64,000 nucleotides of DNA from Gemmatimonadota bacterium (GCA_016874005.1 VGVQ01000004.1:106968-170967); one strand, 5' to 3'. Shown: positions 1 to 64,000, counted from the stretch's first letter. Notes: generated by a model from the sequence alone, not told the origin. Program-made: numbers and translations.

Positions 1-1
1 C

Positions 2-556
2 GCTCAGGGCCTGGGTGGCAAGGGGATCGGCTTCCTCGACGCGCCGGTCAGCGGCGGGCCGGAGGGCGCCGCCCAGGCGGCGCTGACGATCATGGTGGGT
101 GGCAGCGAGGCGGACTTCGCTCGGGCGAGGCCGGTGCTCGCCGCCTGCGGCAAGACCGTGGTGCGGATGGGCGAGGTGGGAGCCGGCTCGCTCACCAAGC
201 TGGTCAACCAGCTGCTCACCTTCGTCCACGGATCGGCCGCCGCCGAGGCGCTGGCCTTCGCCGAGAAGAACGGGCTCGACCTGGGGGCGGTGGGCGAGGT
301 GATCAAGGTGAGCTTCGGGCATTCGCGGATGCTGGAACGCACCCTGGGGCGGGTCCTGGCCGGAGACTTCGAGGCGGGGGCCTCGTTGCGGCTCTACGCC
401 AAAGACCTTGGCCTGATCGAGACCGTCGCTCGGGAGGTCGGGGCCGCGCTGCCCCTCACCGAGCGGGCGGCCGGGGTGCTGGAGTCGGCGAGGGCCAACG
501 GCTTGGGCGAACGGGATGTCGCCGGGTTGATGCTGCTATACCGTTCTTGGAGCTGA
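2..556 (+). CDS. beta-hydroxyacid dehydrogenase (3-hydroxyisobutyrate / 6-phosphogluconate dehydrogenase NAD-binding family), 5' end outside the window
   Basis: The frame is open from nt 2. It reads ...FLDAPVSGGPEGAAQAALTIMVGG..., followed by the helical C-terminal domain typical of HIBADH-type enzymes. Stop at 554-556. Confidence 0.8.
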   Translation, partial: AQGLGGKGIGFLDAPVSGGPEGAAQAALTIMVGGSEADFARARPVLAACGKTVVRMGEVGAGSLTKLVNQLLTFVHGSAAAEALAFAEKNGLDLGAVGEVIKVSFGHSRMLERTLGRVLAGDFEAGASLRLYAKDLGLIETVAREVGAALPLTERAAGVLESARANGLGERDVAGLMLLYRSWS

Positions 557-571
557 CAGGAGGAGGAGCGA

Positions 572-2182
572 ATGGGCTGTTGCCGATCTCGCTGGGCCAT
601 CGCGGTCGCGGCCGCGCTGCTGTGGACCGATGGCTGGGCCCAGCGGACCGCGACGCCGCGAGCGGACCTGCTCCTCGTCGGCGGCCGAGTGCTCGACGGC
701 GCGGGAGGAGACTGGGTCTGGGCCGATATCGCCATCACCGGCGACCGGATCAGCTTCGTGGGGCACGCCCGCAGCTCGAACGTCCGCGCCAAGGACACCG
801 TGTCGGTCACCGGCCTCCTGGTGACGCCCGGCCTCTGGGATGTCCACAGCCACGAAGAGGTCGGCCGAGAACCCGGCAAATGGGCCAAGCCGTTCGTCAC
901 CCAGGGTGTCACCACCGTGATCCTGGGCGTCGATGGATTCGGCGACAACGAGATCGCCGCCACCTTCGCCCGGTACCGGCGCCAGGGGATCACGGTCAAC
1001 GCGGCTCGGTTCGTCGGGCACGGACCGGCCCGCACCAAGGCGATGGGGACCGACTTCGCCCGGCCCGCCCGGCCCGACGAGATCGAGGCGATGCGGGGGT
1101 ACGTTCGCAAGGGGATGGCCGAGGGCGCGCTCGGGTTCTCGACGGGGTTAGCATACAACCCTGGTTATTACTCGACTACCGAGGAAGTCATCGCGCTCAA
1201 CCGGGTCGCGGCGGAGTCGGGCGGGATCTACGACACTCACGACCGCGACATGGGCGTCTCCTACAAGGGGATCGGGTTTCTCAACTCGGTCACCGAGGCG
1301 ATCCGGATCGCCGAGGAAGGCGGTACCCCGCTGGTGTTCAGCCACTTCAACACCCTGGGTCTCAAAGCCCACCCGGACATGCCCGAGGCGATCCGGCGGA
1401 TCGAGGCCGCCCGAGGCCGCGGGGTGAACGTGATGGCGGCGCAAATCGTCTATACCGCCTCGGAGTCGAGCGTCGATGGCCATCTGATGCCCCGGTGGGC
1501 CCCGGCCGGCGGGCCCGATTCGCTCCTGGCGCGACTGAAGGACGAACGGGCGTGGGCTCGGATGGAGCCGGAGATCCTCGAAATCCTGACCAACCGAGGC
1601 GGGCCGACCAAGATTCTGATCACCGAAGGGCCCAAGGAATTCACCAAGCGGTCGCTGGCCGATATCGCGGCCCAGTGGGGGACCTCGCCGACCGAGGCGA
1701 TCCGGCGGCTGCTGATCATGACCCACGGGACCAGGCTCATGGACATGAACCTCGACATCTACAGCATCGAGAACGTCAGGACCTTGGCTCGCAAGGACTG
1801 GGTGATGACGACGACCGATGGCTACACCCCGGCGACCGAGACCACCTACACCCACCCGCGGACCTACGGCGGTTTCACCAAGAAGTTCACCCAGCTGGTC
1901 CGGGACGAGAAATGGATCTCGATGCCGTACGCCGTCCGCGGGATGACGTCGCTGCCGGCGTCGTTCTATGGGATTCCCAACCGCGGTCTGGTCAAGCCGG
2001 GTTTCCACGCCGACTTGGCGATCTTCGACGAAGCGCGGATCCAGGAGAGGGCCAGCTACGACCAGCCCCGCCAGTACTCCGAAGGCACCGTACACGTGTT
2101 GGTGAACGGCAAGTTCGCGTTGCGGGACGGGAAGGTGACCGGCGTGCTCGCGGGCCAACCGATTCGGCGGGGTGGACGATGA
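572..2182 (+). CDS. N-acyl-D-amino-acid deacylase (D-aminoacylase) family amidohydrolase, probably exported
   Basis: 536-aa ORF with a strong SD (AGGAGGAGGAG) just upstream and a hydrophobic N-terminus. It has LLVGGRVLDG...GLWDVHSHEE (metal-binding HxH region) and a long D-aminoacylase-like C-terminal part. Confidence 0.85.
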   Translation: MGCCRSRWAIAVAAALLWTDGWAQRTATPRADLLLVGGRVLDGAGGDWVWADIAITGDRISFVGHARSSNVRAKDTVSVTGLLVTPGLWDVHSHEEVGREPGKWAKPFVTQGVTTVILGVDGFGDNEIAATFARYRRQGITVNAARFVGHGPARTKAMGTDFARPARPDEIEAMRGYVRKGMAEGALGFSTGLAYNPGYYSTTEEVIALNRVAAESGGIYDTHDRDMGVSYKGIGFLNSVTEAIRIAEEGGTPLVFSHFNTLGLKAHPDMPEAIRRIEAARGRGVNVMAAQIVYTASESSVDGHLMPRWAPAGGPDSLLARLKDERAWARMEPEILEILTNRGGPTKILITEGPKEFTKRSLADIAAQWGTSPTEAIRRLLIMTHGTRLMDMNLDIYSIENVRTLARKDWVMTTTDGYTPATETTYTHPRTYGGFTKKFTQLVRDEKWISMPYAVRGMTSLPASFYGIPNRGLVKPGFHADLAIFDEARIQERASYDQPRQYSEGTVHVLVNGKFALRDGKVTGVLAGQPIRRGGR

Positions 2183-3240
2183 GACGCTGGGTCGCGATCG
2201 GGCTCTCGCTCGGCTTGGCTGGGCCGGCGTGGAGCCAGTCGGGCGGCCGGCCGCCTGGTGCCGAGTACCAGGGCCGCGGGTTCGAGTTCCGGCCGGTGGC
2301 GCCCGGGGTCTACCTGGCGGTGGGGACCGGGAAGATCAGCGCCGAGTCCAACGCGGTGATCATCGAGGGCGACCGAGACCTCCTGGTGGTCGACTCGGAG
2401 ACCAGCCCGGCGGCCGCCTGGGCGTTGCTCCAGGAGCTGCGGGCGGTCACGCCCAAGCCGGTCAAGACGGTGGTGTTGACCCATTTCCACTACGATCACG
2501 CCCACGGGACCCAGTCGTTTCCGCCCGGGGTCGAGGTGATCGCCACCGAGTACACCAAGGCGATGCTGGCCGAGGGCAAGTCGATGAGCCACCCGACGGC
2601 GGCGGGGAACCGGTCGTTCGCCTCGGCGCAGGTCGGCAACGCGACCCGGGCGCTCGACACGGCCTCGACCCCGGCGGTCCGCCGGGAGCTGGCCGAGCGG
2701 CGGGAGGTCTGGCAGCGGTACCTCGCCTCGATCGCCACCCTGAAACCGGTGGTGCCTAACGTTACCCTGACCGGGCGGCTCACCCTGAGCCGGGGCGGCC
2801 GGGAGATCGTCATTCTCCATCCCGGTCCGGCCCATACCGCCGGCGATCTGGTGGTCTGGCTGCCGGCGGAGCGGATCCTGGTGACCGGCGACCTGATCCA
2901 GCCCAACCTTCCTTACATGGGCGACGGGTTCTTCCCGGGCTGGGCCGACGCGATCGACTCGCTGCTGGCCCTGCGGCCGGCGGTGGTGCTCCCCGGGCAT
3001 GGCGACGCGATGTCCGACATGACCCGGGTCGAGCGGCAGCGGGACTACCTCCGGGATATCTACGCTCAGACCGCCACGCTCAAGCGCGAGGGCCTGGCGC
3101 CCGACGAGGTCGCTCGGCGGCTCGACTTGACCAAGTATGATGCTGACTACCCTCGGCCGCCGGGGTGGACCGACGAGATCGTGGTCCGGCGCCGGCTCGG
3201 GACGGTGCGGCGGATCTTCGAGGTGATCGACGGGAGGTGA
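2179..3240 (+). CDS. MBL-fold metallo-hydrolase, secreted
   Basis: The ATG at 2179 overlaps the upstream stop (ATGA). The signal peptide is MRRWVAIGLSLGLAGPAWSQ, and the HxHxDH motif is THFHYDHAHG. Only the C-terminal third of track ORF 547..3240 looks like real protein. Confidence 0.85.
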   Translation: MRRWVAIGLSLGLAGPAWSQSGGRPPGAEYQGRGFEFRPVAPGVYLAVGTGKISAESNAVIIEGDRDLLVVDSETSPAAAWALLQELRAVTPKPVKTVVLTHFHYDHAHGTQSFPPGVEVIATEYTKAMLAEGKSMSHPTAAGNRSFASAQVGNATRALDTASTPAVRRELAERREVWQRYLASIATLKPVVPNVTLTGRLTLSRGGREIVILHPGPAHTAGDLVVWLPAERILVTGDLIQPNLPYMGDGFFPGWADAIDSLLALRPAVVLPGHGDAMSDMTRVERQRDYLRDIYAQTATLKREGLAPDEVARRLDLTKYDADYPRPPGWTDEIVVRRRLGTVRRIFEVIDGR

Positions 3241-3241
3241 A

Positions 3242-4402
3242 TCACCCGGGCGGCCCCGGCTTCCAAACCTCTCGAAACAGCCGAGTGAAGTTCCCGCCGA
3301 CGACCTTCTCGATCCGGCTATCCCGATAGCCCCGGGCCGCCAGCTTCTCGGCGATCTGCTCCATCCGTCGCGGGGTATTGAGGTCCACGACGAACATGTA
3401 GTCCTCCTCGCGAGGCGCGGCGATGCCGAGGCGCCTCCGGGTCGCCACGAACTGCTTGTGGGCATCGGCGTACTCGGGAGTGACCTCGTGCGGGGTGATC
3501 GACAAGTCGCTCCCGATCCCGACGTGATCTTCGCCGCAGACGTTGACGGCGTGCTCGATCTGGCGGATCAGGTCGGCTGAGGTGGGCTGACCGGCGGGGT
3601 TGATGAATGGCATCAGGTAGATCCCGATCACCCCGCCCTTGTCGGCCATTCGCTTCAAGGTCGCGTCCGACTTGCTGCGGGGGTGGTCGAACACCGCCTT
3701 GCAGCCGCTGTGGGTGATCGCCACCGGCCCGGCCGATGCCGCGATGCCCGTGTCGGTCGTCTTGGTGCCGCAGTGCGAGAGATCCACCAGCATCCCCAAC
3801 TCGTTCATCCGCGCCACCACGGCCCGGCCATGGGCGCTCAGCCCGGCGTCGTCCGGCTCGAGGCAGCCGTCACCGAGGAGGTTGCGGCCGTTGTAGGTCA
3901 ACTGGACGATCTTGACGCCGAGCCGGTGAAACAGGTCGAGACGGGCCGGGTCGCCCTCGAGCATCACCGCGTCCTGAAACCCGAAGATCAGGCCGAGCCT
4001 GCCGGTCCGCTTGGCGGTCTCGATGTCGGCCACGGTCCGGATCTTGAGAAAGACGTCCGGGTGAGCGACCAGTTCGCGCTCCCAGTAGCCGATCCGGGCG
4101 ACCGTGGCATCGAAGCTGGCGTGGCCCGGCCCGCTCCCACTGAGCGTGACGTTGACCGCGGTGATCCCTGAGGCCTTGCAGTTGGCCACCATCTCGGCGG
4201 TCAGCGGCCCCGACCCGCTGGCGGGCGAGTTGAACGGGCCCGGGTTGGCCAGGCAGTCGATGACGATGGCGCGGTCGTATCCGGGCCACCCGCTTCGGCG
4301 GAAGAAGCCCAACGATCCCACCGGGACCGCGGTGGAGCCGGTAGAGGCGGCCGTGGCGGCGGTGGCGGCGACGAAGTCGCGTCGGGAGATGGCTACGGTC
4401 AT
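3242..4402 (-). CDS. membrane dipeptidase (peptidase M19, renal dipeptidase family) with a Tat-type signal
   Basis: The start MTVAISRRDFVAATAATAAS carries a twin-arginine-like motif, and GGAG lies 3 nt upstream of the ATG at 4402. M19-like blocks are present (VIDCLAN, VDLSHCG, HVGIGSDL). Confidence 0.85.
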   Translation of the reverse strand: MTVAISRRDFVAATAATAASTGSTAVPVGSLGFFRRSGWPGYDRAIVIDCLANPGPFNSPASGSGPLTAEMVANCKASGITAVNVTLSGSGPGHASFDATVARIGYWERELVAHPDVFLKIRTVADIETAKRTGRLGLIFGFQDAVMLEGDPARLDLFHRLGVKIVQLTYNGRNLLGDGCLEPDDAGLSAHGRAVVARMNELGMLVDLSHCGTKTTDTGIAASAGPVAITHSGCKAVFDHPRSKSDATLKRMADKGGVIGIYLMPFINPAGQPTSADLIRQIEHAVNVCGEDHVGIGSDLSITPHEVTPEYADAHKQFVATRRRLGIAAPREEDYMFVVDLNTPRRMEQIAEKLAARGYRDSRIEKVVGGNFTRLFREVWKPGPPG

Positions 4403-4483
4403 GGGCTCCCTCGGGGTCAATGGTTTCCGCGGCGGACCCGAACCCGGCCTGGCCGATCGCGAGTCCAGTGCCGGCCTGGCCGA

Positions 4484-5656
4484 TCAGCTCATGGCCCGGC
4501 GGCTCTTGATCAGGTCGCGGGCGATGATCAACTGTTGAATCTGGGTGGTGCCCTCGTAGAGCCGGAAAACCCGGACGTCGCGATAGAGCCGTTCGGCGGC
4601 GCATTCGCTGATATAGCCCGACCCGCCGTGGATCTGGACCACCCGGTCCGCGATCCGGCCGCAGGCCTCCGAGGCGAACATCTTGGCGCAGGAGGCCTCG
4701 ATCGAAACCCGCTCGCCCCGGTCGAGCCGGCGGGCGGCATCGAGGACCATGCAACGGCCGGCATAGGTCTCGGCCTTGCTGTCGGCCAGCATCGCCTGGA
4801 CCAGCTGGAAATCGGCGATCGGCTTGCCGAATTGGGGCCGCGCCATGGCGTAGCTCAGACCTTCGTCAATGAGCCGCTCCGAGATCCCGACGCACATCGC
4901 AGCGATGTGGATCCGGCCCCGGTCGAGCGCCCGCATCGCCACCTTGAAGCCCTGGCCCTCGACGCCGAGCATGGCGGACGCCGGAATCCGGCAGGCGTCG
5001 AAGATCACGTCGGCCAGGTGGGCGCCCTTCTGGCCCATCTTCCGGTCCGGCTTGGCCACCGACAGGCCGGGTGTCTCCCGTTCGACGACGAACGCCGAGA
5101 CGCCGGCGCCCCCCGCCTTGGTCGGGTCGGTCCGCGCCATCACGATGAAGATCCCGGCCTGGGGCGCGTTAGTGATGAACCGCTTGGTGCCGTTCAGCAC
5201 GAAGTGGTCGCCGTCGCGGACCGCCGAGGTGGTGAGCGCCCCGGCGTCGGACCCCGAGTCGGGCTCGGTCAGGCAGAACGCGGCGATCAACTCGCCAGTG
5301 GCGAGGGGGCGGACGTATTTGGCCCGTTGCCCGTCGTTCCCGTCGTGGAGGATGCTCGAGGAGCCCAGCCCGTTGTTGATGCCCGTCACCGAGCGGAAGG
5401 CCGGCGCCGCCCGGCACAGCTCGAAGAAGACCTGGACCGATTCCTCGGCGTTGAGCCCGAGCCCGCCGAACTCCGCGGGGATGGTGATCCCGTAGAGGCC
5501 CATCGCTTTCATCTCGGCCAGGATGTCGTCGGGAATCTCGTCTTCCCGGTCGACCCGCTCTTCGGCCGGGATCAGCCGGTCCGACACGAAGCGACGGATG
5601 GTCTGGAGCAACTCGGCCAGGGTGTCCGAATCGAGGGCGGGGGCGAGCACGGTCAC
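4484..5656 (-). CDS. acyl-CoA dehydrogenase
   Basis: 390 aa with typical ACAD blocks (CLTEPDSGSDAG, NGTKRFITN, YEGTTQIQ). Its start is 1 nt from the upstream gene's stop. Confidence 0.9.
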   Translation of the reverse strand: MTVLAPALDSDTLAELLQTIRRFVSDRLIPAEERVDREDEIPDDILAEMKAMGLYGITIPAEFGGLGLNAEESVQVFFELCRAAPAFRSVTGINNGLGSSSILHDGNDGQRAKYVRPLATGELIAAFCLTEPDSGSDAGALTTSAVRDGDHFVLNGTKRFITNAPQAGIFIVMARTDPTKAGGAGVSAFVVERETPGLSVAKPDRKMGQKGAHLADVIFDACRIPASAMLGVEGQGFKVAMRALDRGRIHIAAMCVGISERLIDEGLSYAMARPQFGKPIADFQLVQAMLADSKAETYAGRCMVLDAARRLDRGERVSIEASCAKMFASEACGRIADRVVQIHGGSGYISECAAERLYRDVRVFRLYEGTTQIQQLIIARDLIKSRRAMS

Positions 5657-5657
5657 C

Positions 5658-6473
5658 TCAGGAATTCTCGATCTTGAGCATGGCTCGGGCCTCGTCCGGG
5701 GTGGCGACCTCGCGCTGCAGCTCCTTGGCCAGCCGGACCACCCGCTGGACCAGCTGCTCGTTGGTGGCCAGCACCTTGTACGAATAGAAGATGTTATCCT
5801 CGAGCCCCACCCGCGAGTTGCCCCCGAGGACGATCCCCAGCGTCGACGCGGGAAGCTGGGCTTTGGCCACCCCGATGACGCTCCAGAGCGCGCCCGGGGG
5901 CAGGCTGCCGATCATGTGGATCAGGTGCTGCGGCGAATACGGGATCGCGTTCTGGACCCCCATCACGAAGTCGAAGTAGGGCGGGTCTTTGATGAGGCCC
6001 TTCTTCGTCAGGGTAATCCCGGCGTGGATGTGGCTCACGTCGAAACACTCGATCTCCGGCTTGACCCCATGCTCGATCATCTTGCCGGCATAATACTCCA
6101 CGTCGACCGGATCGTTGATGTAAGGCCCCCGAGCCAGGTTGACCGAGCCGACGTTGAGGCTCATCATGTCGGGGCGGAGGTCCACCGCCCGAATCCGATC
6201 GTCGCGATGAGTCGGAAATCGGAAGCCGGTCGAGATCTGGACGATCAGCTTGGTGTGCTTCCGGAGCCCCTCGAGTACCTTGGCGAAGAAGTCGTAGTCG
6301 AGGCAGGGCTTCTGGTCCTTGTCGCGGGCGTGGTAGTGGAGGATCGACGCCCCGGCCTCCCAGCACTTGATGCCGTCCTCGATGATCTCGGGTGGTGTCA
6401 CCGGCAGGTGGGGGGTGTCTTTCTTGGTCGAGAACGAGCCGACCGGCGCGACGGTGATGATGAGTTTGTTCAT
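5658..6473 (-). CDS. beta-keto acid cleavage enzyme (BKACE / 3-keto-5-aminohexanoate cleavage enzyme family, DUF849)
   Basis: From the internal ATG it reads MNKLIITVAPVG...ILHYHARD...GLEDN, as in the Kce/BKACE TIM-barrel family. The N-terminal 22 codons of the track ORF look non-coding. Confidence 0.8.
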   Translation of the reverse strand: MNKLIITVAPVGSFSTKKDTPHLPVTPPEIIEDGIKCWEAGASILHYHARDKDQKPCLDYDFFAKVLEGLRKHTKLIVQISTGFRFPTHRDDRIRAVDLRPDMMSLNVGSVNLARGPYINDPVDVEYYAGKMIEHGVKPEIECFDVSHIHAGITLTKKGLIKDPPYFDFVMGVQNAIPYSPQHLIHMIGSLPPGALWSVIGVAKAQLPASTLGIVLGGNSRVGLEDNIFYSYKVLATNEQLVQRVVRLAKELQREVATPDEARAMLKIENS

Positions 6474-6676
6474 GAGAGGACCCGATGGGAGACAGGGCTC
6501 GGAGTTCGCACGATAGTGGCTGCCACTGGTCAAACGCACCAGGGGGCCGACAGTACCAAGGCTCGCTGGCGTTCCCGCCGGGGGCGTGGCAGGGCGGCCT
6601 TGGTACCGCCGCCGGCGGTTCTCGTATCACCACCAGGGAGCCAGTGGTTCGATCCCAGCGAGAAGGGCGGGGGACC

Positions 6677-8218
6677 ATGAAACGGTCATGGATGACGTGG
6701 CTGGCGGCGGTGGTGATGGCCGCCCCACCGGCCAACGGTCAGGTCGTGCAGGAGCGGATCGACCTCGACGCCCTCCGGAAGATCCGCGAGGAGGGCATGA
6801 GCCGGTCCCGTGCCCTGGCGACCGCGGGGTACCTGACCGACGTCATCGGTCCCCGGCCCCAGGGGTCCAGGGCGGTGAAAGAGGCCAATCATTGGACGGC
6901 CAAGCAGCTTGGGGACTGGGGTTTGGCAAAGGTGGTGGTGGAGCCCTGGGGGACTTGGGGCCGGGGCTGGGAGCGGGTTCGCTACACCGGGAACATCGTC
7001 AAGCCCTTCGCCCAGCCTCTGGTCGGGCAGGCGATGGCGTGGAGCGGCAGCACCAGGGGGCTGGTCCGGGGCCCGGTCGTGATTCTCGATGCCACCGATT
7101 CGGCCAGCTTTCAGAAGTACCGGGGTACCCTCGCGGGGAAGTATGTCCTCCTGGGCGACCCACCCAAGATCCAGCAGAACTTCTCCATCGAGTCCTGGCC
7201 CTACCTGGCAATGGAAGACCCGCCCCGTCGCCGCCGATTGAGCCAGGAAGACCTCGAGAACCCGAACCTCAAGCCGGACTTCGCCTGGTCTCCGCTGGCG
7301 ACCCGACTCGAAAGGCGGCGGGCCGGTGACCGCTTCGCCGATCTGATCCGCCAGCTCAAAGGGGAGGGGATCGCGGCCCTCATCGTCTCCTCGCCGATGC
7401 CCTACAACATCATCCGGGTCATGGCGATCCCCGGCTGGCAGGACATCCGTCAGGCCAAAGTGGGCGAGCCGATCCCGGCCGTGGTGGTGTCGCTGGAGCA
7501 GTTCGGCCAGATGCACCGCAACATCAAGCGGGGAATCCCGGTCGAGATCGAGGCGTCGGTACAGAACCGGTTCGTCACCGACGATTCGCTGGGATACAAC
7601 ACCCTCGCCGAGGTCCCCGGCTCCGACCTCGCCGACCAATACGTGATGTTCGGCGGCCACTTGGACAGCTGGCATGCCGGCACCGGCGCCACCGACAACG
7701 CGGCCGGCGTGGCGGTCGGGATGGAGGCCCTCCGGATTCTCGAGGCCACCGGGCTCAAACCTCGGCGAACCATCCGGCTCGGGATCTGGACCTCGGAGGA
7801 AGGTCGCCATCTGGGCGTCGCTGGCTGGATCGACCGCCACAAGGAGCTATGGCCCAAGATTTCGGTCTACCTCAACGTCGACAACGGCGCGGGGCGGCTC
7901 CGGGGCCTGTGGACCCAATCCAATCCGTTCATGGCGCCGATCTTCCAGCAGATCTTTGCCCCGATTCGTGACCTCGGGGTCTCGGCGATCAAGGAAGGCA
8001 ACGTCGGGGGCAACGAGCACCAGGACTTCGACGACGTGGGGATCCCGGGGTTCACGTTTCTTCAGGATCCGTTGGAATACGTCCTCAGAACCCACCATAC
8101 CAACGCCGACACCTTCGAGCGGCTGATCGAAGACGACCTCAAGCAGGCGGCCGTGGTGTTGGCTTGGACCGCCTACACGCTGGCCAACCGCGACGAGATG
8201 TTCCCGAGAAAACGCTAG
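6677..8218 (+). CDS. M28 family metallopeptidase (aminopeptidase), secreted
   Basis: Signal peptide MKRSWMTWLAAVVMAAPPANGQ. The M28 zinc-ligand region is FGGHLDSWHAGTGATDNAAGVAVGMEALRIL...WTSEEGRHLG. Confidence 0.85.
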   Translation: MKRSWMTWLAAVVMAAPPANGQVVQERIDLDALRKIREEGMSRSRALATAGYLTDVIGPRPQGSRAVKEANHWTAKQLGDWGLAKVVVEPWGTWGRGWERVRYTGNIVKPFAQPLVGQAMAWSGSTRGLVRGPVVILDATDSASFQKYRGTLAGKYVLLGDPPKIQQNFSIESWPYLAMEDPPRRRRLSQEDLENPNLKPDFAWSPLATRLERRRAGDRFADLIRQLKGEGIAALIVSSPMPYNIIRVMAIPGWQDIRQAKVGEPIPAVVVSLEQFGQMHRNIKRGIPVEIEASVQNRFVTDDSLGYNTLAEVPGSDLADQYVMFGGHLDSWHAGTGATDNAAGVAVGMEALRILEATGLKPRRTIRLGIWTSEEGRHLGVAGWIDRHKELWPKISVYLNVDNGAGRLRGLWTQSNPFMAPIFQQIFAPIRDLGVSAIKEGNVGGNEHQDFDDVGIPGFTFLQDPLEYVLRTHHTNADTFERLIEDDLKQAAVVLAWTAYTLANRDEMFPRKR

Positions 8219-8246
8219 CCCGGCCGCCGGGAGCCGCGGGGCGGCG

Positions 8247-8732
8247 TTAGGCCGACGCGTCCAGCAGCGCCACGATGTCGGGCTCGATCGCCTCGGGCGT
8301 CGCTCGCGAGCCGAAGCGGGCCACCACCTGGCCCTCCTTGTCGACCAGAAACTTGGTGAAATTCCACTTGATGGCCTCGGTTCCGAGCACGCCGGGGCGA
8401 GCGGCCTTGAGAAAGCGGAAGAGCGGGTGGGCCCCATCGCCGTTCACCTCGATCTTGGCGAACATCGGGAAGGTGACGTCGTAGGTCTTCCCGCAGAACG
8501 CCATGATCTGGGCTTCGGTGCCGGGCTCCTGGCCGAACTGATCGGACGGGAAGCCGAGTACCGCGAAGCCCCGTGGGCCCAAGCGACGGTGGAGGGCCTC
8601 GAGTCCCTTGTACTGCGGGGTGAAACCGCACTGGCTGGCGACGTTGACGATGAGGAGCGTCTGGCCGCGGAACTCGGCCAGCGAGCGCTCCCGGCCGTCG
8701 CTGGCCGTCGCGGTGAAGTCGTGGACGTTCAT
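8247..8732 (-). CDS. glutathione peroxidase (Cys-type)
   Basis: 161 aa with LIVNVASQCGFTPQY and WNFTKFLV, the hallmark GPx motifs. Its start overlaps the stop of the upstream acyl-CoA synthetase (ATGA). Confidence 0.92.
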   Translation of the reverse strand: MNVHDFTATASDGRERSLAEFRGQTLLIVNVASQCGFTPQYKGLEALHRRLGPRGFAVLGFPSDQFGQEPGTEAQIMAFCGKTYDVTFPMFAKIEVNGDGAHPLFRFLKAARPGVLGTEAIKWNFTKFLVDKEGQVVARFGSRATPEAIEPDIVALLDASA

Positions 8733-10420
8733 CGGTCGGCAAACTCCTCTTCGGCGAAAGACAGGGGCATCGTTTGTCCAGCGTCGACCCGCCTCCGTTC
8801 GGCGAGCCGGAGCTCCACCCGCCGGATCTTCCCCGAGATCGTCTTGGGCAGCTCGGCGAACTCGATCCGCCGAATCCGGCGGTACGGGGCCACCCGTTCC
8901 CGCACGAAGCGGAGGATGTCCCCGGCCAGCTCACGACCGGGGGTGAAACCCGCCCGCAGGGCCACGAACGCCTTCGGCACCACCCCCCGAACCGGGTCCG
9001 GGCTCTCGGTCACCGCGGCCTCGGCCACGGCCGGGTGCTCGATCAAGACGCTCTCCAGCTCGAACGGGCTCAGGCGATACCCGGCGCTCTTGAAGACGTC
9101 GTCGGCGCGGCCGACGTAGGTGAGGTAGCCGTCGGCGTCGCGGGTCGCCACGTCGCCGGTCCGGTAACAGCCCTCGGCCTCGGCGGCGGCCATCTTGGCG
9201 GGGTCATCGAGATAACCCACCATCAGGCCGAGCGGTCGCGGGGCCAGGGACACCGCGATCTCGCCCTCGGATGGGTCGTGATGGTCCGTCGATTCGGTCG
9301 GCCGGAGCTCGATCCGATAGCCCGGTGCCACCTTGCCCATCGAACCGGGCTTCACGATCTGGCCCGGGAAATTGCCGGCGAGCAGGGTCGTCTCGGTCTG
9401 CCCGTAGCCCTCCCGGATGGTGAGTCCCCATGCCGCCCGGATCCGCTCGATCACCTCGGGGTTGAGCGGCTCGCCGGCGCTCAGCGCCTCCCGCAGCGAC
9501 CCGGCCCCTTGGCTCAGATCCTCGTTGATCATCATCCGCCACAGGGTCGGGGGCCCGCAGAAGGTGGTGACCCCGGCGCGCTCGATGGTCTCGATGACGG
9601 CCCTGGGCTCGACCTTGACCCGGTTGAACACCAGGATCGTCGCGCCGGCGTTCCACGGGGCGAACACGCTGCTCCAGGCGTGCTTGGCCCAACCGGGCGA
9701 GCTGATGTTGAGGTGACGATCGCCGGGGTGGACCCCCAGCCAGTACATGGTGGCGAGATGCCCGACCGGGTAGCTGGCGTGAGTATGGAGGACCAGCTTG
9801 GGTTTGGCCGTCGTCCCGGAGGTGAAGTAGAGCAGCAGGGGGTCGGAGGCCCGCGATTGGCCTGGCGGTGTGAAGTGGGTCGGTTCGGCGGCGGTCGAAT
9901 CGAAGCTCGTCCAGCCGGCCCGCTGCTCCCCGACCAGGAGCTTGAGCCCGCCCTGGCCGAGATCGCCGACCTTGCCGGCGCCCTCGGCATCGGTCACCAC
10001 GTGCCTGGCCTGGCCCCGCTCGAAGCGATCGGCCAGATCGGCCGGGGTGAGTTGCGGGGCGGCCGGGATGATCACGGCGCCGAGCTTCATGGCGCCGAGT
10101 ACGGTTTCCCAGAGGGGCACCGAGTTGGGCAGCATGAGGAGGATCCGGTCTCCCGCGGCGACACCACCCTTGGCCATGGCGTTGGCGACCTGGCTGGAAC
10201 GGGCGGTCAGCTCGGCGAACGTTCGCGACTCGGTGATCCCCTCGGGGCCCGCGAAGCCGAGGGCCATTCGAGCGGGATCGGCGGTGCGGTCGAATACGTC
10301 GAAGGCCCAGTTGAAGCGGTCGAGGACCGGCCATTGGTACTCTCGGGCCACCCGGTCGTAGTCGGTCGGGTTGGCGAGTAGGAAGTCCCGCAGCGCGTAG
10401 AACGGGGCGGCGTGGTTCAT
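8729..10420 (-). CDS. AMP-dependent acyl-CoA synthetase (medium-chain / AcsM-like)
   Basis: AMP-binding motif YFTSGTTAKPKLV, plus GYGQTET and SGKIRR. The start is taken at MNHAAPFYALRDF (ATG 10420); the upstream 84 codons of the track ORF are Gly/Pro-rich and look non-coding. Confidence 0.88.
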   Translation of the reverse strand: MNHAAPFYALRDFLLANPTDYDRVAREYQWPVLDRFNWAFDVFDRTADPARMALGFAGPEGITESRTFAELTARSSQVANAMAKGGVAAGDRILLMLPNSVPLWETVLGAMKLGAVIIPAAPQLTPADLADRFERGQARHVVTDAEGAGKVGDLGQGGLKLLVGEQRAGWTSFDSTAAEPTHFTPPGQSRASDPLLLYFTSGTTAKPKLVLHTHASYPVGHLATMYWLGVHPGDRHLNISSPGWAKHAWSSVFAPWNAGATILVFNRVKVEPRAVIETIERAGVTTFCGPPTLWRMMINEDLSQGAGSLREALSAGEPLNPEVIERIRAAWGLTIREGYGQTETTLLAGNFPGQIVKPGSMGKVAPGYRIELRPTESTDHHDPSEGEIAVSLAPRPLGLMVGYLDDPAKMAAAEAEGCYRTGDVATRDADGYLTYVGRADDVFKSAGYRLSPFELESVLIEHPAVAEAAVTESPDPVRGVVPKAFVALRAGFTPGRELAGDILRFVRERVAPYRRIRRIEFAELPKTISGKIRRVELRLAERRRVDAGQTMPLSFAEEEFADR

Positions 10421-10496
10421 GGGCCAATAATGCGTCCCGCTCGGCGGTGCCACAACCAGGCTCGGGGGGCTTTCGGGAAACCCGATTCGAGGTAGC

Positions 10497-10508
10497 CCAA
10501 CCGGTTGG
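10497..10508. promoter_or_regulatory. perfect 12-bp palindrome CCAACCGGTTGG in the divergent fad promoter region (candidate operator)
   Basis: It lies in the 138-bp gap between the divergently transcribed acyl-CoA synthetase (start 10420) and the FadB-type gene (start 10559). The sequence was read directly. Confidence 0.35.
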
Positions 10509-10558
10509 ATCGCGCTATCGTTCGGCGCCGCTGAACGACATTTTCCGCAAGGATCGAC

Positions 10559-12664
10559 ATGAGTGCCAGTTACGAGCGTCGGGGCGACGTGGCCGTCATC
10601 ACCCTGACCAACCCACCGGTCAACGGCCTTTCCCACGCCACCAGGACCGCGATCGCCGCCGGGATCGATCAAGCCGAGCGTGACGCGACCGTGAAGGCGA
10701 TCTTAATCACCGGGGCTGGCAAGGCCTTCTCCGGCGGCGCCGATATCCGCGAATTCGGGACCCCCAAGGCCCTGGCCGAGCCGGCCTTGTGGGCCCTGCT
10801 CGGGATTGTCGAATCGGCCCAGAAGCCGGTCGTCGCCGCGATTCATTCGGTGGCCATGGGTGGTGGGCTCGAGCTGGCGATGGCCTGCCACTATCGGGTC
10901 GCCGCCCCCGGGGCGAGCATCGCGTTGCCGGAGGTCAAACTCGGGCTGCTGCCCGGCGCCGGCGGCACCCAGCGGTTCCCCCGAGTCGTCGGGGTGGAAA
11001 CGGCCCTCAACATGATCGTCGCCGGCGAACCGGCGAAGAGCGAGCAGCTGGCCAAGTTGCCCGGCCAGAAACTCTTCGACCGGATGATCGACGGCGATCT
11101 GATGGCCGGCGCGGTGGAATTCGCCCGCGAGGTCGGGGCCAAGCACGCGGCCGGGGCGCCGCTGCCGAAGGTGCGCGACCTCAAGGCCACCCACCCAAAC
11201 CCGGACGGCTATTTCCAGTTTGCCCGGAACACCGTCAAGGCGATGGCCAAGAACTTCCCGGCACCGGCCAAGTGCGTCGACGCCGTGGAGGCCGCCGTCA
11301 AGAGGCCTTTCGACGAGGGAATCAAGTTCGAGCGCGAGCTGTTCGCTGCCCTGATGCAGACCCCGGAATCGGCCGCGCTGCGGCACGCGTTCTTCGCGGA
11401 GCGGGCCGCGGCCAAGATCCCCGACGTACCCGAGGACACGCCGGTTCGGCCGGTTGCCAAGCTCGGGGTAGTCGGGGCCGGCACCATGGGCGGCGGGATC
11501 TCGATGAACTTTCTCAACGCCGGGATTCCGGTCGTCATTCTCGAGACCAGTCAGGAGGCGCTCGACCGCGGCCTGGCCGTGATCCGGAAGAACTACGAGG
11601 CCCAGGTCAAGAAGGGCAAGCTCGACGCTGGGACCTACGAAAAGCGGATGGCGCTGCTCAAGCCGACCCTTTCGTACGACGATCTCCGCGATGCCGACCT
11701 GATCATCGAGGCGGTGTTCGAGGACATGGGGATCAAGGAACAGGTGTTCCGCCGGCTCGACGAGATCGCCAAACCGGGCGCCATTTTGGCCACCAACACC
11801 TCGACGCTCGACGTCAATCACATCGCTCGGGTGACCAAGCGGCCCAGCGACGTGGTCGGGCTCCACTTCTTCAGCCCGGCCAACGTGATGAAGTTGCTCG
11901 AGGTGGTCCGCGGCTCGGCCACCGCGAAAGACGTGTTGGCGACGGTCATGGCCCTCGCCAAGACCATCAAGAAGACGGCGGTGGTGGCCGGAGTCTGCGA
12001 CGGGTTCATCGGCAATCGGATGCTCGAGTTTTACGTCCGGGAGGCCGGATTCCTGCTCGACGAGGGGTGTTCCCCGAGCCAGGTCGACCGGGCGATCGAG
12101 AAATTCGGCTTCGCGATGGGCCCGTTCAGGATGAACGACATGGCTGGTAACGACATCGGCTGGGCGATTCGGAAGCGGCGGCTCCGGGAGAATCCCTCGC
12201 TCAAGTACAGCAAGACCACCGACCTGCTCTGTGAGGCGGGGCGGTTCGGTCAGAAAACCGGGGCGGGTTGGTACGACTACAAGCCCGGTGCCCGGGACGC
12301 GATTCCCTCGCCGCTGGTGGACAAGATGATCGCCGATCATCGCCAAGCGCTCGGACTCACCCCCCGGAAAGTCTCCGACGACGAGATCGTCCATCGGCTG
12401 GTGTACGCCTTGGTGAATGAGGGCGCTCGGCTCCTGGAGGAGGGAATCGCCAGCAAGGCGAGCGACGTCGACATCGTCTACCTGACCGGGTACGGCTTCC
12501 CGCTCCACCGCGGGGGGCCGCTCAAGTACGCCGACACCCAAGGCTTGTACAACGTGGTCCGGGCGATGCGACGGTTCGCCGAGAACCCGCAGGGCGACCC
12601 GGCCTTTTGGGAACCCGCTCCCTTGCTGGCCAAACTCGCGAGCGAGGGGAAAACGTTCAACTGA
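10559..12664 (+). CDS. bifunctional enoyl-CoA hydratase / 3-hydroxyacyl-CoA dehydrogenase (FadB/FadJ type)
   Basis: 701 aa. The N-terminal crotonase fold contains FSGGADI, and the central Rossmann region contains [22 protein letters not shown] lies upstream. Confidence 0.92.
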
Positions 12665-12731
12665 GCTGGTCGAGCCCGGCCGGGCCGGCGACGGTCCGGA
12701 ACCCGGCGAGTCTCGTCCAGAGGAGAAAGCA

Positions 12732-13907
12732 ATGAGTCGCGCTGTCATCGTCTCGACTGCCCGGACCCCGCTTACCAAGAGCTGGAAGGGCGCCTTCAAC
12801 ATGACCCATGGGGCCACCTTGGGCGGCCACGTCGTGCGGGCCGCGATCGATCGCGCCAAGATCGACTCGGCCGAAGTCGAAGACGTCATCATGGGCTGTG
12901 CCAATCCCGAGGGCGCCACCGGCGTGAACATCGCCCGTCAGTGCGCCATTCGGGCCGGCCTCCCCGTGACGGTGAGTGGAATGACGGTCAACCGGTTCTG
13001 CTCGAGCGGACTGCAAACCATCGCGATCGCGTCGCAACGGATCATGACCGGCGAGGGTGATGTCTACCTCGCCGGTGGAGTCGAGAGCATCTCCTGCGTG
13101 CAGCAGGAGATGAACACCCACATGATCGGCGAAGGCTGGATCGGTCAACACAAGCCGGAGCTGTACTGGCCGATGCTCCAGACCGCCGAGATGGTGGCCA
13201 AGCGATACAACGTTCCCAAGCAACGGATGGACGAGTTCGGCGTCGCGAGCCAGCAGAAGGCCTGCGCGGCGCAAGAGGCGGGCAAGCTCGCCGACGAGAT
13301 CGCGCCGATCACCGTGACCGCGGGGGTGGCCGACCCGGCGACTGGCTTGCGCACCAAAGAGGTGACCGTCTCCGTCGACGAGGGGCTCCGGCCGGGAACG
13401 ACCTACGACGGGATCAAGGACATTCGCACCGCGGTGCCCGGCGGGGTGGTGACGGCCGGCAATGCCAGCCAATTCAGCGATGGCGCCGGCGCCTGCGTGG
13501 TCACCAGCGAGCGTTATGCGGAGCAGCGGGGGCTTACCCCGCTGGGCCGGTTCCTCGGGTTCGCGGTGGCGGGGTGCGAACCGGACGAAATGGGCATCGG
13601 GCCGGTGTTCGCCGTGCCGAAGGTGCTGGGCAGGCTCGGCCTCACGGTGGCGGACATCGATCTCTGGGAGCTGAACGAGGCCTTCGCGGTCCAGGTGCTC
13701 TACTGCGTCGATCGACTCGGGATCCCGATGGATCGGCTCAACGTCAACGGCGGAGCGATCGCTCTCGGTCACCCCTACGGGATGAGCGGCCAGCGGCTCA
13801 CCGGTCACGCGTTGATCGAAGGGAAGCGGCGCGGCGCCAAACGGGTCTGTGTCACGATGTGCATCGGCGGCGGGATGGGCGCGGCCGGCGTCTTCGAGGT
13901 TCTCTAG
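12732..13907 (+). CDS. acetyl-CoA C-acyltransferase (3-ketoacyl-CoA thiolase, FadA type)
   Basis: 391 aa with thiolase signatures ([35 protein letters not shown]). SD GAGGAG lies upstream. Confidence 0.93.
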
Positions 13908-13916
13908 ACCGCTCGG

Positions 13917-15203
13917 GTGGTTGGCTATCGAAGCAGCCGCGGCGGCGGCGCGGTGGGGTTGGACGAAGCGATCCGGCGAGGGTTGGCTCCGGATGGCGGC
14001 CTCTATCTCCCCACCGAAGTGCCGCGGCTGCCGTCCGGCTATTTCCACGGCGCCGGCGACCTGGCCTCGGTGGCGGCCCGGTGGCTCGAGCCGTTTGCCG
14101 CCGGGAGCCGGCTCGCCGGCGCGGTGGGAGGTCTCGCGGCCGAGGCGCTCGCGATACCCGCGCCGCTGGTGGCGGTGGCGGACCGGACCTGGGCGCTCGA
14201 GCTGTGGCACGGCCCGACCGCGGCGTTCAAAGACGTCGGGGCCCGATTTCTCGCGGAGGCGTTAGGCTTCCTCCGGGCCCACGCCGATCCGCCGGTCACG
14301 GTGCTGGTGGCCACCTCCGGCGACACCGGGGGCGCGGTCGCCGCGGCCTTTCATCGCCGGCCGGGGTTCCGGGTCGGGATCTTGTTTCCCAAGGGACTGG
14401 TGTCGCCGACCCAGGAGCGTCAGCTCACCTGCTGGGACGACAACGTGGTGTCCTGCGCGGTGCGGGGCACCTTCGACGACTGCCAACGGCTGGCCAAGGC
14501 TGCGTTCCAGGACCAGTCCCTCGCCGAGCGGTTCCGCTTCACCTCGGCCAACAGCATCAACATCGGCCGGCTGCTGCCCCAGGCGGCCTACTACGCCGCG
14601 GCGAGCCTCATGGTCTGGGGGCAGTGCCGGGAGCCGCTTTCGTTCGTCATCCCGAGCGGCAACCTCGGGAACGCCTTCGGCGCCGTCCTGGCGCGGGCGG
14701 CGGGGCTCCCGATCGGCGACATCGTGCTGGCCCACAATCGGAACCGCCCGGTGGTGGACTTTCTCGAGACCGGGGTGTGGAATCCTCGGCCCAGCGTACC
14801 GACGATCGCCTCGGCGATGGACGTGGGCGATCCCTCGAACTTCGAGCGGTTCCGAAGCTGGTACCCCGCGCCGGGGGCGCTGGCCCGGACGATCTGGGCC
14901 GACAGCGTGGACGACGAGGCGATTCGTGCCAGGATCCGGGGCGATTGGCCAGCGTTAGGCCGGGTCTGGTGTCCCAATACCGCGACCGCCGCCGAGGTGT
15001 TGGCGCGGCTCCGGACGCGGGGTGGGGCAGGGGGCCACTGGGCCATCGTCGCGACGGCGCATCCGGCCAAGTTTCCCGAGGTGGTCGAGCCGCTGGTGGG
15101 GCATTCGATCGAGCGACCCGCGTCGCTGGCGGGACTGTTCGGGCGCCCGGCTCGCTCGGTGGAGATCGACCCGACCATAGCGGCGCTGGCCGCGGCGCTC
15201 TGA
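13917..15203 (+). CDS. thrC: threonine synthase
   Basis: GTG start 9 nt after the thiolase stop. It has ...YRSSRGG..GLDEAIRRGLAPDGGLYLP and a FKDVGARF PLP-lysine block. Confidence 0.85.
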   Translation: MVGYRSSRGGGAVGLDEAIRRGLAPDGGLYLPTEVPRLPSGYFHGAGDLASVAARWLEPFAAGSRLAGAVGGLAAEALAIPAPLVAVADRTWALELWHGPTAAFKDVGARFLAEALGFLRAHADPPVTVLVATSGDTGGAVAAAFHRRPGFRVGILFPKGLVSPTQERQLTCWDDNVVSCAVRGTFDDCQRLAKAAFQDQSLAERFRFTSANSINIGRLLPQAAYYAAASLMVWGQCREPLSFVIPSGNLGNAFGAVLARAAGLPIGDIVLAHNRNRPVVDFLETGVWNPRPSVPTIASAMDVGDPSNFERFRSWYPAPGALARTIWADSVDDEAIRARIRGDWPALGRVWCPNTATAAEVLARLRTRGGAGGHWAIVATAHPAKFPEVVEPLVGHSIERPASLAGLFGRPARSVEIDPTIAALAAAL

Positions 15204-15407
15204 CGGCTGGAGGCAGCGGGAGGTCGGTCGTTCTCGCCTGCCGTCCCACTCGGGCGTCGTCGTTCTCACCCCGGCCAGCACGCCCAGCGGACGGCGTCGG
15301 TAGATCTGGGCGGGTGAGTGGGGTGGGGGAGGAGGGCTGGGACCCCGGATTTGGCCGCGGGCGATCGGGTTTGTCGCGTAATGAGGTAACGCCTTGCAGG
15401 CCAAGCC

Positions 15408-17603
15408 ATGTTGCCGACCGACCCCGCCATCCCGTTCCGACGGTCTCTCGCCGTCTCGGTAGCTCTTTGGATTGCGGGGTGCGGCTCCGATCCGGTGACC
15501 CCGCCACCCCCACCCCCACCACCAGCGGTCGCAACGGTCGAATTGGAGGCGCCCGCCGGTGTGCTCGAGGCCGGGGCCACGTTGGTCTTGACCGCCCGGG
15601 CCAAGGATGCCGCGGGCGCCACCATGTCCGGGGTCCAATTCGGTTGGGCTTCGTCGGCGACGACGGTGGCCACCGTCGACAACACCGGCTTGGTTCGCGG
15701 GGTCGCGGCCGGGCCGGCCACGATCACCGCGACCGCCGGCGGCAAGAGCGCCTCCCTCGCTCTCGCCGTCCGCGACACGACGACCCTCGGCGCCACGCTG
15801 TCCGGACGGATCGAGCGGGTTCGCCTGACGTTGCCGGCTGGGCGGACCTATCGGGTGGACCAGGATCTCACCATCCAAGTCGACAGCAACCTGACGATCT
15901 CCGGAACGATCGAGGTCGTTCCGGGAGCCGATCTGACGGTGGTGGGCAAGCGGATCGAGGTCACCGGCGCGATCGGTTCGACCACTCCGCTGCCGGCGGC
16001 CACACGTCAGGGAGGGAGCCACTTGGCCGCCGGGGCCGGAACGTTCACCAGCGTCACCCAGGACTTCTACACCTCCGGCAACATTCTCTTCCCGGGGCCG
16101 ATGCAGTTCGCGGGCAACGGCCCCAACAGCACCATTCTGATTGACGGAGTGCTGATCGAACCGGCCGCGGCCCCCAGCGGCACGGCGTCCTCACGCCAAG
16201 GTGAGGACGGTTATCCGCTCGACATCGGGTCGCCGGCCGCGATCGCGGCCGGTCAGGGGCCCGGACGCACCCCCGGACCGATCACTGACTTGTTGATCAG
16301 GGCCGGTGGCAAGGTCAAGGGCGGGCTTGGTGGCGCAGGATTCGCCGTCAGGGACCGTACCGCCGCGACGGTGACCGGCAATCTGCTGTCTGCCCAAACC
16401 GGCCAAGGCGGTCGCGGCGGCGACTTGGTCATCGTGTCGACCCGGATCGACAACGCAGGGGAGATCCGGGCCGGGGAGGGTCGAAGGGGCGGGGACGTCG
16501 GTTTCCTGCTGCTTCCGATCGACCCGCTTCCGCAATACCTCCAACTGCGGGATGGATCCGGGCCGGCTGGCGAGGGGGAGAACCTCGAGGCGATTCTCGG
16601 ATCGGGGGGAGCCGGCGGGGACCTCTCGATCGTGGCGGCGACGATCGTGGGCGGCGGCACGATCGGGCTCGCGCCGGGAGGGCCACCGCCTAACGTTTCC
16701 GTCAAGGGCGGGAATGGGGCCGCGGGAGGTGCGGGGGGCTATCACGACGTCCAATTGGGGCGGCCCGGACCCGTGGGCCGAGCGACCGTGGTGCCCCAAG
16801 TCGCCGTCGCCCCCGCGTTGCAAGAGCGGTTCGCTCGGATCGAGGTCGTCGATGCCGCCAACGGAGGTGCATCGCCCACGGCCGCCAAACCCGGTGGGGC
16901 CGGCGGATCGTTTGGGTATCAGCGGGATCCGGCGGCTCCCAAGCCGATTTTCCTCTTTGCCAGGGCGGCCCGGGGCGGCGCCGGGTTCGACGGTTGCGCC
17001 GCGCCGGTGCCCAATTCCGGCAGCGACGGTGGCGTAGGTGGTACCTTGGACATCGGTGACGCGACCCTAAACCTGAACGCTGCCTTTGGCGGCGGACCCG
17101 GTGGGCGCGGCCTGTTCCGTGCCGGCCGTGGCGGCCGGCGTGGCTCCCGCCTGACCCCAACCGTGCAGCCGCTCGGCAACGACGGTCTCGACGGCGTCAC
17201 CTGCGGCTCCAGCTTCCTCACCATCAGCCCGACGGCGATCTCGGTCGAGGTGATCAACTCGGCCAACGGGTGCGGGCCGACAACCTATGGTGGGCAAGGC
17301 GTCAAGTTCACCAGTCGGCTCAACTTCCCGCTCAACATCCTGGGCACCATTACCAACCAACAGGGAAACACTCTCGCGACCTTCAGTGGTGGCCAGTCGT
17401 CGAAGCTCATCGTGGTCCCGGCCAATGGCACGGTCACCGAGCCGATCAACGGCAACACCTGCTTGCCGAGCAACGACAGCAAGTCGACGATCGGCTTCTC
17501 GACCGAGGACGCGGCGACGGTGATCTCGAGCATCCCGCTCGAGGTGCGCTGCACCCTGAACTGTTTCGCCGCCGCGTCACCCCCGGCGCCCCATCGACGC
17601 TGA
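15408..17603 (+). CDS. surface lipoprotein with a Big_2 (bacterial Ig-like) domain and a long glycine-rich repeat region
   Basis: Lipobox LWIAGC followed by a poly-Pro linker. The Big_2-like segment is VATVELEAP...ATVDNTGLVRGVAAGPATITATAGG. At least 8 GGxGG(D)-type repeats follow, then a Cys-containing C-terminal domain. Confidence 0.7.
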   Translation: MLPTDPAIPFRRSLAVSVALWIAGCGSDPVTPPPPPPPPAVATVELEAPAGVLEAGATLVLTARAKDAAGATMSGVQFGWASSATTVATVDNTGLVRGVAAGPATITATAGGKSASLALAVRDTTTLGATLSGRIERVRLTLPAGRTYRVDQDLTIQVDSNLTISGTIEVVPGADLTVVGKRIEVTGAIGSTTPLPAATRQGGSHLAAGAGTFTSVTQDFYTSGNILFPGPMQFAGNGPNSTILIDGVLIEPAAAPSGTASSRQGEDGYPLDIGSPAAIAAGQGPGRTPGPITDLLIRAGGKVKGGLGGAGFAVRDRTAATVTGNLLSAQTGQGGRGGDLVIVSTRIDNAGEIRAGEGRRGGDVGFLLLPIDPLPQYLQLRDGSGPAGEGENLEAILGSGGAGGDLSIVAATIVGGGTIGLAPGGPPPNVSVKGGNGAAGGAGGYHDVQLGRPGPVGRATVVPQVAVAPALQERFARIEVVDAANGGASPTAAKPGGAGGSFGYQRDPAAPKPIFLFARAARGGAGFDGCAAPVPNSGSDGGVGGTLDIGDATLNLNAAFGGGPGGRGLFRAGRGGRRGSRLTPTVQPLGNDGLDGVTCGSSFLTISPTAISVEVINSANGCGPTTYGGQGVKFTSRLNFPLNILGTITNQQGNTLATFSGGQSSKLIVVPANGTVTEPINGNTCLPSNDSKSTIGFSTEDAATVISSIPLEVRCTLNCFAAASPPAPHRR

Positions 17604-17716
17604 ACCGCTCGCCCACCGCCATTCCGCTGTTTCGGATTCGGGGAATCGACCACCGGGTCGCCTCGATACCGATTGGTGTCGAGCATCTGGTCGCGGTCCA
17701 TGGTTGGTCGGAACGG

Positions 17717-18199
17717 TCAGTCGTGGTAGGAGAACATCAGGGAGTGGAACCGCCAGCCGTCTCGCTGATGGATGGCCGACAGCATCAGCCGGCCGCGGGT
17801 GGTGTCCGCCGCCTGCCAAAAGACGAAGTCCGCCACGACCGACGCCATCCGTCCTCGGCGATCGACCCGGACGTTCTCGAGCCGTTCACCCATCGGCTGT
17901 CCGGCCGCGAACCCGCGTTCCTGGGCGCCATAGAACTGCTCGAGGGTCCGAACCGAGATCCCACCCTCGGCCGTCGTCGATGCCACCGTGAAGGTGGGCA
18001 GAAACAGGGTCCGCCATCGAGGGAGACTTTCCCGGGTGTAGAGATCGATGTAGTCGGCGACCAATCGATCGAGGGAACGGTCGAGATCTGCCGCCGGCTG
18101 CGCCGCTGTCGCCGGCGCGAGCGCCAGGGCGACGACCGTGGCAAGGGTCCCCGCGGTCAGGCGGGAAAGAGAGGGAGTCGTGCCGGGCGCCGAGATCAT
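17717..18199 (-). CDS. secreted NTF2-like (SnoaL/DUF4440-like) protein
   Basis: 160 aa with a signal-like N-terminus. The pattern ...RMASVVADFVFW....RGRLMLSAIHQRDGWRFHSLMFS is typical of NTF2-fold cone proteins. Confidence 0.65.
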   Translation of the reverse strand: MISAPGTTPSLSRLTAGTLATVVALALAPATAAQPAADLDRSLDRLVADYIDLYTRESLPRWRTLFLPTFTVASTTAEGGISVRTLEQFYGAQERGFAAGQPMGERLENVRVDRRGRMASVVADFVFWQAADTTRGRLMLSAIHQRDGWRFHSLMFSYHD

Positions 18200-18327
18200 G
18201 GGGAATGGTCCTCGAAGGAGGTCGCCAATAACTTAGTCAATCACCGGTCAGGGACACCGCCGTCCACTCCTGCCAGGTCGAGCGGTTCGCGGCTAAGTTG
18301 ACACCGAATGACCCGCCGAGTTCTCTC

Positions 18328-20106
18328 ATGCGCCTGATGGTCGCGATCGGTTTGGCCATGGCCGTGATGGCCCCGCCCCGGGCGGTTGCCCAGCGTCCGA
18401 CCTGGCCGATCGTGGTCGAGAAGAACGTCGAGGCCCGGATGCGCGACGGCGTCATTCTTCGGGCCGACCTCTACCGGCCGGACGCCCGCCGCCGTTTTCC
18501 CGCCTTGCTGCAGCGAACCCCCTACTCCAAGAACCCCGGGAGCGACGATCGGTTCCGGCGCCTGGCCGCGCGCGGGTACCTGGTGGCGGTCCAGGATACC
18601 CGGGGTCGCTACCTGTCCGACGGCGTCGCCCGGCCCCACGACGAGGGGGAAGACGGGTTCGACACCGTCGAGTGGTTGGCGGCCCTTCCGTGGGTCGACG
18701 GTCAAGTCGGGATGTTTGGTGGGAGCTATAGCGCCACCACCCAGTTGCTCGCGGCGCCGCTCCGCCCCCCGCATCTGGTCGCTCTCTTCCCCTCCGCCTC
18801 GTACGCCAGCCGGTATGACATGGTATTCCAGGGTGGTGCCTTCTACCTTGCCGACGGCCTGTCGTGGAACCTGGGCCAAGCGATGGACGCCCGCCGCCGA
18901 GCCCTCGACCCCACGGCCGACCGCGACGGCGAAATCGGACTCTCGGCGGCCGATCGGCGACTGCTCCGAACCCGCTGGCTCTTGGCCTTGCCACTGGTGG
19001 GCATGAAGGAACTCGACCTCCCCCGGTACATGCCGGGCTACTTCGAGATGCTGGCCCACCCGTCCTACGACGACTACTGGGCCACCTTCGACGTGGCGGC
19101 CCGGCATGCCCGCTTCGAGGTGCCGGCTTATCACCTGACCGGTTGGTACGACGCCCTGCTCAACGGGACCCTCGCCAATTTCACCGGGCTCAGCCGGAAC
19201 GCCGCGACCGATCGGGCCCGCCGGAGTCAGCGCCTCATCGTCGGCCCATGGACCCACGCCAGGCCTAACGCTAGTTCCACCGCGATCGACGGGGTCGACT
19301 TCGGACCGGATGCCGGGCTCGACTCGTTCGAACTGATGGTCGGATGGTTCGATCACTGGACCGGCCCGGAAAGCAGCCGCGACTTTCCCGGCCCCCCGGT
19401 TCGGATCTTCGTCATGGGGGAGAACCGGTGGCGCGACGAGCCCGCCTGGCCGCTCGAGCGGGCCCGCCCGACCGACTACTACCTCTCCGCCGTCGGTCCG
19501 GCCAACACCAGAAACGGCGGCGGCTTACTGGCCAGCGTTCCACCCGCCCGTGGAACGCCGCCCGACACCTTCAGCTACGATCCCGCCAACCCGGTGCCCA
19601 CCGGAACGAGCGGCGCCTATTCGCGCGCCCCGACCGACCAGCGGGCCCTGGAAACCCGTCCGGACGTGCTGGTGTATTCCACCGAACCGTTGTCGACGGC
19701 CGTCGAGGTAACCGGCCCGGTCACGCTCGAGGTCTGGATCGCGTCCTCGGCGAAAGACACCGATTTCACCGGCCGGCTCGTCGACGTCTATCCCGACGGC
19801 ACCGCGCGGGCCCTCACCGACGGCATTCTCCGCGCTCGCTACCGAGCGAGCAAGACCGCGCCAACGCTACTCGAGCCCGGTCGCCCCTATCGACTGACCA
19901 TCGACCTCGGCGCTACCAGCAACGTCTTTCTGCCCGGCCATCGGATTCGGCTCGAGGTATCGAGCAGCAACTTTCCTCGCTACGACCGGAACCCCAACAC
20001 CGGGGCGCCGTTCGGCCAGTCGGCCGAGACCCGCATGGCGAGTCAGACCGTCTTCCATGACGCGGACCGGCCCTCGCGACTCATCCTCCCCGTGGTGCCG
20101 CGATGA
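18328..20106 (+). CDS. CocE/NonD family hydrolase (S15 X-Pro dipeptidyl-peptidase-like), secreted
   Basis: The signal peptide MRLMVAIGLAMAVMAPPRAVAQ starts at the in-frame ATG 18328; the track ORF starts at TTG 18298. The serine nucleophile block is GGSYSATTQ, and a C-terminal CocE-type beta-domain is present. Confidence 0.85.
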   Translation: MRLMVAIGLAMAVMAPPRAVAQRPTWPIVVEKNVEARMRDGVILRADLYRPDARRRFPALLQRTPYSKNPGSDDRFRRLAARGYLVAVQDTRGRYLSDGVARPHDEGEDGFDTVEWLAALPWVDGQVGMFGGSYSATTQLLAAPLRPPHLVALFPSASYASRYDMVFQGGAFYLADGLSWNLGQAMDARRRALDPTADRDGEIGLSAADRRLLRTRWLLALPLVGMKELDLPRYMPGYFEMLAHPSYDDYWATFDVAARHARFEVPAYHLTGWYDALLNGTLANFTGLSRNAATDRARRSQRLIVGPWTHARPNASSTAIDGVDFGPDAGLDSFELMVGWFDHWTGPESSRDFPGPPVRIFVMGENRWRDEPAWPLERARPTDYYLSAVGPANTRNGGGLLASVPPARGTPPDTFSYDPANPVPTGTSGAYSRAPTDQRALETRPDVLVYSTEPLSTAVEVTGPVTLEVWIASSAKDTDFTGRLVDVYPDGTARALTDGILRARYRASKTAPTLLEPGRPYRLTIDLGATSNVFLPGHRIRLEVSSSNFPRYDRNPNTGAPFGQSAETRMASQTVFHDADRPSRLILPVVPR

Positions 20107-20200
20107 CCCGCGCGGCGCTGGACTCCCCCTTCCAGCGACCGTAGCTTGGTCGATACCCCCGTTCCGTCCCGACATCCCGATCCGACCGGAGCCGTTGCCG

Positions 20201-22219
20201 ATGCCGCAGTCGAGCCTCTCGCGTTGCTGGGCCGCGTTATCCCTCGCGGTACTCGTCCTCCTGGGCTGTCGGGCGCCGGGCCCCTCAGCCGAGCCCGAGG
20301 CGGCCATCCCCAACCCCCACCCGCTCGATCCCCTCACCGCGACGGAGTACGCCCGAGCGGTGAGCCTGCTCCGCGAGGCCGGCCACGTCGACGACAGCTC
20401 CCGGTTCGTGACAGTAGAACTCCGTGATCCGGACAAAGCCGAGGTCCTCGCCTGGCGGGCGGGTCAGCCCTTCGGCCGGAACGCCTTCGCCGTCGTCAAG
20501 GCGGGGGCCCGAACGTTCGAGGCGGTGATCGACCTCGGGGTGGGCCGAGTGACTTCCTGGAACGAAATCGTTGGGGTCCAGCCGACCGTCCTCGGTGAGG
20601 AAATGGCAGCCGTCGGCGAGATCCTCGGCGCCGATCCGAGGTTCGTGGCCGCACTCGGCGCTCGGGGCTTCAAGATCGACGGGGTGCTCTGCGCTCCCTG
20701 GAGCCTCGGCAACTACGGGATTGCCGCCCACCGGGGCCGGCGATTGCTCAAGAGCGGCTGCTTCGTGATTGGGGCGGGAGGCAGTCCGTTCAACCGACCC
20801 ATCGAAGGCCTGTGGGCCGTGGTCGACCTCAACACCCGCGAAGTGATCGAGATTCACGACGAGGCGGTGATCCCGGTCTCCACCGCTCCGGCGGCGATCG
20901 ACGCGGCCTCGATCGGATCGCGCCGAGCCCCGCTCAAGCCGGTCCTCGTCCACCGTCCCGACGGGTCGAACGTCACGGTTCGGGGCCACCAGGTCGAATG
21001 GGACAACTGGGCCTTCCACTACCGCATGGAAAAGCGCTCCGGCCTGGTGGTGTCGGGTGTGTCGTACCGCGACGGCGACGAGCCCCGCTCGGTGCTCTAT
21101 CAAGGCGCTCTGTCCGAGTTGTTCGTCCCCTACATGGATCCGCACGGCGCCTGGTTCTCCCGGACGTTCATGGATCTCGGTGAGTACGGCCTCGGCGCCA
21201 GCGCGACGCCGCTCGCCGCTGGTGTCGACTGTCCCGAGTCGGCCTTGCTGCTCGATGCGCTGATCCCGGATGACCGAGGCGCCCCAGTGACGATGGCCGG
21301 CGCGGTCTGCATCTTCGAGCGGAACCCAGGCGACCCGGCGTGGCGCCACTACGACAACATCCTCCAGACCGGGTTCGAGGGCCGCCGCGCGGTAGAGCTG
21401 GTGGTCCGGATGATCGCGACGGTCGGGAACTACGACTACTACCTCGACTGGGTCTTTACCCAGGACGGGCGGATCCGAATCCGGATCGGAGCGTCCGGTT
21501 ACGACGGCCTCAAGGGGGTGCTGACTCGGTCGATGAGCGACTCGACCGCCGCGAGAGATACCCGATATGGCACCCTGGTGGCCCCGGGGCTGGTGGCGAT
21601 CAACCACGATCACTTCTTCAGCCTCAGGCTCGACCTGGACGTCGCCGGCCCCCGCAACAGCCTTTCGGTCGACCGGCTCGCGATGAAGGACTTCGAGGGC
21701 CCCAGGAGCGGGTGGCTGGTGGAATCGCAGCGGGCCCGGACCGAGCGAGAGGGAATGCTCGACTACAGCCTGGCCAAGCCGGCGCACTGGCGAGTCATCA
21801 ATCCGAGCGCCGTCGGCCCGCTCGGCCACCCGCCGGGATACCTGGTTCATCCCGGGAACAGCGTGGCCTACAGCATGCTCCACCCCGACGACCCGGCCGG
21901 GCGGCGCGCCGGTTTCACCCGCCATCAACTCTGGGTGACGCCCCGTGTCGCCGAGGAGCGATATGCCGCCGGCATGTACGTGAATCAGAGCGAGGGAGGG
22001 CTCGGCCTGCCGGCCTGGACTGCCGCGAACCGATCGGTCGACGACACCGACATCGTGCTCTGGTACACCGCCGGCTTCCACCACGTGCCGCGGACCGAGG
22101 ACTATCCGATCATGCCGAGCGCCTGGCACGAGGTGGTGCTGTCGCCGTTCAACTTCTTCGGCCGCAATCCGGCGCTCGACCTCCCGGCCGGGTGGAGACC
22201 CTCGGCGGGAGCCCGATAG
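20201..22219 (+). CDS. copper-containing primary amine oxidase (topaquinone enzyme), lipoprotein
   Basis: Lipobox LVLLGC. The TPQ consensus is present as VGNYDYYLDW (N-Y-D-Y), and a His-ligand region as INHDHFF. The start is taken at ATG 20201. Confidence 0.88.
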   Translation: MPQSSLSRCWAALSLAVLVLLGCRAPGPSAEPEAAIPNPHPLDPLTATEYARAVSLLREAGHVDDSSRFVTVELRDPDKAEVLAWRAGQPFGRNAFAVVKAGARTFEAVIDLGVGRVTSWNEIVGVQPTVLGEEMAAVGEILGADPRFVAALGARGFKIDGVLCAPWSLGNYGIAAHRGRRLLKSGCFVIGAGGSPFNRPIEGLWAVVDLNTREVIEIHDEAVIPVSTAPAAIDAASIGSRRAPLKPVLVHRPDGSNVTVRGHQVEWDNWAFHYRMEKRSGLVVSGVSYRDGDEPRSVLYQGALSELFVPYMDPHGAWFSRTFMDLGEYGLGASATPLAAGVDCPESALLLDALIPDDRGAPVTMAGAVCIFERNPGDPAWRHYDNILQTGFEGRRAVELVVRMIATVGNYDYYLDWVFTQDGRIRIRIGASGYDGLKGVLTRSMSDSTAARDTRYGTLVAPGLVAINHDHFFSLRLDLDVAGPRNSLSVDRLAMKDFEGPRSGWLVESQRARTEREGMLDYSLAKPAHWRVINPSAVGPLGHPPGYLVHPGNSVAYSMLHPDDPAGRRAGFTRHQLWVTPRVAEERYAAGMYVNQSEGGLGLPAWTAANRSVDDTDIVLWYTAGFHHVPRTEDYPIMPSAWHEVVLSPFNFFGRNPALDLPAGWRPSAGAR

Positions 22220-22221
22220 CG

Positions 22222-23943
22222 ATGGCCCGCCGATTCCCGACCCGGCGCGAGTTCGGACGCTCCCTGGCGGGCATCGCAGCCATCGGTTGGCCCCGGAGGC
22301 GGCAGGATCAGGCCGCTGACCTGATCTTGCACGGCGGCGACATCCACGTCGTCGACCGGAACGCCCGCCGGGTCGAGGCGATCGCGGTGGGCGGCGGGCG
22401 GGTGCTCGCGCTGGGAACGACGGCGGATGTTAGGCGATCGAGCGGCTCCCGGACCCAGGTCATCGACCTGCGGGGCCGGACCGTGTTGCCCGGTGCCAAC
22501 GATACCCATCTGCACGCGCTTCTCTGGGGGTACGGTCAGCCGCCCTTCACGGTCGACGTCTCCGCTCCGGCCGTTCGGTCGATCGGGGAGATCGCCGAAC
22601 GGGTCCGTCAGGCGGCCGCCGCCAGGGCGCCGGGCCAGTGGATCCGGGGCAACGGATGGGATCAGCGCTACTTCGCGGAGGGGCGGGCGCCGACCCGGGA
22701 GGACCTCGACCGGGCCGCGCCGGATCATCCGGTGGCGCTGAACGAGTTCTCTTTCCACGCGGTGTGGGCGAACAGCCGAGCGCTCGCCCTGGCCGGGATC
22801 ACTCGGGAGACCGTGCCGCCAACCGGTGGCGTGATCGTCAAGGACGCCGCTGGGGAGCCGACTGGCGTACTGCTGGAAGACGCCACCGCCCTGATCTACC
22901 GGGCGATTCCGCCGTACTCCGCGGCCGAACGACGCCAGGGTTTCGCCAACGCCGCCAGGCTGATGGCGTCGAATGGGATCACCAGCTTCACCGATCCTCT
23001 GCTCGATCCCGAGACCCTGGAGGTGTACCTCGAAGCGGCGGCGGCCGGGACGCTCCGGGCCCGACTGACCGGCCTGCTCGCGGTGGGCGACACGGTGGCG
23101 GAACTCGAAGCGGCGTTAGGCAATCATCGACCGCCCGCTGGCGCCGATCCCCGGTGGGTTCGGATCGCCGGCGTCAAGATCGTGGCCGACGGGATCCCCA
23201 CCAACAACAAGACCGCCTGGCTCCACCGGCCCTATCAGGGCGGAGGAAACGGGGTCCTGCTGGTAGGCGAGGGCTCCGACCGGGAGCGAGTAGCCGAGCT
23301 CACCGCGATGATCCAGGTGGCCCACGACGCCGGGTGGCAGATCGGGACCCACGCGACCGGCGACCGGACCATCGACGTGACCGTGGAAGGGTACGCGCGG
23401 GCGCTGGCGCGCCGTCCCGATCGGGGCCGCCGCCACTACCTGATTCACGCCGACCTGGTCTCGCCAACCACTCTCCGTCGGATGGCCCGGCTCGGCGTCG
23501 GGGCCAACTTCAACGCCACCATCAAGTACCTGATCGCCGACGGTCAGGTCTCGAGCATCGGGGCGACCCGGGCCGGCTACGAGTGGCCCTATCGGACCGC
23601 GCTCGCCGCGGGCGTCGCGGTGACGACCGGATCGGACGCGCCGGTCACCGACGGGAACTGGCGCCAAGGCATCGCCACCTGTGTCACGCGGCTCGGCAAG
23701 CAGTCGGGGCGGGTCTCGGGGCCCGACGAGCGGATCACCCTCGATCAGGCAATTCGGTCCCACACGGCCGCGGGGGCCTGGCAGGACCGGGCCGAAACCT
23801 GGAAGGGCTCGCTCGAGCTCGGGATGGCCGCCGATCTCGTGGTGCTGGGCGGGCGTATCGGCGAGGCGGAGCCCGCGGCGATCGGCGAGTTGCCGGTCGA
23901 CCTGACGATAGTCGACGGGTCGGTCGTGTTCGAACGGGGCTAG
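22222..23943 (+). CDS. amidohydrolase family 3 protein with a Tat-like signal
   Basis: It starts 2 nt after the amine oxidase stop. The N-terminus is MARRFPTRREFGRSLAGIAAIG, and NDTHLHAL is the metal-binding HxH. Only the C-terminal two-thirds of track ORF 21340..23943 is real. Confidence 0.85.
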   Translation: MARRFPTRREFGRSLAGIAAIGWPRRRQDQAADLILHGGDIHVVDRNARRVEAIAVGGGRVLALGTTADVRRSSGSRTQVIDLRGRTVLPGANDTHLHALLWGYGQPPFTVDVSAPAVRSIGEIAERVRQAAAARAPGQWIRGNGWDQRYFAEGRAPTREDLDRAAPDHPVALNEFSFHAVWANSRALALAGITRETVPPTGGVIVKDAAGEPTGVLLEDATALIYRAIPPYSAAERRQGFANAARLMASNGITSFTDPLLDPETLEVYLEAAAAGTLRARLTGLLAVGDTVAELEAALGNHRPPAGADPRWVRIAGVKIVADGIPTNNKTAWLHRPYQGGGNGVLLVGEGSDRERVAELTAMIQVAHDAGWQIGTHATGDRTIDVTVEGYARALARRPDRGRRHYLIHADLVSPTTLRRMARLGVGANFNATIKYLIADGQVSSIGATRAGYEWPYRTALAAGVAVTTGSDAPVTDGNWRQGIATCVTRLGKQSGRVSGPDERITLDQAIRSHTAAGAWQDRAETWKGSLELGMAADLVVLGGRIGEAEPAAIGELPVDLTIVDGSVVFERG

Positions 23944-24132
23944 CCGGTCGCGAGTAAGTGGCCCAGGCCCTGCCGATGGGATGATCTTCGTGCCCTCGGC
24001 GGGCGGGATCAGTCACCCACCCCAAGGGTTTACCGAGGCACCTGACCCGCCTTTGAGTCGATCGGAGTTCGGGGGCGCGAACAAGTGCCATGATGGCATG
24101 AGCCCAGGCCACCTCTCACCAGGAGCAACGAC

Positions 24133-24618
24133 ATGCTGCACCGAAACGTACTCGCCCTCGTGGCAGTAGCCGCGCTGACCGGCGCCTGGCTCTTCGCGCC
24201 GACGAGCCCAACCCTGTCGGCAGCGGACCTCGCCGAGATTCAGAGCCTGTACGCCCGTTACAACTGGGCCCTTGACGAGGGAGATGCCGAAGGATGGGCC
24301 TCGACCTTCACCACGGACGGCGTGTTCGCGATCGAGGACCAGGGCGCGGCCGGGATCAGCGCCGGCCACGACGCGATCGTCAAGTTCGCGCACGGGTTCC
24401 GCGCCAGCATCGGGAAGCACGTCAAACACTGGAATACCAATTTGGAACTCACCCCGACCGCGACCGGTGCACGCGGTCGGGTCTATCTGATTCTGGTCGA
24501 CTTCGGCACCAAGCCCGCGTCGATCGCCACCTCGGCGACCTACGCCGACGAACTGGTGAAATCCGCCCAGGGGTGGCGATTCACCAAGCGCGCGGTCAAG
24601 GGCGACCGCGTCCCCTAG
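24133..24618 (+). CDS. secreted SnoaL-like / NTF2 family protein
   Basis: 161 aa with SD AGGAG and a signal peptide. The SnoaL_4-type pattern is AEIQSLYARYNWALDEGDAEGWASTFTTDGVF. Confidence 0.7.
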   Translation: MLHRNVLALVAVAALTGAWLFAPTSPTLSAADLAEIQSLYARYNWALDEGDAEGWASTFTTDGVFAIEDQGAAGISAGHDAIVKFAHGFRASIGKHVKHWNTNLELTPTATGARGRVYLILVDFGTKPASIATSATYADELVKSAQGWRFTKRAVKGDRVP

Positions 24619-24666
24619 ACGGGGTCACTTCCAGATCCGAGATCGCCTTCCCAAAACGAGGGGAAC

Positions 24667-27303
24667 TCAAGAAGGTGGCGCGCCAGACCTTCGAGGGGAA
24701 CTCGGCTGATCGAACCAGTTGAGGACCAGGTGGATCACCAGGCCGGTCTCGGCGCCCTGGGGCCGAACCATCATGAAGTGTTGACCGTCGGGCGCCACGT
24801 CGTAGTAGGCGTGGTAGACGTTCGACTCGTAGCGCCCGCCAAACAAAGCCCGCGCCTGTCCCACCACTGGCTCCGCCCCGAACGCCACCGGGATGGCATA
24901 GAGCGAGTCGCCACGGCGGAAGAAGAGCTCCCTTCCACTTCTCGACCACCGCGGCTCGGTGGCGCCACCGGTCGTGACCGGCCAGGTGGGACTTTCGGCC
25001 GCGGTCCGGCGGAGGTAGACCTCGTCGGCGCCGCTGGCGTTGGAGACGTAGGCGAAATATTTCCCGTCGGGCGCGATGGCGATGGCCCGTTCATCGAGGG
25101 GTGAACCGAGCAGGGTCTCGGCCTTCGTCAGGCTGTCGGCCGGCGCCTGGTAAATGTCTCGGTTGGTTGTCGGGTTATCGTCCCGGAACAGCATGGTTCG
25201 ACCGTCCGGGGTCAGCTCCATCTCCCAGATGTTGCGGGGCCAGGCCAGGAGCGACTCGGCCACCGCGCTCCCGTCGGAGCGGACTCGCCCGATCCCGCCG
25301 TTGCCGGCCACGAGCCGGGAGTAGTAGACGTGGCGGCCGTCCGGGGACCAGACCGGGTGGGCGCCTAACGAATCGAACGTGAGCCGCGACAGCTGACGGG
25401 TGCCGAGATCCCAGACCCAGATGTCGCCCCGGGCGCCTCGGACCGTGGCTCCTATCGCCATCCGGCGGCCATCAGGGGAGAACCGAGGATGGCGCCACAC
25501 CGCCGGCGGGACGGGGACCGCCTCCACCCGTCCGTCCCGACCCACCAGCACCAACTCTCGGGGCCCGGCGGAGCGGAGGTATGCCACGGTTCCGTTCGGC
25601 GCAACGGAGGCGATGGTCGTGAGGAGGTTGAGGGCAACGCCCTCGGCGATCCGTTCCGGCTCCCCGCTCACCGCGAAGGTCCGGGGATCGAAGCCGACCC
25701 GGAACAGCCTGCCGCCCCCGTCGACGTAGGCCAACCAGCGGCCGCGGACGACGAAACCCACCCGCCCGGGGAGGGCCAGCCGGTTGACCCGGCGGTCGGC
25801 CACGGTGACGACGGTCAGGAACGACTCGCCCCCGGCCCATCGGGCCGTCGTGACGACGGCACGGCCGTCGGGGGTCCACGACGGCGCCGCGTGGTACGCG
25901 ATCCTGGCGGAGGGATCGGGCGCGGCCAGGACTTCCGGCGTCCCACCCGAGGCGCGCGCCAGGTACAGCTTGCCTCCCATCGAAAGCGCCAGGCGGCCAT
26001 CGGCATGCCACGCGCCGCCCGCGAAATCCTCGACCGGCAAGATCTCGATCGGCTGGCCGCCTCCGGCGAGCGCCACCTTCCACAACTTTCCGCGGGCCGC
26101 GAACGCCAGCATCGTTCCGTCCGGGGAAAAAAACGGAAAGGTGGCCCTGTCCGTATCGGGGATCGGGGTCGGCGTCTCCTGATCGAGTCGCCGAATGAAC
26201 AGCTGGAAGGTGCCACGCTCTCCCAGCCCGTAGTAGGCCACCGTTTTCCCATCCGCCGAGAGCGCGATGTTGTTGGCGCCGGCGACCGGTCGTCCCACGC
26301 CTGGTGTCACCAGCGGAAACCGCACGGTCGGTGGGGGGGCGGCGGCGGGTCGAAGCCAGGCCCAGGCCGCGATGCCGGTCGCGACGAGGGCGATCGCCCA
26401 GGGTAGCAGCGTCCCGGTTCGAGACCGGGACCCCGGACCCCCGGGGCCCGCCGGCCGCCGCGTCGTGGTTGGGCCGTCTTCGCCAATGGCCCGGGCAAAC
26501 TCGGCCGCGGTGGCGAACCGATCGGCCGGGAGCTTCTCCAGGGCGGTCAGCACCGCGTCCTCGACTCCGGGCGGCACCCGGTCGCGCCGCGCGATGATCC
26601 CCCCCGGCTTCTCGCTCAGGACCTTCGCCACGATCGCCTGGGCGGTCGGTCCGGTGAAGGGCGGCTCTCCCAACAGCATCTCGTAGAGGACGCAACCGAG
26701 AGCGTAGACGTCGGAGCGAGCGGTGATCTCCCGCTCCCCCATCGCCTGCTCGGGGCTCATGTAGTGGGGGGTGCCGAGACTCATCCCGGTCTCGGTCATC
26801 CGGGAACCGCCCGCCTTGCTGGCCGCGAGCGCGATCCCGAAGTCCGCCACCAAGGCACTGCCGTCATGGAGGAGGATGTTCTCGGGCTTGATATCCCGGT
26901 GGATCACGCCATGACGGTGGGCGTAGTCGAGCGCCGAGGCGACTTCCGCGGCGATCCGAATGGCGTCGGCGACGGGAAGCTGCTTCTCGCGGCTGAGGCG
27001 GTCGCGGACGGTTTCACCGGAGACGAACGGCATCACGTAGAAGAGGAGCCCGTCGGCGATGCCCGAATCGAACAGGGGAAGGATGTGGGGGTGTTGGAGG
27101 GCGGCCGTGGTGCGGATCTCGGCCAGGAAGCGTTCCGCCCCGATCGCCGCGGCGAGCTCGGGACGGAGGACCTTCACCGCCACCCGTCGGTCGTGCTTGA
27201 GATCCTCGGCCAGGTAGACGGTCGCCATCCCGCCGGCGCCCAGCTCGCGCTCGATCCGATAGCGGTCAGCCAGCGCCGCGGTGAGTTGGGGGATCCCGCT
27301 CAC
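24667..27303 (-). CDS. Ser/Thr protein kinase with one TM helix and a periplasmic PD40/TolB-like beta-propeller
   Basis: Hanks motifs are present (VAVKVL, HRDIKPENILL, DFGIA, GTPHYMSPEQ). The TM helix is LLPWAIALVATGIAAWAWL. About 550 aa of repeated SPDG/APDG propeller blades follow. Confidence 0.9.
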   Translation of the reverse strand: MSGIPQLTAALADRYRIERELGAGGMATVYLAEDLKHDRRVAVKVLRPELAAAIGAERFLAEIRTTAALQHPHILPLFDSGIADGLLFYVMPFVSGETVRDRLSREKQLPVADAIRIAAEVASALDYAHRHGVIHRDIKPENILLHDGSALVADFGIALAASKAGGSRMTETGMSLGTPHYMSPEQAMGEREITARSDVYALGCVLYEMLLGEPPFTGPTAQAIVAKVLSEKPGGIIARRDRVPPGVEDAVLTALEKLPADRFATAAEFARAIGEDGPTTTRRPAGPGGPGSRSRTGTLLPWAIALVATGIAAWAWLRPAAAPPPTVRFPLVTPGVGRPVAGANNIALSADGKTVAYYGLGERGTFQLFIRRLDQETPTPIPDTDRATFPFFSPDGTMLAFAARGKLWKVALAGGGQPIEILPVEDFAGGAWHADGRLALSMGGKLYLARASGGTPEVLAAPDPSARIAYHAAPSWTPDGRAVVTTARWAGGESFLTVVTVADRRVNRLALPGRVGFVVRGRWLAYVDGGGRLFRVGFDPRTFAVSGEPERIAEGVALNLLTTIASVAPNGTVAYLRSAGPRELVLVGRDGRVEAVPVPPAVWRHPRFSPDGRRMAIGATVRGARGDIWVWDLGTRQLSRLTFDSLGAHPVWSPDGRHVYYSRLVAGNGGIGRVRSDGSAVAESLLAWPRNIWEMELTPDGRTMLFRDDNPTTNRDIYQAPADSLTKAETLLGSPLDERAIAIAPDGKYFAYVSNASGADEVYLRRTAAESPTWPVTTGGATEPRWSRSGRELFFRRGDSLYAIPVAFGAEPVVGQARALFGGRYESNVYHAYYDVAPDGQHFMMVRPQGAETGLVIHLVLNWFDQPSSPRRSGAPPS

Positions 27304-27523
27304 GCCATACCCAAGAGACCTGACCGTTGAGGAGTGGAGGCCGTGGGAACGGCGACCGAGTGAACCTATCGCCGCGGTGCCAAGGCCGCCACCCGAGAGA
27401 CCGGGTCTTGGTGAGAACCGCTTCCAAACTCGGCGCCAGGGATTTGGCGAACAGGTAGAGCAGGCGGCCGGAAGCGTCGTGCCATAATGCGATTACTGCG
27501 ATACCCTGGGGTCGACGGTTCCG

Positions 27524-28201
27524 CTACCCGTGGGGCAACGCCACCCTGGCCCCGGGCTTCGGCACCAGCACCCGCACCCCCTTCGGCGCGAACCGGGTCA
27601 CGTCCTGGGCGATCGGGGGCCAGGTGTCATAGTGGATCGGGATCGCGACCTTGGCGCCAATCCACTCCGCCGCGCGGGTGGCCAACTCGGCGCCCATGGT
27701 GAACCGGTCGCCGATCGGGATCATCGCGACGTCGGGGCGATAGAGCTCGCCCATCAGTTTGAGATCGCTGAAGAGCCCGGTGTCCCCGCAGTGGTAGACG
27801 GTGGTGCCCTCGAGGTGCACCACCACACCCATCGGCTGGCCCAGGTAGCGTCCGCCCGAGGAGGACGAGTGGAAGGCCGGGGTGAAGGCCACCCAGCCCC
27901 AGGGCGCCGCGATCTTGCCGCCAACGTTGCCGGGCTCGGTGCGCTCGACCCCCTGCTCGCCGAGGTAGGTACAGATCTCCCACGAGCCGAAGACGGTGGC
28001 GCCGGTTCGCTTGGCGATGGCCGCCGTGTCGCCCAGGTGGTCGTCGTGGCCGTGGGTGACCGCGATGGCGTGACAGGTCACCGCGTCGGCCCCGAAGGGT
28101 GCGACTGGGTTGCCGGTGAGGAAGGGATCGATCGCGACGGTGGCGGAGCGGCCATGGAGGAGAAAGCCCGAGTGGCCGAGCCAGGTGAGTTCGAGGGACA
28201 T
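27524..28201 (-). CDS. metal-dependent hydrolase, UPF0173 / MBL-fold family
   Basis: 225 aa with HGHDDHLGD (HxHxDH). Its start is 1 nt from the upstream gene's stop. Confidence 0.85.
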   Translation of the reverse strand: MSLELTWLGHSGFLLHGRSATVAIDPFLTGNPVAPFGADAVTCHAIAVTHGHDDHLGDTAAIAKRTGATVFGSWEICTYLGEQGVERTEPGNVGGKIAAPWGWVAFTPAFHSSSSGGRYLGQPMGVVVHLEGTTVYHCGDTGLFSDLKLMGELYRPDVAMIPIGDRFTMGAELATRAAEWIGAKVAIPIHYDTWPPIAQDVTRFAPKGVRVLVPKPGARVALPHG

Positions 28202-28202
28202 G

Positions 28203-29474
28203 TCAGGGTCCTCCCGTTGCGGGTTCGAGGCGATAGCGACGCCACATGAAGCCCATCCGGCTGGCGGCGACGTGCTGGATCGGGGTCACGATCCCGATCG
28301 ACCCGTCGGCCAGGAAGAGGACCGGAAGGTACTCGCCCGCCGCGTCGCGGGTGCCATCGGGTCCGAATCCCGGCAGCGTGTAGCTCTCGAAGTCGAACGG
28401 CTCGGCCAGCGCGACCGAGGGCGGGCCGCTGTCGGTGACGGCGATCCTGGCGAGGTTGGCGCGCATCGCGGCTCCCTTGCCGGTGATCCAGCTGGCCGCG
28501 AGTTCGCCGTTGCCGCGGGCCACCAGATACGGGTAATACGCGGTGGCGGGCGCGACGGCGATCGGCCACGACTGCCAGGTCCCACCTTTGTCCAGCGATC
28601 TGCCCAACCAGACCGTGGAGTCGACCGCCCAGAACGCGAACAGCGCCCCGGTCGAGTCCCAGGCGAGGGGCTCTACCCAGCGCGGCTGCTCCGGCATCCT
28701 GGGCACCGGCGGGGTGACGGTGGTATCGAAAAGCGGGTACCAGGCGAGCGGCGCGGGCGGGGGGTATCGGCGCCAGGAGGTCCCGCGATCGTCGCTCACC
28801 GCCAGCCCTTCGACGCCGGCATCGAATCGGTTGCCCGACGCCGACATCGGGACGTAGCGGACCGCCACCTCGCCGGCCGGGCCCACCGCCAGGTGGCTGG
28901 AGCCGCCTAACGAGTTCGCCCGCTCGGTTTCGGTCCAGGTCCGGCCGCCATCGGCGCTCAGCGCGTGGGACACGCCCTGGCCGTCGTTCCAGATGGCGTG
29001 AACGGTGCCGTCAGGAGCCACCTCGATCCAGGGCCGGTCGTCTCCGGGCGTCTCCGAGAGGCTGGTCCAGCTCCAGGTCGCCCCGGTGTCCCGACTCGCC
29101 GCCACCCGGATCCCGATGCCCCGGTAGTTGGCCCGATCGAACACCAGCGTGATGAGGTAGACGGTGCCATCCGGCCCGACGGCGAGGTCGATATCGGAAT
29201 TGCCGGCGGCGCCATCGGTGGCCGCGCCGAGGTCCAGTCGCCGCCAGGTCGCGCCGTCGTCGGTGCTCCGGTAGACGGGCGGGATCGGGTCCCAGTAGCC
29301 ACTCACGAAGAGGGCCCCGCTTCGGTGGCGGACCACCATCGGTTCCCGGACCAGCTGGTCGAGGTGGCCGACCGAGTCGACCGCCACGAGCCGGGCGGGC
29401 TCGCTGGGTGGCTTCGCGGTCTGGCATCCACCGTGGATCCCGGCGAGTACGAGCCACCCGAGTCGGCGAGTCAT
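28203..29474 (-). CDS. BNR/Asp-box repeat protein (sialidase-like beta-propeller), lipoprotein
   Basis: Five SxDxGxTW Asp-boxes (STDDGATW, SRDTGATW, SADGGRTW, SDDRGTSW, SLDKGGTW). The N-terminal lipobox-like sequence is IHGGC. Confidence 0.8.
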   Translation of the reverse strand: MTRRLGWLVLAGIHGGCQTAKPPSEPARLVAVDSVGHLDQLVREPMVVRHRSGALFVSGYWDPIPPVYRSTDDGATWRRLDLGAATDGAAGNSDIDLAVGPDGTVYLITLVFDRANYRGIGIRVAASRDTGATWSWTSLSETPGDDRPWIEVAPDGTVHAIWNDGQGVSHALSADGGRTWTETERANSLGGSSHLAVGPAGEVAVRYVPMSASGNRFDAGVEGLAVSDDRGTSWRRYPPPAPLAWYPLFDTTVTPPVPRMPEQPRWVEPLAWDSTGALFAFWAVDSTVWLGRSLDKGGTWQSWPIAVAPATAYYPYLVARGNGELAASWITGKGAAMRANLARIAVTDSGPPSVALAEPFDFESYTLPGFGPDGTRDAAGEYLPVLFLADGSIGIVTPIQHVAASRMGFMWRRYRLEPATGGP

Positions 29475-29555
29475 GGAGTTCCTTGCGATCGACGAGCCTC
29501 GATATTACGGCGCGGGCCTGGCGAAGTCGAGGCGGCGGGGCGATCGCGGCGGCCG

Positions 29556-29831
29556 TCAGTACCGGAACTCCTTGTCGAGCACGAAGACCTTGACGGTTTC
29601 CCTCTTGACGCCGTCCACCGCCATCGCCGCGGCGGTATCGGGGGATTTCAAAATCGCGAACCAGTGATCGAGGTTCGGGGGCTCGGCGTACAGGGCCACC
29701 TCGTTGTCGTCGTTGGTGGCGAAGTACGTCACGGAGGTACCCATGCTCCGAAGCAATTCTCCATGGGTCCGAAACATCGTTTCCCATTTCGCGGAATTCT
29801 CGACCTGCGCCGTGAGGATGATCCGTGCCAT
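29556..29831 (-). CDS. small hypothetical protein (91 aa)
   Basis: Clean ORF with coding-like composition but visibly lower G+C than its neighbours. No motif was recognised. Confidence 0.5.
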   Translation of the reverse strand: MARIILTAQVENSAKWETMFRTHGELLRSMGTSVTYFATNDDNEVALYAEPPNLDHWFAILKSPDTAAAMAVDGVKRETVKVFVLDKEFRY

Positions 29832-30018
29832 GTCGCGCCATCCAGTTCGGGTGAAGGTGATCGGTCGCGCCTAGCGAGAGCTAGACGAGGAGAGCCGTGC
29901 CGCGGCTCATCCGCCTCGCCAAGTTCCGGGCCCGGGGGTCGCTTGTCAAATAGACAGTCGGTGCACCGGCGCCTGGTGGGCGGACCGGAAACCAGGTGAG
30001 GTCGACTCAGCTACGGAG

Positions 30019-30885
30019 CTACTGCCGCGATTCCCCGATCCCGAGCCGCCGCCGCCAGTGATCACACGAGCTGGGCAGCTCACGCTTGGGGAATGGAGCG
30101 AGGTCGTTGCGGTCGTACGGTCGGCCGAATCCGAAGAGCTCGGCGACATTCACGAAACACGACAGCGGTACCGCCGGGAGGAGCATCAACTCGTATCCTT
30201 CCTCGCGTCCCTGCTGCAGCGGCACCAGGAGCATCGTGTTCAGCTCATCGAAAACCCGAGCGAAGCGAAGGGGCCCGGCATCCCACGGGTCGAGGCCGAC
30301 GTCGAACACGATGCCGGCCACGGTGGCCTTGGCCCGCGGCTGATTGGAGGCAATCAGCACCGTGGGTGGCGTCCCGACCAGAGTCGGATTCATCAGAAAG
30401 GGGATGGCGTTGATGGGAAGGTTGATCCTGACGACGGCCGCCGCCGGATGGAGGGCTTGAAGCCGCTCGCCGTTCGAGCTATCCGAGACGAGTTCGAGAT
30501 ACCCGTCCGCCGCGACCCGCTTCCGGCCCCCGCTCACGTCCACGACGATCTTGCCGGCCAGATCGCCGAGGCTGCGGCTGACCTCGACGAGGACCTCTGC
30601 CGGCACCGCGAGGATGATGACGTCGGAGCGGGCGGCCGCCTCGCGCCGATCGGCGGCAGCGGCCTTGGGGCCCGACTGTCGAACCAGGGCGCGGAGATCA
30701 TCGCGGTCGGGGTCGCGGCTCCCGTAGATCACCGGATAGCCGCCTCGACCGATCGCCGGCCCGAAGGTCCCCGCGAGGGTTCCCGTCCCGATCATCGCGA
30801 CGACCGGCTTGTCCTGGGCCTCCGCCGAGCCGTCGAGGCCGGCCAGCCCAACCAGTGCAAACAGAATCAGTGACGTTCTCGTCAT
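30019..30885 (-). CDS. NADP oxidoreductase, coenzyme F420-dependent-like / ProC-like Rossmann protein with an N-terminal signal or anchor
   Basis: MTRTSLILFALVGLAGLDGSAEAQ is followed by VAMIGTGTLAGTFGPAIGRGGYPVIYGSRDP (GxGxxG). The start is taken at the internal ATG 30885. Confidence 0.7.
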   Translation of the reverse strand: MTRTSLILFALVGLAGLDGSAEAQDKPVVAMIGTGTLAGTFGPAIGRGGYPVIYGSRDPDRDDLRALVRQSGPKAAAADRREAAARSDVIILAVPAEVLVEVSRSLGDLAGKIVVDVSGGRKRVAADGYLELVSDSSNGERLQALHPAAAVVRINLPINAIPFLMNPTLVGTPPTVLIASNQPRAKATVAGIVFDVGLDPWDAGPLRFARVFDELNTMLLVPLQQGREEGYELMLLPAVPLSCFVNVAELFGFGRPYDRNDLAPFPKRELPSSCDHWRRRLGIGESRQ

Positions 30886-31025
30886 GGCGTTCTCATGGCT
30901 GACATTGGCACGACATCCGCTCGAGACGACCCCGACAGGAACCTGGCTCAGCCGCCAGCGGATCCTTGAATCGGCGGTAGGCTCCGGGGTGGGTGAAATA
31001 TCGCCGGACACGTCGCCCCGGCCCC

Positions 31026-31964
31026 TCAAGGGTGTCTGGCCAGCGCCTCGTCGAGCATCTTGATCAGGGCGTCGCGGCTGAAGCTGAATTGGTGCTGCTG
31101 GTTCAGCTGAACCATCTCCTCGATCGCCTTCTTGATCGTCACCTCGGCTTGGATCGGTGCCGGGACCACCAGGTACCGCACCTTGGGATTCGGATCGAAC
31201 AGCGCATGCACCGCCGCTCTGGCGACGTCGGTCGGCTCGGGATAGGTGTGGTACCGGCCCATGGCCGCCACCATGTTCTTCATCGGCTGCTCGTACGGCG
31301 TACCCGTTAGGCGCTTGGCGGTCGCCTCCACTTGGGCGACGGTGTTCAGCCCGATCTCGGATTTGTAGTTCCCCGGCTCGATCAGGCTCACCTTCACGCC
31401 GAACCGGCCCAACTCGGCACCGAGGGCGTCGCCGAAAGCCTCGACGGCATGCTTGCTCATGCTGTAGGGCCCGAAGAGCGGCCCGGACAGGATCCCGGAG
31501 ATCGAACTCACCGTGGTGACGCGGCCCTTGGCCTCGATCAACAGCGGGGCGAAGGCCTTGGTCACCCGATACGGCCCGAAGACGTTGACATCGAAGAGAT
31601 TCTGGAGTTCTCGCTCGTCCACTTCGGTGAGCGGTGCCACGATCGCGATCCCGGCGTTGTTGACGAGTCCGTGGAGCCCCTTGCCCGAAGCCCGGACCGT
31701 TTCGACCGCGGCGGCGATGTCGGTGGCCGAGGTGACGTCGAGCTTGATGCCCCGCATGTTCGGCACCCGACCGAGCGCCTCGAGGTCGGCCGCTTTCCGG
31801 GCCCCGGCGAAGACGAAATGCCCCTCGGCGGCCAGTGCCTCGGCAATGGCCCGCCCGATGCCGGTGCTGGCGCCGGTGACGAGCACGGCCTTTCCGGATC
31901 CGGACGGCTGGGCGGCAAGCGAGGGAGCGGTGATTGCCAGCGCGGCAAGGAGCAGTCGTTTCAC
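31026..31964 (-). CDS. short-chain dehydrogenase/reductase (SDR) with an N-terminal signal or anchor
   Basis: MKRLLLAALAITAPSLAAQP is followed by VLVTGASTGIGRAIA (TGxxxGxG) and YSMSKHAVEAF (YxxxK). Confidence 0.88.
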   Translation of the reverse strand: MKRLLLAALAITAPSLAAQPSGSGKAVLVTGASTGIGRAIAEALAAEGHFVFAGARKAADLEALGRVPNMRGIKLDVTSATDIAAAVETVRASGKGLHGLVNNAGIAIVAPLTEVDERELQNLFDVNVFGPYRVTKAFAPLLIEAKGRVTTVSSISGILSGPLFGPYSMSKHAVEAFGDALGAELGRFGVKVSLIEPGNYKSEIGLNTVAQVEATAKRLTGTPYEQPMKNMVAAMGRYHTYPEPTDVARAAVHALFDPNPKVRYLVVPAPIQAEVTIKKAIEEMVQLNQQHQFSFSRDALIKMLDEALARHP

Positions 31965-32347
31965 GAAGACCTCGGGGTCGGTTCGAAGGGAACTGGTCGC
32001 CCTACGGCGGCCGTACGGTTGCCCTGGAAGGTAACGGGGCCAAATGTCTCAGTGTCCTCGAGCGAGGACAACCAGGGGCGGGAAGAGTGCGAGGCGTTGG
32101 TATCCAGATCTGAATCCGAATGCCGGTCTGGCGTCACGCTGGCGAGAAGAGGTCTCCGCCGCCTGGCGCGGTAACCCGCAGCCCGTCAACGATTTGGTCT
32201 TGCCTCGGCGCGAGCTTGGTCACCGGGCGCGACTCGGGTCGGTGAGCGACGTGCGGGCGGGAGCGAAGCGGTATGAAGCTCGCACCGGGGACGAACGGCA
32301 GGGCGGCTCCGCCAACAGGGCGGTCGACTCGGCGACGGGAGGTTCAA

Positions 32348-32962
32348 ATGGCCACCGGAATCGCGCGGCAACTCAACATGGTCGGTCGGGTATGGAATCT
32401 GGTGAGGAGCTACGCCGATGGCTCACCCGCGCGAGGACTGCTGGAGGAGTTCGCGGGGCGGGTTGCCCGGCTCAACGTTCTCGCGGCCGCGCTCGCTTCC
32501 CGGGGCCAGTCGCTCTCCCGGGCCCAGACCGCCTTCGAGCACGCCGAGCGGGAGGTTCGGGTCTGGATGCTGGGACGGCCGGCGACGGCGATCCCGATAC
32601 ACCCGGTTCCCCGCGGCCGGCTGCCGACGCCGGTGGTGATCCGGACCGCCTGGAGCACGCTGGCGGCCGGCCGCCGCTTTGGCGCGGCACGGGCGCGCAT
32701 GAGCGAGGTCGACCTCGAGGTGCTGGCCGATTTGCTGGCCCGCTACGACCTGGCGACGCGGACCCTGCTCCACCGGCGCCTCGAAACGGTGAGCGCGGAA
32801 GCGGAGCTGACCGCGGAACTCGACGCGACGAACGAGCTGCTGGCAGCGCTCGACGAGGCGATCTGCAGCCGGTTTCGAAGCGATCCGGGCCGGTTGATGG
32901 CGTGGGCCCAGGCCCGCCGACTCGGGCCGGGGCTCGGCCCGGAACTGCCGACGGCAGCGTAA
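32348..32962 (+). CDS. hypothetical all-alpha protein (204 aa), no recognisable family
   Basis: GGAGG lies 5 nt upstream of ATG 32348, and third-position G+C is high throughout. The overlapping alternative-frame ORFs are Arg/Pro-rich. Confidence 0.55.
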   Translation: MATGIARQLNMVGRVWNLVRSYADGSPARGLLEEFAGRVARLNVLAAALASRGQSLSRAQTAFEHAEREVRVWMLGRPATAIPIHPVPRGRLPTPVVIRTAWSTLAAGRRFGAARARMSEVDLEVLADLLARYDLATRTLLHRRLETVSAEAELTAELDATNELLAALDEAICSRFRSDPGRLMAWAQARRLGPGLGPELPTAA

Positions 32963-33014
32963 CGTCGCCTCCACCTTCTTGATCGAAGCCTCGGTCATCG
33001 AGGCTGGATCGCCG

Positions 33015-35639
33015 CTAGTCGGCTCGGAGGGCGCGAACCGGGTCGACCCGTCCGGCCCGCCAGCCAGGCATGACCGACGCGATCAGTCCGGCGAGGAGGA
33101 GCGCGCCGGTCGCGGCGAGGTAGCTTGGCAGGTCAGCGGGGGTGACCCCGTAAAGGAACCCGGCAATGCTCCGGGCGAGCAGCGCGGCGCCGGCAAGTCC
33201 ACCGAGCGCTCCGACGATGACCGGCCGCATCCCGCCACCAACGACCTCGGCCACCACCCGGCTCGGGGTAGCGCCTAACGCCAGGCGCACGCCGAACTCG
33301 GCTTGCCTTCGAGCCACCGCGTAGGAGACCACACCATACACCCCGACCGCGCCCAGGGTCACGGCCATTACCGCGAAGAGGCTCAGGAGGAACCGAAGCC
33401 GGAGCGGCTCGGCGAGGCTCGTCTCGATGGCGGCCCCCAGATTGGTCGGCCGATCGATCGCGATTCGGGGGTCGAGGCCGCGGAGCGACCTGGTGATGGC
33501 GGCGAGCGCGGCGTCGGGATCCCCGGAGGCCCGAGCCACGACGTTGACGCCCGGCAACGCGAACGGCAGCTGCTCCATCGGCACGTACATGACGAGGGGG
33601 TTGTCGCCGGTGAGTCGAACCAGGCGCGCTTCTTCCGCGATCCCGACCACGGTCGTCCAAGTGGTGTCGCCGGTGACCCCGGTCCTGATCCGGCGGCCGA
33701 TGGGATCTTGTCCGGGCCAGGCCAGGCGGGCGAAGCCTTCGCTGACGATAGTGACGGCCTGGCCGCCTTGCCGATCGGTCGGCTCGAACCCGCGGCCCCG
33801 CACGATGGCGATGCCGAGCGCGTCGAAGAAAGCCGGGCTGACCGGCCGGAACAGGCTATTGGGACGGTTAGGGCCGTCGAGGTCGGCGCGGCCCTCGATT
33901 TCGACGGGGCCCTGCCAGCCGCCATCGCGCACCGGGAGGCGGCTCACGACGGCGGCGTGAACGATGCCAGGGACGGCGCCTGCCCGCTCGACCGCGTCGC
34001 GGAAAAGCTGCCGGCGGACCTCGCCGGGCATCTCGGACTCCGAGGTCACCAAGGTGACGGCGACGACCCCGGTCGGGTCGAACCCCGGATCGATGGCCGC
34101 CAGCTTGGCCACGGAGCGGACGAACAGTGCCGACCCGGTCGCGAGGATCACCGCGAGGGCCACCTCCACGCCCACCAACACCGGGTGGGCTCGGCCCGGG
34201 CCGCGGCGGAGACCGGGAGACGACCGCTCCCCGGCGATCCCGGCCAAGCGCCCCTGGAGGAGGGCCCTGACCGGGAGCGCGGCGACGAGAAGTCCGACCG
34301 CGATCGAGAGCCCGAAGGCGATCAGGAACCCGGCCCAATCCATTCGGAGGAGGCCACCGAACGTGCCTAACGGCAGGCGGGCCACCAGCACGCCGAACAG
34401 CGAGGCCGCCAGCGTCGCGCCGAGGAGGCCCGCGAGGCTCGAGAGGACCAGCGACTCGGTCACGATTTGGCGAATCAACCGACCCCGTCCGGCGCCGAGG
34501 GCCACCCGGAGGGAGAGCTCGCCGGCGCGGTCGGTGGTCCGGGCGAGGATCAGGGCCGCGGTGTTGGCGCAGGCCATCAGGAGGACCATGGCGACCGCGC
34601 CGAGCAGGAGGAGCAGCACCGGTCGGGCATCGCCGTGGAGATACTGTCGCAAGGTCCTGACGTAGGCTCCCTTGGTCTTGTCCCAGGCCACGGGATATGT
34701 GAACCGCTCGCCCAGCGCCTTGGCCAGCGCGGCGATGTCGCCCGCGACCGCGGGCTCTCCGGCGGCTCGGCTCACCCGCCCGAGCAGGACCAGCCAGCCG
34801 TTGCCCTGGTAGTCGCTCGCCGCGGGGTCGAGCATGAGGGGCCGCCAGGCGCGGAATTCCGGGGCGGGGAAGTAGAACCCCCGCGGCATGACCCCGATCA
34901 CGGTGGTCGGCTCGCCGCCCAGGACGATTCGCCGCCCGACGATATCGGGAGCGCCGCCGAGCTCGTTCTGCCACAGTTGGTGGCTGAGCACGATAGTCGG
35001 TTCGGCGCCGGGGCGGTCTTCGCCGGCTCGGAAGGTCCGGCCGAGCTGGGGGGCGGTTCCAAGCACGTCGAACAACTCGGCGGACACGACCCCGTGCATG
35101 ACCGCGACACCGCCTTGGTCGGTTCGAAGGGTGGCGAGGTCGGTCGAGAACGCGGCCAACCGGTCAAACGCCTGGAGGCGTTCCTTGGCGAAATCGAACT
35201 CGACGCCCCGCCAGTTGTAGTCGCTCCAGAAGACTCGGAGGCCCGCTTCGTCTCGCACCGGCAGGGGGCGGAGCAGAAGACCCCGGGCGACGCTGGCGAT
35301 CGCGACGGTGGCCCCGATCCCGATCGCCAGGGTGACGATTCCGAGCATGGCGCTGCCCGGCCGGCGAAGGAGGTGACGCAAAGTTCTCGCGGCGTCGGTC
35401 CGAGCATCGGCGATCCATCCGACGCCCCACGCGTCGCGGATGGTCTCCCGTTCCCGCGCGAGTCCCCCGAAGCGCCGCTGGGCTTCTCGGCGAGCCTCTT
35501 CGGGGGGAAGCCCCTGCTTCCGCAACTCGTCGGCCTGCATGGCGAGATGAAATCCGATTTCGCGGTCGAGCTCGCGTTCGAAACGTCCGGGGAACAGCGC
35601 GGCCTTGAGCCGGAACCACAGATCGGCGAGGCGGGGCAT
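33015..35639 (-). CDS. ADOP-family duplicated ABC-type permease (two FtsX/MacB-like modules)
   Basis: 874 aa. The N-terminus MPRLADLWFRLKAALFPGRFERELDREIGFHL is characteristic of the family, which is paired with PadR regulators in Acidobacteria. Two 4-TM FtsX-like blocks are separated by large periplasmic domains. Confidence 0.88.
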   Translation of the reverse strand: MPRLADLWFRLKAALFPGRFERELDREIGFHLAMQADELRKQGLPPEEARREAQRRFGGLARERETIRDAWGVGWIADARTDAARTLRHLLRRPGSAMLGIVTLAIGIGATVAIASVARGLLLRPLPVRDEAGLRVFWSDYNWRGVEFDFAKERLQAFDRLAAFSTDLATLRTDQGGVAVMHGVVSAELFDVLGTAPQLGRTFRAGEDRPGAEPTIVLSHQLWQNELGGAPDIVGRRIVLGGEPTTVIGVMPRGFYFPAPEFRAWRPLMLDPAASDYQGNGWLVLLGRVSRAAGEPAVAGDIAALAKALGERFTYPVAWDKTKGAYVRTLRQYLHGDARPVLLLLLGAVAMVLLMACANTAALILARTTDRAGELSLRVALGAGRGRLIRQIVTESLVLSSLAGLLGATLAASLFGVLVARLPLGTFGGLLRMDWAGFLIAFGLSIAVGLLVAALPVRALLQGRLAGIAGERSSPGLRRGPGRAHPVLVGVEVALAVILATGSALFVRSVAKLAAIDPGFDPTGVVAVTLVTSESEMPGEVRRQLFRDAVERAGAVPGIVHAAVVSRLPVRDGGWQGPVEIEGRADLDGPNRPNSLFRPVSPAFFDALGIAIVRGRGFEPTDRQGGQAVTIVSEGFARLAWPGQDPIGRRIRTGVTGDTTWTTVVGIAEEARLVRLTGDNPLVMYVPMEQLPFALPGVNVVARASGDPDAALAAITRSLRGLDPRIAIDRPTNLGAAIETSLAEPLRLRFLLSLFAVMAVTLGAVGVYGVVSYAVARRQAEFGVRLALGATPSRVVAEVVGGGMRPVIVGALGGLAGAALLARSIAGFLYGVTPADLPSYLAATGALLLAGLIASVMPGWRAGRVDPVRALRAD

Positions 35640-35651
35640 CGGGGCTCCTGG

Positions 35652-35984
35652 TCAGACGGTGGCGGTCATGACGCGAGCCACCCCGGCGGCGAGCCGTTCC
35701 CACTGGCTCGTCTCGTGGGCCAGCTGCCTCGCGCCCGCTCTGGTCAGCTCGTAGTAGCGTGCTTGGCGACCATTCTCGGTCTCCGCCCACCAGGAGCGGA
35801 TCCATCCTTCCCGGGTCAGGCGATGGAGGGACGAGTAGAGGGAGCCCTGTTGGGCCCGGAGGGTGTCACCCGAGAGCCGCTGAATCCGCTCGGCGATGCC
35901 CCAACCGTGCATCGGCTCCAGGGAAAGCAACTTCAGGATCAGCATGTCGAGGGTGCCCCTGATGACCCAACTCTCGGTACCCAT
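35652..35984 (-). CDS. PadR family transcriptional regulator
   Basis: 110 aa with the PadR winged-helix pattern LDMLILKLLSLEPMHGWGIAERIQ...GSLYSSLHRLTREGWI. It lies 12 nt upstream of the permease. Confidence 0.92.
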   Translation of the reverse strand: MGTESWVIRGTLDMLILKLLSLEPMHGWGIAERIQRLSGDTLRAQQGSLYSSLHRLTREGWIRSWWAETENGRQARYYELTRAGARQLAHETSQWERLAAGVARVMTATV

Positions 35985-36118
35985 GGGCTTTCCTGTCGGT
36001 TACCGAGAGTAAGATACGTGCCGTGGCGAGAAAGGTTGCAACGGGCCGCGAAGGGTTGGCGGTCGGGGCGGGCTCCTTCGGTGGAGCGCTCGGGTCGGCG
36101 GCGGCCGCAGGCCTGCCG

Positions 36119-37351
36119 TCAACCACGCCGAGGTTGGGCCGAGGCCGCCAGCCGGGCATGCAGCCGGGCGAGCGGCATTCCCTTGCCCCCAGGGAGAATG
36201 TTCCAGCCGTTGAAGACCACGAGAAGGTCTCGTTCCTGGAAGGCCATCGGCAGCTGGCCGCCGAAACCGGACCCCGCCCAGATCAGCTTGGACGGGTCGG
36301 CCGGGTTGGGGTAGAGCCACCACTTGAGTCCGTACTGGGCGCCGCCCGGGCGGTTGCCCACCGGTACCGCCGGGGTGACCGATTGCTTGATCCAGTCGCT
36401 GGCGATGACCCGCCGGCCCTGCCAGACGCCGTCTTGCATGAACAGGTACCACAGTTTGGCCAGATCTTTGGCTTCGAGGTAGAGGCCGCCTTCGGTGTCG
36501 ATCAGTCCGATCGGCGTCCGCTTCCAGAACCACTGGGCGATCCCGAGGGGTCCGAAGAGATGGCGAGCGGCGTACTCCTCGATGTCGACCCCGGTGGCCC
36601 GGCGGAAGATGTGAGCGAGGAGCTGGGTTTCGCCGCTGCTGTAGTTGAAGCTGGTGCCGGGCTCCCGGCCCATCGGGAGGTTGATGGTGTAGCTCACCCA
36701 GTCATGGCTGGCCTCCATGACCACGGCGTTGTTCCGCGGATCGATATACGGGAGATTCTCGTTCCAGTCGATTCCGCCGGTCATCGTGAGGAGGTGGCGG
36801 ATGGTCATCCGGCGTTTCCGATCGTCGACGTTCTGGACCTTGGCTGGATCGAAGAATTGAAGGACCGGGGTGTCGATCCTGGGGAAGTCGCCGCGGGTCA
36901 CCGCGGTGCCGATGACGATCGAGGTTATCGTCTTGGTGACCGACTGGAGGGTGTGCAGTTCGCCTCGCCGATAGGTCGGGTGCCACCAGGGATTGAAATA
37001 GTTGTACGGCCCGGTCAGGTCGCCGGCGTTGAGCGGGTTGTTGACCTTGGCGGAGTCGGCGTAGATCCGGTCGTAGTCCTGGGTGTACCGCTTGTCGACG
37101 ACGATCCGACCGCGGTGGATGACCAGCATCCGATCGATGTATCCGTATTCGCCCCGGTTGATCTCGGCGTCGAGGCTGTCGAAGACCCGGTGGTTGATGC
37201 CGGTCGCGCCTCGGGGAGCTACCGGCCACTGAGCCGTCCGGGCCGCGCCCTGACTGGGTAGCGGCGCGGGCAGGGTTACCACGGCACCGCCGAGCGCCAC
37301 CACTACGAGCCTGAAGCTGAACACGTTCGACCTCGGTCGTGGGAATTTCAC
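36119..37351 (-). CDS. serine hydrolase (class C beta-lactamase / PBP-like family), secreted
   Basis: The SxxK motif is LQSVTKTI. The start is uncertain: GTG 37351 precedes a signal-like segment, while the alternative ATG 37441 adds 30 non-signal residues. Confidence 0.75.
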   Translation of the reverse strand: MKFPRPRSNVFSFRLVVVALGGAVVTLPAPLPSQGAARTAQWPVAPRGATGINHRVFDSLDAEINRGEYGYIDRMLVIHRGRIVVDKRYTQDYDRIYADSAKVNNPLNAGDLTGPYNYFNPWWHPTYRRGELHTLQSVTKTITSIVIGTAVTRGDFPRIDTPVLQFFDPAKVQNVDDRKRRMTIRHLLTMTGGIDWNENLPYIDPRNNAVVMEASHDWVSYTINLPMGREPGTSFNYSSGETQLLAHIFRRATGVDIEEYAARHLFGPLGIAQWFWKRTPIGLIDTEGGLYLEAKDLAKLWYLFMQDGVWQGRRVIASDWIKQSVTPAVPVGNRPGGAQYGLKWWLYPNPADPSKLIWAGSGFGGQLPMAFQERDLLVVFNGWNILPGGKGMPLARLHARLAASAQPRRG

Positions 37352-37456
37352 GGTAGTCTCGCTCCGTTCCGGCGCCGGTGCAACCGCCGGGTTTCGCGGG
37401 CCTGGGCCGCCAGTCGATATTGCCCACCGGGCGTTCACCATCGACTGGGGGATCGG

Positions 37457-38725
37457 ATGCGCGGTCTGGGTACCATCGGGTTGTTAGTGGCCACGCTGGG
37501 CCTCGCGGGTCCGGAGCGGCTTTGGGCGCAGACCGGTTGGGCGGAACGGGCCGCCCTCGCCGAGCGGCACCGGGTCGCCGAGATCGGTCACCGCCGGTTC
37601 ACTCACGCCGAGTTCTGGCGGGCGGTCGACCCGATCGTGGCGAGTCCGGCCTTCGTCGTGACGGAGGTCGGGCGGTCGATGCAGGGGCGCCCGCTCAGGA
37701 CGGTGCGATTCGGCCGGGGGCCGGTGTCCGTCTTGCTGTGGTCGCAGATGCATGGCGACGAGTCCACCGCGACCATGGCGCTCGCCGATCTCTTCGGCTT
37801 TCTGGCGGCGGCGGAACCCCATCCGCTTCGCGATCGGATCGCCAAGCAGCTCACGGTGACATTCCTGCCGCTGCTGAATCCCGACGGCGCCGAACTGTTC
37901 CAACGCGAGAATGCGGTGGGGATCGACATCAACCGCGACGCTCGGCGGCTGGCTTCCCCCGAAGCCCGGGCGCTGAAGGCGGTGCGCGACCAGATCCGGC
38001 CGCGGTTCGGATTCAACCTCCATGACCAGAATGCCAGGACCCGGGCCGGTGCCGGGCTCCAGGCAGCGATCGCGCTGCTCCCGCCGCCGGCCGGTCCCTC
38101 GCGGGGCTATGGCCCGGTCCGGTCGCGGGCCCGCCTAGTGGCCGGATGGCTCGCCGCCGACTTCGGGCACGCGGTTCCGGGCCGGATCGCCAAGTACGAT
38201 GACAGCTTCAACCCGCGGGCCTTCGGCGACCTGATGCAGGCATGGGGAACCAGCACGGTCCTGATCGAAAGCGGCGCGCTCCCGGACGATCCGGACAAGC
38301 AGCGGCTCCGGTCGATCAACGCGGCGGCATTGCTAGGCGTGCTCGAGGCGATCGGGTCGGGCAGCTATCGGCGTGGCTCGCCCGCGGCATACGAGGCACT
38401 GCCGTTCAATCGCTCCGGCGCCTATGACCTGTTGGTGCTCGGTGGCGCCGTGGCCGTTCCGGGCGCGGAACCGCTTCGGGCGGACCTGGCGATCAACTAT
38501 GACGATCCGGTCGGACGGACCGGCGGCCGGATTCGCGAGGTGGGCGATCTCGAGGCGATGGTGGCGCTCGATACCCTGCGGGCGGCCGGGCGCTTTCTCC
38601 ACCCGGTGGCCGAAGCCGTGACCGGGCGTGGCGCGGGTAGCTGGCTTCGGATCGGGGCGCCGGCCGGCTTCGTCATTCGGGCCACGGCCGACTCGACGTC
38701 TACGGAGGTCGGGAGAATCCCATGA
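37457..38725 (+). CDS. M14 family zinc carboxypeptidase, secreted
   Basis: It has a signal peptide. LWSQMHGDESTAT is the HxxE zinc site, and LLNPDGAE...GIDINRD are M14 blocks. Confidence 0.85.
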   Translation: MRGLGTIGLLVATLGLAGPERLWAQTGWAERAALAERHRVAEIGHRRFTHAEFWRAVDPIVASPAFVVTEVGRSMQGRPLRTVRFGRGPVSVLLWSQMHGDESTATMALADLFGFLAAAEPHPLRDRIAKQLTVTFLPLLNPDGAELFQRENAVGIDINRDARRLASPEARALKAVRDQIRPRFGFNLHDQNARTRAGAGLQAAIALLPPPAGPSRGYGPVRSRARLVAGWLAADFGHAVPGRIAKYDDSFNPRAFGDLMQAWGTSTVLIESGALPDDPDKQRLRSINAAALLGVLEAIGSGSYRRGSPAAYEALPFNRSGAYDLLVLGGAVAVPGAEPLRADLAINYDDPVGRTGGRIREVGDLEAMVALDTLRAAGRFLHPVAEAVTGRGAGSWLRIGAPAGFVIRATADSTSTEVGRIP

Positions 38726-39681
38726 GACTCTTCATCGTTGCGCTGTCACTCGCCGTGGTGCCGGTGGCGGCCGCTCGCGGGCAATCGGCCGCCGACCGAC
38801 GTTCGGCCGCCGAAGTGCGGGCTTTGTTCGAGGAGTTCAACGCCGCCTGGGAGCGCCGGGATCGAGACTTCGTGGCGGGATTCTATTCGCCGGACTCGAC
38901 GGGTGTCTACTTCTTCGAGCGGCGCCAGCTGGTCGGCTGGGCCCAGGTCGACTCTCTCTACCGCACCATGTTTCGGAGCGCCGCCCGGGGGAAGGTCAAC
39001 TCGCGGTTCGAGGTGCTCGACGTGGGAGCGGCCGGCAACTTGGCCTGGCTCGCGGCTAACTTCCGCTTGGAGGTGGTCGAGCCAGCCGGGGACACGACGG
39101 TCGACGAAGGCCGCCAGACCGTGGTGTTCGAACGGCGGGCGGGTCGATGGCGGGTGGTCCACCGCCACACCTCGTTCCAGGCCCCTCCCGGTCCGCAACG
39201 GCGGGTGCCCCTCCACACTGGCGCCGGTCCGCTGTGGTCGCCGGCCGACGACACCACCGGTGGGCCCGCGGCCCGGACAATCCGGCAGCTTCGGGTGGCA
39301 TCGAACGAAGCCATCGCTCGGCACGACACGGCGGGGATCGCGGCCAGCTTCGCTCCGAACGTGGTGGTGGTGTCGTCCATCTCGTCCGTGACCGTCGGTC
39401 GGGACGCCAACGCCCGGGCGTTCGCGGCGCTCTTCGCCGAGCGGCCGGACGTGGTCTTTCGGCGGACCCCGGAGGTAGTCGCGGTCGAGCCCAAGTGGGC
39501 GATGGCGGCCGAGCGGGGGAATTGGACCGGGCGGTGGACTGCCCCCGACGGGGTGGTGTCGATCGGGGGGAGCTACTTCGCCAAGTGGCGCGAGCGCGAC
39601 GGTAGCTGGCGAATCGAAAGCGAGACCTTCGTCCCCGAGCGATGCACCGGGAGCCGCTATTGTGACGAGGTCCCCCGCTGA
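38722..39681 (+). CDS. secreted protein with two tandem NTF2-like (DUF4440/SnoaL_3) domains
   Basis: The start overlaps the carboxypeptidase stop (ATGA). Two repeats of the pattern ...FN.AW..RD......Y..D........W(R/W)(V/I) are present (GRWRVVHRHTS and GSWRIESETF). Confidence 0.75.
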   Translation: MRLFIVALSLAVVPVAAARGQSAADRRSAAEVRALFEEFNAAWERRDRDFVAGFYSPDSTGVYFFERRQLVGWAQVDSLYRTMFRSAARGKVNSRFEVLDVGAAGNLAWLAANFRLEVVEPAGDTTVDEGRQTVVFERRAGRWRVVHRHTSFQAPPGPQRRVPLHTGAGPLWSPADDTTGGPAARTIRQLRVASNEAIARHDTAGIAASFAPNVVVVSSISSVTVGRDANARAFAALFAERPDVVFRRTPEVVAVEPKWAMAAERGNWTGRWTAPDGVVSIGGSYFAKWRERDGSWRIESETFVPERCTGSRYCDEVPR

Positions 39682-39813
39682 GGGGCTGCCACCCTCACGC
39701 CAAACGGGTTGACGTCCGCCGGTCGGCGTGGGCCACCGGCACCGGTACCTCGAGCGGCCGGAAATACCCGGGGATCCCGAGCGCCGCCCCGGCGCCGGTG
39801 AACGCGGCTCTGG

Positions 39814-42135
39814 CTACATTCGGAACAAGTAGCTCGCTTTGAGGAAGAATCCGTCGGTGGTTCGGCTCAAGTTGGCGAACCGGAAGCGTCGCTCGTCGCG
39901 GAACCCCCCGCCGTAGCCTGCGAAAAACACGGTGCCCGGGGTTGGCTGGTAGGCGAAGAGCACGTCGGCGCGGAGGCTGTTGCTCCGGCGGGCCAGCGCG
40001 AGGCTCCGCTTGAAAACGCTGTCGACCGGATCCCAAATGAGGATGGGGTCGTCGGTCCGACCATCGTCGCGGAGCGAGTCGCGTTGGGTCGAGCGATACT
40101 CGCCCACCAGGCGCACGAAGAACGAACGGGTCGCCTGGTACTCGAGCTTGAGTCGGGGGACGTGCCCGACCGAGACGATGCTGCCGTCGGTTCGCCGCCG
40201 ATACTGGGTCAGCACGTACGTCCCATCGGCCCGGAGTTTCTCGGTGGGGCGGAATTGCAGCGTCGAATTGATGAAGAGAATTCGGGCCGGAGACCACTCG
40301 TCGTAGTTGACGTCGTTCCCCAAATAGGTGTTGAACTGCAGCGACACCGGCCCGAGCCAGGGGGTGGTGAGGTTGACGTTCGGACCGATGTTGAAGATGC
40401 GGGGGCCCCCCGGATAGGGGGCGACGGTGTCGACGACGCCGCCAGGGCCGCGCCGCTCGAGCGCGTAGTCGCGATAGATCCGCCGATCGTAGCCGAACCA
40501 CTCCACCCAGTTGAAGACCGAAAGGGTCCAGCCGCCCCGGAACGCCAGGCTGCCGCTCAAGAAGAACTGGCGGTCGAGGGCAGTCTGGCCACTGGTGAAA
40601 TCGCTGAAGATCCAGCGGATGTTGTAGGCCGGTCGGATGGTGGCTCGAGCGAGGAACGCCCCGGGCTTGCCGTAGGTCGTGAAGCCGATGCCGCCGGCGG
40701 TGTTCACCGCGTCGGGGACCTGAATGAAGCCGGCGGCGGCGTTGAACCGGTCGCTGGTCCCCTCGAATCCGAGATTGAAGCTGGTGTGCCGGCCATCTCG
40801 GCGGAGATCGAACTCCCAGAGCGGTGCCACCGTCGTTTCGCCGCCCTCGCGGGTGACGCTGCCGGCGAGCTGGCCGGAGAAGACGAATCCGCTCTTCGAA
40901 ACGAGTCGAACGTCCACTCCGCCGACCTGATTCGAGAAGCCCGGCTCGGTCCGGCTGGTAAAGACGGCTCCGGCCCGAGATCCGCCGCCCAGGTTCTTGA
41001 GGGCCCGCCCCACGGCGAAGACCGGGTGGGCCCGACCGCCGCGCGACGTTTCCCGGCCGTCGAGGGCGAACAACGAGGCGACTGTGGTGGCACCGACCTT
41101 TCCGGTCAACTTGGTGGCGGCGATCGGGGCCGCGATTCGGCGGGAGTAGATCAACTGGTTCGGCGTGGCGAACTGCTCGATGCCCTCGAGGAAGAAGGGA
41201 CGCTTCTCCGGGAAGAACAGGGCGCGGCGAGGGTCGGTGAGGAGCTGGCTCGCGTCGGCTTCGACCTGGGAGAAGTCCGGATTGAAGGTCCCGTTGAGGG
41301 TCAGGTTGGGGCTTACTCCCCACCGCACGTTGCCACCGAATTCCGCGGCACGATCGTAGGACCATCCCCGGGCGCCCGGGCTACCGGCTGCGATCGCGGT
41401 CACGACCGGGTTCAGGTCCATGACCAGGCCCCGCCGAAGATCGGTGAGCCCCACCAAGGCGCCCGATTGGCCGAGAAAACTCGGCGCCGCCCGTTGAGCG
41501 GGGACCCAGGAATCTTCCTGGCCGCTGGCCTGAACCCGGCGGATCACATGGATTCCCCATGTCTGCGTGGTGGCCTTCTGGTACCGCAGCGTCTTGAACG
41601 GAATGCGGATCTCGATCTCGAAGCCAGCGTCGGTCAGTCGGCCCCGCGAGTCGTAGACGAAGTCGGGGCTCAGGTCGGCCCTCTCCCCGCCGGCACCGCC
41701 GCGACCCTGCTCGGCAAGGGTGCCATCCTGTTGGACGCCGAGCGGGTTGACTCCGAACACGAGCGCTTGATGGCCGTCGTGGTAGGTCCCGAGGTAGAAG
41801 TCGATCCGGTCCTCTGCGCCGAGGCGGTCGCGATTGGCCAAGGTGGCCCGGACCGAGCCGGGAACGGCGGACGCTTTGACGCCAAGATGGAGCGCGGTGG
41901 GCGAGTACCAGACCAGGATCTCGGTTTCTTGCTCGGCCGGCCGTCCGTCCGCTGGCGAGAATTGAGAGAACCCGGTGAGTCGCGCGGCCTGGTGCCAAAC
42001 CGGTTCGTCGAGAACGCCGTCGACGGCGGTCGCCGCCTCGAGGCGCGGAATCGGGACGTTGGTTCGGTTGTCTCTGCCGGCGAAAACGAGGGTGGTATCG
42101 GCAGCAGGCAGGGCGGCGATCAGAAGCGCGAGCAC
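39814..42135 (-). CDS. outer-membrane protein with a CBM9-like/DOMON-like N-terminal domain and a DUF5916-type beta-barrel
   Basis: VDGVLDEPVWHQAARLTGFSQFSPADG...ALHLGVKA is followed by about 600 aa of beta-strand-rich sequence ending FLKASYLFRM. The start is uncertain (GTG 42135 proposed). The upstream 430 codons of track ORF 39814..43425 overlap the next gene and are Arg/Pro-rich. Confidence 0.7.
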   Translation of the reverse strand: MLALLIAALPAADTTLVFAGRDNRTNVPIPRLEAATAVDGVLDEPVWHQAARLTGFSQFSPADGRPAEQETEILVWYSPTALHLGVKASAVPGSVRATLANRDRLGAEDRIDFYLGTYHDGHQALVFGVNPLGVQQDGTLAEQGRGGAGGERADLSPDFVYDSRGRLTDAGFEIEIRIPFKTLRYQKATTQTWGIHVIRRVQASGQEDSWVPAQRAAPSFLGQSGALVGLTDLRRGLVMDLNPVVTAIAAGSPGARGWSYDRAAEFGGNVRWGVSPNLTLNGTFNPDFSQVEADASQLLTDPRRALFFPEKRPFFLEGIEQFATPNQLIYSRRIAAPIAATKLTGKVGATTVASLFALDGRETSRGGRAHPVFAVGRALKNLGGGSRAGAVFTSRTEPGFSNQVGGVDVRLVSKSGFVFSGQLAGSVTREGGETTVAPLWEFDLRRDGRHTSFNLGFEGTSDRFNAAAGFIQVPDAVNTAGGIGFTTYGKPGAFLARATIRPAYNIRWIFSDFTSGQTALDRQFFLSGSLAFRGGWTLSVFNWVEWFGYDRRIYRDYALERRGPGGVVDTVAPYPGGPRIFNIGPNVNLTTPWLGPVSLQFNTYLGNDVNYDEWSPARILFINSTLQFRPTEKLRADGTYVLTQYRRRTDGSIVSVGHVPRLKLEYQATRSFFVRLVGEYRSTQRDSLRDDGRTDDPILIWDPVDSVFKRSLALARRSNSLRADVLFAYQPTPGTVFFAGYGGGFRDERRFRFANLSRTTDGFFLKASYLFRM

Positions 42136-42311
42136 TGGATCCGGGGGAACGGGTGTCGTGGGTCTCGGTTCGGGGAGTCCCCGACAGACGAATGATAACG
42201 GAATGGCCCGGTGGGCGACGGGCTGGCTCGAGCGCAGGTTCGTTCCACCCTGGGGAGACCCAGGCCGAGACGGTCTCCTGGTATGGGGCGGGTCGGCCGG
42301 GGTAGGCTCGC

Positions 42312-43844
42312 CTAACGAGCAGGCATCGGCGACCGGATCAGATCGGCGACCACCGGGAGGTGGTCCGTCCGCGCTGGCCGATCGAGGCCCAGGGCCGCGG
42401 CCGCCCCGGGGACGAGGTCGTCGGGATGAAAGGTGAAGGACCGGGCGATGGCGAGCCGCGAAGGCGAGACCAGCAGGAAATCGAGCCGCCCCGGAGGAAA
42501 CGGAGTCGGTGCGAACCAGGTGGCGTTCGACGCCCGGTCCAGTCGGGGAGCCGGTGCCAAGGCGAGATCGGCGCGGCCGATCGGATCGAGTCCGCGACGG
42601 AGCACCTCGAGCGGCCGGCGGGAGCCGACCAGGTTGAGATCGCCGCCGATGACCACCGCGTCGACCGGATTGGTTTCGATGGCCCGCGCGACCGCGTCGC
42701 GAAGGGCGAGGGCCGTCATTCGGCGGGCGCGTTCCTCGGCACCCTGAAAGCCACCGCAACAGATCAGGTCGACCGGGACCGCCAGGATCTCGAGGCCCAT
42801 CGCTTCGATCACGGCGCCCATGGTTGGGGCATCGTCGGACGGGGCCCCGCGGATGTCGGCCTCCATCTGGCGGCTCATCGGAAGGCCGAGGAGGTGCCGC
42901 AGCGAATCGGGATAGGCCACCCTCGTCAAGGCGGGGTGGAAGGCGATCGGGTAGATGCTGGCCACGGCGGTCCGCTGCCGTCCGCCGCCGGTTCCGAGGA
43001 GTACTCTCCAGCGGTCTCGACCGGGCAACAGCGCGAGCAGCCAGGCGGTGTCGATCGCCGGGTTCAGCTCGTCGAAGAGGACCAGGTCCGGGTCGAGGGC
43101 GGCCAGGGTTCGCCGGAACCCCTCCGGCTCGAGGAGAGGCCCATCGTCTCCGACGTTCCAGGTGACCGCGCGGAGCGCGCCCGGACTCTTCGCCAACTCG
43201 GCAACGGCGGCGCGATGGACTCGAGCGGGCGCGGACGGGAGGGCGGCGGCGATGACGGGCGTGGCGCGCCGGACGGTCCCGTTGCTGTCGAGCGCGGAAA
43301 GCCGAATCGAGATCCGATCGCCGATCGGGGGGCCGTCGGCCGGACGCCTGGCCAACCGAATCTCGAACTGCCGGTCGGAGGAGGTTGGGGCATACCAGAA
43401 TCCGGCGCCGTAGCTGTCCCGCCACTCGCCGTTAGGCAGGGTCCGAACTCGGATCCCTTGCCAGCGGCCGTTGGGCGCGCGATACGAGTGCTCGACCACC
43501 CGATCGACCCCCTCCATCCCGTCGACCACCGCGCCGGTTTCGGTTCGACCGTCGCCGTCGAGCGCCAGCCGAAGGGTGCCCGGCATCGCCTGGAGGTTGA
43601 TGGTGTCGGCCACGGTGAGGTGGAGGTAGAGGGCGGAGTCGTCGTGACGAATCCGGATGGCCGCGGGGGAGTGGGGGAGATCGTCGACGGCGGACGCCTG
43701 CCACCGGGCGCCAACGGCGGCCCAGTCGGTCCACTCGCCATCGATGCGAACCGCCGGCCCGGCAGCCGGGTCGACCGCGCCGGGCGCCGATCCGGCGCAG
43801 GCGGCCGCGCCGAGTAGTAGCGAGAGTTGGCAGCGTCGGAGCAT
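42312..43844 (-). CDS. endonuclease/exonuclease/phosphatase (EEP) family lipoprotein with an N-terminal extension
   Basis: Lipobox LLLGAAAC. The C-terminal half has the EEP pattern (VTWNVGDD...LVLFDELN...IGGDLN...DHLPVVADL). The start is ATG 43844. Confidence 0.8.
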   Translation of the reverse strand: MLRRCQLSLLLGAAACAGSAPGAVDPAAGPAVRIDGEWTDWAAVGARWQASAVDDLPHSPAAIRIRHDDSALYLHLTVADTINLQAMPGTLRLALDGDGRTETGAVVDGMEGVDRVVEHSYRAPNGRWQGIRVRTLPNGEWRDSYGAGFWYAPTSSDRQFEIRLARRPADGPPIGDRISIRLSALDSNGTVRRATPVIAAALPSAPARVHRAAVAELAKSPGALRAVTWNVGDDGPLLEPEGFRRTLAALDPDLVLFDELNPAIDTAWLLALLPGRDRWRVLLGTGGGRQRTAVASIYPIAFHPALTRVAYPDSLRHLLGLPMSRQMEADIRGAPSDDAPTMGAVIEAMGLEILAVPVDLICCGGFQGAEERARRMTALALRDAVARAIETNPVDAVVIGGDLNLVGSRRPLEVLRRGLDPIGRADLALAPAPRLDRASNATWFAPTPFPPGRLDFLLVSPSRLAIARSFTFHPDDLVPGAAAALGLDRPARTDHLPVVADLIRSPMPAR

Positions 43845-44016
43845 GGGCGGCAAGGTTAGCCCTGGGACGACTCGCCCTGCAAGCGTTACGGCTCGCCCCG
43901 TCGATGCCTTCGGCGCCCGATCGTCGTGACGGTTCGCCGAGCGAGCGGGAAAGAAAAAGCGCCTCGGGGAGACTACATTAGTGACGGAAGCGACATTTTC
44001 CCGAACGGAGGAATCG

Positions 44017-45438
44017 ATGGTCACGTCTCTCCTGGCGGCATTCCTGCACGGGGCCGAGGTGGCGCCGGCCAGCCCGGCGGATACGGTGTTCGCCTTCGTC
44101 GGGGCGACCGTGGTCGACGGCCGGGGCGGGTTGCCGATGCCGGACGCGGTGGTGGTGGTCGAGGGAAACCGGATCCGGGCCGTGGGCCCCCGCGGTCAGG
44201 TCGCGATTCCGCGGGGGGCACACCGGGTGGATCTGGCGGGGAAGTTCCTGTCGCCGGGGTTCATCGACGTTCACGCGCACGTCACGCTAGGTCCGGTCGA
44301 GTTCGACCGGACCAAGCGTCCGCCGGCCCTGGTCGCCCGGACGGACCCGGGGGGCGCCGAACGCCACCTCGCGATGTTGCTGGCGGCCGGGATCACCACC
44401 ATCCGCGATCCGGGCGGGGTAGCGGAGCGGGTGGTGGCGGTGCGGGACTCGGTGGCTCGGGGCGAACTGGTCGGTCCTCGGATGGTCGTGGCCGGTGAGG
44501 TGATCGATCGGGTCGCGTTCGAGGGCCTCACCCGGGCGGTCACCACGCCCGAGGAGATCCGTCGAGAGGTGCGGCGACAGGCCGCGATCGGAGTCGACAT
44601 CATCAAGCTGTATTCGTCGCTCGAGCCCGCGCTCGTCGAGGCCGGCATCGACGAGGCCCATCGACTCGGCTTGCCGGCGATCGGCCACGTCATGGCAACG
44701 ACCTGGACCGAAGCGGCTGGGTTGGGTCTCGACGGGATCGTCCATATCCTCGGTTGGTCGCCCGATCTCCTACCCGAATCCAAGCGGCCGGCCTACCGGG
44801 CGATGATGGCCGGGTCGCAGTTCATGTACGGGTGGTTGGAGCTGGTGGACCTCGACGGCCTCGAGATGCGACGGGCGATCGACCTGATCGCGGCGCGCGG
44901 GGTGACGCTCGATCCCACCCTGGTGGTGTTCGAACGAGCGGTCCGCGGCGACGACCCCGCGGTGATCCGCGCGGCAACGTTAGGCATGGCATCGCCGGCC
45001 CTCCGGAAGAACTGGGAGTCCTTCTTCACCTTCAATATCGGCTGGACCGCGGACGACTATCGCCGAGCCCGGGCGGCGTGGCCCCGGGCGCTGGCGCTGA
45101 CCAAGCGGCTCCATGACCGCGGGGTACTCCTCGCGGCCGGGACCGACGCCAACAACCCCTGGGTGGTGCCGGGAGAGAGCTACCATCGGGAGTTGGAGCT
45201 CTTGGTCGAATCCGGCATCCCGCCGCATGAGGTCCTCACCCTGGCGACCCGCAACGGCGCCCGGATGATCGGGCTGGACGGCGAAACCGGGACGGTGGCC
45301 GTGGGCAAGCGGGCCGACCTGGTGGTCCTTCGCCAAGATCCGACCCAGTCGATCGGGGCCACCCGGTCGATCGAGTGGGTGATGGCCTCTGGCCGGCGAC
45401 ACCTGCCGGACCGGCTGCTCGCTCCCTGGCGCCGGTAA
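44017..45438 (+). CDS. amidohydrolase family protein (imidazolonepropionase / Xaa-Pro dipeptidase-like), exported
   Basis: GGAGG lies upstream of ATG 44017. FIDVHAHV is the HxH site, and LAAGTDANNPW and GKRADLVVL are typical blocks. Confidence 0.85.
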   Translation: MVTSLLAAFLHGAEVAPASPADTVFAFVGATVVDGRGGLPMPDAVVVVEGNRIRAVGPRGQVAIPRGAHRVDLAGKFLSPGFIDVHAHVTLGPVEFDRTKRPPALVARTDPGGAERHLAMLLAAGITTIRDPGGVAERVVAVRDSVARGELVGPRMVVAGEVIDRVAFEGLTRAVTTPEEIRREVRRQAAIGVDIIKLYSSLEPALVEAGIDEAHRLGLPAIGHVMATTWTEAAGLGLDGIVHILGWSPDLLPESKRPAYRAMMAGSQFMYGWLELVDLDGLEMRRAIDLIAARGVTLDPTLVVFERAVRGDDPAVIRAATLGMASPALRKNWESFFTFNIGWTADDYRRARAAWPRALALTKRLHDRGVLLAAGTDANNPWVVPGESYHRELELLVESGIPPHEVLTLATRNGARMIGLDGETGTVAVGKRADLVVLRQDPTQSIGATRSIEWVMASGRRHLPDRLLAPWRR

Positions 45439-45696
45439 CCCGACACCGATAGCCCGACACCCCGGCCGTTTCAGCGCCCGCCCCGCCCCCGGCCGGACAC
45501 AATTCCAACCCGGAATTCGTCAGGATAGTCGACACTGATCGATGGGCGGCTGGTCGCCCCTGGGGCTCAGGCCGTGACCCGGCGCGGTCTTCCGGTATTT
45601 CGGGGCGAAGCCCGTCAGCCGCGGGGCAATTCACAGGTCAGGGGTAGCTCGAAGTCGGCGGAGGATTGGGCGGATGGAGAGGCAAAGGCGGCCGTC

Positions 45697-46479
45697 ATGA
45701 GGAAGGTGGCGATTGTCGACGGTGAACCCGCGGCCCGACAGCGGTTGGCGGCCACCCTTACCCGCATTCATCCGGACTTGGCAATCGTGGTCGAGTCCGG
45801 CAACGGGCTCGAAGCGATCTCGCGGCTTCGGGAGACCCCGGTGGACGTTGCTTTCGTGGACGTTGGAGCACCAGGTACCAATCCGGACGCCGTGCGGGCG
45901 CTGGCCCGGCTCGATCCGATGCCGCCCGTGGTATTCTTGGCGACTTCCGACAGCCCCGCGGCCAGGGTTCTGGCGGACACCGCGGTGGACTACCTGCTCG
46001 AGCCGGTCGACGCCGATCGACTCGCGGCGACGGTGGCTCGGCTTCGCCAGGCTCGCGCTCCAGCGCCGCCGGCCGACCGGCTGTTTGCGCTTGCCGACCA
46101 GCTCGCCGCCGCTGGGTCCAACGGCTCGGCCAAACCGCGCTTCCGCGACCGACTCGCGATTGGCAAGGGCAGTAACGGGCAGTCGGTGCCGATCGACGAG
46201 GTCGAGCGGTTCGAGTCGGCCCGCAACTACGTCAAGGTGATCACCACCACCGGAGCGACCCAGCTGATCCGATCGACCCTCCACGAGATCGAGAGCTCGG
46301 TAGATCCGCTCCGGTTCGTCCGGATTCACCGGACGACGGTGGTCAACGTGGCGAGGGTCGCCAAGGTCGAGCCGTGGTTCTCGGGGGACATGGTGATCAC
46401 GCTCGCCTCGGGGGCGAAGGTCCGCCTCAGTCGCTCTCATCGAGAGGCCTACTACCGAGTGGCCGGGCGGCCGGCGTAA
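45697..46479 (+). CDS. LytTR-family response regulator (receiver + LytTR DNA-binding domain)
   Basis: The receiver reads MRKVAIVDGEP...VDVAFVDVGAPG. The C-terminal LytTR pattern is VERFESARNYVKV...HRTTVVNV. No histidine kinase lies adjacent. Confidence 0.85.
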   Translation: MRKVAIVDGEPAARQRLAATLTRIHPDLAIVVESGNGLEAISRLRETPVDVAFVDVGAPGTNPDAVRALARLDPMPPVVFLATSDSPAARVLADTAVDYLLEPVDADRLAATVARLRQARAPAPPADRLFALADQLAAAGSNGSAKPRFRDRLAIGKGSNGQSVPIDEVERFESARNYVKVITTTGATQLIRSTLHEIESSVDPLRFVRIHRTTVVNVARVAKVEPWFSGDMVITLASGAKVRLSRSHREAYYRVAGRPA

Positions 46480-46625
46480 CCGCCCGGTCTCGGGGCGCGG
46501 TCGGCCCCGTCAGGGCTGTTGCCGCGCATCCGCCATCTGGGTCGCTCGACCGGGGCGCACGTTCGGGCCCGGTTGGGCCTCGAGGCGGGCCTCAGTCCCC
46601 TGGCATTTCGAGCTCTGCCAAAGGG

Positions 46626-46907
46626 TCAATTCGGAGTTAGCCGGGCGACCCTGGTCGGATGGATGGCCGGGGAGGCGCCGTAGGCGATCCAGACGTCGCC
46701 ACGCCCTGGGTCGATGGCGAGATGACGCATGGTGGCGCCGCGGGTGAGGACCGGGTAGGCGGTGAAGCGCTCGGTCCGCGGCGAGAAGCGGTACACGACA
46801 TCGGGGGCCGCGGTGCCGATGGCCCAATCGGTTGGGCCCAGAGCGACTCGACACGGTATGGTCAGCGGGTGAGGTAGAGACCCCGGGCCGAGGTACTGGC
46901 TCCCGGT
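46626..46907 (-). pseudogene. possible C-terminal remnant of a beta-propeller protein (Vgb / streptogramin-lyase-like blade)
   Basis: This stop-to-stop frame of 94 codons has no usable start. It reads ...PDVVYRFSPRTERFTAYPVLTRGATMRHLAIDPGRGDVWIAYGASPAIHPTRVARLTPN*. It is not in the ORF track, and the overlapping track ORF 46510..46911 is Arg/Pro-rich. Confidence 0.3.
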
Positions 46908-46950
46908 TCAAGGGCGGGGCTGAGGGGCTGAGGCGAGGTCGTCGCAGTTC

Positions 46951-46959
46951 GGGGGGGGG
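46951..46959. repeat. G9 homopolymer tract
   Basis: Read directly and consistent with track ORF 46908..47126 (SPPPN). It is followed 2 nt later by a GCCTAACG copy and preceded by the tandem GGGGCTGA x2 (46916-46931). Confidence 0.9.
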
Positions 46960-47105
46960 CTGCCTAACGTGAGGGCCACCGGCGTCGTGCCATGACGGCG
47001 GATTCCGGGGGTCTTCAGGATCGATTCATGGCCGCCGTCCGATCTTTGGGGACGACGGCGACCGCCCGGGCGCATGCGGATCGCCGCCCAACCACGGGGG
47101 TTTCC

Positions 47106-47801
47106 ATGACCGGGACAGTCACCCATCCGCCAGTTCTTCTACCGATCGCCATTCCTGTCGGGGAGCGATCGCTTCCCGGGGTGCTCGGCCTACCCGCCAC
47201 ACCGGTCGGGGTGGTGGTCTTCGCCCATGGCTGCGGGAGTACTCACACCAGTCCCCGCAACGCCATGGTGGCCCGAGTGCTCGAGCATCGGGGCTTTGCG
47301 ACCGTTCGGTTCGACCTCCTGGTCCCCGATGAAGCCGCCGATCGAGAGAACATGTTCGACATCGAGCTGTTGGCCGGCCGGCTGGGGGCGGTGCTCGACT
47401 GGGTCGCCGGGCGGCCCGAGATTGCTGGCTTGCCCGTCGGCTTGTTCGGGGCGAGTACCGGAGCGGCCGCGGCGCTGGCCGCCGCGGCAAGGTGGCCGGG
47501 CAAGGTGGCGGCGGTTGTCTCCCGAGGCGGTCGCCCCGACCTCGCCTCGCCGTGGCTCGAGTCGGTCCGCGCGCCCACCTTGTTGCTGGTCGGGGGGCTC
47601 GACGAGGAGGTGTTGGTCCTGAACGAGGCGGCCGCGGGCGAATTCCGCTGTCACCATCAGGTCGCGGTGGTTCGTGGCGCAACCCACCTGTTCGAAGAGC
47701 CCGGCACCCTGGCCGAAGTGGCCCGCCAGGCTGCCGACTGGTTCGTGGAGTTCGGGTCGAACCGGGAGGCCCCGAGCATGGCGGCGCCTGAGCCTTCATG
47801 A
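47106..47801 (+). CDS. dienelactone-hydrolase-like alpha/beta hydrolase
   Basis: VVVFAHGCGSTHTSPRN...LFGASTGAAAAL is the nucleophile elbow (GxSxG). The start is taken at MTGTVTHPP (ATG 47106); the alternative ATG 46992 adds 38 residues. Confidence 0.8.
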   Translation: MTGTVTHPPVLLPIAIPVGERSLPGVLGLPATPVGVVVFAHGCGSTHTSPRNAMVARVLEHRGFATVRFDLLVPDEAADRENMFDIELLAGRLGAVLDWVAGRPEIAGLPVGLFGASTGAAAALAAAARWPGKVAAVVSRGGRPDLASPWLESVRAPTLLLVGGLDEEVLVLNEAAAGEFRCHHQVAVVRGATHLFEEPGTLAEVARQAADWFVEFGSNREAPSMAAPEPS

Positions 47802-47976
47802 AATTCGCCGGTATGGGGGCGAAAGTCGTGGGACGGCGGCATCCTCGTCTCGGGCAACCGTGGCCCTCCATCCTGAGGCAGGGTCCTGGGCGGATTTGAT
47901 CGCCGAGGCCGGCCCGGGCGAAGTTGGCTTCAGGCACCAAGGAAGTCGGTGCGTCTCTTTCGCCGCGAGGTCGACG

Positions 47977-48207
47977 ATGTCATCCAGAAAGGCGCCAGCC
48001 AGCAAAAGCACGCCCGCGGCCTCCCCGGACGGGTACCACGCGTTGGTAGCCGAGCGGGCCTACTTCATTTGGATGGGGCGAAACGCCCCTTCCGGCGATC
48101 CGGAGGCGGACTGGCTCGAGGCCGAGCGCCAACTCCGGAGCGAAGCTGCCCCGGCCAAGAAGCGGGTTGGCGGCGGGCCAAAGAAGCGAGTGAAGAAGTC
48201 GGAATAG
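47977..48207 (+). CDS. DUF2934 domain protein with a Lys-rich tail
   Basis: 76 aa. ERAYFIWMGRNAPSGDPEADWLEAERQL matches the DUF2934 signature, and the C-terminus is KKRVGGGPKKRVKKSE. Confidence 0.7.
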   Translation: MSSRKAPASKSTPAASPDGYHALVAERAYFIWMGRNAPSGDPEADWLEAERQLRSEAAPAKKRVGGGPKKRVKKSE

Positions 48208-48246
48208 TGCTCGGGTCAACGCAGTTCAGTCAGCGAGGGGAGCCTC

Positions 48247-48486
48247 ATGGTGAGTCGAACGACGGCCCAGCGGGCCAAGAAGGCGATCGGGCGGGTCGCG
48301 GAGAGGACCAAAGCCGCCGTGGCGAAAGCCAAGCTGGTGGGCGCGGAGGCCGGGTTGGTGGCGAAGCGCGCCAAGTATCGGCTCAAGACCTCGAAGAAGG
48401 CACGAGCGGCTGTCGTCGCCGCGGCGGCGGTGACCGCCGTCGCGCTCGGCGTTGCGGCGGTGAAGAAGGCTCGCAAGCGTCGCTGA
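48247..48486 (+). CDS. small Lys/Ala-rich basic protein with a C-terminal hydrophobic helix
   Basis: 79 aa with SD GGGGAG. AKKA/KAK-type repeats are followed by AAVVAAAAVTAVALGVAAV and then KKARKRR. Confidence 0.55.
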   Translation: MVSRTTAQRAKKAIGRVAERTKAAVAKAKLVGAEAGLVAKRAKYRLKTSKKARAAVVAAAAVTAVALGVAAVKKARKRR

Positions 48487-48609
48487 GCCCCAGGCGCTCC
48501 AAGGCCCGGCGGTAGAGCGGTCGCCAACCCCGAAGTGGGCGGGCGGTGGCTCAATCTGGTGAGCGGACTGGTGCTGCTCGGGCTGGGGCTGGTGCTGCTC
48601 CTCCGGCCC

Positions 48610-49518
48610 TCATGGCTCCGCTGACGGCGGCTCGCCGACCGAGTTGCTCAGGTCGGAGGCATCGCCAACTCGCTCCAGCGGCGGAAGGACAAGGACCAAA
48701 ATCGGGGTCTCGGACCGGCGGATGACCGCGTCCGTCGTTCTCCCGAACAGGCCCTGGGGTGGCACCCGGCTCCGTGGCCTCAGGACTACCACATCAGCGC
48801 CGCACTTCTTGGCTTCAGCCACCACTGTCGCGGCCACGTCAGATCCCGCCGCGACTCGAGCGCCAACTCGGACCCCTTGGGCCCGGAGACGATCGGCGAT
48901 CCGGTCGAGCCGGGTCAGGGCGTCGTGGCGACGCTCCGCCGTGCGGGGCAACTCGAATTCCGGCGGGACGACGGTGAACAGGGTCACATGGGCCTGGCTC
49001 AGGACGGCGAAGTCGGCCAGTCCGGACACCGCGGGCTCGAGGTCGCTGCCGAGGTCGAGGGCCGCGAGGATTCTCTCGCAGCCGACCGGCTCACAGGGGA
49101 CTGTCGAGCCGCCGCAGGGCTTGACCAGCAGGATTGGCGCCTTGGTGCAGCTAGCCAGCCGCTCGGCAATGCTGCGGCGCCCGGCCGGGCCGGGATCTCC
49201 CTCGCCTCGAGTCGCCATGACCACGAGGGTCGTCATGTCGCTGCCCGCCGCATTCCGGAGCGCGTCGACCACCGATCCCTCGCGGATCTCGAAGTCCGCG
49301 GCCGGCCCATCGCCGTGGGCGATGGCTTTGGCCGCCTCGCCGAGGTAGGCCCGAGCGGCCGCAGGATCCTCGTCGCCGGGCCGGACGTGGAGCAGGCGGA
49401 GGCCCCCGCGAGCGCTCTTGGCCAAGCGGCGGGCGGTCGGAATCGCCGCTTCCGCGAGCCGAGACCCGTCGAGAGGGACGAGAATTGAGCCAATCATCTG
49501 GGACGCCTCGCTACTCAT
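48610..49518 (-). CDS. universal stress protein, tandem UspA domains
   Basis: There are two USP domains (ILVPLDGSRLAE... and ILAALDLGSDLE...VVLRPRS). The start is ATG 49518 or 49497. Confidence 0.85.
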   Translation of the reverse strand: MSSEASQMIGSILVPLDGSRLAEAAIPTARRLAKSARGGLRLLHVRPGDEDPAAARAYLGEAAKAIAHGDGPAADFEIREGSVVDALRNAAGSDMTTLVVMATRGEGDPGPAGRRSIAERLASCTKAPILLVKPCGGSTVPCEPVGCERILAALDLGSDLEPAVSGLADFAVLSQAHVTLFTVVPPEFELPRTAERRHDALTRLDRIADRLRAQGVRVGARVAAGSDVAATVVAEAKKCGADVVVLRPRSRVPPQGLFGRTTDAVIRRSETPILVLVLPPLERVGDASDLSNSVGEPPSAEP

Positions 49519-49592
49519 GGCCGCGGACCAGGTAGAATGATCGCAAAGTGCGGCTGAAGGTCTCGTGAAGGTAGCGACAAGAAGGCCCGGCG

Positions 49593-49609
49593 GGAGTCGA
49601 ATCGACTCC
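49593..49609. promoter_or_regulatory. perfect 17-bp palindrome GGAGTCGA-A-TCGACTCC in the divergent USP/PRTase promoter region (candidate operator)
   Basis: Read directly; coordinates were cross-checked against track ORF 49617. It lies between the USP start (49518, minus strand) and the PRTase start (49696, plus strand). Confidence 0.4.
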
Positions 49610-49695
49610 ATCGGAGGTGCTTTCATCCGGACGTCAACGTTGCCTCACGGTCTTCGGCGGAGATTCGACGGACCCTGGCAATCGAAAGGAGCGGC

Positions 49696-50406
49696 ATGAT
49701 GAGCGAACCGTGTTGGCGGGATCGAATCGAGGCGGGGCAAGAGCTCGGGCGGCTGCTCGCGGTTCACCGAGGGACCGGCGCGGTGGTGCTCGGCATTCCC
49801 CGGGGCGGCGTGGTCGTCGCGGCCGAGGTGGCCCGAATGCTTGCCGCCGATCTCGACGTGGTCGTGGCGAAGAAGCTCGGTGCCCCGGGACAGCAGGAGC
49901 TGGCCATCGGCGCGGTCGCCACCGGGGGGAGCCGGTATCTCAACGACGAGCTGATCAGCGCCCTCCGGGTCTCGGCCTCGTACCTGGCGGAGGCAACCGA
50001 GGTCCGGGCCCGGGAAGCTAAGGAGCGGGAGGAGCGGATCCGACGGCACCGATCCGCGGTTCCGCTCGAGGGTCGCACGGCGATCATCGTCGACGATGGA
50101 CTCGCCACGGGTGCGACGGCGTTGGCGGCGGTGCGCTCGGTCGTGGCGCGACAGGCTAGGCGGGTCATCGTGGCCGCACCGGTCGCCTCGACCCAGGCCT
50201 GCGAGCTATTGCGCCGGGAGGCGGAGGTCGTCTGCCTCCACGAGCTTGCCAGTCTGGTGGCTATCGGATTCTACTATCGAGATTTCCTGGCGGTGGAGGA
50301 AAGCCGCGTGGTGGAGTTATTGTCCGAGGCGGGTCGGCGTTCGCCGCCCTCGACCCCCGTTGGCGAGGCGATCGCCGATCGGCTCGTAACGGGGGGGGGA
50401 CATTGA
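49696..50406 (+). CDS. phosphoribosyltransferase family protein
   Basis: VVLGIPRGGVVVAAEVA...AIIVDDGLATGATA is the PRPP-binding loop. SD AAGGAG lies upstream. Confidence 0.88.
   Translation: MMSEPCWRDRIEAGQELGRLLAVHRGTGAVVLGIPRGGVVVAAEVARMLAADLDVVVAKKLGAPGQQELAIGAVATGGSRYLNDELISALRVSASYLAEATEVRAREAKEREERIRRHRSAVPLEGRTAIIVDDGLATGATALAAVRSVVARQARRVIVAAPVASTQACELLRREAEVVCLHELASLVAIGFYYRDFLAVEESRVVELLSEAGRRSPPSTPVGEAIADRLVTGGGH
50391..50399. repeat. G9 homopolymer tract at the PRTase stop / lpxD start junction
   Basis: It encodes the last glycines of the PRTase (VTGGGH*) and lies 4 nt upstream of the lpxD TTG start. Confidence 0.9.
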
Positions 50407-51470
50407 GCGCTGCGACGCAGCATACCACCGGTTCGATCGCCGCGATGCTCGGTGCCGAGTTGATCGGACCGGCGGAGTTGGCGGTGACCGGGCTCGCCAC
50501 GATCGACCAGGCCGAGCCTGGGCATTTGACCTTCATTCGATCGGCGACCTACGCGGATCGGTGGCCCGGGAGCCGGGCGACCGCGACGTTCGTTTCCCGT
50601 GGGATCGACCTTCCGGCCCATCCCGCCGCGGGTCGGGCGGTGCTGGTCGTCCCGGACGCCGAAGCGGCGATCCAAGACCTCATCCCTGCTTTTTCTCCTC
50701 CGGCCCCGCAATATCCGGCGGGGGTTCACCCCACCGCCGTGGTCGATGGGTCGGCCCGGGTGGCGGCTGACGCGTGGATCGGGCCGTACTCGGTGGTCGG
50801 GCCGGGGACGGTCGTCGAAGAGGGGGCCGTGCTGGTGGCTCAGGTCTACCTCGGTGCGGCTGCGAGGGTCGGGGCGGGTACGGTGCTCCACCCCGGGGTG
50901 CGGCTCCTCGATCGGAGCGAAATCGGAGCGCGCTGTCTGCTGTGGCCGAACGTGGTGGTGGGGGCGGACGGGTTCGGATTTCGGCCCAGCGCGGATGGGC
51001 AGTGGCTCGAGAAGGTCCCTCACATCGGACGGGTGGTGGTGGAGGACGACGTCGAGATCGGGGCCAACACGTCGATCGATCGGGGCAAGTTCGGGGCGAC
51101 CCGGATCGGGGCGGGCAGCAAGATCGACAACCATTGCCAGATTGCCCACAACTGCGTCATCGGTCGATCGGTGATCGTTTGTGGGATGACGGGGATCGCG
51201 GGCTCGGTGTCGATTCATGACGGGGCGGTGATCGCCGGTCACGTCGGCATTGCGGATCACGTCGTGATCGGCGCCGGCGCGGTGGTCGCGGCCAAGGCGG
51301 GAGTGATTGCCGACGTGCCGGCTGGAGCAACGGTGTTCGGGACCCCGGCGGGGCCCCATCGGGAGCAGATGCGGAGTTTCGCGGCCTTACGCCGGCTGCC
51401 GGACGCGCTGCGCCGCCTGGAGCAACTCGAGCGGATGGTGCTGCCCCTGTCGGCCGAGGAGGATCGTTAG
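50403..51470 (+). CDS. lpxD: UDP-3-O-acylglucosamine N-acyltransferase
   Basis: The N-terminus SIAAMLGAELIGPAELAVTGLATIDQAEPGHLTFI is followed by left-handed beta-helix hexapeptide repeats. The TTG start overlaps the PRTase stop by 4 nt. Confidence 0.85.
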   Translation: MSAATQHTTGSIAAMLGAELIGPAELAVTGLATIDQAEPGHLTFIRSATYADRWPGSRATATFVSRGIDLPAHPAAGRAVLVVPDAEAAIQDLIPAFSPPAPQYPAGVHPTAVVDGSARVAADAWIGPYSVVGPGTVVEEGAVLVAQVYLGAAARVGAGTVLHPGVRLLDRSEIGARCLLWPNVVVGADGFGFRPSADGQWLEKVPHIGRVVVEDDVEIGANTSIDRGKFGATRIGAGSKIDNHCQIAHNCVIGRSVIVCGMTGIAGSVSIHDGAVIAGHVGIADHVVIGAGAVVAAKAGVIADVPAGATVFGTPAGPHREQMRSFAALRRLPDALRRLEQLERMVLPLSAEEDR

Positions 51471-51511
51471 GCGTCCCCTGCTCGAAGGCGACCGGGGGGC
51501 GGGCCTCGGGA

Positions 51512-52414
51512 TCAGGGCACGACGTGGGTCACCAGCACCGGGACCTCCGCGGCGCGGATGATCTTGTCGGCGACGCTCCCGAGCACCACCCGGGCGACCC
51601 CTTCCGGGGCGCGGGTGGCGAGCGCGGCCAAGTCGTAGTTCCCGGTGGCCAACTCGGTCAGGATCGCCTCGGCGGGGTTCGAGCCGTGATGGACCCGGAA
51701 CGACGACCGCATTCCCTCGGATCGCAGGGTCTCGACCAGTCCACTCAGTCGGCTCTCCGCCTCGGCGCGGAGCCGCTGGGTATAGTCGGTCGGAAGGGTT
51801 ACGGCACCCTCGGCGCCAAGTCCCATGCTGACGAAAGGTGCCTGCACCACGACGTGCAGGAGGGTGATTTCCGCGTCGAGCAACCGGGCGATCGGGGTGA
51901 CGGCGGCGAGGACCGAGTCGGAGCCGGCCGACAGGTCGAGGGTCACCAGAATTCGGCGCCACGAGGCGGGTTCGGAGGTGACCTCGGGACGCAGCAGCAG
52001 CGTGGGAACGGTGGTGTCCTTGAGAAGCCCGTCGGCAACGCTGCCGAGCCAGAACCGGCTCCAGGGACCGCGGCCGTGGGTCGTCATGACCACGAGGTCA
52101 GGTCGGGCTCGCCGAAGCCAGCCTGCGAGGGTGGGTGCCGGCTGTCCCTCGAGCAGCTCGAATTGGACGGGCCGTCCGCCCACCATGCCAAGGGACTGGG
52201 CTTCTTGCTCGAGCCAGGCGAGTTGGGCCTCGCGTTCGGACTCGGCGTGGGGATCTTCGCTGAAGAACCGCTGGTCGTACCGCGACCGATACACGCTCAC
52301 GAGCGTCAGCCACGCCCCGGCTCGGTCGGCGAGGGCGGTGGCCACGGGTAGGGCCCGGCGGGCAAACCCGGACCCATCGAGGGGGACCACGACGCGGTTC
52401 ATGCCGGGTAGCAT
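51512..52414 (-). CDS. universal stress protein, tandem UspA domains
   Basis: There are two USP domains (VVVPLDGSGFARRA...VVMTTHGRG and ILVTLDLSAGSD...PVLVTH). The start is ATG 52414 or 52402. Confidence 0.85.
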   Translation of the reverse strand: MLPGMNRVVVPLDGSGFARRALPVATALADRAGAWLTLVSVYRSRYDQRFFSEDPHAESEREAQLAWLEQEAQSLGMVGGRPVQFELLEGQPAPTLAGWLRRARPDLVVMTTHGRGPWSRFWLGSVADGLLKDTTVPTLLLRPEVTSEPASWRRILVTLDLSAGSDSVLAAVTPIARLLDAEITLLHVVVQAPFVSMGLGAEGAVTLPTDYTQRLRAEAESRLSGLVETLRSEGMRSSFRVHHGSNPAEAILTELATGNYDLAALATRAPEGVARVVLGSVADKIIRAAEVPVLVTHVVP

Positions 52415-52546
52415 AGCTGGTTAGACCTGAAGCGAGGCTCAAGCCACCGTGAATCTTCGATGAGGTCGGACGGACCGGCGTGGCGCCGCGACGTCAGACT
52501 ATGACCGGGAGAAACTCCAGGAGCGGCTGGCGAAGCTCGCTGGTGC

Positions 52547-53026
52547 CTACTTCCGCTCCAACACCATCACCTGCGCGATCTCCTGGCCGGCGACGCTGAT
52601 GGAGCGGTTCTGGGTCAGGGTCTTCTTGTCGGCGGACAACGACATCCGATCGACGATGGTGGCCGTGCCCCCGCCCGTTTCGACCGACGTCGTGATGACC
52701 AGGACATCGCCATCCCAGGCCAATACGCTGACGAAATCGCCCTGAGGGGTTGGATTGGTGTGGGACTTCCCGTCGATGGCCATGGTGAGAGTGACCGCCT
52801 GCTCGCCCTCCGCTCCGCCGATGGTCCGCTTGACCACCAACTTCGGCTCCTGGTGATCGAACACGTCGGTCCGCGAGGTCGGGCCGGGCATCGGGCCGAA
52901 GTTGCTCTTGTCGACCACCAGCGCGTAGGTACCGGAGAAGTTCGGCTTGGACTGGGCAATGACTGTTGTCGCGGCCGCGGCGATCGCGACGACCCCGATC
53001 ACGGCCGAACGGAACCTGAACGGCAT
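52547..53026 (-). CDS. secreted hypothetical beta-rich protein (lipocalin-like?)
   Basis: AAGGAG SD lies upstream of ATG 53026. The signal peptide is MPFRFRSAVIGVVAIAAAATTVIAQ. No motif was recognised. Confidence 0.6.
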   Translation of the reverse strand: MPFRFRSAVIGVVAIAAAATTVIAQSKPNFSGTYALVVDKSNFGPMPGPTSRTDVFDHQEPKLVVKRTIGGAEGEQAVTLTMAIDGKSHTNPTPQGDFVSVLAWDGDVLVITTSVETGGGTATIVDRMSLSADKKTLTQNRSISVAGQEIAQVMVLERK

Positions 53027-53275
53027 TGTCACTCCTTGGTGAGGGTGCGCGCGGCCCGGCAATCTGGAGGGATCGCGGCCGTTTGTCGACCCGACCGCCC
53101 TCACGAGACGGAGGTGGGGTCGGGAGGCCCGCGGTCGCTCCGGCTTCTGGACGCCGCGAATCCCCGGCCGGGACCCCGGCGTAAGGCCAGGATCGGATTT
53201 CGGGCTACATTGGCCGGGGCGGCGCCGCGCGCTAGGTTTGCCGGCGGTGGAATTTCACTCGTTCGAGGGGGCGAC

Positions 53276-53947
53276 ATGCGGGCATTATGGCTGGGTGTCG
53301 GGCTGTCGATGGCGGCGGCGCCGATGATGGGGCAAGACGCGGATCGGAGCGTCAAGGGCGGGATCGCGGTGGATGGATGGAAGGGCCGGGTCGATCGGGC
53401 GGCGATCGCCCGCGGCAAGACGATCGCGGACTCGCGGTTCGGACAGGAGGGATCGGCGTTGCGGCTGTCGGTTGGACCGGCGGGGATCTTCTGGAACCCG
53501 AGCCACCAGGCCAAGGGCGACTACCTGGTGAAGGCTACCTTCAAGGAGCACAAGATGCGGAGCAGCCATCCGCACTCCTACGGGATCTTCATCGGCGGAG
53601 CCGACCTCGAGTCGGAGACCGAGACGTTGATGTACTGTATCGTCTACGGTAACGGGACCTACTCGGTGAAGACGTTCCACGGCGCCAACGTGGTGACGCT
53701 GGTCGATCGGGCGGCCCACCCGGCCCTCCAGCCAGCCAACGCCGAGGGCGAGGCGACCAACGAGATCGGGTGGCGGGTGCAGGGCGGCAAGGCCGCCTGC
53801 GTGGTCAACGGCACCGAGGTGAAGTCCTTCGACCGTGCCGAAGTGGTCGCCGCGGACAAGCTGAAGAGTCTCGACGGCGGCTACGGCATCCGGGTGAGCC
53901 ATAACCTCGAACTGACGGTGACCGGGCTCTCCGCCGGCAAGCCCTGA
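53276..53947 (+). CDS. secreted hypothetical protein, concanavalin-A-like / DUF1080-like (tentative)
   Basis: SD GAGGGGG, signal peptide MRALWLGVGLSMAAAPMMGQ, and a beta-sandwich-like sequence. The family assignment is tentative. Confidence 0.55.
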   Translation: MRALWLGVGLSMAAAPMMGQDADRSVKGGIAVDGWKGRVDRAAIARGKTIADSRFGQEGSALRLSVGPAGIFWNPSHQAKGDYLVKATFKEHKMRSSHPHSYGIFIGGADLESETETLMYCIVYGNGTYSVKTFHGANVVTLVDRAAHPALQPANAEGEATNEIGWRVQGGKAACVVNGTEVKSFDRAEVVAADKLKSLDGGYGIRVSHNLELTVTGLSAGKP

Positions 53948-54028
53948 CCGGGTCGGTCCCCCCGGGGCGTCGGGAGCCCCGGGGGATGCGCCGTCGTGGC
54001 CGCGGGCCGCCGATGCTATTTTTCGGCC

Positions 54029-55549
54029 ATGACCACGATCCGCCAGGCTGATTTCATCCAGTCGATCGCCGACGCCCTCCAGCACATCTCCTACTATCAC
54101 CCCCTCGATTACATCACCGCCCTCGCCCAAGCCTACCAGCTGGAGCAGAGTCCGGCGGCCAAGGATGCGATCGCCCAGATCCTCACCAACTCGCGAATGT
54201 GCGCCGAGGGGCACCGGCCGATTTGCCAGGACACCGGGATCGTGGTGGTGTTCCTGAAGGTGGGCATGGGCGTTCGGTGGGATGCCTCGATGTCGATCCA
54301 GGAGATGGTCGACGAGGGAGTGCGGCGCGCCTATCTGCTCCCGGAGAACGTGCTTCGGGCCTCGATCGTCGCCGATCCGGCGTTCGCTCGGAAAAACACC
54401 AAGGACAACACGCCCGCTGTCGTCCACGTCGAGATCGTCCCCGGCGAGACGGTCGAGGTCAAGCTTGCCGCCAAGGGTGGCGGATCGGAAAACAAGTCGA
54501 AGTTCGCGATGCTCAATCCGAGCGATTCGATCGTCGATTGGGTGCTCAAGACGGTGCCGCTGATGGGTGCGGGGTGGTGTCCGCCGGGGATGTTGGGCAT
54601 CGGTATCGGCGGGTCGGCGGAGAAGGCCATGCTGATGGCGAAGGAATCGCTGATGGAACCCATCGACATGACCCAGCTCAAGGCCCGAGGCCCGGCGAGC
54701 AAGCTCGAGGAGCTTCGGATCGAGCTGTGCGACAAGATCAACGCCTTGGGGATCGGCGCCCAGGGGTTGGGCGGCCTCTCGACGGTCCTCGACGTGAAGA
54801 TCTTCGACTATCCGACCCATGCCGCGTCGAAACCGATCGCGATGATCCCGAACTGCGCCGCGACCCGCCACGCCCACTTCACCCTGGACGGCACCGGGGC
54901 GGCCCGACTGCCAGTGCCGAAGCTCTCGGATTGGCCGGCGGTTACCTGGCAGCCGGACGCGGCGGCCAAGCGGGTCGACCTCGACACTCTGACGCCCGAG
55001 GTGGTGGCGACCTGGCGGGCCGGCGATCGATTGCTGTTGTCGGGCAAGTTGCTGACCGGTCGCGACGCGGCTCACAAACGGATCGCCGATCTGTTCGCCT
55101 CGGGCCAGGGGCTCCCGCCCGGGGTCGATTTCACCAACCGGGTCATCTACTACGTCGGCCCCGTGGACCCGGTTCGCGACGAAGCGGTGGGCCCCGCGGG
55201 GCCGACCACCGCCACCCGGATGGACAAGTTCACCGAGATGATGCTGGCCCAGACCGGTCTGATCGCGATGATCGGCAAGGCGGAACGGGGACCGGCCGGG
55301 CTCGAGGCGATTCGGAAACACCGGGCGGCGTACTTGATGGCGGTAGGCGGCGCGGCCTACCTGGTCTCGAAGGCGATTCGGGCCTCGCGGGTCGTGGCGT
55401 TCGAGGACTTGGGGATGGAGGCGATCTACGAGTTCCAGGTCGACGAGATGCCGGTGACGGTGGCGGTCGACGCCGACGGGCGCAACGTCCACGAGACCGG
55501 ACCGCGGGAGTGGCAGGAGCGGATCCGCGGCCTTCCGGTGCTCAGCTAG
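54029..55549 (+). CDS. class I (Fe-S dependent) fumarate hydratase, fused alpha/beta type
   Basis: HRPICQDTGIVVVF, GGGSENKS and a C-terminal beta-subunit-like domain are present. The start is taken at MTTIRQADF (ATG 54029). Confidence 0.9.
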   Translation: MTTIRQADFIQSIADALQHISYYHPLDYITALAQAYQLEQSPAAKDAIAQILTNSRMCAEGHRPICQDTGIVVVFLKVGMGVRWDASMSIQEMVDEGVRRAYLLPENVLRASIVADPAFARKNTKDNTPAVVHVEIVPGETVEVKLAAKGGGSENKSKFAMLNPSDSIVDWVLKTVPLMGAGWCPPGMLGIGIGGSAEKAMLMAKESLMEPIDMTQLKARGPASKLEELRIELCDKINALGIGAQGLGGLSTVLDVKIFDYPTHAASKPIAMIPNCAATRHAHFTLDGTGAARLPVPKLSDWPAVTWQPDAAAKRVDLDTLTPEVVATWRAGDRLLLSGKLLTGRDAAHKRIADLFASGQGLPPGVDFTNRVIYYVGPVDPVRDEAVGPAGPTTATRMDKFTEMMLAQTGLIAMIGKAERGPAGLEAIRKHRAAYLMAVGGAAYLVSKAIRASRVVAFEDLGMEAIYEFQVDEMPVTVAVDADGRNVHETGPREWQERIRGLPVLS

Positions 55550-55613
55550 CGCTCTCCCGAACCGGCCTCCTCACCCAGCCGGACCGGGCGGGACTCGGTG
55601 AGCCCCGCCGGGG

Positions 55614-56912
55614 CTATCGCACCGCGTAGAGGTGGCCATCGGTGCTGCCGAAGTACACCACCCCGTCGACCACGACCGGGGAGGACAGCACCGAACCCAA
55701 CGTCATCATGGTGCGCATCCCGATCATCATCCCGTCGAGCGTTCCGTCGGGATACATCTCCCGGGTGTTCATGACGCCGTCCGGGTTGGTGTACCTCGCC
55801 CCATGAGCGCGATTCCCGTCGGTCTGAAACCGGCCCGCGAGCCGGCCGGTCGTTAGGTCGACGGCGTTCAGATAGCCGTCGGAGGTACCGTAGAAGGCCC
55901 GGTCTCCGGCCAGGGCCGGCGAGGAAAACGACACCGCGAAGTTCTGGAGATCGAGCTTGACCGCCCCGGTGGCGACATCGAGCCCCTTGAAGCGGCGCCC
56001 GTCCGAGGTGGGGAAGTAGACCACGCCATCTCGGACCGCGGGCGAGGCGATGGTCCAGCCCATCTTGTTGTCGTGTTTCCAGCGGAGAGCCCCGGTCGCG
56101 AGATCGACGGCGTGGAAGTGGCCATCGCGTCCCCCGACGAAGACGGTGTTGCCGGTCACCGCGGCCGAGCTGGCGATCCCAATCTGGTTGTAGTTGACGG
56201 TATCGTCGCCGGTGGTGTAGCGCCACCGTTCCTTGCCGGTCGTCGCGTCGATGGCATACAGATTCCGGTCCCAGCTTCCGACATAGACCACGCCGTTGGC
56301 CACCGCGGGCGAGGCATGCACCACATCCCCGGTCGGAAAGGCCCAGCGGAGCTCGCCGCTCCGGGCGTCGAGCGCGTACACCTGGTGATCTCCGCTCCCG
56401 ACATAGACGACGCCTCCGACCACGGCGGGCGAGGAAAGGAAGACGTCGAAGGGATCGGGCATCCGTTCGGTCCGGGGCATCGCGCCATGGATCCCGGGAG
56501 CGGTGAAACGCCGCTCCCCTTTGGTCTTGAAGCTCCACTTTCGCTCCCCGGTCGCGGCATCGACGCCGTAGATCGAGCCGTCGAGACTGGCGATGAACAC
56601 CAGGCCATCGGCGACCGCGGGAGAGGAAGCGATCGGCCCTGGGGTCGAGAACTTCCAGGCCTGGGCGCCGGTGGAGCGATGGATGGCGTAGAGCGCTCCG
56701 TCGGTGCTCCCGACGTAGACGAATTCGCCGACCACCGCGGGGCTCGAGATCACTCGGCCGCCGGTCTTGAACTTCCAGGCCAGGGTCGAAAGGCTCGGTG
56801 CCGGGGCCCGATAGACCCCCAGGTGATCCGGTCCGCCGCGGAACATGGGCGACTGGGCCGGCAGGGTAGTTGCCAGGGTGGTCAAGGCGATCGCGGCGAG
56901 ACATCGGGACAC
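55614..56912 (-). CDS. PQQ-like (BamB-type) beta-propeller repeat protein, secreted
   Basis: It has a signal peptide and 7-8 repeats of the ...VYVGS.DG.LYA(I/V)D..TG...W blade motif. Confidence 0.85.
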   Translation of the reverse strand: MSRCLAAIALTTLATTLPAQSPMFRGGPDHLGVYRAPAPSLSTLAWKFKTGGRVISSPAVVGEFVYVGSTDGALYAIHRSTGAQAWKFSTPGPIASSPAVADGLVFIASLDGSIYGVDAATGERKWSFKTKGERRFTAPGIHGAMPRTERMPDPFDVFLSSPAVVGGVVYVGSGDHQVYALDARSGELRWAFPTGDVVHASPAVANGVVYVGSWDRNLYAIDATTGKERWRYTTGDDTVNYNQIGIASSAAVTGNTVFVGGRDGHFHAVDLATGALRWKHDNKMGWTIASPAVRDGVVYFPTSDGRRFKGLDVATGAVKLDLQNFAVSFSSPALAGDRAFYGTSDGYLNAVDLTTGRLAGRFQTDGNRAHGARYTNPDGVMNTREMYPDGTLDGMMIGMRTMMTLGSVLSSPVVVDGVVYFGSTDGHLYAVR

Positions 56913-57134
56913 GGTGCGGTTCCGAGGTTGGGACTTCCGGAAAGATGGCGGTGGGCGAGGCGATTGCCTTGAAGGATGTTGGCCGGTCCCGCTCGCTGCC
57001 GGTCCGCGGTCCGCGGTCCGGGGTCATTGGGGGTGGAGGGGAAGGGGGTGGGGGAGGGCTGAGGGGCGCGACTGATGGCAGCCGGTCGGCGGGTTCTGTT
57101 AGGTTACCGGGGGCCGCCAACCGGGAGAAAGTCA

Positions 57135-57656
57135 ATGCGGGGCTTGGTATTGGTCGTGGGCTTGATGACGAGTTCGGGCGTGGCCGTGGGGCAGTCGACC
57201 GGGGCCGCCGACGACGTGACCACCCTCGACGGGATCATCCGGGCGTATTACGACGTGGTGAGCGGGCCAGCCGGCTCGCTGCCGGATCCCAAGCGCGACT
57301 CGACCCTCCACCATCCGAACGCCCAGGTGACCCTGCTCACCCGACGGGCCGATGGCTCGGCGACGGTCGCGGTCGGTACCTTGGCGGACTACTATCGCCA
57401 GAGCGGCACGGGGCCCCGGAAGCGGGGGTTCTTCGAGCGGGAGATCCACCGGGTGACCCAGCGGATCGGCGCGCTGGCCCACGTGTGGAGCACCTATGAA
57501 TCGTCCGAAACGCCGGGCGGGCCCGCATTCACCCGGGGGATCAACAGTATCCAGCTGTATTGGGACGGCCGGCGGTGGTGGATTCTGGGTTGGGTCTTCG
57601 ACGACGAGCGGCATGGCAATCGGATCGCCGCGGAGTATCTGCCAGGCCAACGTTAG
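57135..57656 (+). CDS. secreted NTF2-like protein
   Basis: It has a signal peptide. The pattern is IIRAYYDVVSG...RGINSIQLYWDGRRWWILGWVFDDE. The start is ATG 57135 with SD GGGAGA. Confidence 0.6.
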   Translation: MRGLVLVVGLMTSSGVAVGQSTGAADDVTTLDGIIRAYYDVVSGPAGSLPDPKRDSTLHHPNAQVTLLTRRADGSATVAVGTLADYYRQSGTGPRKRGFFEREIHRVTQRIGALAHVWSTYESSETPGGPAFTRGINSIQLYWDGRRWWILGWVFDDERHGNRIAAEYLPGQR

Positions 57657-57714
57657 GTCGCCGTCGCGTCGGCCCGCTGTCGCCGGCGGGCCTCGGGACG
57701 ATTAGACTGCGACG

Positions 57715-58779
57715 ATGCCCAGCCTCTTCGCTCCGTTGGACCTCCGCGGTCTGACCATCAAGAACCGGATCGTCGTCTCCCCGATGTGCCAGTACTCGGC
57801 CGTCCACGGCGTCGCCTCCGATTGGCATCTCGTTCACCTCGGCAGTCGCGCGGTCGGCGGGGCCGGGCTCGTCATCGCCGAGGCGACGGCGGTGGTCCCG
57901 GAGGGGCGGATCAGCCCGGAGGACCTCGGCCTCTGGACCGACGACCAGATCGAGCCACTGGCTCGGATAACCCGGTTCGTCCGCGACCAGGGCGCCGCCA
58001 TCGGGATCCAACTCGCCCACGCCGGGCGGAAGGCCAGCAGCTACCGCCCCTGGTCGCCGGTTCAAGGCGAAGTACCCCGATCAGCCGGCGGCTGGGAGAC
58101 GGTGGCGCCAAGCGCGATCCGGTACGGCGATGGCTATCCGATGCCGGCGATGCTCGACGAGGCCGGCATCAGCGCGGCGATCGCGGCATTCGCCGCCGCG
58201 GCCACTCGGGCGGTATCGGCCGGGTTCCAGCTGATCGAACTGCACGCCGCCCACGGCTATCTCCTCCACGAGTTCCTTTCGCCGACGAGCAACCACCGAA
58301 CCGATCGATGGGGCGGGTCGTTCGAGGGCCGGATTCGGTTGGTGCTCGAGGTCGTGCGGGCCGTCCGCGCGGCGATGCCCGACGCGATGCCGCTGTGGAT
58401 CCGGATCTCGGCGACCGATTGGTCGCCGGATGGCTGGACCATCGAGGAGTCGGTGGAGTTGGCGCGGCGGCTCGGCCCGCTCGGCGTCGACTTGGTGGAC
58501 TGTTCCTCGGGCGGCAACGTCACCGGGGCCCGAATCCCGGTGGGGCCGGGGTATCAGACGCCGTTCGCCGAGCGAATCCGGCGGGAAGCACAGATCGCGA
58601 CGGGCACCGTGGGGTTCGTCACGGCACCGGAGCAAGCGGATCAGATCGTTCGAACCGGTCAAGCCGACGTGGTGCTGTTGGCGCGCGAACTGCTGCGGGA
58701 TCCCTATTGGCCGCTTCGGGCCGCGGTGAAGTTGGGCCAGGTGCCAGCGGTGCCTCCCCAGTACCGGCGGGCGTGGTAA
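57715..58779 (+). CDS. NADH:flavin oxidoreductase / NADPH dehydrogenase (Old Yellow Enzyme, YqjM type)
   Basis: NRIVVSPMCQYS, HAAHGYLLHEFLSP and NHRTDRWGGS are the canonical OYE blocks. Confidence 0.92.
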   Translation: MPSLFAPLDLRGLTIKNRIVVSPMCQYSAVHGVASDWHLVHLGSRAVGGAGLVIAEATAVVPEGRISPEDLGLWTDDQIEPLARITRFVRDQGAAIGIQLAHAGRKASSYRPWSPVQGEVPRSAGGWETVAPSAIRYGDGYPMPAMLDEAGISAAIAAFAAAATRAVSAGFQLIELHAAHGYLLHEFLSPTSNHRTDRWGGSFEGRIRLVLEVVRAVRAAMPDAMPLWIRISATDWSPDGWTIEESVELARRLGPLGVDLVDCSSGGNVTGARIPVGPGYQTPFAERIRREAQIATGTVGFVTAPEQADQIVRTGQADVVLLARELLRDPYWPLRAAVKLGQVPAVPPQYRRAW

Positions 58780-58953
58780 CGGCGCGGGGCCTTGCCAGAC
58801 ATCATCTCTGGGTGGCCGAGTAACGGACGCCACCACCGCCGGGCTGATGACGAGATGACCTCGACCTGATGGGGACCTGAATTTCCGGATCTAGCGTTCC
58901 TCCCGTCAACCGGAACCGGCAGAGGCCGGTCCGAACTCGCTCAAGGAGGAACG

Positions 58954-60540
58954 ATGCCACCCCGCCCCGGCCCGCTCACCGCGTCTCTCGCGCTTCTGCT
59001 CGTGGGGTCCACGCTCGCGGCCCAGACGAGAACCGTCCGAAGCCCAAGCACCTTACCGAGGCTGGTGGTCCAGCCCCCGCCCCCTCCAGGCCCCCCGCCG
59101 CAGGGGCTGGCGTTCGAATCAGCGAAGACTTACGGGATTTTCGCGAAGTTGACCTGGCCCCCGGCCGCCAACGTGGTGAAGTACTCGGTGAGTCGGGGCA
59201 AGGGGGGCGATCCGAGTTGCTGCAACGCGACCTCCGGCGACCTGCCGGCGACGGCCTCTTCCTGGCAGGACGCCGGCCTCTACCGGCCGGGCTCGTATCA
59301 ATTCACCCTGACCGCACACTACGCCGACGGCTCGGTCGGTGCGGCCGCGGTCAATCTGGATGTACGATACGCCGCGGCGCCGACGCCGATCACGGTCAAC
59401 GACGTTGCCGCGGGCAAGATCCAGCTCAAGTGGAACGCCGCCACGCCCGGCACCTCGGGAATCCTGATCCAGGGTCCGGGTGTCGTCCCGGGTTATGGGG
59501 CCGTCGGGACCACGCTGGTGCTCGGTGGGGGGCCGCTCGATCTGTTCCTGCCGGCTGGTAATCACAGCTGGAAGGTGGCCGCGGTCTACGATGCCAATAA
59601 CGTGCCGGTGCTCCCGGCTACGACCTATGGCAGCTACCCCAAATACGGCACCAACTACGTGGTCTTGGCCCCGCCGTCGGAGTGGGCCGACGTGAGTCAC
59701 GAGGTGAAGATCCGAGGCGACCGGTTCCGGATCTCGTTGGAGCGGTTCGAGGCGGTCACGCTGGCCGGCGAAGACATTCTCCGGAGTGACGGGCGGGGTA
59801 ACGAGGTCTACATCGCGACCCAGGTGAACGAATACCGGCGCTGGGGTCGGCCGGCCGGGTCCGGTCCGGTTTCGCAGCGAATGCTCAAGACGCCCACGTT
59901 CGGGGATGCTCACAACTTCCCGGGGCGGATTCAGGCGGGCACGGCGTCGCCGACCGGGGGGATCAACACCAACGACAGCTATCCCGCTCCGGTTCATCTC
60001 ATCTCGCAGTTGGCGGCGCCCACGACCGGCAACCTTCCGTTTTTCCTCTGGGAGGGCGAGCTGACCGAGATCGATGGAGCGGTGATCATCTCGCCATCGA
60101 TTTGGGAGTCGGACGAGGACAATCGTCTCTTCCAACCGTTCGCGGATTTCCACGCCTACACGGCCGGCAACCTGCAATACCTGAACGCGCTGTATCCCTT
60201 CATGCCGTGGTACCCCTCGGGTGCCCAGAACCTCTGGCGTCCGATCAGATGTCCCGCGACGGCGAGCGGCCAGTATCCATCCTACTTCACTTCGCCGCTC
60301 GGCGCCTGGGGTGACGAGCCGGTGGACATGCAGGAGCGGCAGAGCTACTGCCAGACCTACGTCGCGATCAATTGGCGGATCGCGAGCTCCTACACCAGCG
60401 TGAATCCGGCGGCCGTGGTTGAGATTCCGATGGTCGGGACCCCGCCTTGGGGCAGCTACAAGCTCTTTGTTCGGATCGAGAAGCTGGCGCCGCCGCCGGC
60501 TATGGTGGCTCCGACCCGGATGCGGCGGTCGGTTCCCTGA
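58954..60540 (+). CDS. secreted hypothetical protein: two FN3/Ig-like modules plus a 300-aa C-terminal domain of unknown family
   Basis: Strong SD AAGGAGGAA, a signal peptide and a poly-Pro linker are present. Two segments resemble the FN3 consensus (KLTWPPAANVVKYSV..., IQLKWNAATPGTSG...). No motif was recognised in the C-terminal half. Confidence 0.65.
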   Translation: MPPRPGPLTASLALLLVGSTLAAQTRTVRSPSTLPRLVVQPPPPPGPPPQGLAFESAKTYGIFAKLTWPPAANVVKYSVSRGKGGDPSCCNATSGDLPATASSWQDAGLYRPGSYQFTLTAHYADGSVGAAAVNLDVRYAAAPTPITVNDVAAGKIQLKWNAATPGTSGILIQGPGVVPGYGAVGTTLVLGGGPLDLFLPAGNHSWKVAAVYDANNVPVLPATTYGSYPKYGTNYVVLAPPSEWADVSHEVKIRGDRFRISLERFEAVTLAGEDILRSDGRGNEVYIATQVNEYRRWGRPAGSGPVSQRMLKTPTFGDAHNFPGRIQAGTASPTGGINTNDSYPAPVHLISQLAAPTTGNLPFFLWEGELTEIDGAVIISPSIWESDEDNRLFQPFADFHAYTAGNLQYLNALYPFMPWYPSGAQNLWRPIRCPATASGQYPSYFTSPLGAWGDEPVDMQERQSYCQTYVAINWRIASSYTSVNPAAVVEIPMVGTPPWGSYKLFVRIEKLAPPPAMVAPTRMRRSVP

Positions 60541-60570
60541 CGCCGGAGCCGGGGCGGCAGGACGGGACGG

Positions 60571-62811
60571 TTAGAAGTCCACCGTCATGGTCAAGTCGAA
60601 GAGCCGAGGCGCCCCCGGCATCAGCCCGCGGGACCGATCGACCAGGTAGACCCGATCGAAGAGGTTCTTGACCCCGGCCGAGAGGCGGGTCCCGAGTCCC
60701 GGGATCCGCCAATCGGCCGAGGCGTTCCATACGGTTACCCCGGCGATAGGGCCTTGCTGGCCGTCGGCGACGAGCCTGGCCGTGTTGACCGGATCGGTGA
60801 ACTGGGCCGAGGTGTGAACGGCCTCGACCGAGGCGCCGAACCGGGCGCCGACATCGATGCCTAACGCCGCCCTGAGGACGTGCTCGGGGGCGTAGGGCAG
60901 TCGGTTGCCGGTGACCGAGACCCGGGGCCTCAGGCCGGCCGGGTCCGGGGCGGGGTAGACCTTGCCGACCAGGTCGCCGGTCCCGGTGCCGATCCAGGCG
61001 TAGCGGGCGCTCTCGAATCGGGCCACCGCGACCCAGGTCCAGCTCGCGCTCAACCATCCGCGGGTGGTGCCGGTGGCGCCGAACGCCTCGGTGCCAAGCC
61101 GGCCGGCGAACTCGAGGCCGCGATGGAGGGTTTCTCCGGCGCTGGTGAGGGTGGCACCACTCCCGCCGGCCACACTGGCCGGGACGATTTGATTGGTGAA
61201 GTCGAGCTGAAACGCGGTGGCCTCGAGGCGGAGTCCGGCCGGTCCATCGTAGCGGACCCCGAGTTCGGCGTTCCAGCTCTCTTCGGCCGCGAGGTCCACC
61301 ACGCCCCCGTCGTTGGTCAGGACGTCCTCGGTCCTGGGCGGGGCAAAGCCGCGGTGCCAGCCGCCGAACACGGTGGCGGGCCCATCGCCGGGCCGCCAGG
61401 TCACCCCGATACCGGGGATCAGCCGGAACAAGGTGGTCTCGCCTAACGGCGCGGTCGGGTCGAGGCGGTTGTGGCGCTGGTAGCGGACGTACTCGGCCCG
61501 GAGCCCTGGGGTGACGGAGAAGGGGCCCGAGCCGAGGCGAAGCTGCCCGAATCCGGCGAAGGCGCCGTTCTTCCGGAGGTTGCTCTCCCGCAGACCGGCG
61601 TTGGGGTCGGTCGACGGCCCGGCGGCCCGTGCCAGGGGCGAGGCGCCGTTCTCCTGGCGCCGGTCCTGAACCTCGTAGTGGGCTCGGGCGCCCAGCTCGA
61701 GGCTGGCGTGGCCGGACGAACCGAGCCCGATCAACGCCCGGGGTTCGACACCAACCACCCGGTACTGGCGGAGCCGGCCCTCGTTGCCGCAGGTGGTGGC
61801 GAGGTTGGCGAGGCCGCCGCAGGCCGGATCGCTGGCGTCGTTAGGCCGCTGGGCGGAGTTGCTGGACTGACGCCACCAGTCGCGCGCGAACCAGGAGCCA
61901 TAGGCGCGGGTGGTGACCACGACGCCGCCCCGGGCCAGCCGGTGGGTGGCGGCGAGGGCGACCCGGTCGGCGAACATCGAGTCCCGCTCGAAGACGTTGG
62001 CGAACGGGTCTTGGGCATACTCGGCCTCGGTCAGGCCGGAGTAGGTCAGCTGCGATCGTTCGCGATAGACGTTGCCCTTGACGGTCAGCTCGTGACCGTC
62101 GGGGAGGTCGATGCTGGCCTTGATGGTGCCGTCGGCGATGGTGGTGCCGAGGTTCCGCCGGCCGGCCGCGGCCCGCTTGAGCAGCAGGTCGCCCACCACG
62201 CCGCCCCACTCCGCACCGGTTCGGTAGCGGACCTGGCCGAGGCGGTAGTCGCGGTTGCCGCCGCCGAGCGAGAACGACCCGGCGGCACCGGATCGCGGCG
62301 GGGTGGGGGACAACAGGTTGATCACGCCGCCGATGGTGCGGGGGCCGTAACCGATCTGGCTCGCGCCTTTGAGGACCTCGACCCCGGCGAAGCGATCGAT
62401 AGGCGGAACGTAGTAGGAGGCATTGTCGCCGTAGGGCGCGATGGAGAAGGGAACGCCGTCCTCCAGGAGCAGCACCGCCTGAGATCGAGTCGGGTTGAGG
62501 CCGCGGATGCCGATGTTAGGCCGGATCCCGATTCCGTCTTCGTCGCGGACGAATAGCCCTGGGGCGCCGCGAAGGGCGTCGTGGAGGTTCCGGGGCCGTT
62601 TGGCGCGCAATTCGGCGGCGTCGAGAACGAAGCCGGATCCTGGAATGGTCCGGAGCCGAGAGCTGCGACCGATGACTTCGATTGCGGGGAGGTCCGCGGC
62701 GCGGCGGCGACCGGTATCGGGTGCTTGAGGCGGGTGGGCTCGAGCCGGCTCGTCGGGAAGGCGCGGCTGGGTCGGCGGCTGGAGCAGCGCGAGGATGGCA
62801 AGCCGAATCAT
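60571..62811 (-). CDS. TonB-dependent receptor (siderophore-type)
   Basis: The plug domain reads NLHDALRGAPGLFVRDEDG...IGIRGLNP. It is followed by a 22-strand-barrel-like C-terminus that ends with the terminal aromatic ...TMTVDF. Confidence 0.9.
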   Translation of the reverse strand: MIRLAILALLQPPTQPRLPDEPARAHPPQAPDTGRRRAADLPAIEVIGRSSRLRTIPGSGFVLDAAELRAKRPRNLHDALRGAPGLFVRDEDGIGIRPNIGIRGLNPTRSQAVLLLEDGVPFSIAPYGDNASYYVPPIDRFAGVEVLKGASQIGYGPRTIGGVINLLSPTPPRSGAAGSFSLGGGNRDYRLGQVRYRTGAEWGGVVGDLLLKRAAAGRRNLGTTIADGTIKASIDLPDGHELTVKGNVYRERSQLTYSGLTEAEYAQDPFANVFERDSMFADRVALAATHRLARGGVVVTTRAYGSWFARDWWRQSSNSAQRPNDASDPACGGLANLATTCGNEGRLRQYRVVGVEPRALIGLGSSGHASLELGARAHYEVQDRRQENGASPLARAAGPSTDPNAGLRESNLRKNGAFAGFGQLRLGSGPFSVTPGLRAEYVRYQRHNRLDPTAPLGETTLFRLIPGIGVTWRPGDGPATVFGGWHRGFAPPRTEDVLTNDGGVVDLAAEESWNAELGVRYDGPAGLRLEATAFQLDFTNQIVPASVAGGSGATLTSAGETLHRGLEFAGRLGTEAFGATGTTRGWLSASWTWVAVARFESARYAWIGTGTGDLVGKVYPAPDPAGLRPRVSVTGNRLPYAPEHVLRAALGIDVGARFGASVEAVHTSAQFTDPVNTARLVADGQQGPIAGVTVWNASADWRIPGLGTRLSAGVKNLFDRVYLVDRSRGLMPGAPRLFDLTMTVDF

Positions 62812-62829
62812 GGCGCGCCTCAGTTATTT

Positions 62830-62848
62830 GAAAATGAGTATCATGTGC
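62830..62848 (-). promoter_or_regulatory. Fur-box-like sequence in an AT-rich patch upstream of the TonB-dependent receptor
   Basis: GAAAATGAGTATCATGTGC matches the 19-bp consensus GATAATGATAATCATTATC at 13/19 positions. It lies 19-37 nt upstream of the receptor ATG, in the only strongly AT-rich stretch of this part of the window. Confidence 0.5.
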
Positions 62849-63226
62849 AAATATTCTGGCGTGCAAGTTACTGGCAACACAACAGTTCCGGAACGGGATC
62901 CCTCCGATCGGGGTAACCGCCGGCCCAAACGCCCCCCAATTCCCGAGCGTCGCCGCAGGAGACCCAACGCCGATTCGAGGTCGAGCTTGGGTCCGCTGGG
63001 GACGGACCGGGGTGGGTCGAGCCTGACGGTGCGCCCCGGGCCGACTCGGTCGTCGTCTTCCCGGGCCAACGGCTCGGCACCGTGACCGTCTTGGCGATCG
63101 CGTCTCTATTGGTGGTGCCGGCGAATCCGTTCGATGGTCGCTATCCGCCGGTTCCACGCGATGGTGTTGCCGGGGGTGGGCGAACCCGGGCCGCCCTGAA
63201 GAGGGGCCCAGTGACGAGCCGCGAGC

Positions 63227-63721
63227 CTAACGAGCCCTGGTCCCCGACAGCTTGAACCCCGTTTGCTGATTTGCCCCGATAAAGCGGGCCCGGTCCTCGG
63301 AAAGCGTCAGGGTGTCGACGTAGCCCGTCTCGCGCCACCGGAAGGTGAACCGATGCGGATCTTCCTCATCGCACTCCCAGACGCCATTGATCGTCGGGAG
63401 GGGATCGGCCGACACCCGATACCAGTGGAGGCCTCGGTCCTCCGCCACCGCCACCACCCCGCCCGTCGAGAGCCAATCCCACCTGCCGACGGCGTCGACG
63501 CACCGCGGCGCTGGCGGGGCGTCGGTCCGCCGATCCATGACGAACGCGACGATCCCCACGACCCCCGCGATGACGGTGATCAGCGCCACCACCGGGTGAT
63601 CACCCCAGTTTCGCCAAAGCGGCTTCGGCCCCGCAGAACGGTCGGAGCGCTCGGTGATCGTGCCGCGCCCCGGTTCCGGCGGGGGCGGGTCTCCAGGATT
63701 CGGGGGCGTTGGATCGGTCAT
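63227..63721 (-). CDS. hypothetical membrane-anchored protein
   Basis: A Pro-rich N-terminus is followed by the TM helix VVALITVIAGVVGIVAFVM and a roughly 90-aa extracytoplasmic domain. The start is ATG 63721; the track uses TTG 63772. Confidence 0.5.
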   Translation of the reverse strand: MTDPTPPNPGDPPPPEPGRGTITERSDRSAGPKPLWRNWGDHPVVALITVIAGVVGIVAFVMDRRTDAPPAPRCVDAVGRWDWLSTGGVVAVAEDRGLHWYRVSADPLPTINGVWECDEEDPHRFTFRWRETGYVDTLTLSEDRARFIGANQQTGFKLSGTRAR

Positions 63722-63823
63722 TGAGAGTCGGGTGGTCCACCCTAGATATAGAGCGAGTCGAGACGGGGTCAAGGCTGGGGAGCCGAACCCGGCCCGGTGC
63801 CGACCGGGGATTAGATTGCGGCG

Positions 63824-64000
63824 ATGGTCGCCATGCTGGACGAGGTCTTTCTCGATCTCGGCGGTATCCCGGTTCTCGCTGGGTTGTCGCTGCGGTTCCC
63901 CCCCCGGCGCAGACCCACGCCATCCTGGGCCCGAGCGCTGGGGCCGAGGCGCCTGAGCCGAATCCGACTGGCGCCAGTCGGGCGTTACTTCGCAGTCGTA
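63824..64000 (+). pseudogene. ABC-transporter ATPase-like N-terminus, apparently frame-shifted at a C8 tract; runs off the window
   Basis: From ATG 63824 it reads MVAMLDEVFLDLGGIPVLAGLSLRFPP. The ABC-like continuation AQTHAILGPS... is in the +1 frame after the C8 tract (63898-63905), and the expected Walker A GxxGxGKS/T is not intact. Confidence 0.3.
63898..63905. repeat. C8 homopolymer tract
   Basis: Read directly and consistent with track ORF 63654..63956 (GSPPGAD). Confidence 0.9.

Follow-up and report, generated by a model that had tools for sequence, protein, structure and literature searches.

An asymmetric octamer, hyper-abundant within genes of a few Gemmatimonadaceae lineages, as a possible uptake-sequence-like tag

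To our knowledge, only a few kinds of hyper-abundant short word are established: uptake sequences (two proteobacterial families), cyanobacterial HIP1 and, more weakly, Chi and KOPS. The hosts of uptake sequences are naturally competent and take up DNA in a biased manner through a dedicated receptor (ComP; ComN proposed). About half of the known uptake sequences lie in terminators, often as inverted pairs, and non-coding DNA is enriched in them; the copies in genes are biased to low-cost reading frames and less constrained positions. HIP1 and HIP1-like octamers are 15-300-fold over-represented, with kilobase-scale periodicity, and every HIP word described so far is palindromic and has sites of orphan methyltransferases within it; for HIP1 (GCGATCGC) in cyanobacteria, organism-level selection has been argued. 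Among known hyper-abundant words, those that are both asymmetric and unskewed are uptake sequences. Here we describe an octamer, CGTTAGGC, in a 64-kb window (the whole stretch of DNA that was analysed) from a Gemmatimonadaceae MAG, and compare it with these systems.

Abundance and boundaries of the octamer in the window

The window contains 21 exact copies of CGTTAGGC/GCCTAACG, 9 on the + strand and 12 on the - strand (Table 1), corresponding to ~1 copy per 3 kb for both strands together, and a recount returned the same copies, coordinates and orientations as the initial annotation. Dinucleotide shuffles give an expectation of 0.80 copies, with 0 of 100 shuffles reaching 21, and order-1 and order-3 Markov models give expectations of 0.97 and 0.85; CGTTAGGC is thus ~22-26-fold (about 25-fold) above chance, and it ranks first in enrichment among window octamers. 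The figure of about ten-fold proposed initially holds for independent bases (2.35 expected; ratio only 9-fold on that model) and is otherwise an underestimate (0.80-0.97 expected). Markov models of orders 4-6 expect 5.7-19.6 copies, because at these orders a model of a 64-kb sample is fitted to the word's own sub-words. Synonymous-codon shuffling within genes (n = 300) yields 2.77 +/- 1.13 copies, with a maximum of 7, vs. 21 observed; this control is conservative, because the rare codons contributed by CGTTAGGC itself stay in the pool.

Table 1. Exact copies and end-position variants of the octamer in the window, with strand and gene context.
Feature	Coordinates	Strand	Context
Exact copy	2754..2761	-	antisense, metallo-beta-lactamase-fold gene 2179-3240(+); gene strand G CCT AAC G (Pro-Asn)
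Exact copy	8245..8252	+	antisense; TTA (8247-8249) is TAA stop of glutathione peroxidase gene 8247-8732(-)
Exact copy	14260..14267	+	sense, threonine synthase gene 13917-15203(+), GCG TTA GGC (Ala-Leu-Gly)
Exact copy	14953..14960	+	sense, threonine synthase gene 13917-15203(+), GCG TTA GGC
Exact copy	16688..16695	-	antisense, Big_2-domain gene 15543-17603(+), CCT AAC (Pro-Asn)
Exact copy	19263..19270	-	antisense, S15 peptidase gene 18328-20106(+), CCT AAC
Exact copy	23114..23121	+	sense, amidohydrolase gene 22192-23943(+), GCG TTA GGC
Exact copy	25363..25370	-	sense, Ser/Thr kinase gene 24667-27303(-), TCG TTA GGC
Exact copy	28905..28912	-	sense, BNR-repeat gene 28203-29474(-), TCG TTA GGC
Exact copy	31305..31312	+	antisense, short-chain dehydrogenase gene 31026-31964(-), CGC CTA ACG; sole copy in Arg-Leu-Thr frame
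Exact copy	33273..33280	-	sense, MacB/FtsX permease gene 33015-35639(-), GCG TTA GGC
Exact copy	34365..34372	-	sense, MacB/FtsX permease gene 33015-35639(-), CCG TTA GGC
Exact copy	42310..42317	-	sense; TAG is stop codon of Exo_endo_phos gene 42312-43844(-) (CGT TAG GC)
Exact copy	43430..43437	+	antisense, Exo_endo_phos gene 42312-43844(-), CCT AAC
Exact copy	44978..44985	+	sense, amidohydrolase gene 44017-45438(+), ACG TTA GGC
Exact copy	46962..46969	-	outside confident genes; 46626-46796(-) on one side, hydrolase ORF from 46992 or 47181(+) on the other
Exact copy	51465..51472	+	sense; TAG is stop codon of LpxD-like gene 50403-51470(+)
Exact copy	60859..60866	-	sense, TonB-dependent receptor gene 60571-62811(-), GCG TTA GGC; homologues vary (L/V/A/T)
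Exact copy	61441..61448	-	sense, TonB-dependent receptor gene 60571-62811(-), CCG TTA GGC
Exact copy	61839..61846	+	antisense, TonB-dependent receptor gene 60571-62811(-), CCT AAC
Exact copy	63225..63232	-	sense; TAG is stop codon of ORF 63227-63592(-)
Variant TGTTAGGC (C1->T)	22428..22435	+	inside gene 22192-23943(+)
Variant TGTTAGGC (C1->T)	62514..62521	+	inside TonB-dependent receptor gene 60571-62811(-)
Variant CGTTAGGT (C8->T)	55851..55858	+	inside gene 55614-56912(-)
Variant CGTTAGGT (C8->T)	57651..57658	+	TAG is stop codon of gene 57135-57656(+)
Double variant TGTTAGGT	57097..57104	+	intergenic

The word is exact and asymmetric, i.e., not its own reverse complement, and its boundaries are sharp. 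No flanking consensus was found at the copies in the window, in agreement with the initial annotation, nor any partner motif or hairpin, and 36 aligned sites carry no information beyond the 8 bases except a weak purine preference at +9. An extended or bipartite motif was not detected, and a REP/MITE or other dispersed mobile repeat was rejected, since neither a hairpin nor conservation reaching past the core surrounds the copies. The one-mismatch forms total 37 vs. 41 expected, and a word enriched 25-fold should have a halo of such forms that is below detection; this lack of excess is weakly informative, because known uptake sequences fall ~80-90-fold at one mismatch. The sole mismatch excess is C->T at the two end positions, giving the loose form YGTTAGGY: 26 of 27 GTTAGG hexamers carry Y...Y flanks, and the five end-position variants in the initial annotation are confirmed (Table 1). 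No copy overlaps a terminator-like site, and tRNA and Rfam scans of the window gave no matches. Gaps between copies range from 398 to 9394 bp, matching the 0.4 to 9 kb reported initially, and are not more regular than random (CV 0.81 vs. 0.94, p 0.25, in 64 kb, which is too short for kb-scale periodicity).

Distribution among relatives and strand polarity

The octamer is also enriched in loci of two other Gemmatimonadaceae MAGs, L012 (10 copies vs. 0.63 expected) and L003 (5 copies vs. 0.23 expected), each count being per 21.5 kb, so that all word-bearing DNA examined amounts to ~107 kb. It is at background in about 25 other Gemmatimonadaceae and ~1.7 Mb of other DNA: other Gemmatimonadaceae have 6 copies in 445 kb, other metagenome loci have 9 copies in 840 kb, and non-Gemmatimonadaceae loci (mostly proteobacterial) have 0-1 copies each. 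When threonine synthase and the TonB-dependent receptor were used as protein queries, the next-best matches were at 64-65%, in relatives without the word; a metagenome scan with threonine synthase gave a best identity of 63%, and a search with the L012 fumarase gave a closest match of 91%. Logan contigs extend the window by only 817 bp and are 100% identical to it, with no polymorphism, and independent assemblies from several runs are identical. We conclude that CGTTAGGC is restricted to a few lineages of the Gemmatimonadaceae and that most members of the family lack it.

Within fumarase, the sequence encoding an Asn-Ala-Leu-Gly site reads GCG TTA GGC in L012 and GCG TTA GGT in L003, whereas nearly all other relatives have GCN CTN/TTG GGN; the lower-GC relative L017 also has CGTTAGGC at this site. 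Between L012 and L003, TTA codons within the word are kept in 4 of 4 cases (p 0.0013) and A/T-ending codons within it in 5 of 7 (p 0.0036), both small samples, vs. 83 of 439 (19%) for A/T-ending codons outside it. Retention of the whole octamer, a cruder test, was 3 of 8 vs. 0.18, which is not significant. The window itself could be aligned to none of the Gemmatimonadaceae loci compared (L003-L028, L046, L057) except in the fumarase gene, and at the single site shared in this way the window lacks the word.

Other words in relatives were also considered. In the sisters L005, L022, L026 and L004, the top 'dialect' words come from 7- or 12-base units repeated in tandem and are not dispersed, and the GC-rich words GAAGGCCA (L006), GAGGGCGA (L003), CCGCCGTC (L013) and AGGCGCTC (L008) largely reflect protein sequence and codon usage.

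GC skew is positive in 14 of 16 4-kb bins of the window, yet the copies are split 9:12, and no replication-type strand skew is detected (P(<=12/21 given 0.75) = 0.056, a comparison of limited power); the ratios are 7:3 in L012 and 4:1 in L003, with GC skew near zero in both. KOPS/SRS and other skewed, architecture-imparting octamers are, like CGTTAGGC, eight-base words along the chromosome, and words of KOPS/SRS type are strongly polarised toward the terminus; CGTTAGGC, unlike these, is split 9:12 across a window whose GC skew keeps one sign, and the segregation- or replichore-type signal suggested initially is disfavoured. The strand ratios also bear on whether CGTTAGGC could be a Chi-like signal, which would be read as ssDNA by a helicase-nuclease of RecBCD/AddAB type, would switch degradation to recombination and would mark self DNA. 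The two-ended breaks handled by such a system would require both orientations everywhere, and there are further likenesses: E. coli Chi (GCTGGTGG) is likewise an asymmetric octamer, its density is close to that of CGTTAGGC (~1 per 6 kb per orientation), Chi sequences vary by taxon, and CGTTAGGC lies mostly within genes. Nevertheless, given a 75% strand bias, a 9:12 split under positive GC skew has a P of 0.056 in one polarity and a much smaller P in the opposite one, and the ratios in L012 and L003 occur at near-zero skew. Moreover, known Chi words are G-rich, suited to common codons and enriched only few-fold, whereas CGTTAGGC is not G-rich, shows no replication-related strand skew, is about 25-fold enriched, opposes codon usage and forces amino-acid changes. 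We consider a Chi-like role quite unlikely.

Coding cost and pressure on the DNA

According to codon-model gene calls, 20 of the 21 copies overlap a gene, the exception being the copy at 46962, as annotated initially. The enrichment does not extend to non-coding DNA, which has 1 copy in ~11 kb vs. 35 in ~96 kb of coding DNA for the window, L012 and L003 combined; relative to genes, about 20 copies are sense and 12 antisense, a difference that is not significant. Three reading-frame contexts are represented among the copies, some copies lie on stop codons, and one is intergenic. Where the protein sequence allows the word, it occupies 9 of 18 xPN[VADEG] sites, 18 of 90 [SPTA]LG sites, 2 of 50 [SRCG]LT sites and 0 of 44 xVR[LPHQR] sites; placement tracks the lowest coding cost (Pro-Asn > X-Leu-Gly > stop codons). 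Ten of the 19 TTA codons in the window are inside CGTTAGGC, and four exact copies and one variant supply stop codons of genes.

Individual copies range from cost-free to costly. The copy at 61839 lies in an Arg-Pro-Asn-Asp motif that is invariant across homologues, and is a purely synonymous use of the word. Variable protein positions are used at 60859, 61441 and 14260, and amino-acid replacements accompany the word at 14953, 61441 and 14260: at 14953, Leu stands in place of Tyr, the residue in most homologues; at 61441, in a variable loop, Leu occurs in none of the listed homologues; and at 14260, homologues have mostly Phe-Ala or Leu-Ala. The pressure on CGTTAGGC is so strong that the word accounts for half of the rarest Leu codons and alters amino acids.

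Codon usage and protein sequence do not account for the count of CGTTAGGC. Read on the sense strand, 12-13 of the 21 copies in the window give X-Leu-Gly or Arg-stop, which might have suggested a by-product of protein sequence or codon usage, and a dispersed mobile element or an assembly artefact would be further trivial sources. However, synonymous shuffles do not approach the count, seven window copies are antisense and one is intergenic, and words truly explained by codon usage behave otherwise in the same test; the copies share no flank similarity, the independent assemblies agree, and the two other MAGs have the word at orthologous positions. Such an origin is already refuted, and we assign it negligible probability.

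It is well supported that selection or drive on the DNA, not on the protein, maintains CGTTAGGC, because synonymous-codon shuffles fail to give its count, because both gene orientations, three frames, stop codons and one intergenic site are used, because rare TTA codons in the word are kept between diverged relatives, and because some copies needed amino-acid replacements. Selection at the DNA level had been proposed in the initial annotation, which named codon-preserving shuffles and related genomes as checks; the proposal stands after both, with far fewer copies in the shuffles and enrichment present in L012 and L003.

A pressure of this kind could in principle be organism-level selection, as argued for HIP1: the copies would be bound or modified by a nucleoid, repair or methylation factor specific to the lineage. 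The enrichment of 22-26-fold is inside the HIP1 range, and HIP1 and CGTTAGGC have in common that they are octamers, lineage-specific in presence (for HIP1, or in replacement), mostly in genes, unexplained by codons or peptides and kept at orthologous sites. The unenriched non-coding DNA fits a word that is required throughout the chromosome better than one that drive pushes into unoccupied sites, and the C->T variants, present only at the two end cytosines, could, speculatively, reflect cytosine methylation. Set against this, CGTTAGGC is asymmetric whereas HIP words are palindromic, its spacing in the 64-kb window is no more regular than random, and selection at each of ~1500 copies must exceed the cost of a rare codon or an amino-acid change, which is hard without drive. 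We regard a HIP1-like role as unlikely.

Drive at individual sites could also arise from motif-directed biased repair or gene conversion, in which a sequence-specific mismatch nuclease (e.g., a Vsr-like methyltransferase partner) would convert near-matches in heteroduplex DNA into a word without function. Per-site drive would fill many of the cheap sites and bring about amino-acid replacements with no benefit to the organism, and acquisition of a gene cassette would agree with the restricted phyletic pattern. We find this very improbable: C->T end variants are in excess, whereas T:G-to-C:G very-short-patch repair would deplete them; an 8-bp asymmetric specificity is atypical for such enzymes; known very-short-patch repair shifts word counts ~2-fold, not 25-fold; and no such gene was found in the window or among the L012 genes scanned.

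An uptake-like self tag compared with known systems

We give a probability of roughly 0.35 to the reading that CGTTAGGC marks DNA as self in the manner of an uptake sequence and has spread through biased uptake and recombination. According to this proposal, CGTTAGGC (loosely YGTTAGGY) would be a lineage-specific, genome-wide DNA recognition word, its density held by a force on the DNA itself and not on the encoded protein or RNA; a putative sequence-specific DNA-handling protein would read it as 'self', as in Neisseriaceae and Pasteurellaceae; fragments bearing it would be preferentially taken up and recombined, such that word-creating mutations would spread (molecular drive); and translational and protein costs would restrict where it persists. 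The stronger claim, that CGTTAGGC is a third, independently evolved DNA uptake sequence family, the first outside Proteobacteria, marking self-preferring transformation in a Gemmatimonadaceae clade and almost wholly intragenic, is tentative, and we hold it as possible but doubtful. Neither the 52 genes of the window nor the ten scanned in L012 include a candidate reader, there being no competence, pilus, recombination (RecBCD/AddAB included) or methylase gene among them, and in the literature we found no paper with CGTTAGGC and no link between Gemmatimonadota and uptake sequences or competence.

CGTTAGGC provides a handle for tracing its putative reader, which could be an uptake receptor, a nuclease regulator, or a nucleoid or modification factor, and phylogenetic profiling is suited to this because close relatives differ in having the word. 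As a lineage marker, it could also help to bin these organisms and to spot foreign DNA in them.

The nearest named uptake systems are DUS of Neisseriaceae (GCCGTCTGAA core) and USS of Pasteurellaceae (AAGTGCGGT core). By taxon and by sequence, CGTTAGGC belongs to neither family, its host phylum being Gemmatimonadota. Unlike DUS and USS, it is not enriched in terminators or between genes and does not form inverted pairs (closest copies 398 bp apart); it comprises 8 bases without flanking preference, whereas known uptake signals are longer, and its enrichment, about 25-fold, is below that of DUS and USS. The uptake-like tag raised in the initial annotation is the best analogy, but CGTTAGGC is not biased toward terminators and intergenic DNA as known uptake sequences are. 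CGTTAGGC shares with DUS and USS that it is short, exact, asymmetric, hyper-abundant equally on both strands, scattered in genes and lineage-specific, and that its intragenic copies favour low-cost reading frames. To the known hyper-abundant words, CGTTAGGC would add a sharply defined, asymmetric, unskewed octamer in Gemmatimonadota.

Abundance and anatomy of the octamer

The octamer CGTTAGGC (reverse complement GCCTAACG; hereafter, the word) occurs in the window in 21 exact copies, with a (+):(−) strand ratio of 9:12, in agreement with the initial annotation in both number and coordinates, and it ranks highest among the octamers of the window. The expected number of copies is 2.35 with independent bases, 0.80 with dinucleotide shuffles (0 of 100 shuffles reach 21), 0.97 with an order-1 Markov model, and 0.85 with an order-3 Markov model; the shuffle and Markov expectations of 0.80–0.97, set against 21, correspond to an enrichment of ~22–26-fold, and the ~10-fold enrichment estimated initially was thus too low. 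Of the Markov controls then proposed (orders 3–5), order 3 upholds the enrichment, and orders 4 and 5 fall in the range in which the expectation climbs to 5.7–19.6 (orders 4–6), a rise that occurs only because a model fitted to 64 kb learns from sub-words of the word itself.

To define genes, we used a codon-usage log-likelihood model trained on long high-GC3 ORFs, which yields 52 genes (90% coding), consistent with Pfam domains and with the gene calls on a publicly available contig of this organism. Synonymous shuffling, that is, permutation of codons inside each gene with proteins and per-gene codon counts unchanged (and with the rare codons contributed by the word itself also retained), gives 2.77 ± 1.13 copies, with a maximum of 7 in 300 trials, as compared to 21 observed; the codon-preserving control proposed in the initial annotation does not reproduce the count. 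The same holds for loci from two other Gemmatimonadaceae MAGs: L012 (CAZLLP010000003.1), with 10 copies in 21.5 kb vs. 0.63 in shuffles, and L003 (JAXLXW010000014.1), with 5 copies in 21.5 kb vs. 0.23, and the enrichment therefore extends to related genomes. The word-bearing DNA examined totals ~107 kb. The window is matched at 99.99–100% identity by Logan contigs of four sequencing runs, and we consider it extremely improbable that the word is an artefact or by-product.

Other apparently enriched words behaved differently under scrutiny. GC-rich words in other loci mostly reflect codon and protein effects (shuffle means of 7.5–9.4 vs. 12–17 observed), as does the count of GAGGGCGA in L003 (8.4 vs. 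13); the polarity of the latter could reflect a KOPS-like skewed chromosomal word or simply gene orientation. Short tandem arrays with A/T-containing units, the top 'enriched words' of four Gemmatimonadaceae loci, are unrelated to the dispersed octamer.

Aligning 36 copies by word orientation (window, L012, and L003) reveals no information in the flanks beyond the eight bases, as first reported for the window, with the sole exception of a weak purine preference at +9, consistent with codon structure; no partner motif was found within 100 bp of copies. The hexamer GTTAGG occurs 27 times in the window, with Y...Y flanks in 26. One-mismatch variants show no overall excess (37 observed vs. 41 expected); in window and relatives alike, the only over-represented mismatch is C->T at position 1 or 8. 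Every variant named initially is present, and the five YGTTAGGY variants of the window all lie on the (+), G-rich strand, which may reflect strand-asymmetric cytosine deamination or end-cytosine methylation. Motif-directed biased repair as the source of the word is improbable: very-short-patch repair would be expected to deplete the C->T variants, which are instead in excess. Gaps between copies range from 398 to 9394 bp (0.4–9 kb in the initial annotation; CV 0.81) and are indistinguishable from random placement; the longest word-free stretches are not obviously foreign DNA, since the longer of the two holds the conserved fumarase gene.

Copies of the word and other features, with coordinates in the window unless a locus is named
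Feature	Position	Orientation	Remark
X-Leu-Gly, NCG TTA GGC	14260, 14953, 23114, 25363, 28905, 33273, 34365, 44978, 60859, 61441	sense	10 copies
TAG as gene's stop codon	42310, 51465, 63225	sense	3 copies
TAA as stop of glutathione peroxidase gene	8245	antisense	1 copy
Pro-Asn, G CCT AAC G	2754, 16688, 19263, 43430, 61839	antisense	5 copies
GC CTA ACG	31305	antisense	1 copy
No confident gene	46962		1 copy
YGTTAGGY variants	22428, 55851, 57097, 57651, 62514	(+)	end-position C->T
Longest word-free stretches	34373-42309, 51473-60858		7.9 kb, 9.4 kb
Threonine synthase gene	13917-15203
TonB-dependent receptor gene	60571-62811
Promoter-like matches	62828-62877	both strands	three clustered; 0.2 expected
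GAGGGCGA	L003: e.g. 3415, 3889, 12809, 17043	1:12	13 sites
Close pair of CGTTAGGC	L085: 7539-7574		28 bp apart
Tandem arrays	L005:18772-18820; L022:3208-3250; L026:615-705; L004:1503-1530		units CTTTCTA x7 or more, GATACCT x6, GCTTAGCGGCCG x8, pair containing CCCCCTA

DNA-level pressure balanced against coding cost

By codon-model gene calls, 20 of 21 copies are genic and only the copy at 46962 lies outside genes, as the initial annotation had it. Window genes contain 19 TTA codons, 10 of them within the word, and the end variant at 57651 (CGTTAGGT) also supplies a stop codon. TAG stops are unusually frequent for 69% G+C, ending 17 of the 52 window genes, 8 of 14 genes in L012, and 9 of 15 in L003; of the window stops inside the word, 3 are TAG and 1 is TAA, and the CGTTAGGT variant adds a fourth TAG.

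We counted, in the window, L012, and L003, every position at which the protein permits the word by synonymous choice. The word occupies 9/18 such positions for xPN[VADEG], 18/90 for [SPTA]LG, 2/50 for [SRCG]LT, and 0/44 for xVR[LPHQR]; occupancy broadly tracks coding cost, from one mildly rare codon, to one very rare codon, to two rare codons. Alignment of homologues shows two paths to the word, synonymous use and amino-acid change: the copy at 61839 is purely synonymous, on an invariant Arg-Pro-Asn-Asp; the copy at 14953 places Leu where most homologues have Tyr; and at 61441, 60859, and 14260 the positions vary among homologues and the word encodes residues that are uncommon in the family. 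Taken together, occupancy, TTA share, stop codons, and residue changes show DNA-level pressure on the word, balanced against translational and protein cost. The initial proposal of selection at the DNA rather than the protein level is borne out by the synonymous shuffle, the dependence of occupancy on cost, and the residue changes.

A signal like Chi, the recombination-hotspot octamer, would have the same length, but the word opposes codon usage, is divided 9:12 between the strands although GC skew keeps one sign across the window, and is too strongly enriched, making a Chi-like role quite unlikely.

Retention and distribution among relatives

L012 and L003 are sisters (fumarase DNA 89.6% identical; flanks 70–80%). 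At a conserved Asn-Ala-Leu-Gly in fumarase, L012 has GCG TTA GGC and L003 has GCG TTA GGT, whereas nearly all other relatives have GCN CTN/TTG GGN, the exception being L017, a lower-GC relative, also with GCG TTA GGC; the window has GCC TTG GGG. Of eight L012 copies in aligned blocks, 3 are exact in L003, 2 differ only by C8->T, and 3 are absent; a ninth, a TAG stop just outside the aligned block, is common to both. Tested crudely as whole octamers, the copies show no significant retention (3/8, background 0.18). For codons with a conserved amino acid, 83/439 A/T-ending codons are identical between L012 and L003, as compared to 5/7 inside the word (p = 0.0036), including 4/4 TTA codons (p = 0.0013). 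We conclude that word codons are retained above background, with few sites (n=7) but a clear direction, a positive answer, from a small sample, to the initial suggestion that synonymous positions be compared between relatives.

Retention, magnitude, genic location, and lack of known function are all comparable for HIP1, a cyanobacterial octamer; HIP1, however, is palindromic and methyltransferase-linked, whereas the word is asymmetric, and we regard a HIP1-like selected word as unlikely.

Its fumarase assigns the window to Gemmatimonadaceae: the protein is 88–89% identical to those of many Gemmatimonas and Gemmatimonadaceae MAGs. Some 25 further loci of this family contain 6 copies in 445 kb, metagenome loci 9 in 840 kb, non-Gemmatimonadaceae loci (mostly proteobacterial) 0–1 each, and the nearest relatives by TonB-dependent receptor gene 0 in 53 kb. 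A single-gene tree does not resolve the window lineage as a neighbour of L012 and L003, so a single origin of the word is not established.

Own copies aside, a search of 5.8 billion proteins finds nothing more than 64% identical to the window's threonine synthase (best named matches: Gemmatimonadales and Steroidobacteraceae), and the TonB-dependent receptor of the window has no relative between 100% and 65%; sparse sampling of the lineage would account for this, as would divergence or acquisition of these genes. The promoter-like cluster lies in an A/T-richer gap directly upstream of the receptor gene. The high-GC metagenome contig L085 is unrelated (its threonine synthase is 58% identical) and carries a close pair of word copies and no more in 7.9 kb; the pair is probably due to chance.

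Comparison with DNA uptake sequences

The half-saturated cheap sites and changed amino acids are most simply accounted for by a per-site drive. By analogy, we tentatively suggest, with a probability of about 0.35, that the word may serve as an uptake-sequence-like self tag. No plausible reader gene is encoded in the window or in the ten L012 genes scanned. A literature search found the octamer in no paper and no documentation of competence or uptake sequences in Gemmatimonadota; a 2025 survey lists such sequences for Neisseriaceae and Pasteurellaceae alone. Like DNA uptake sequences, the word is exact, asymmetric, unskewed, enriched in genes in low-cost frames, and lineage-restricted. Known uptake sequences, however, are concentrated in terminators and non-coding DNA, whereas the word is non-coding in only 1 of 36 copies, forms no inverted pairs, and overlaps no terminator-like hairpin, such sites being no commoner than in shuffles. 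The kind of phenomenon is already known; this instance is new in its sequence, its phylum, its asymmetry without skew, and its almost purely genic location.
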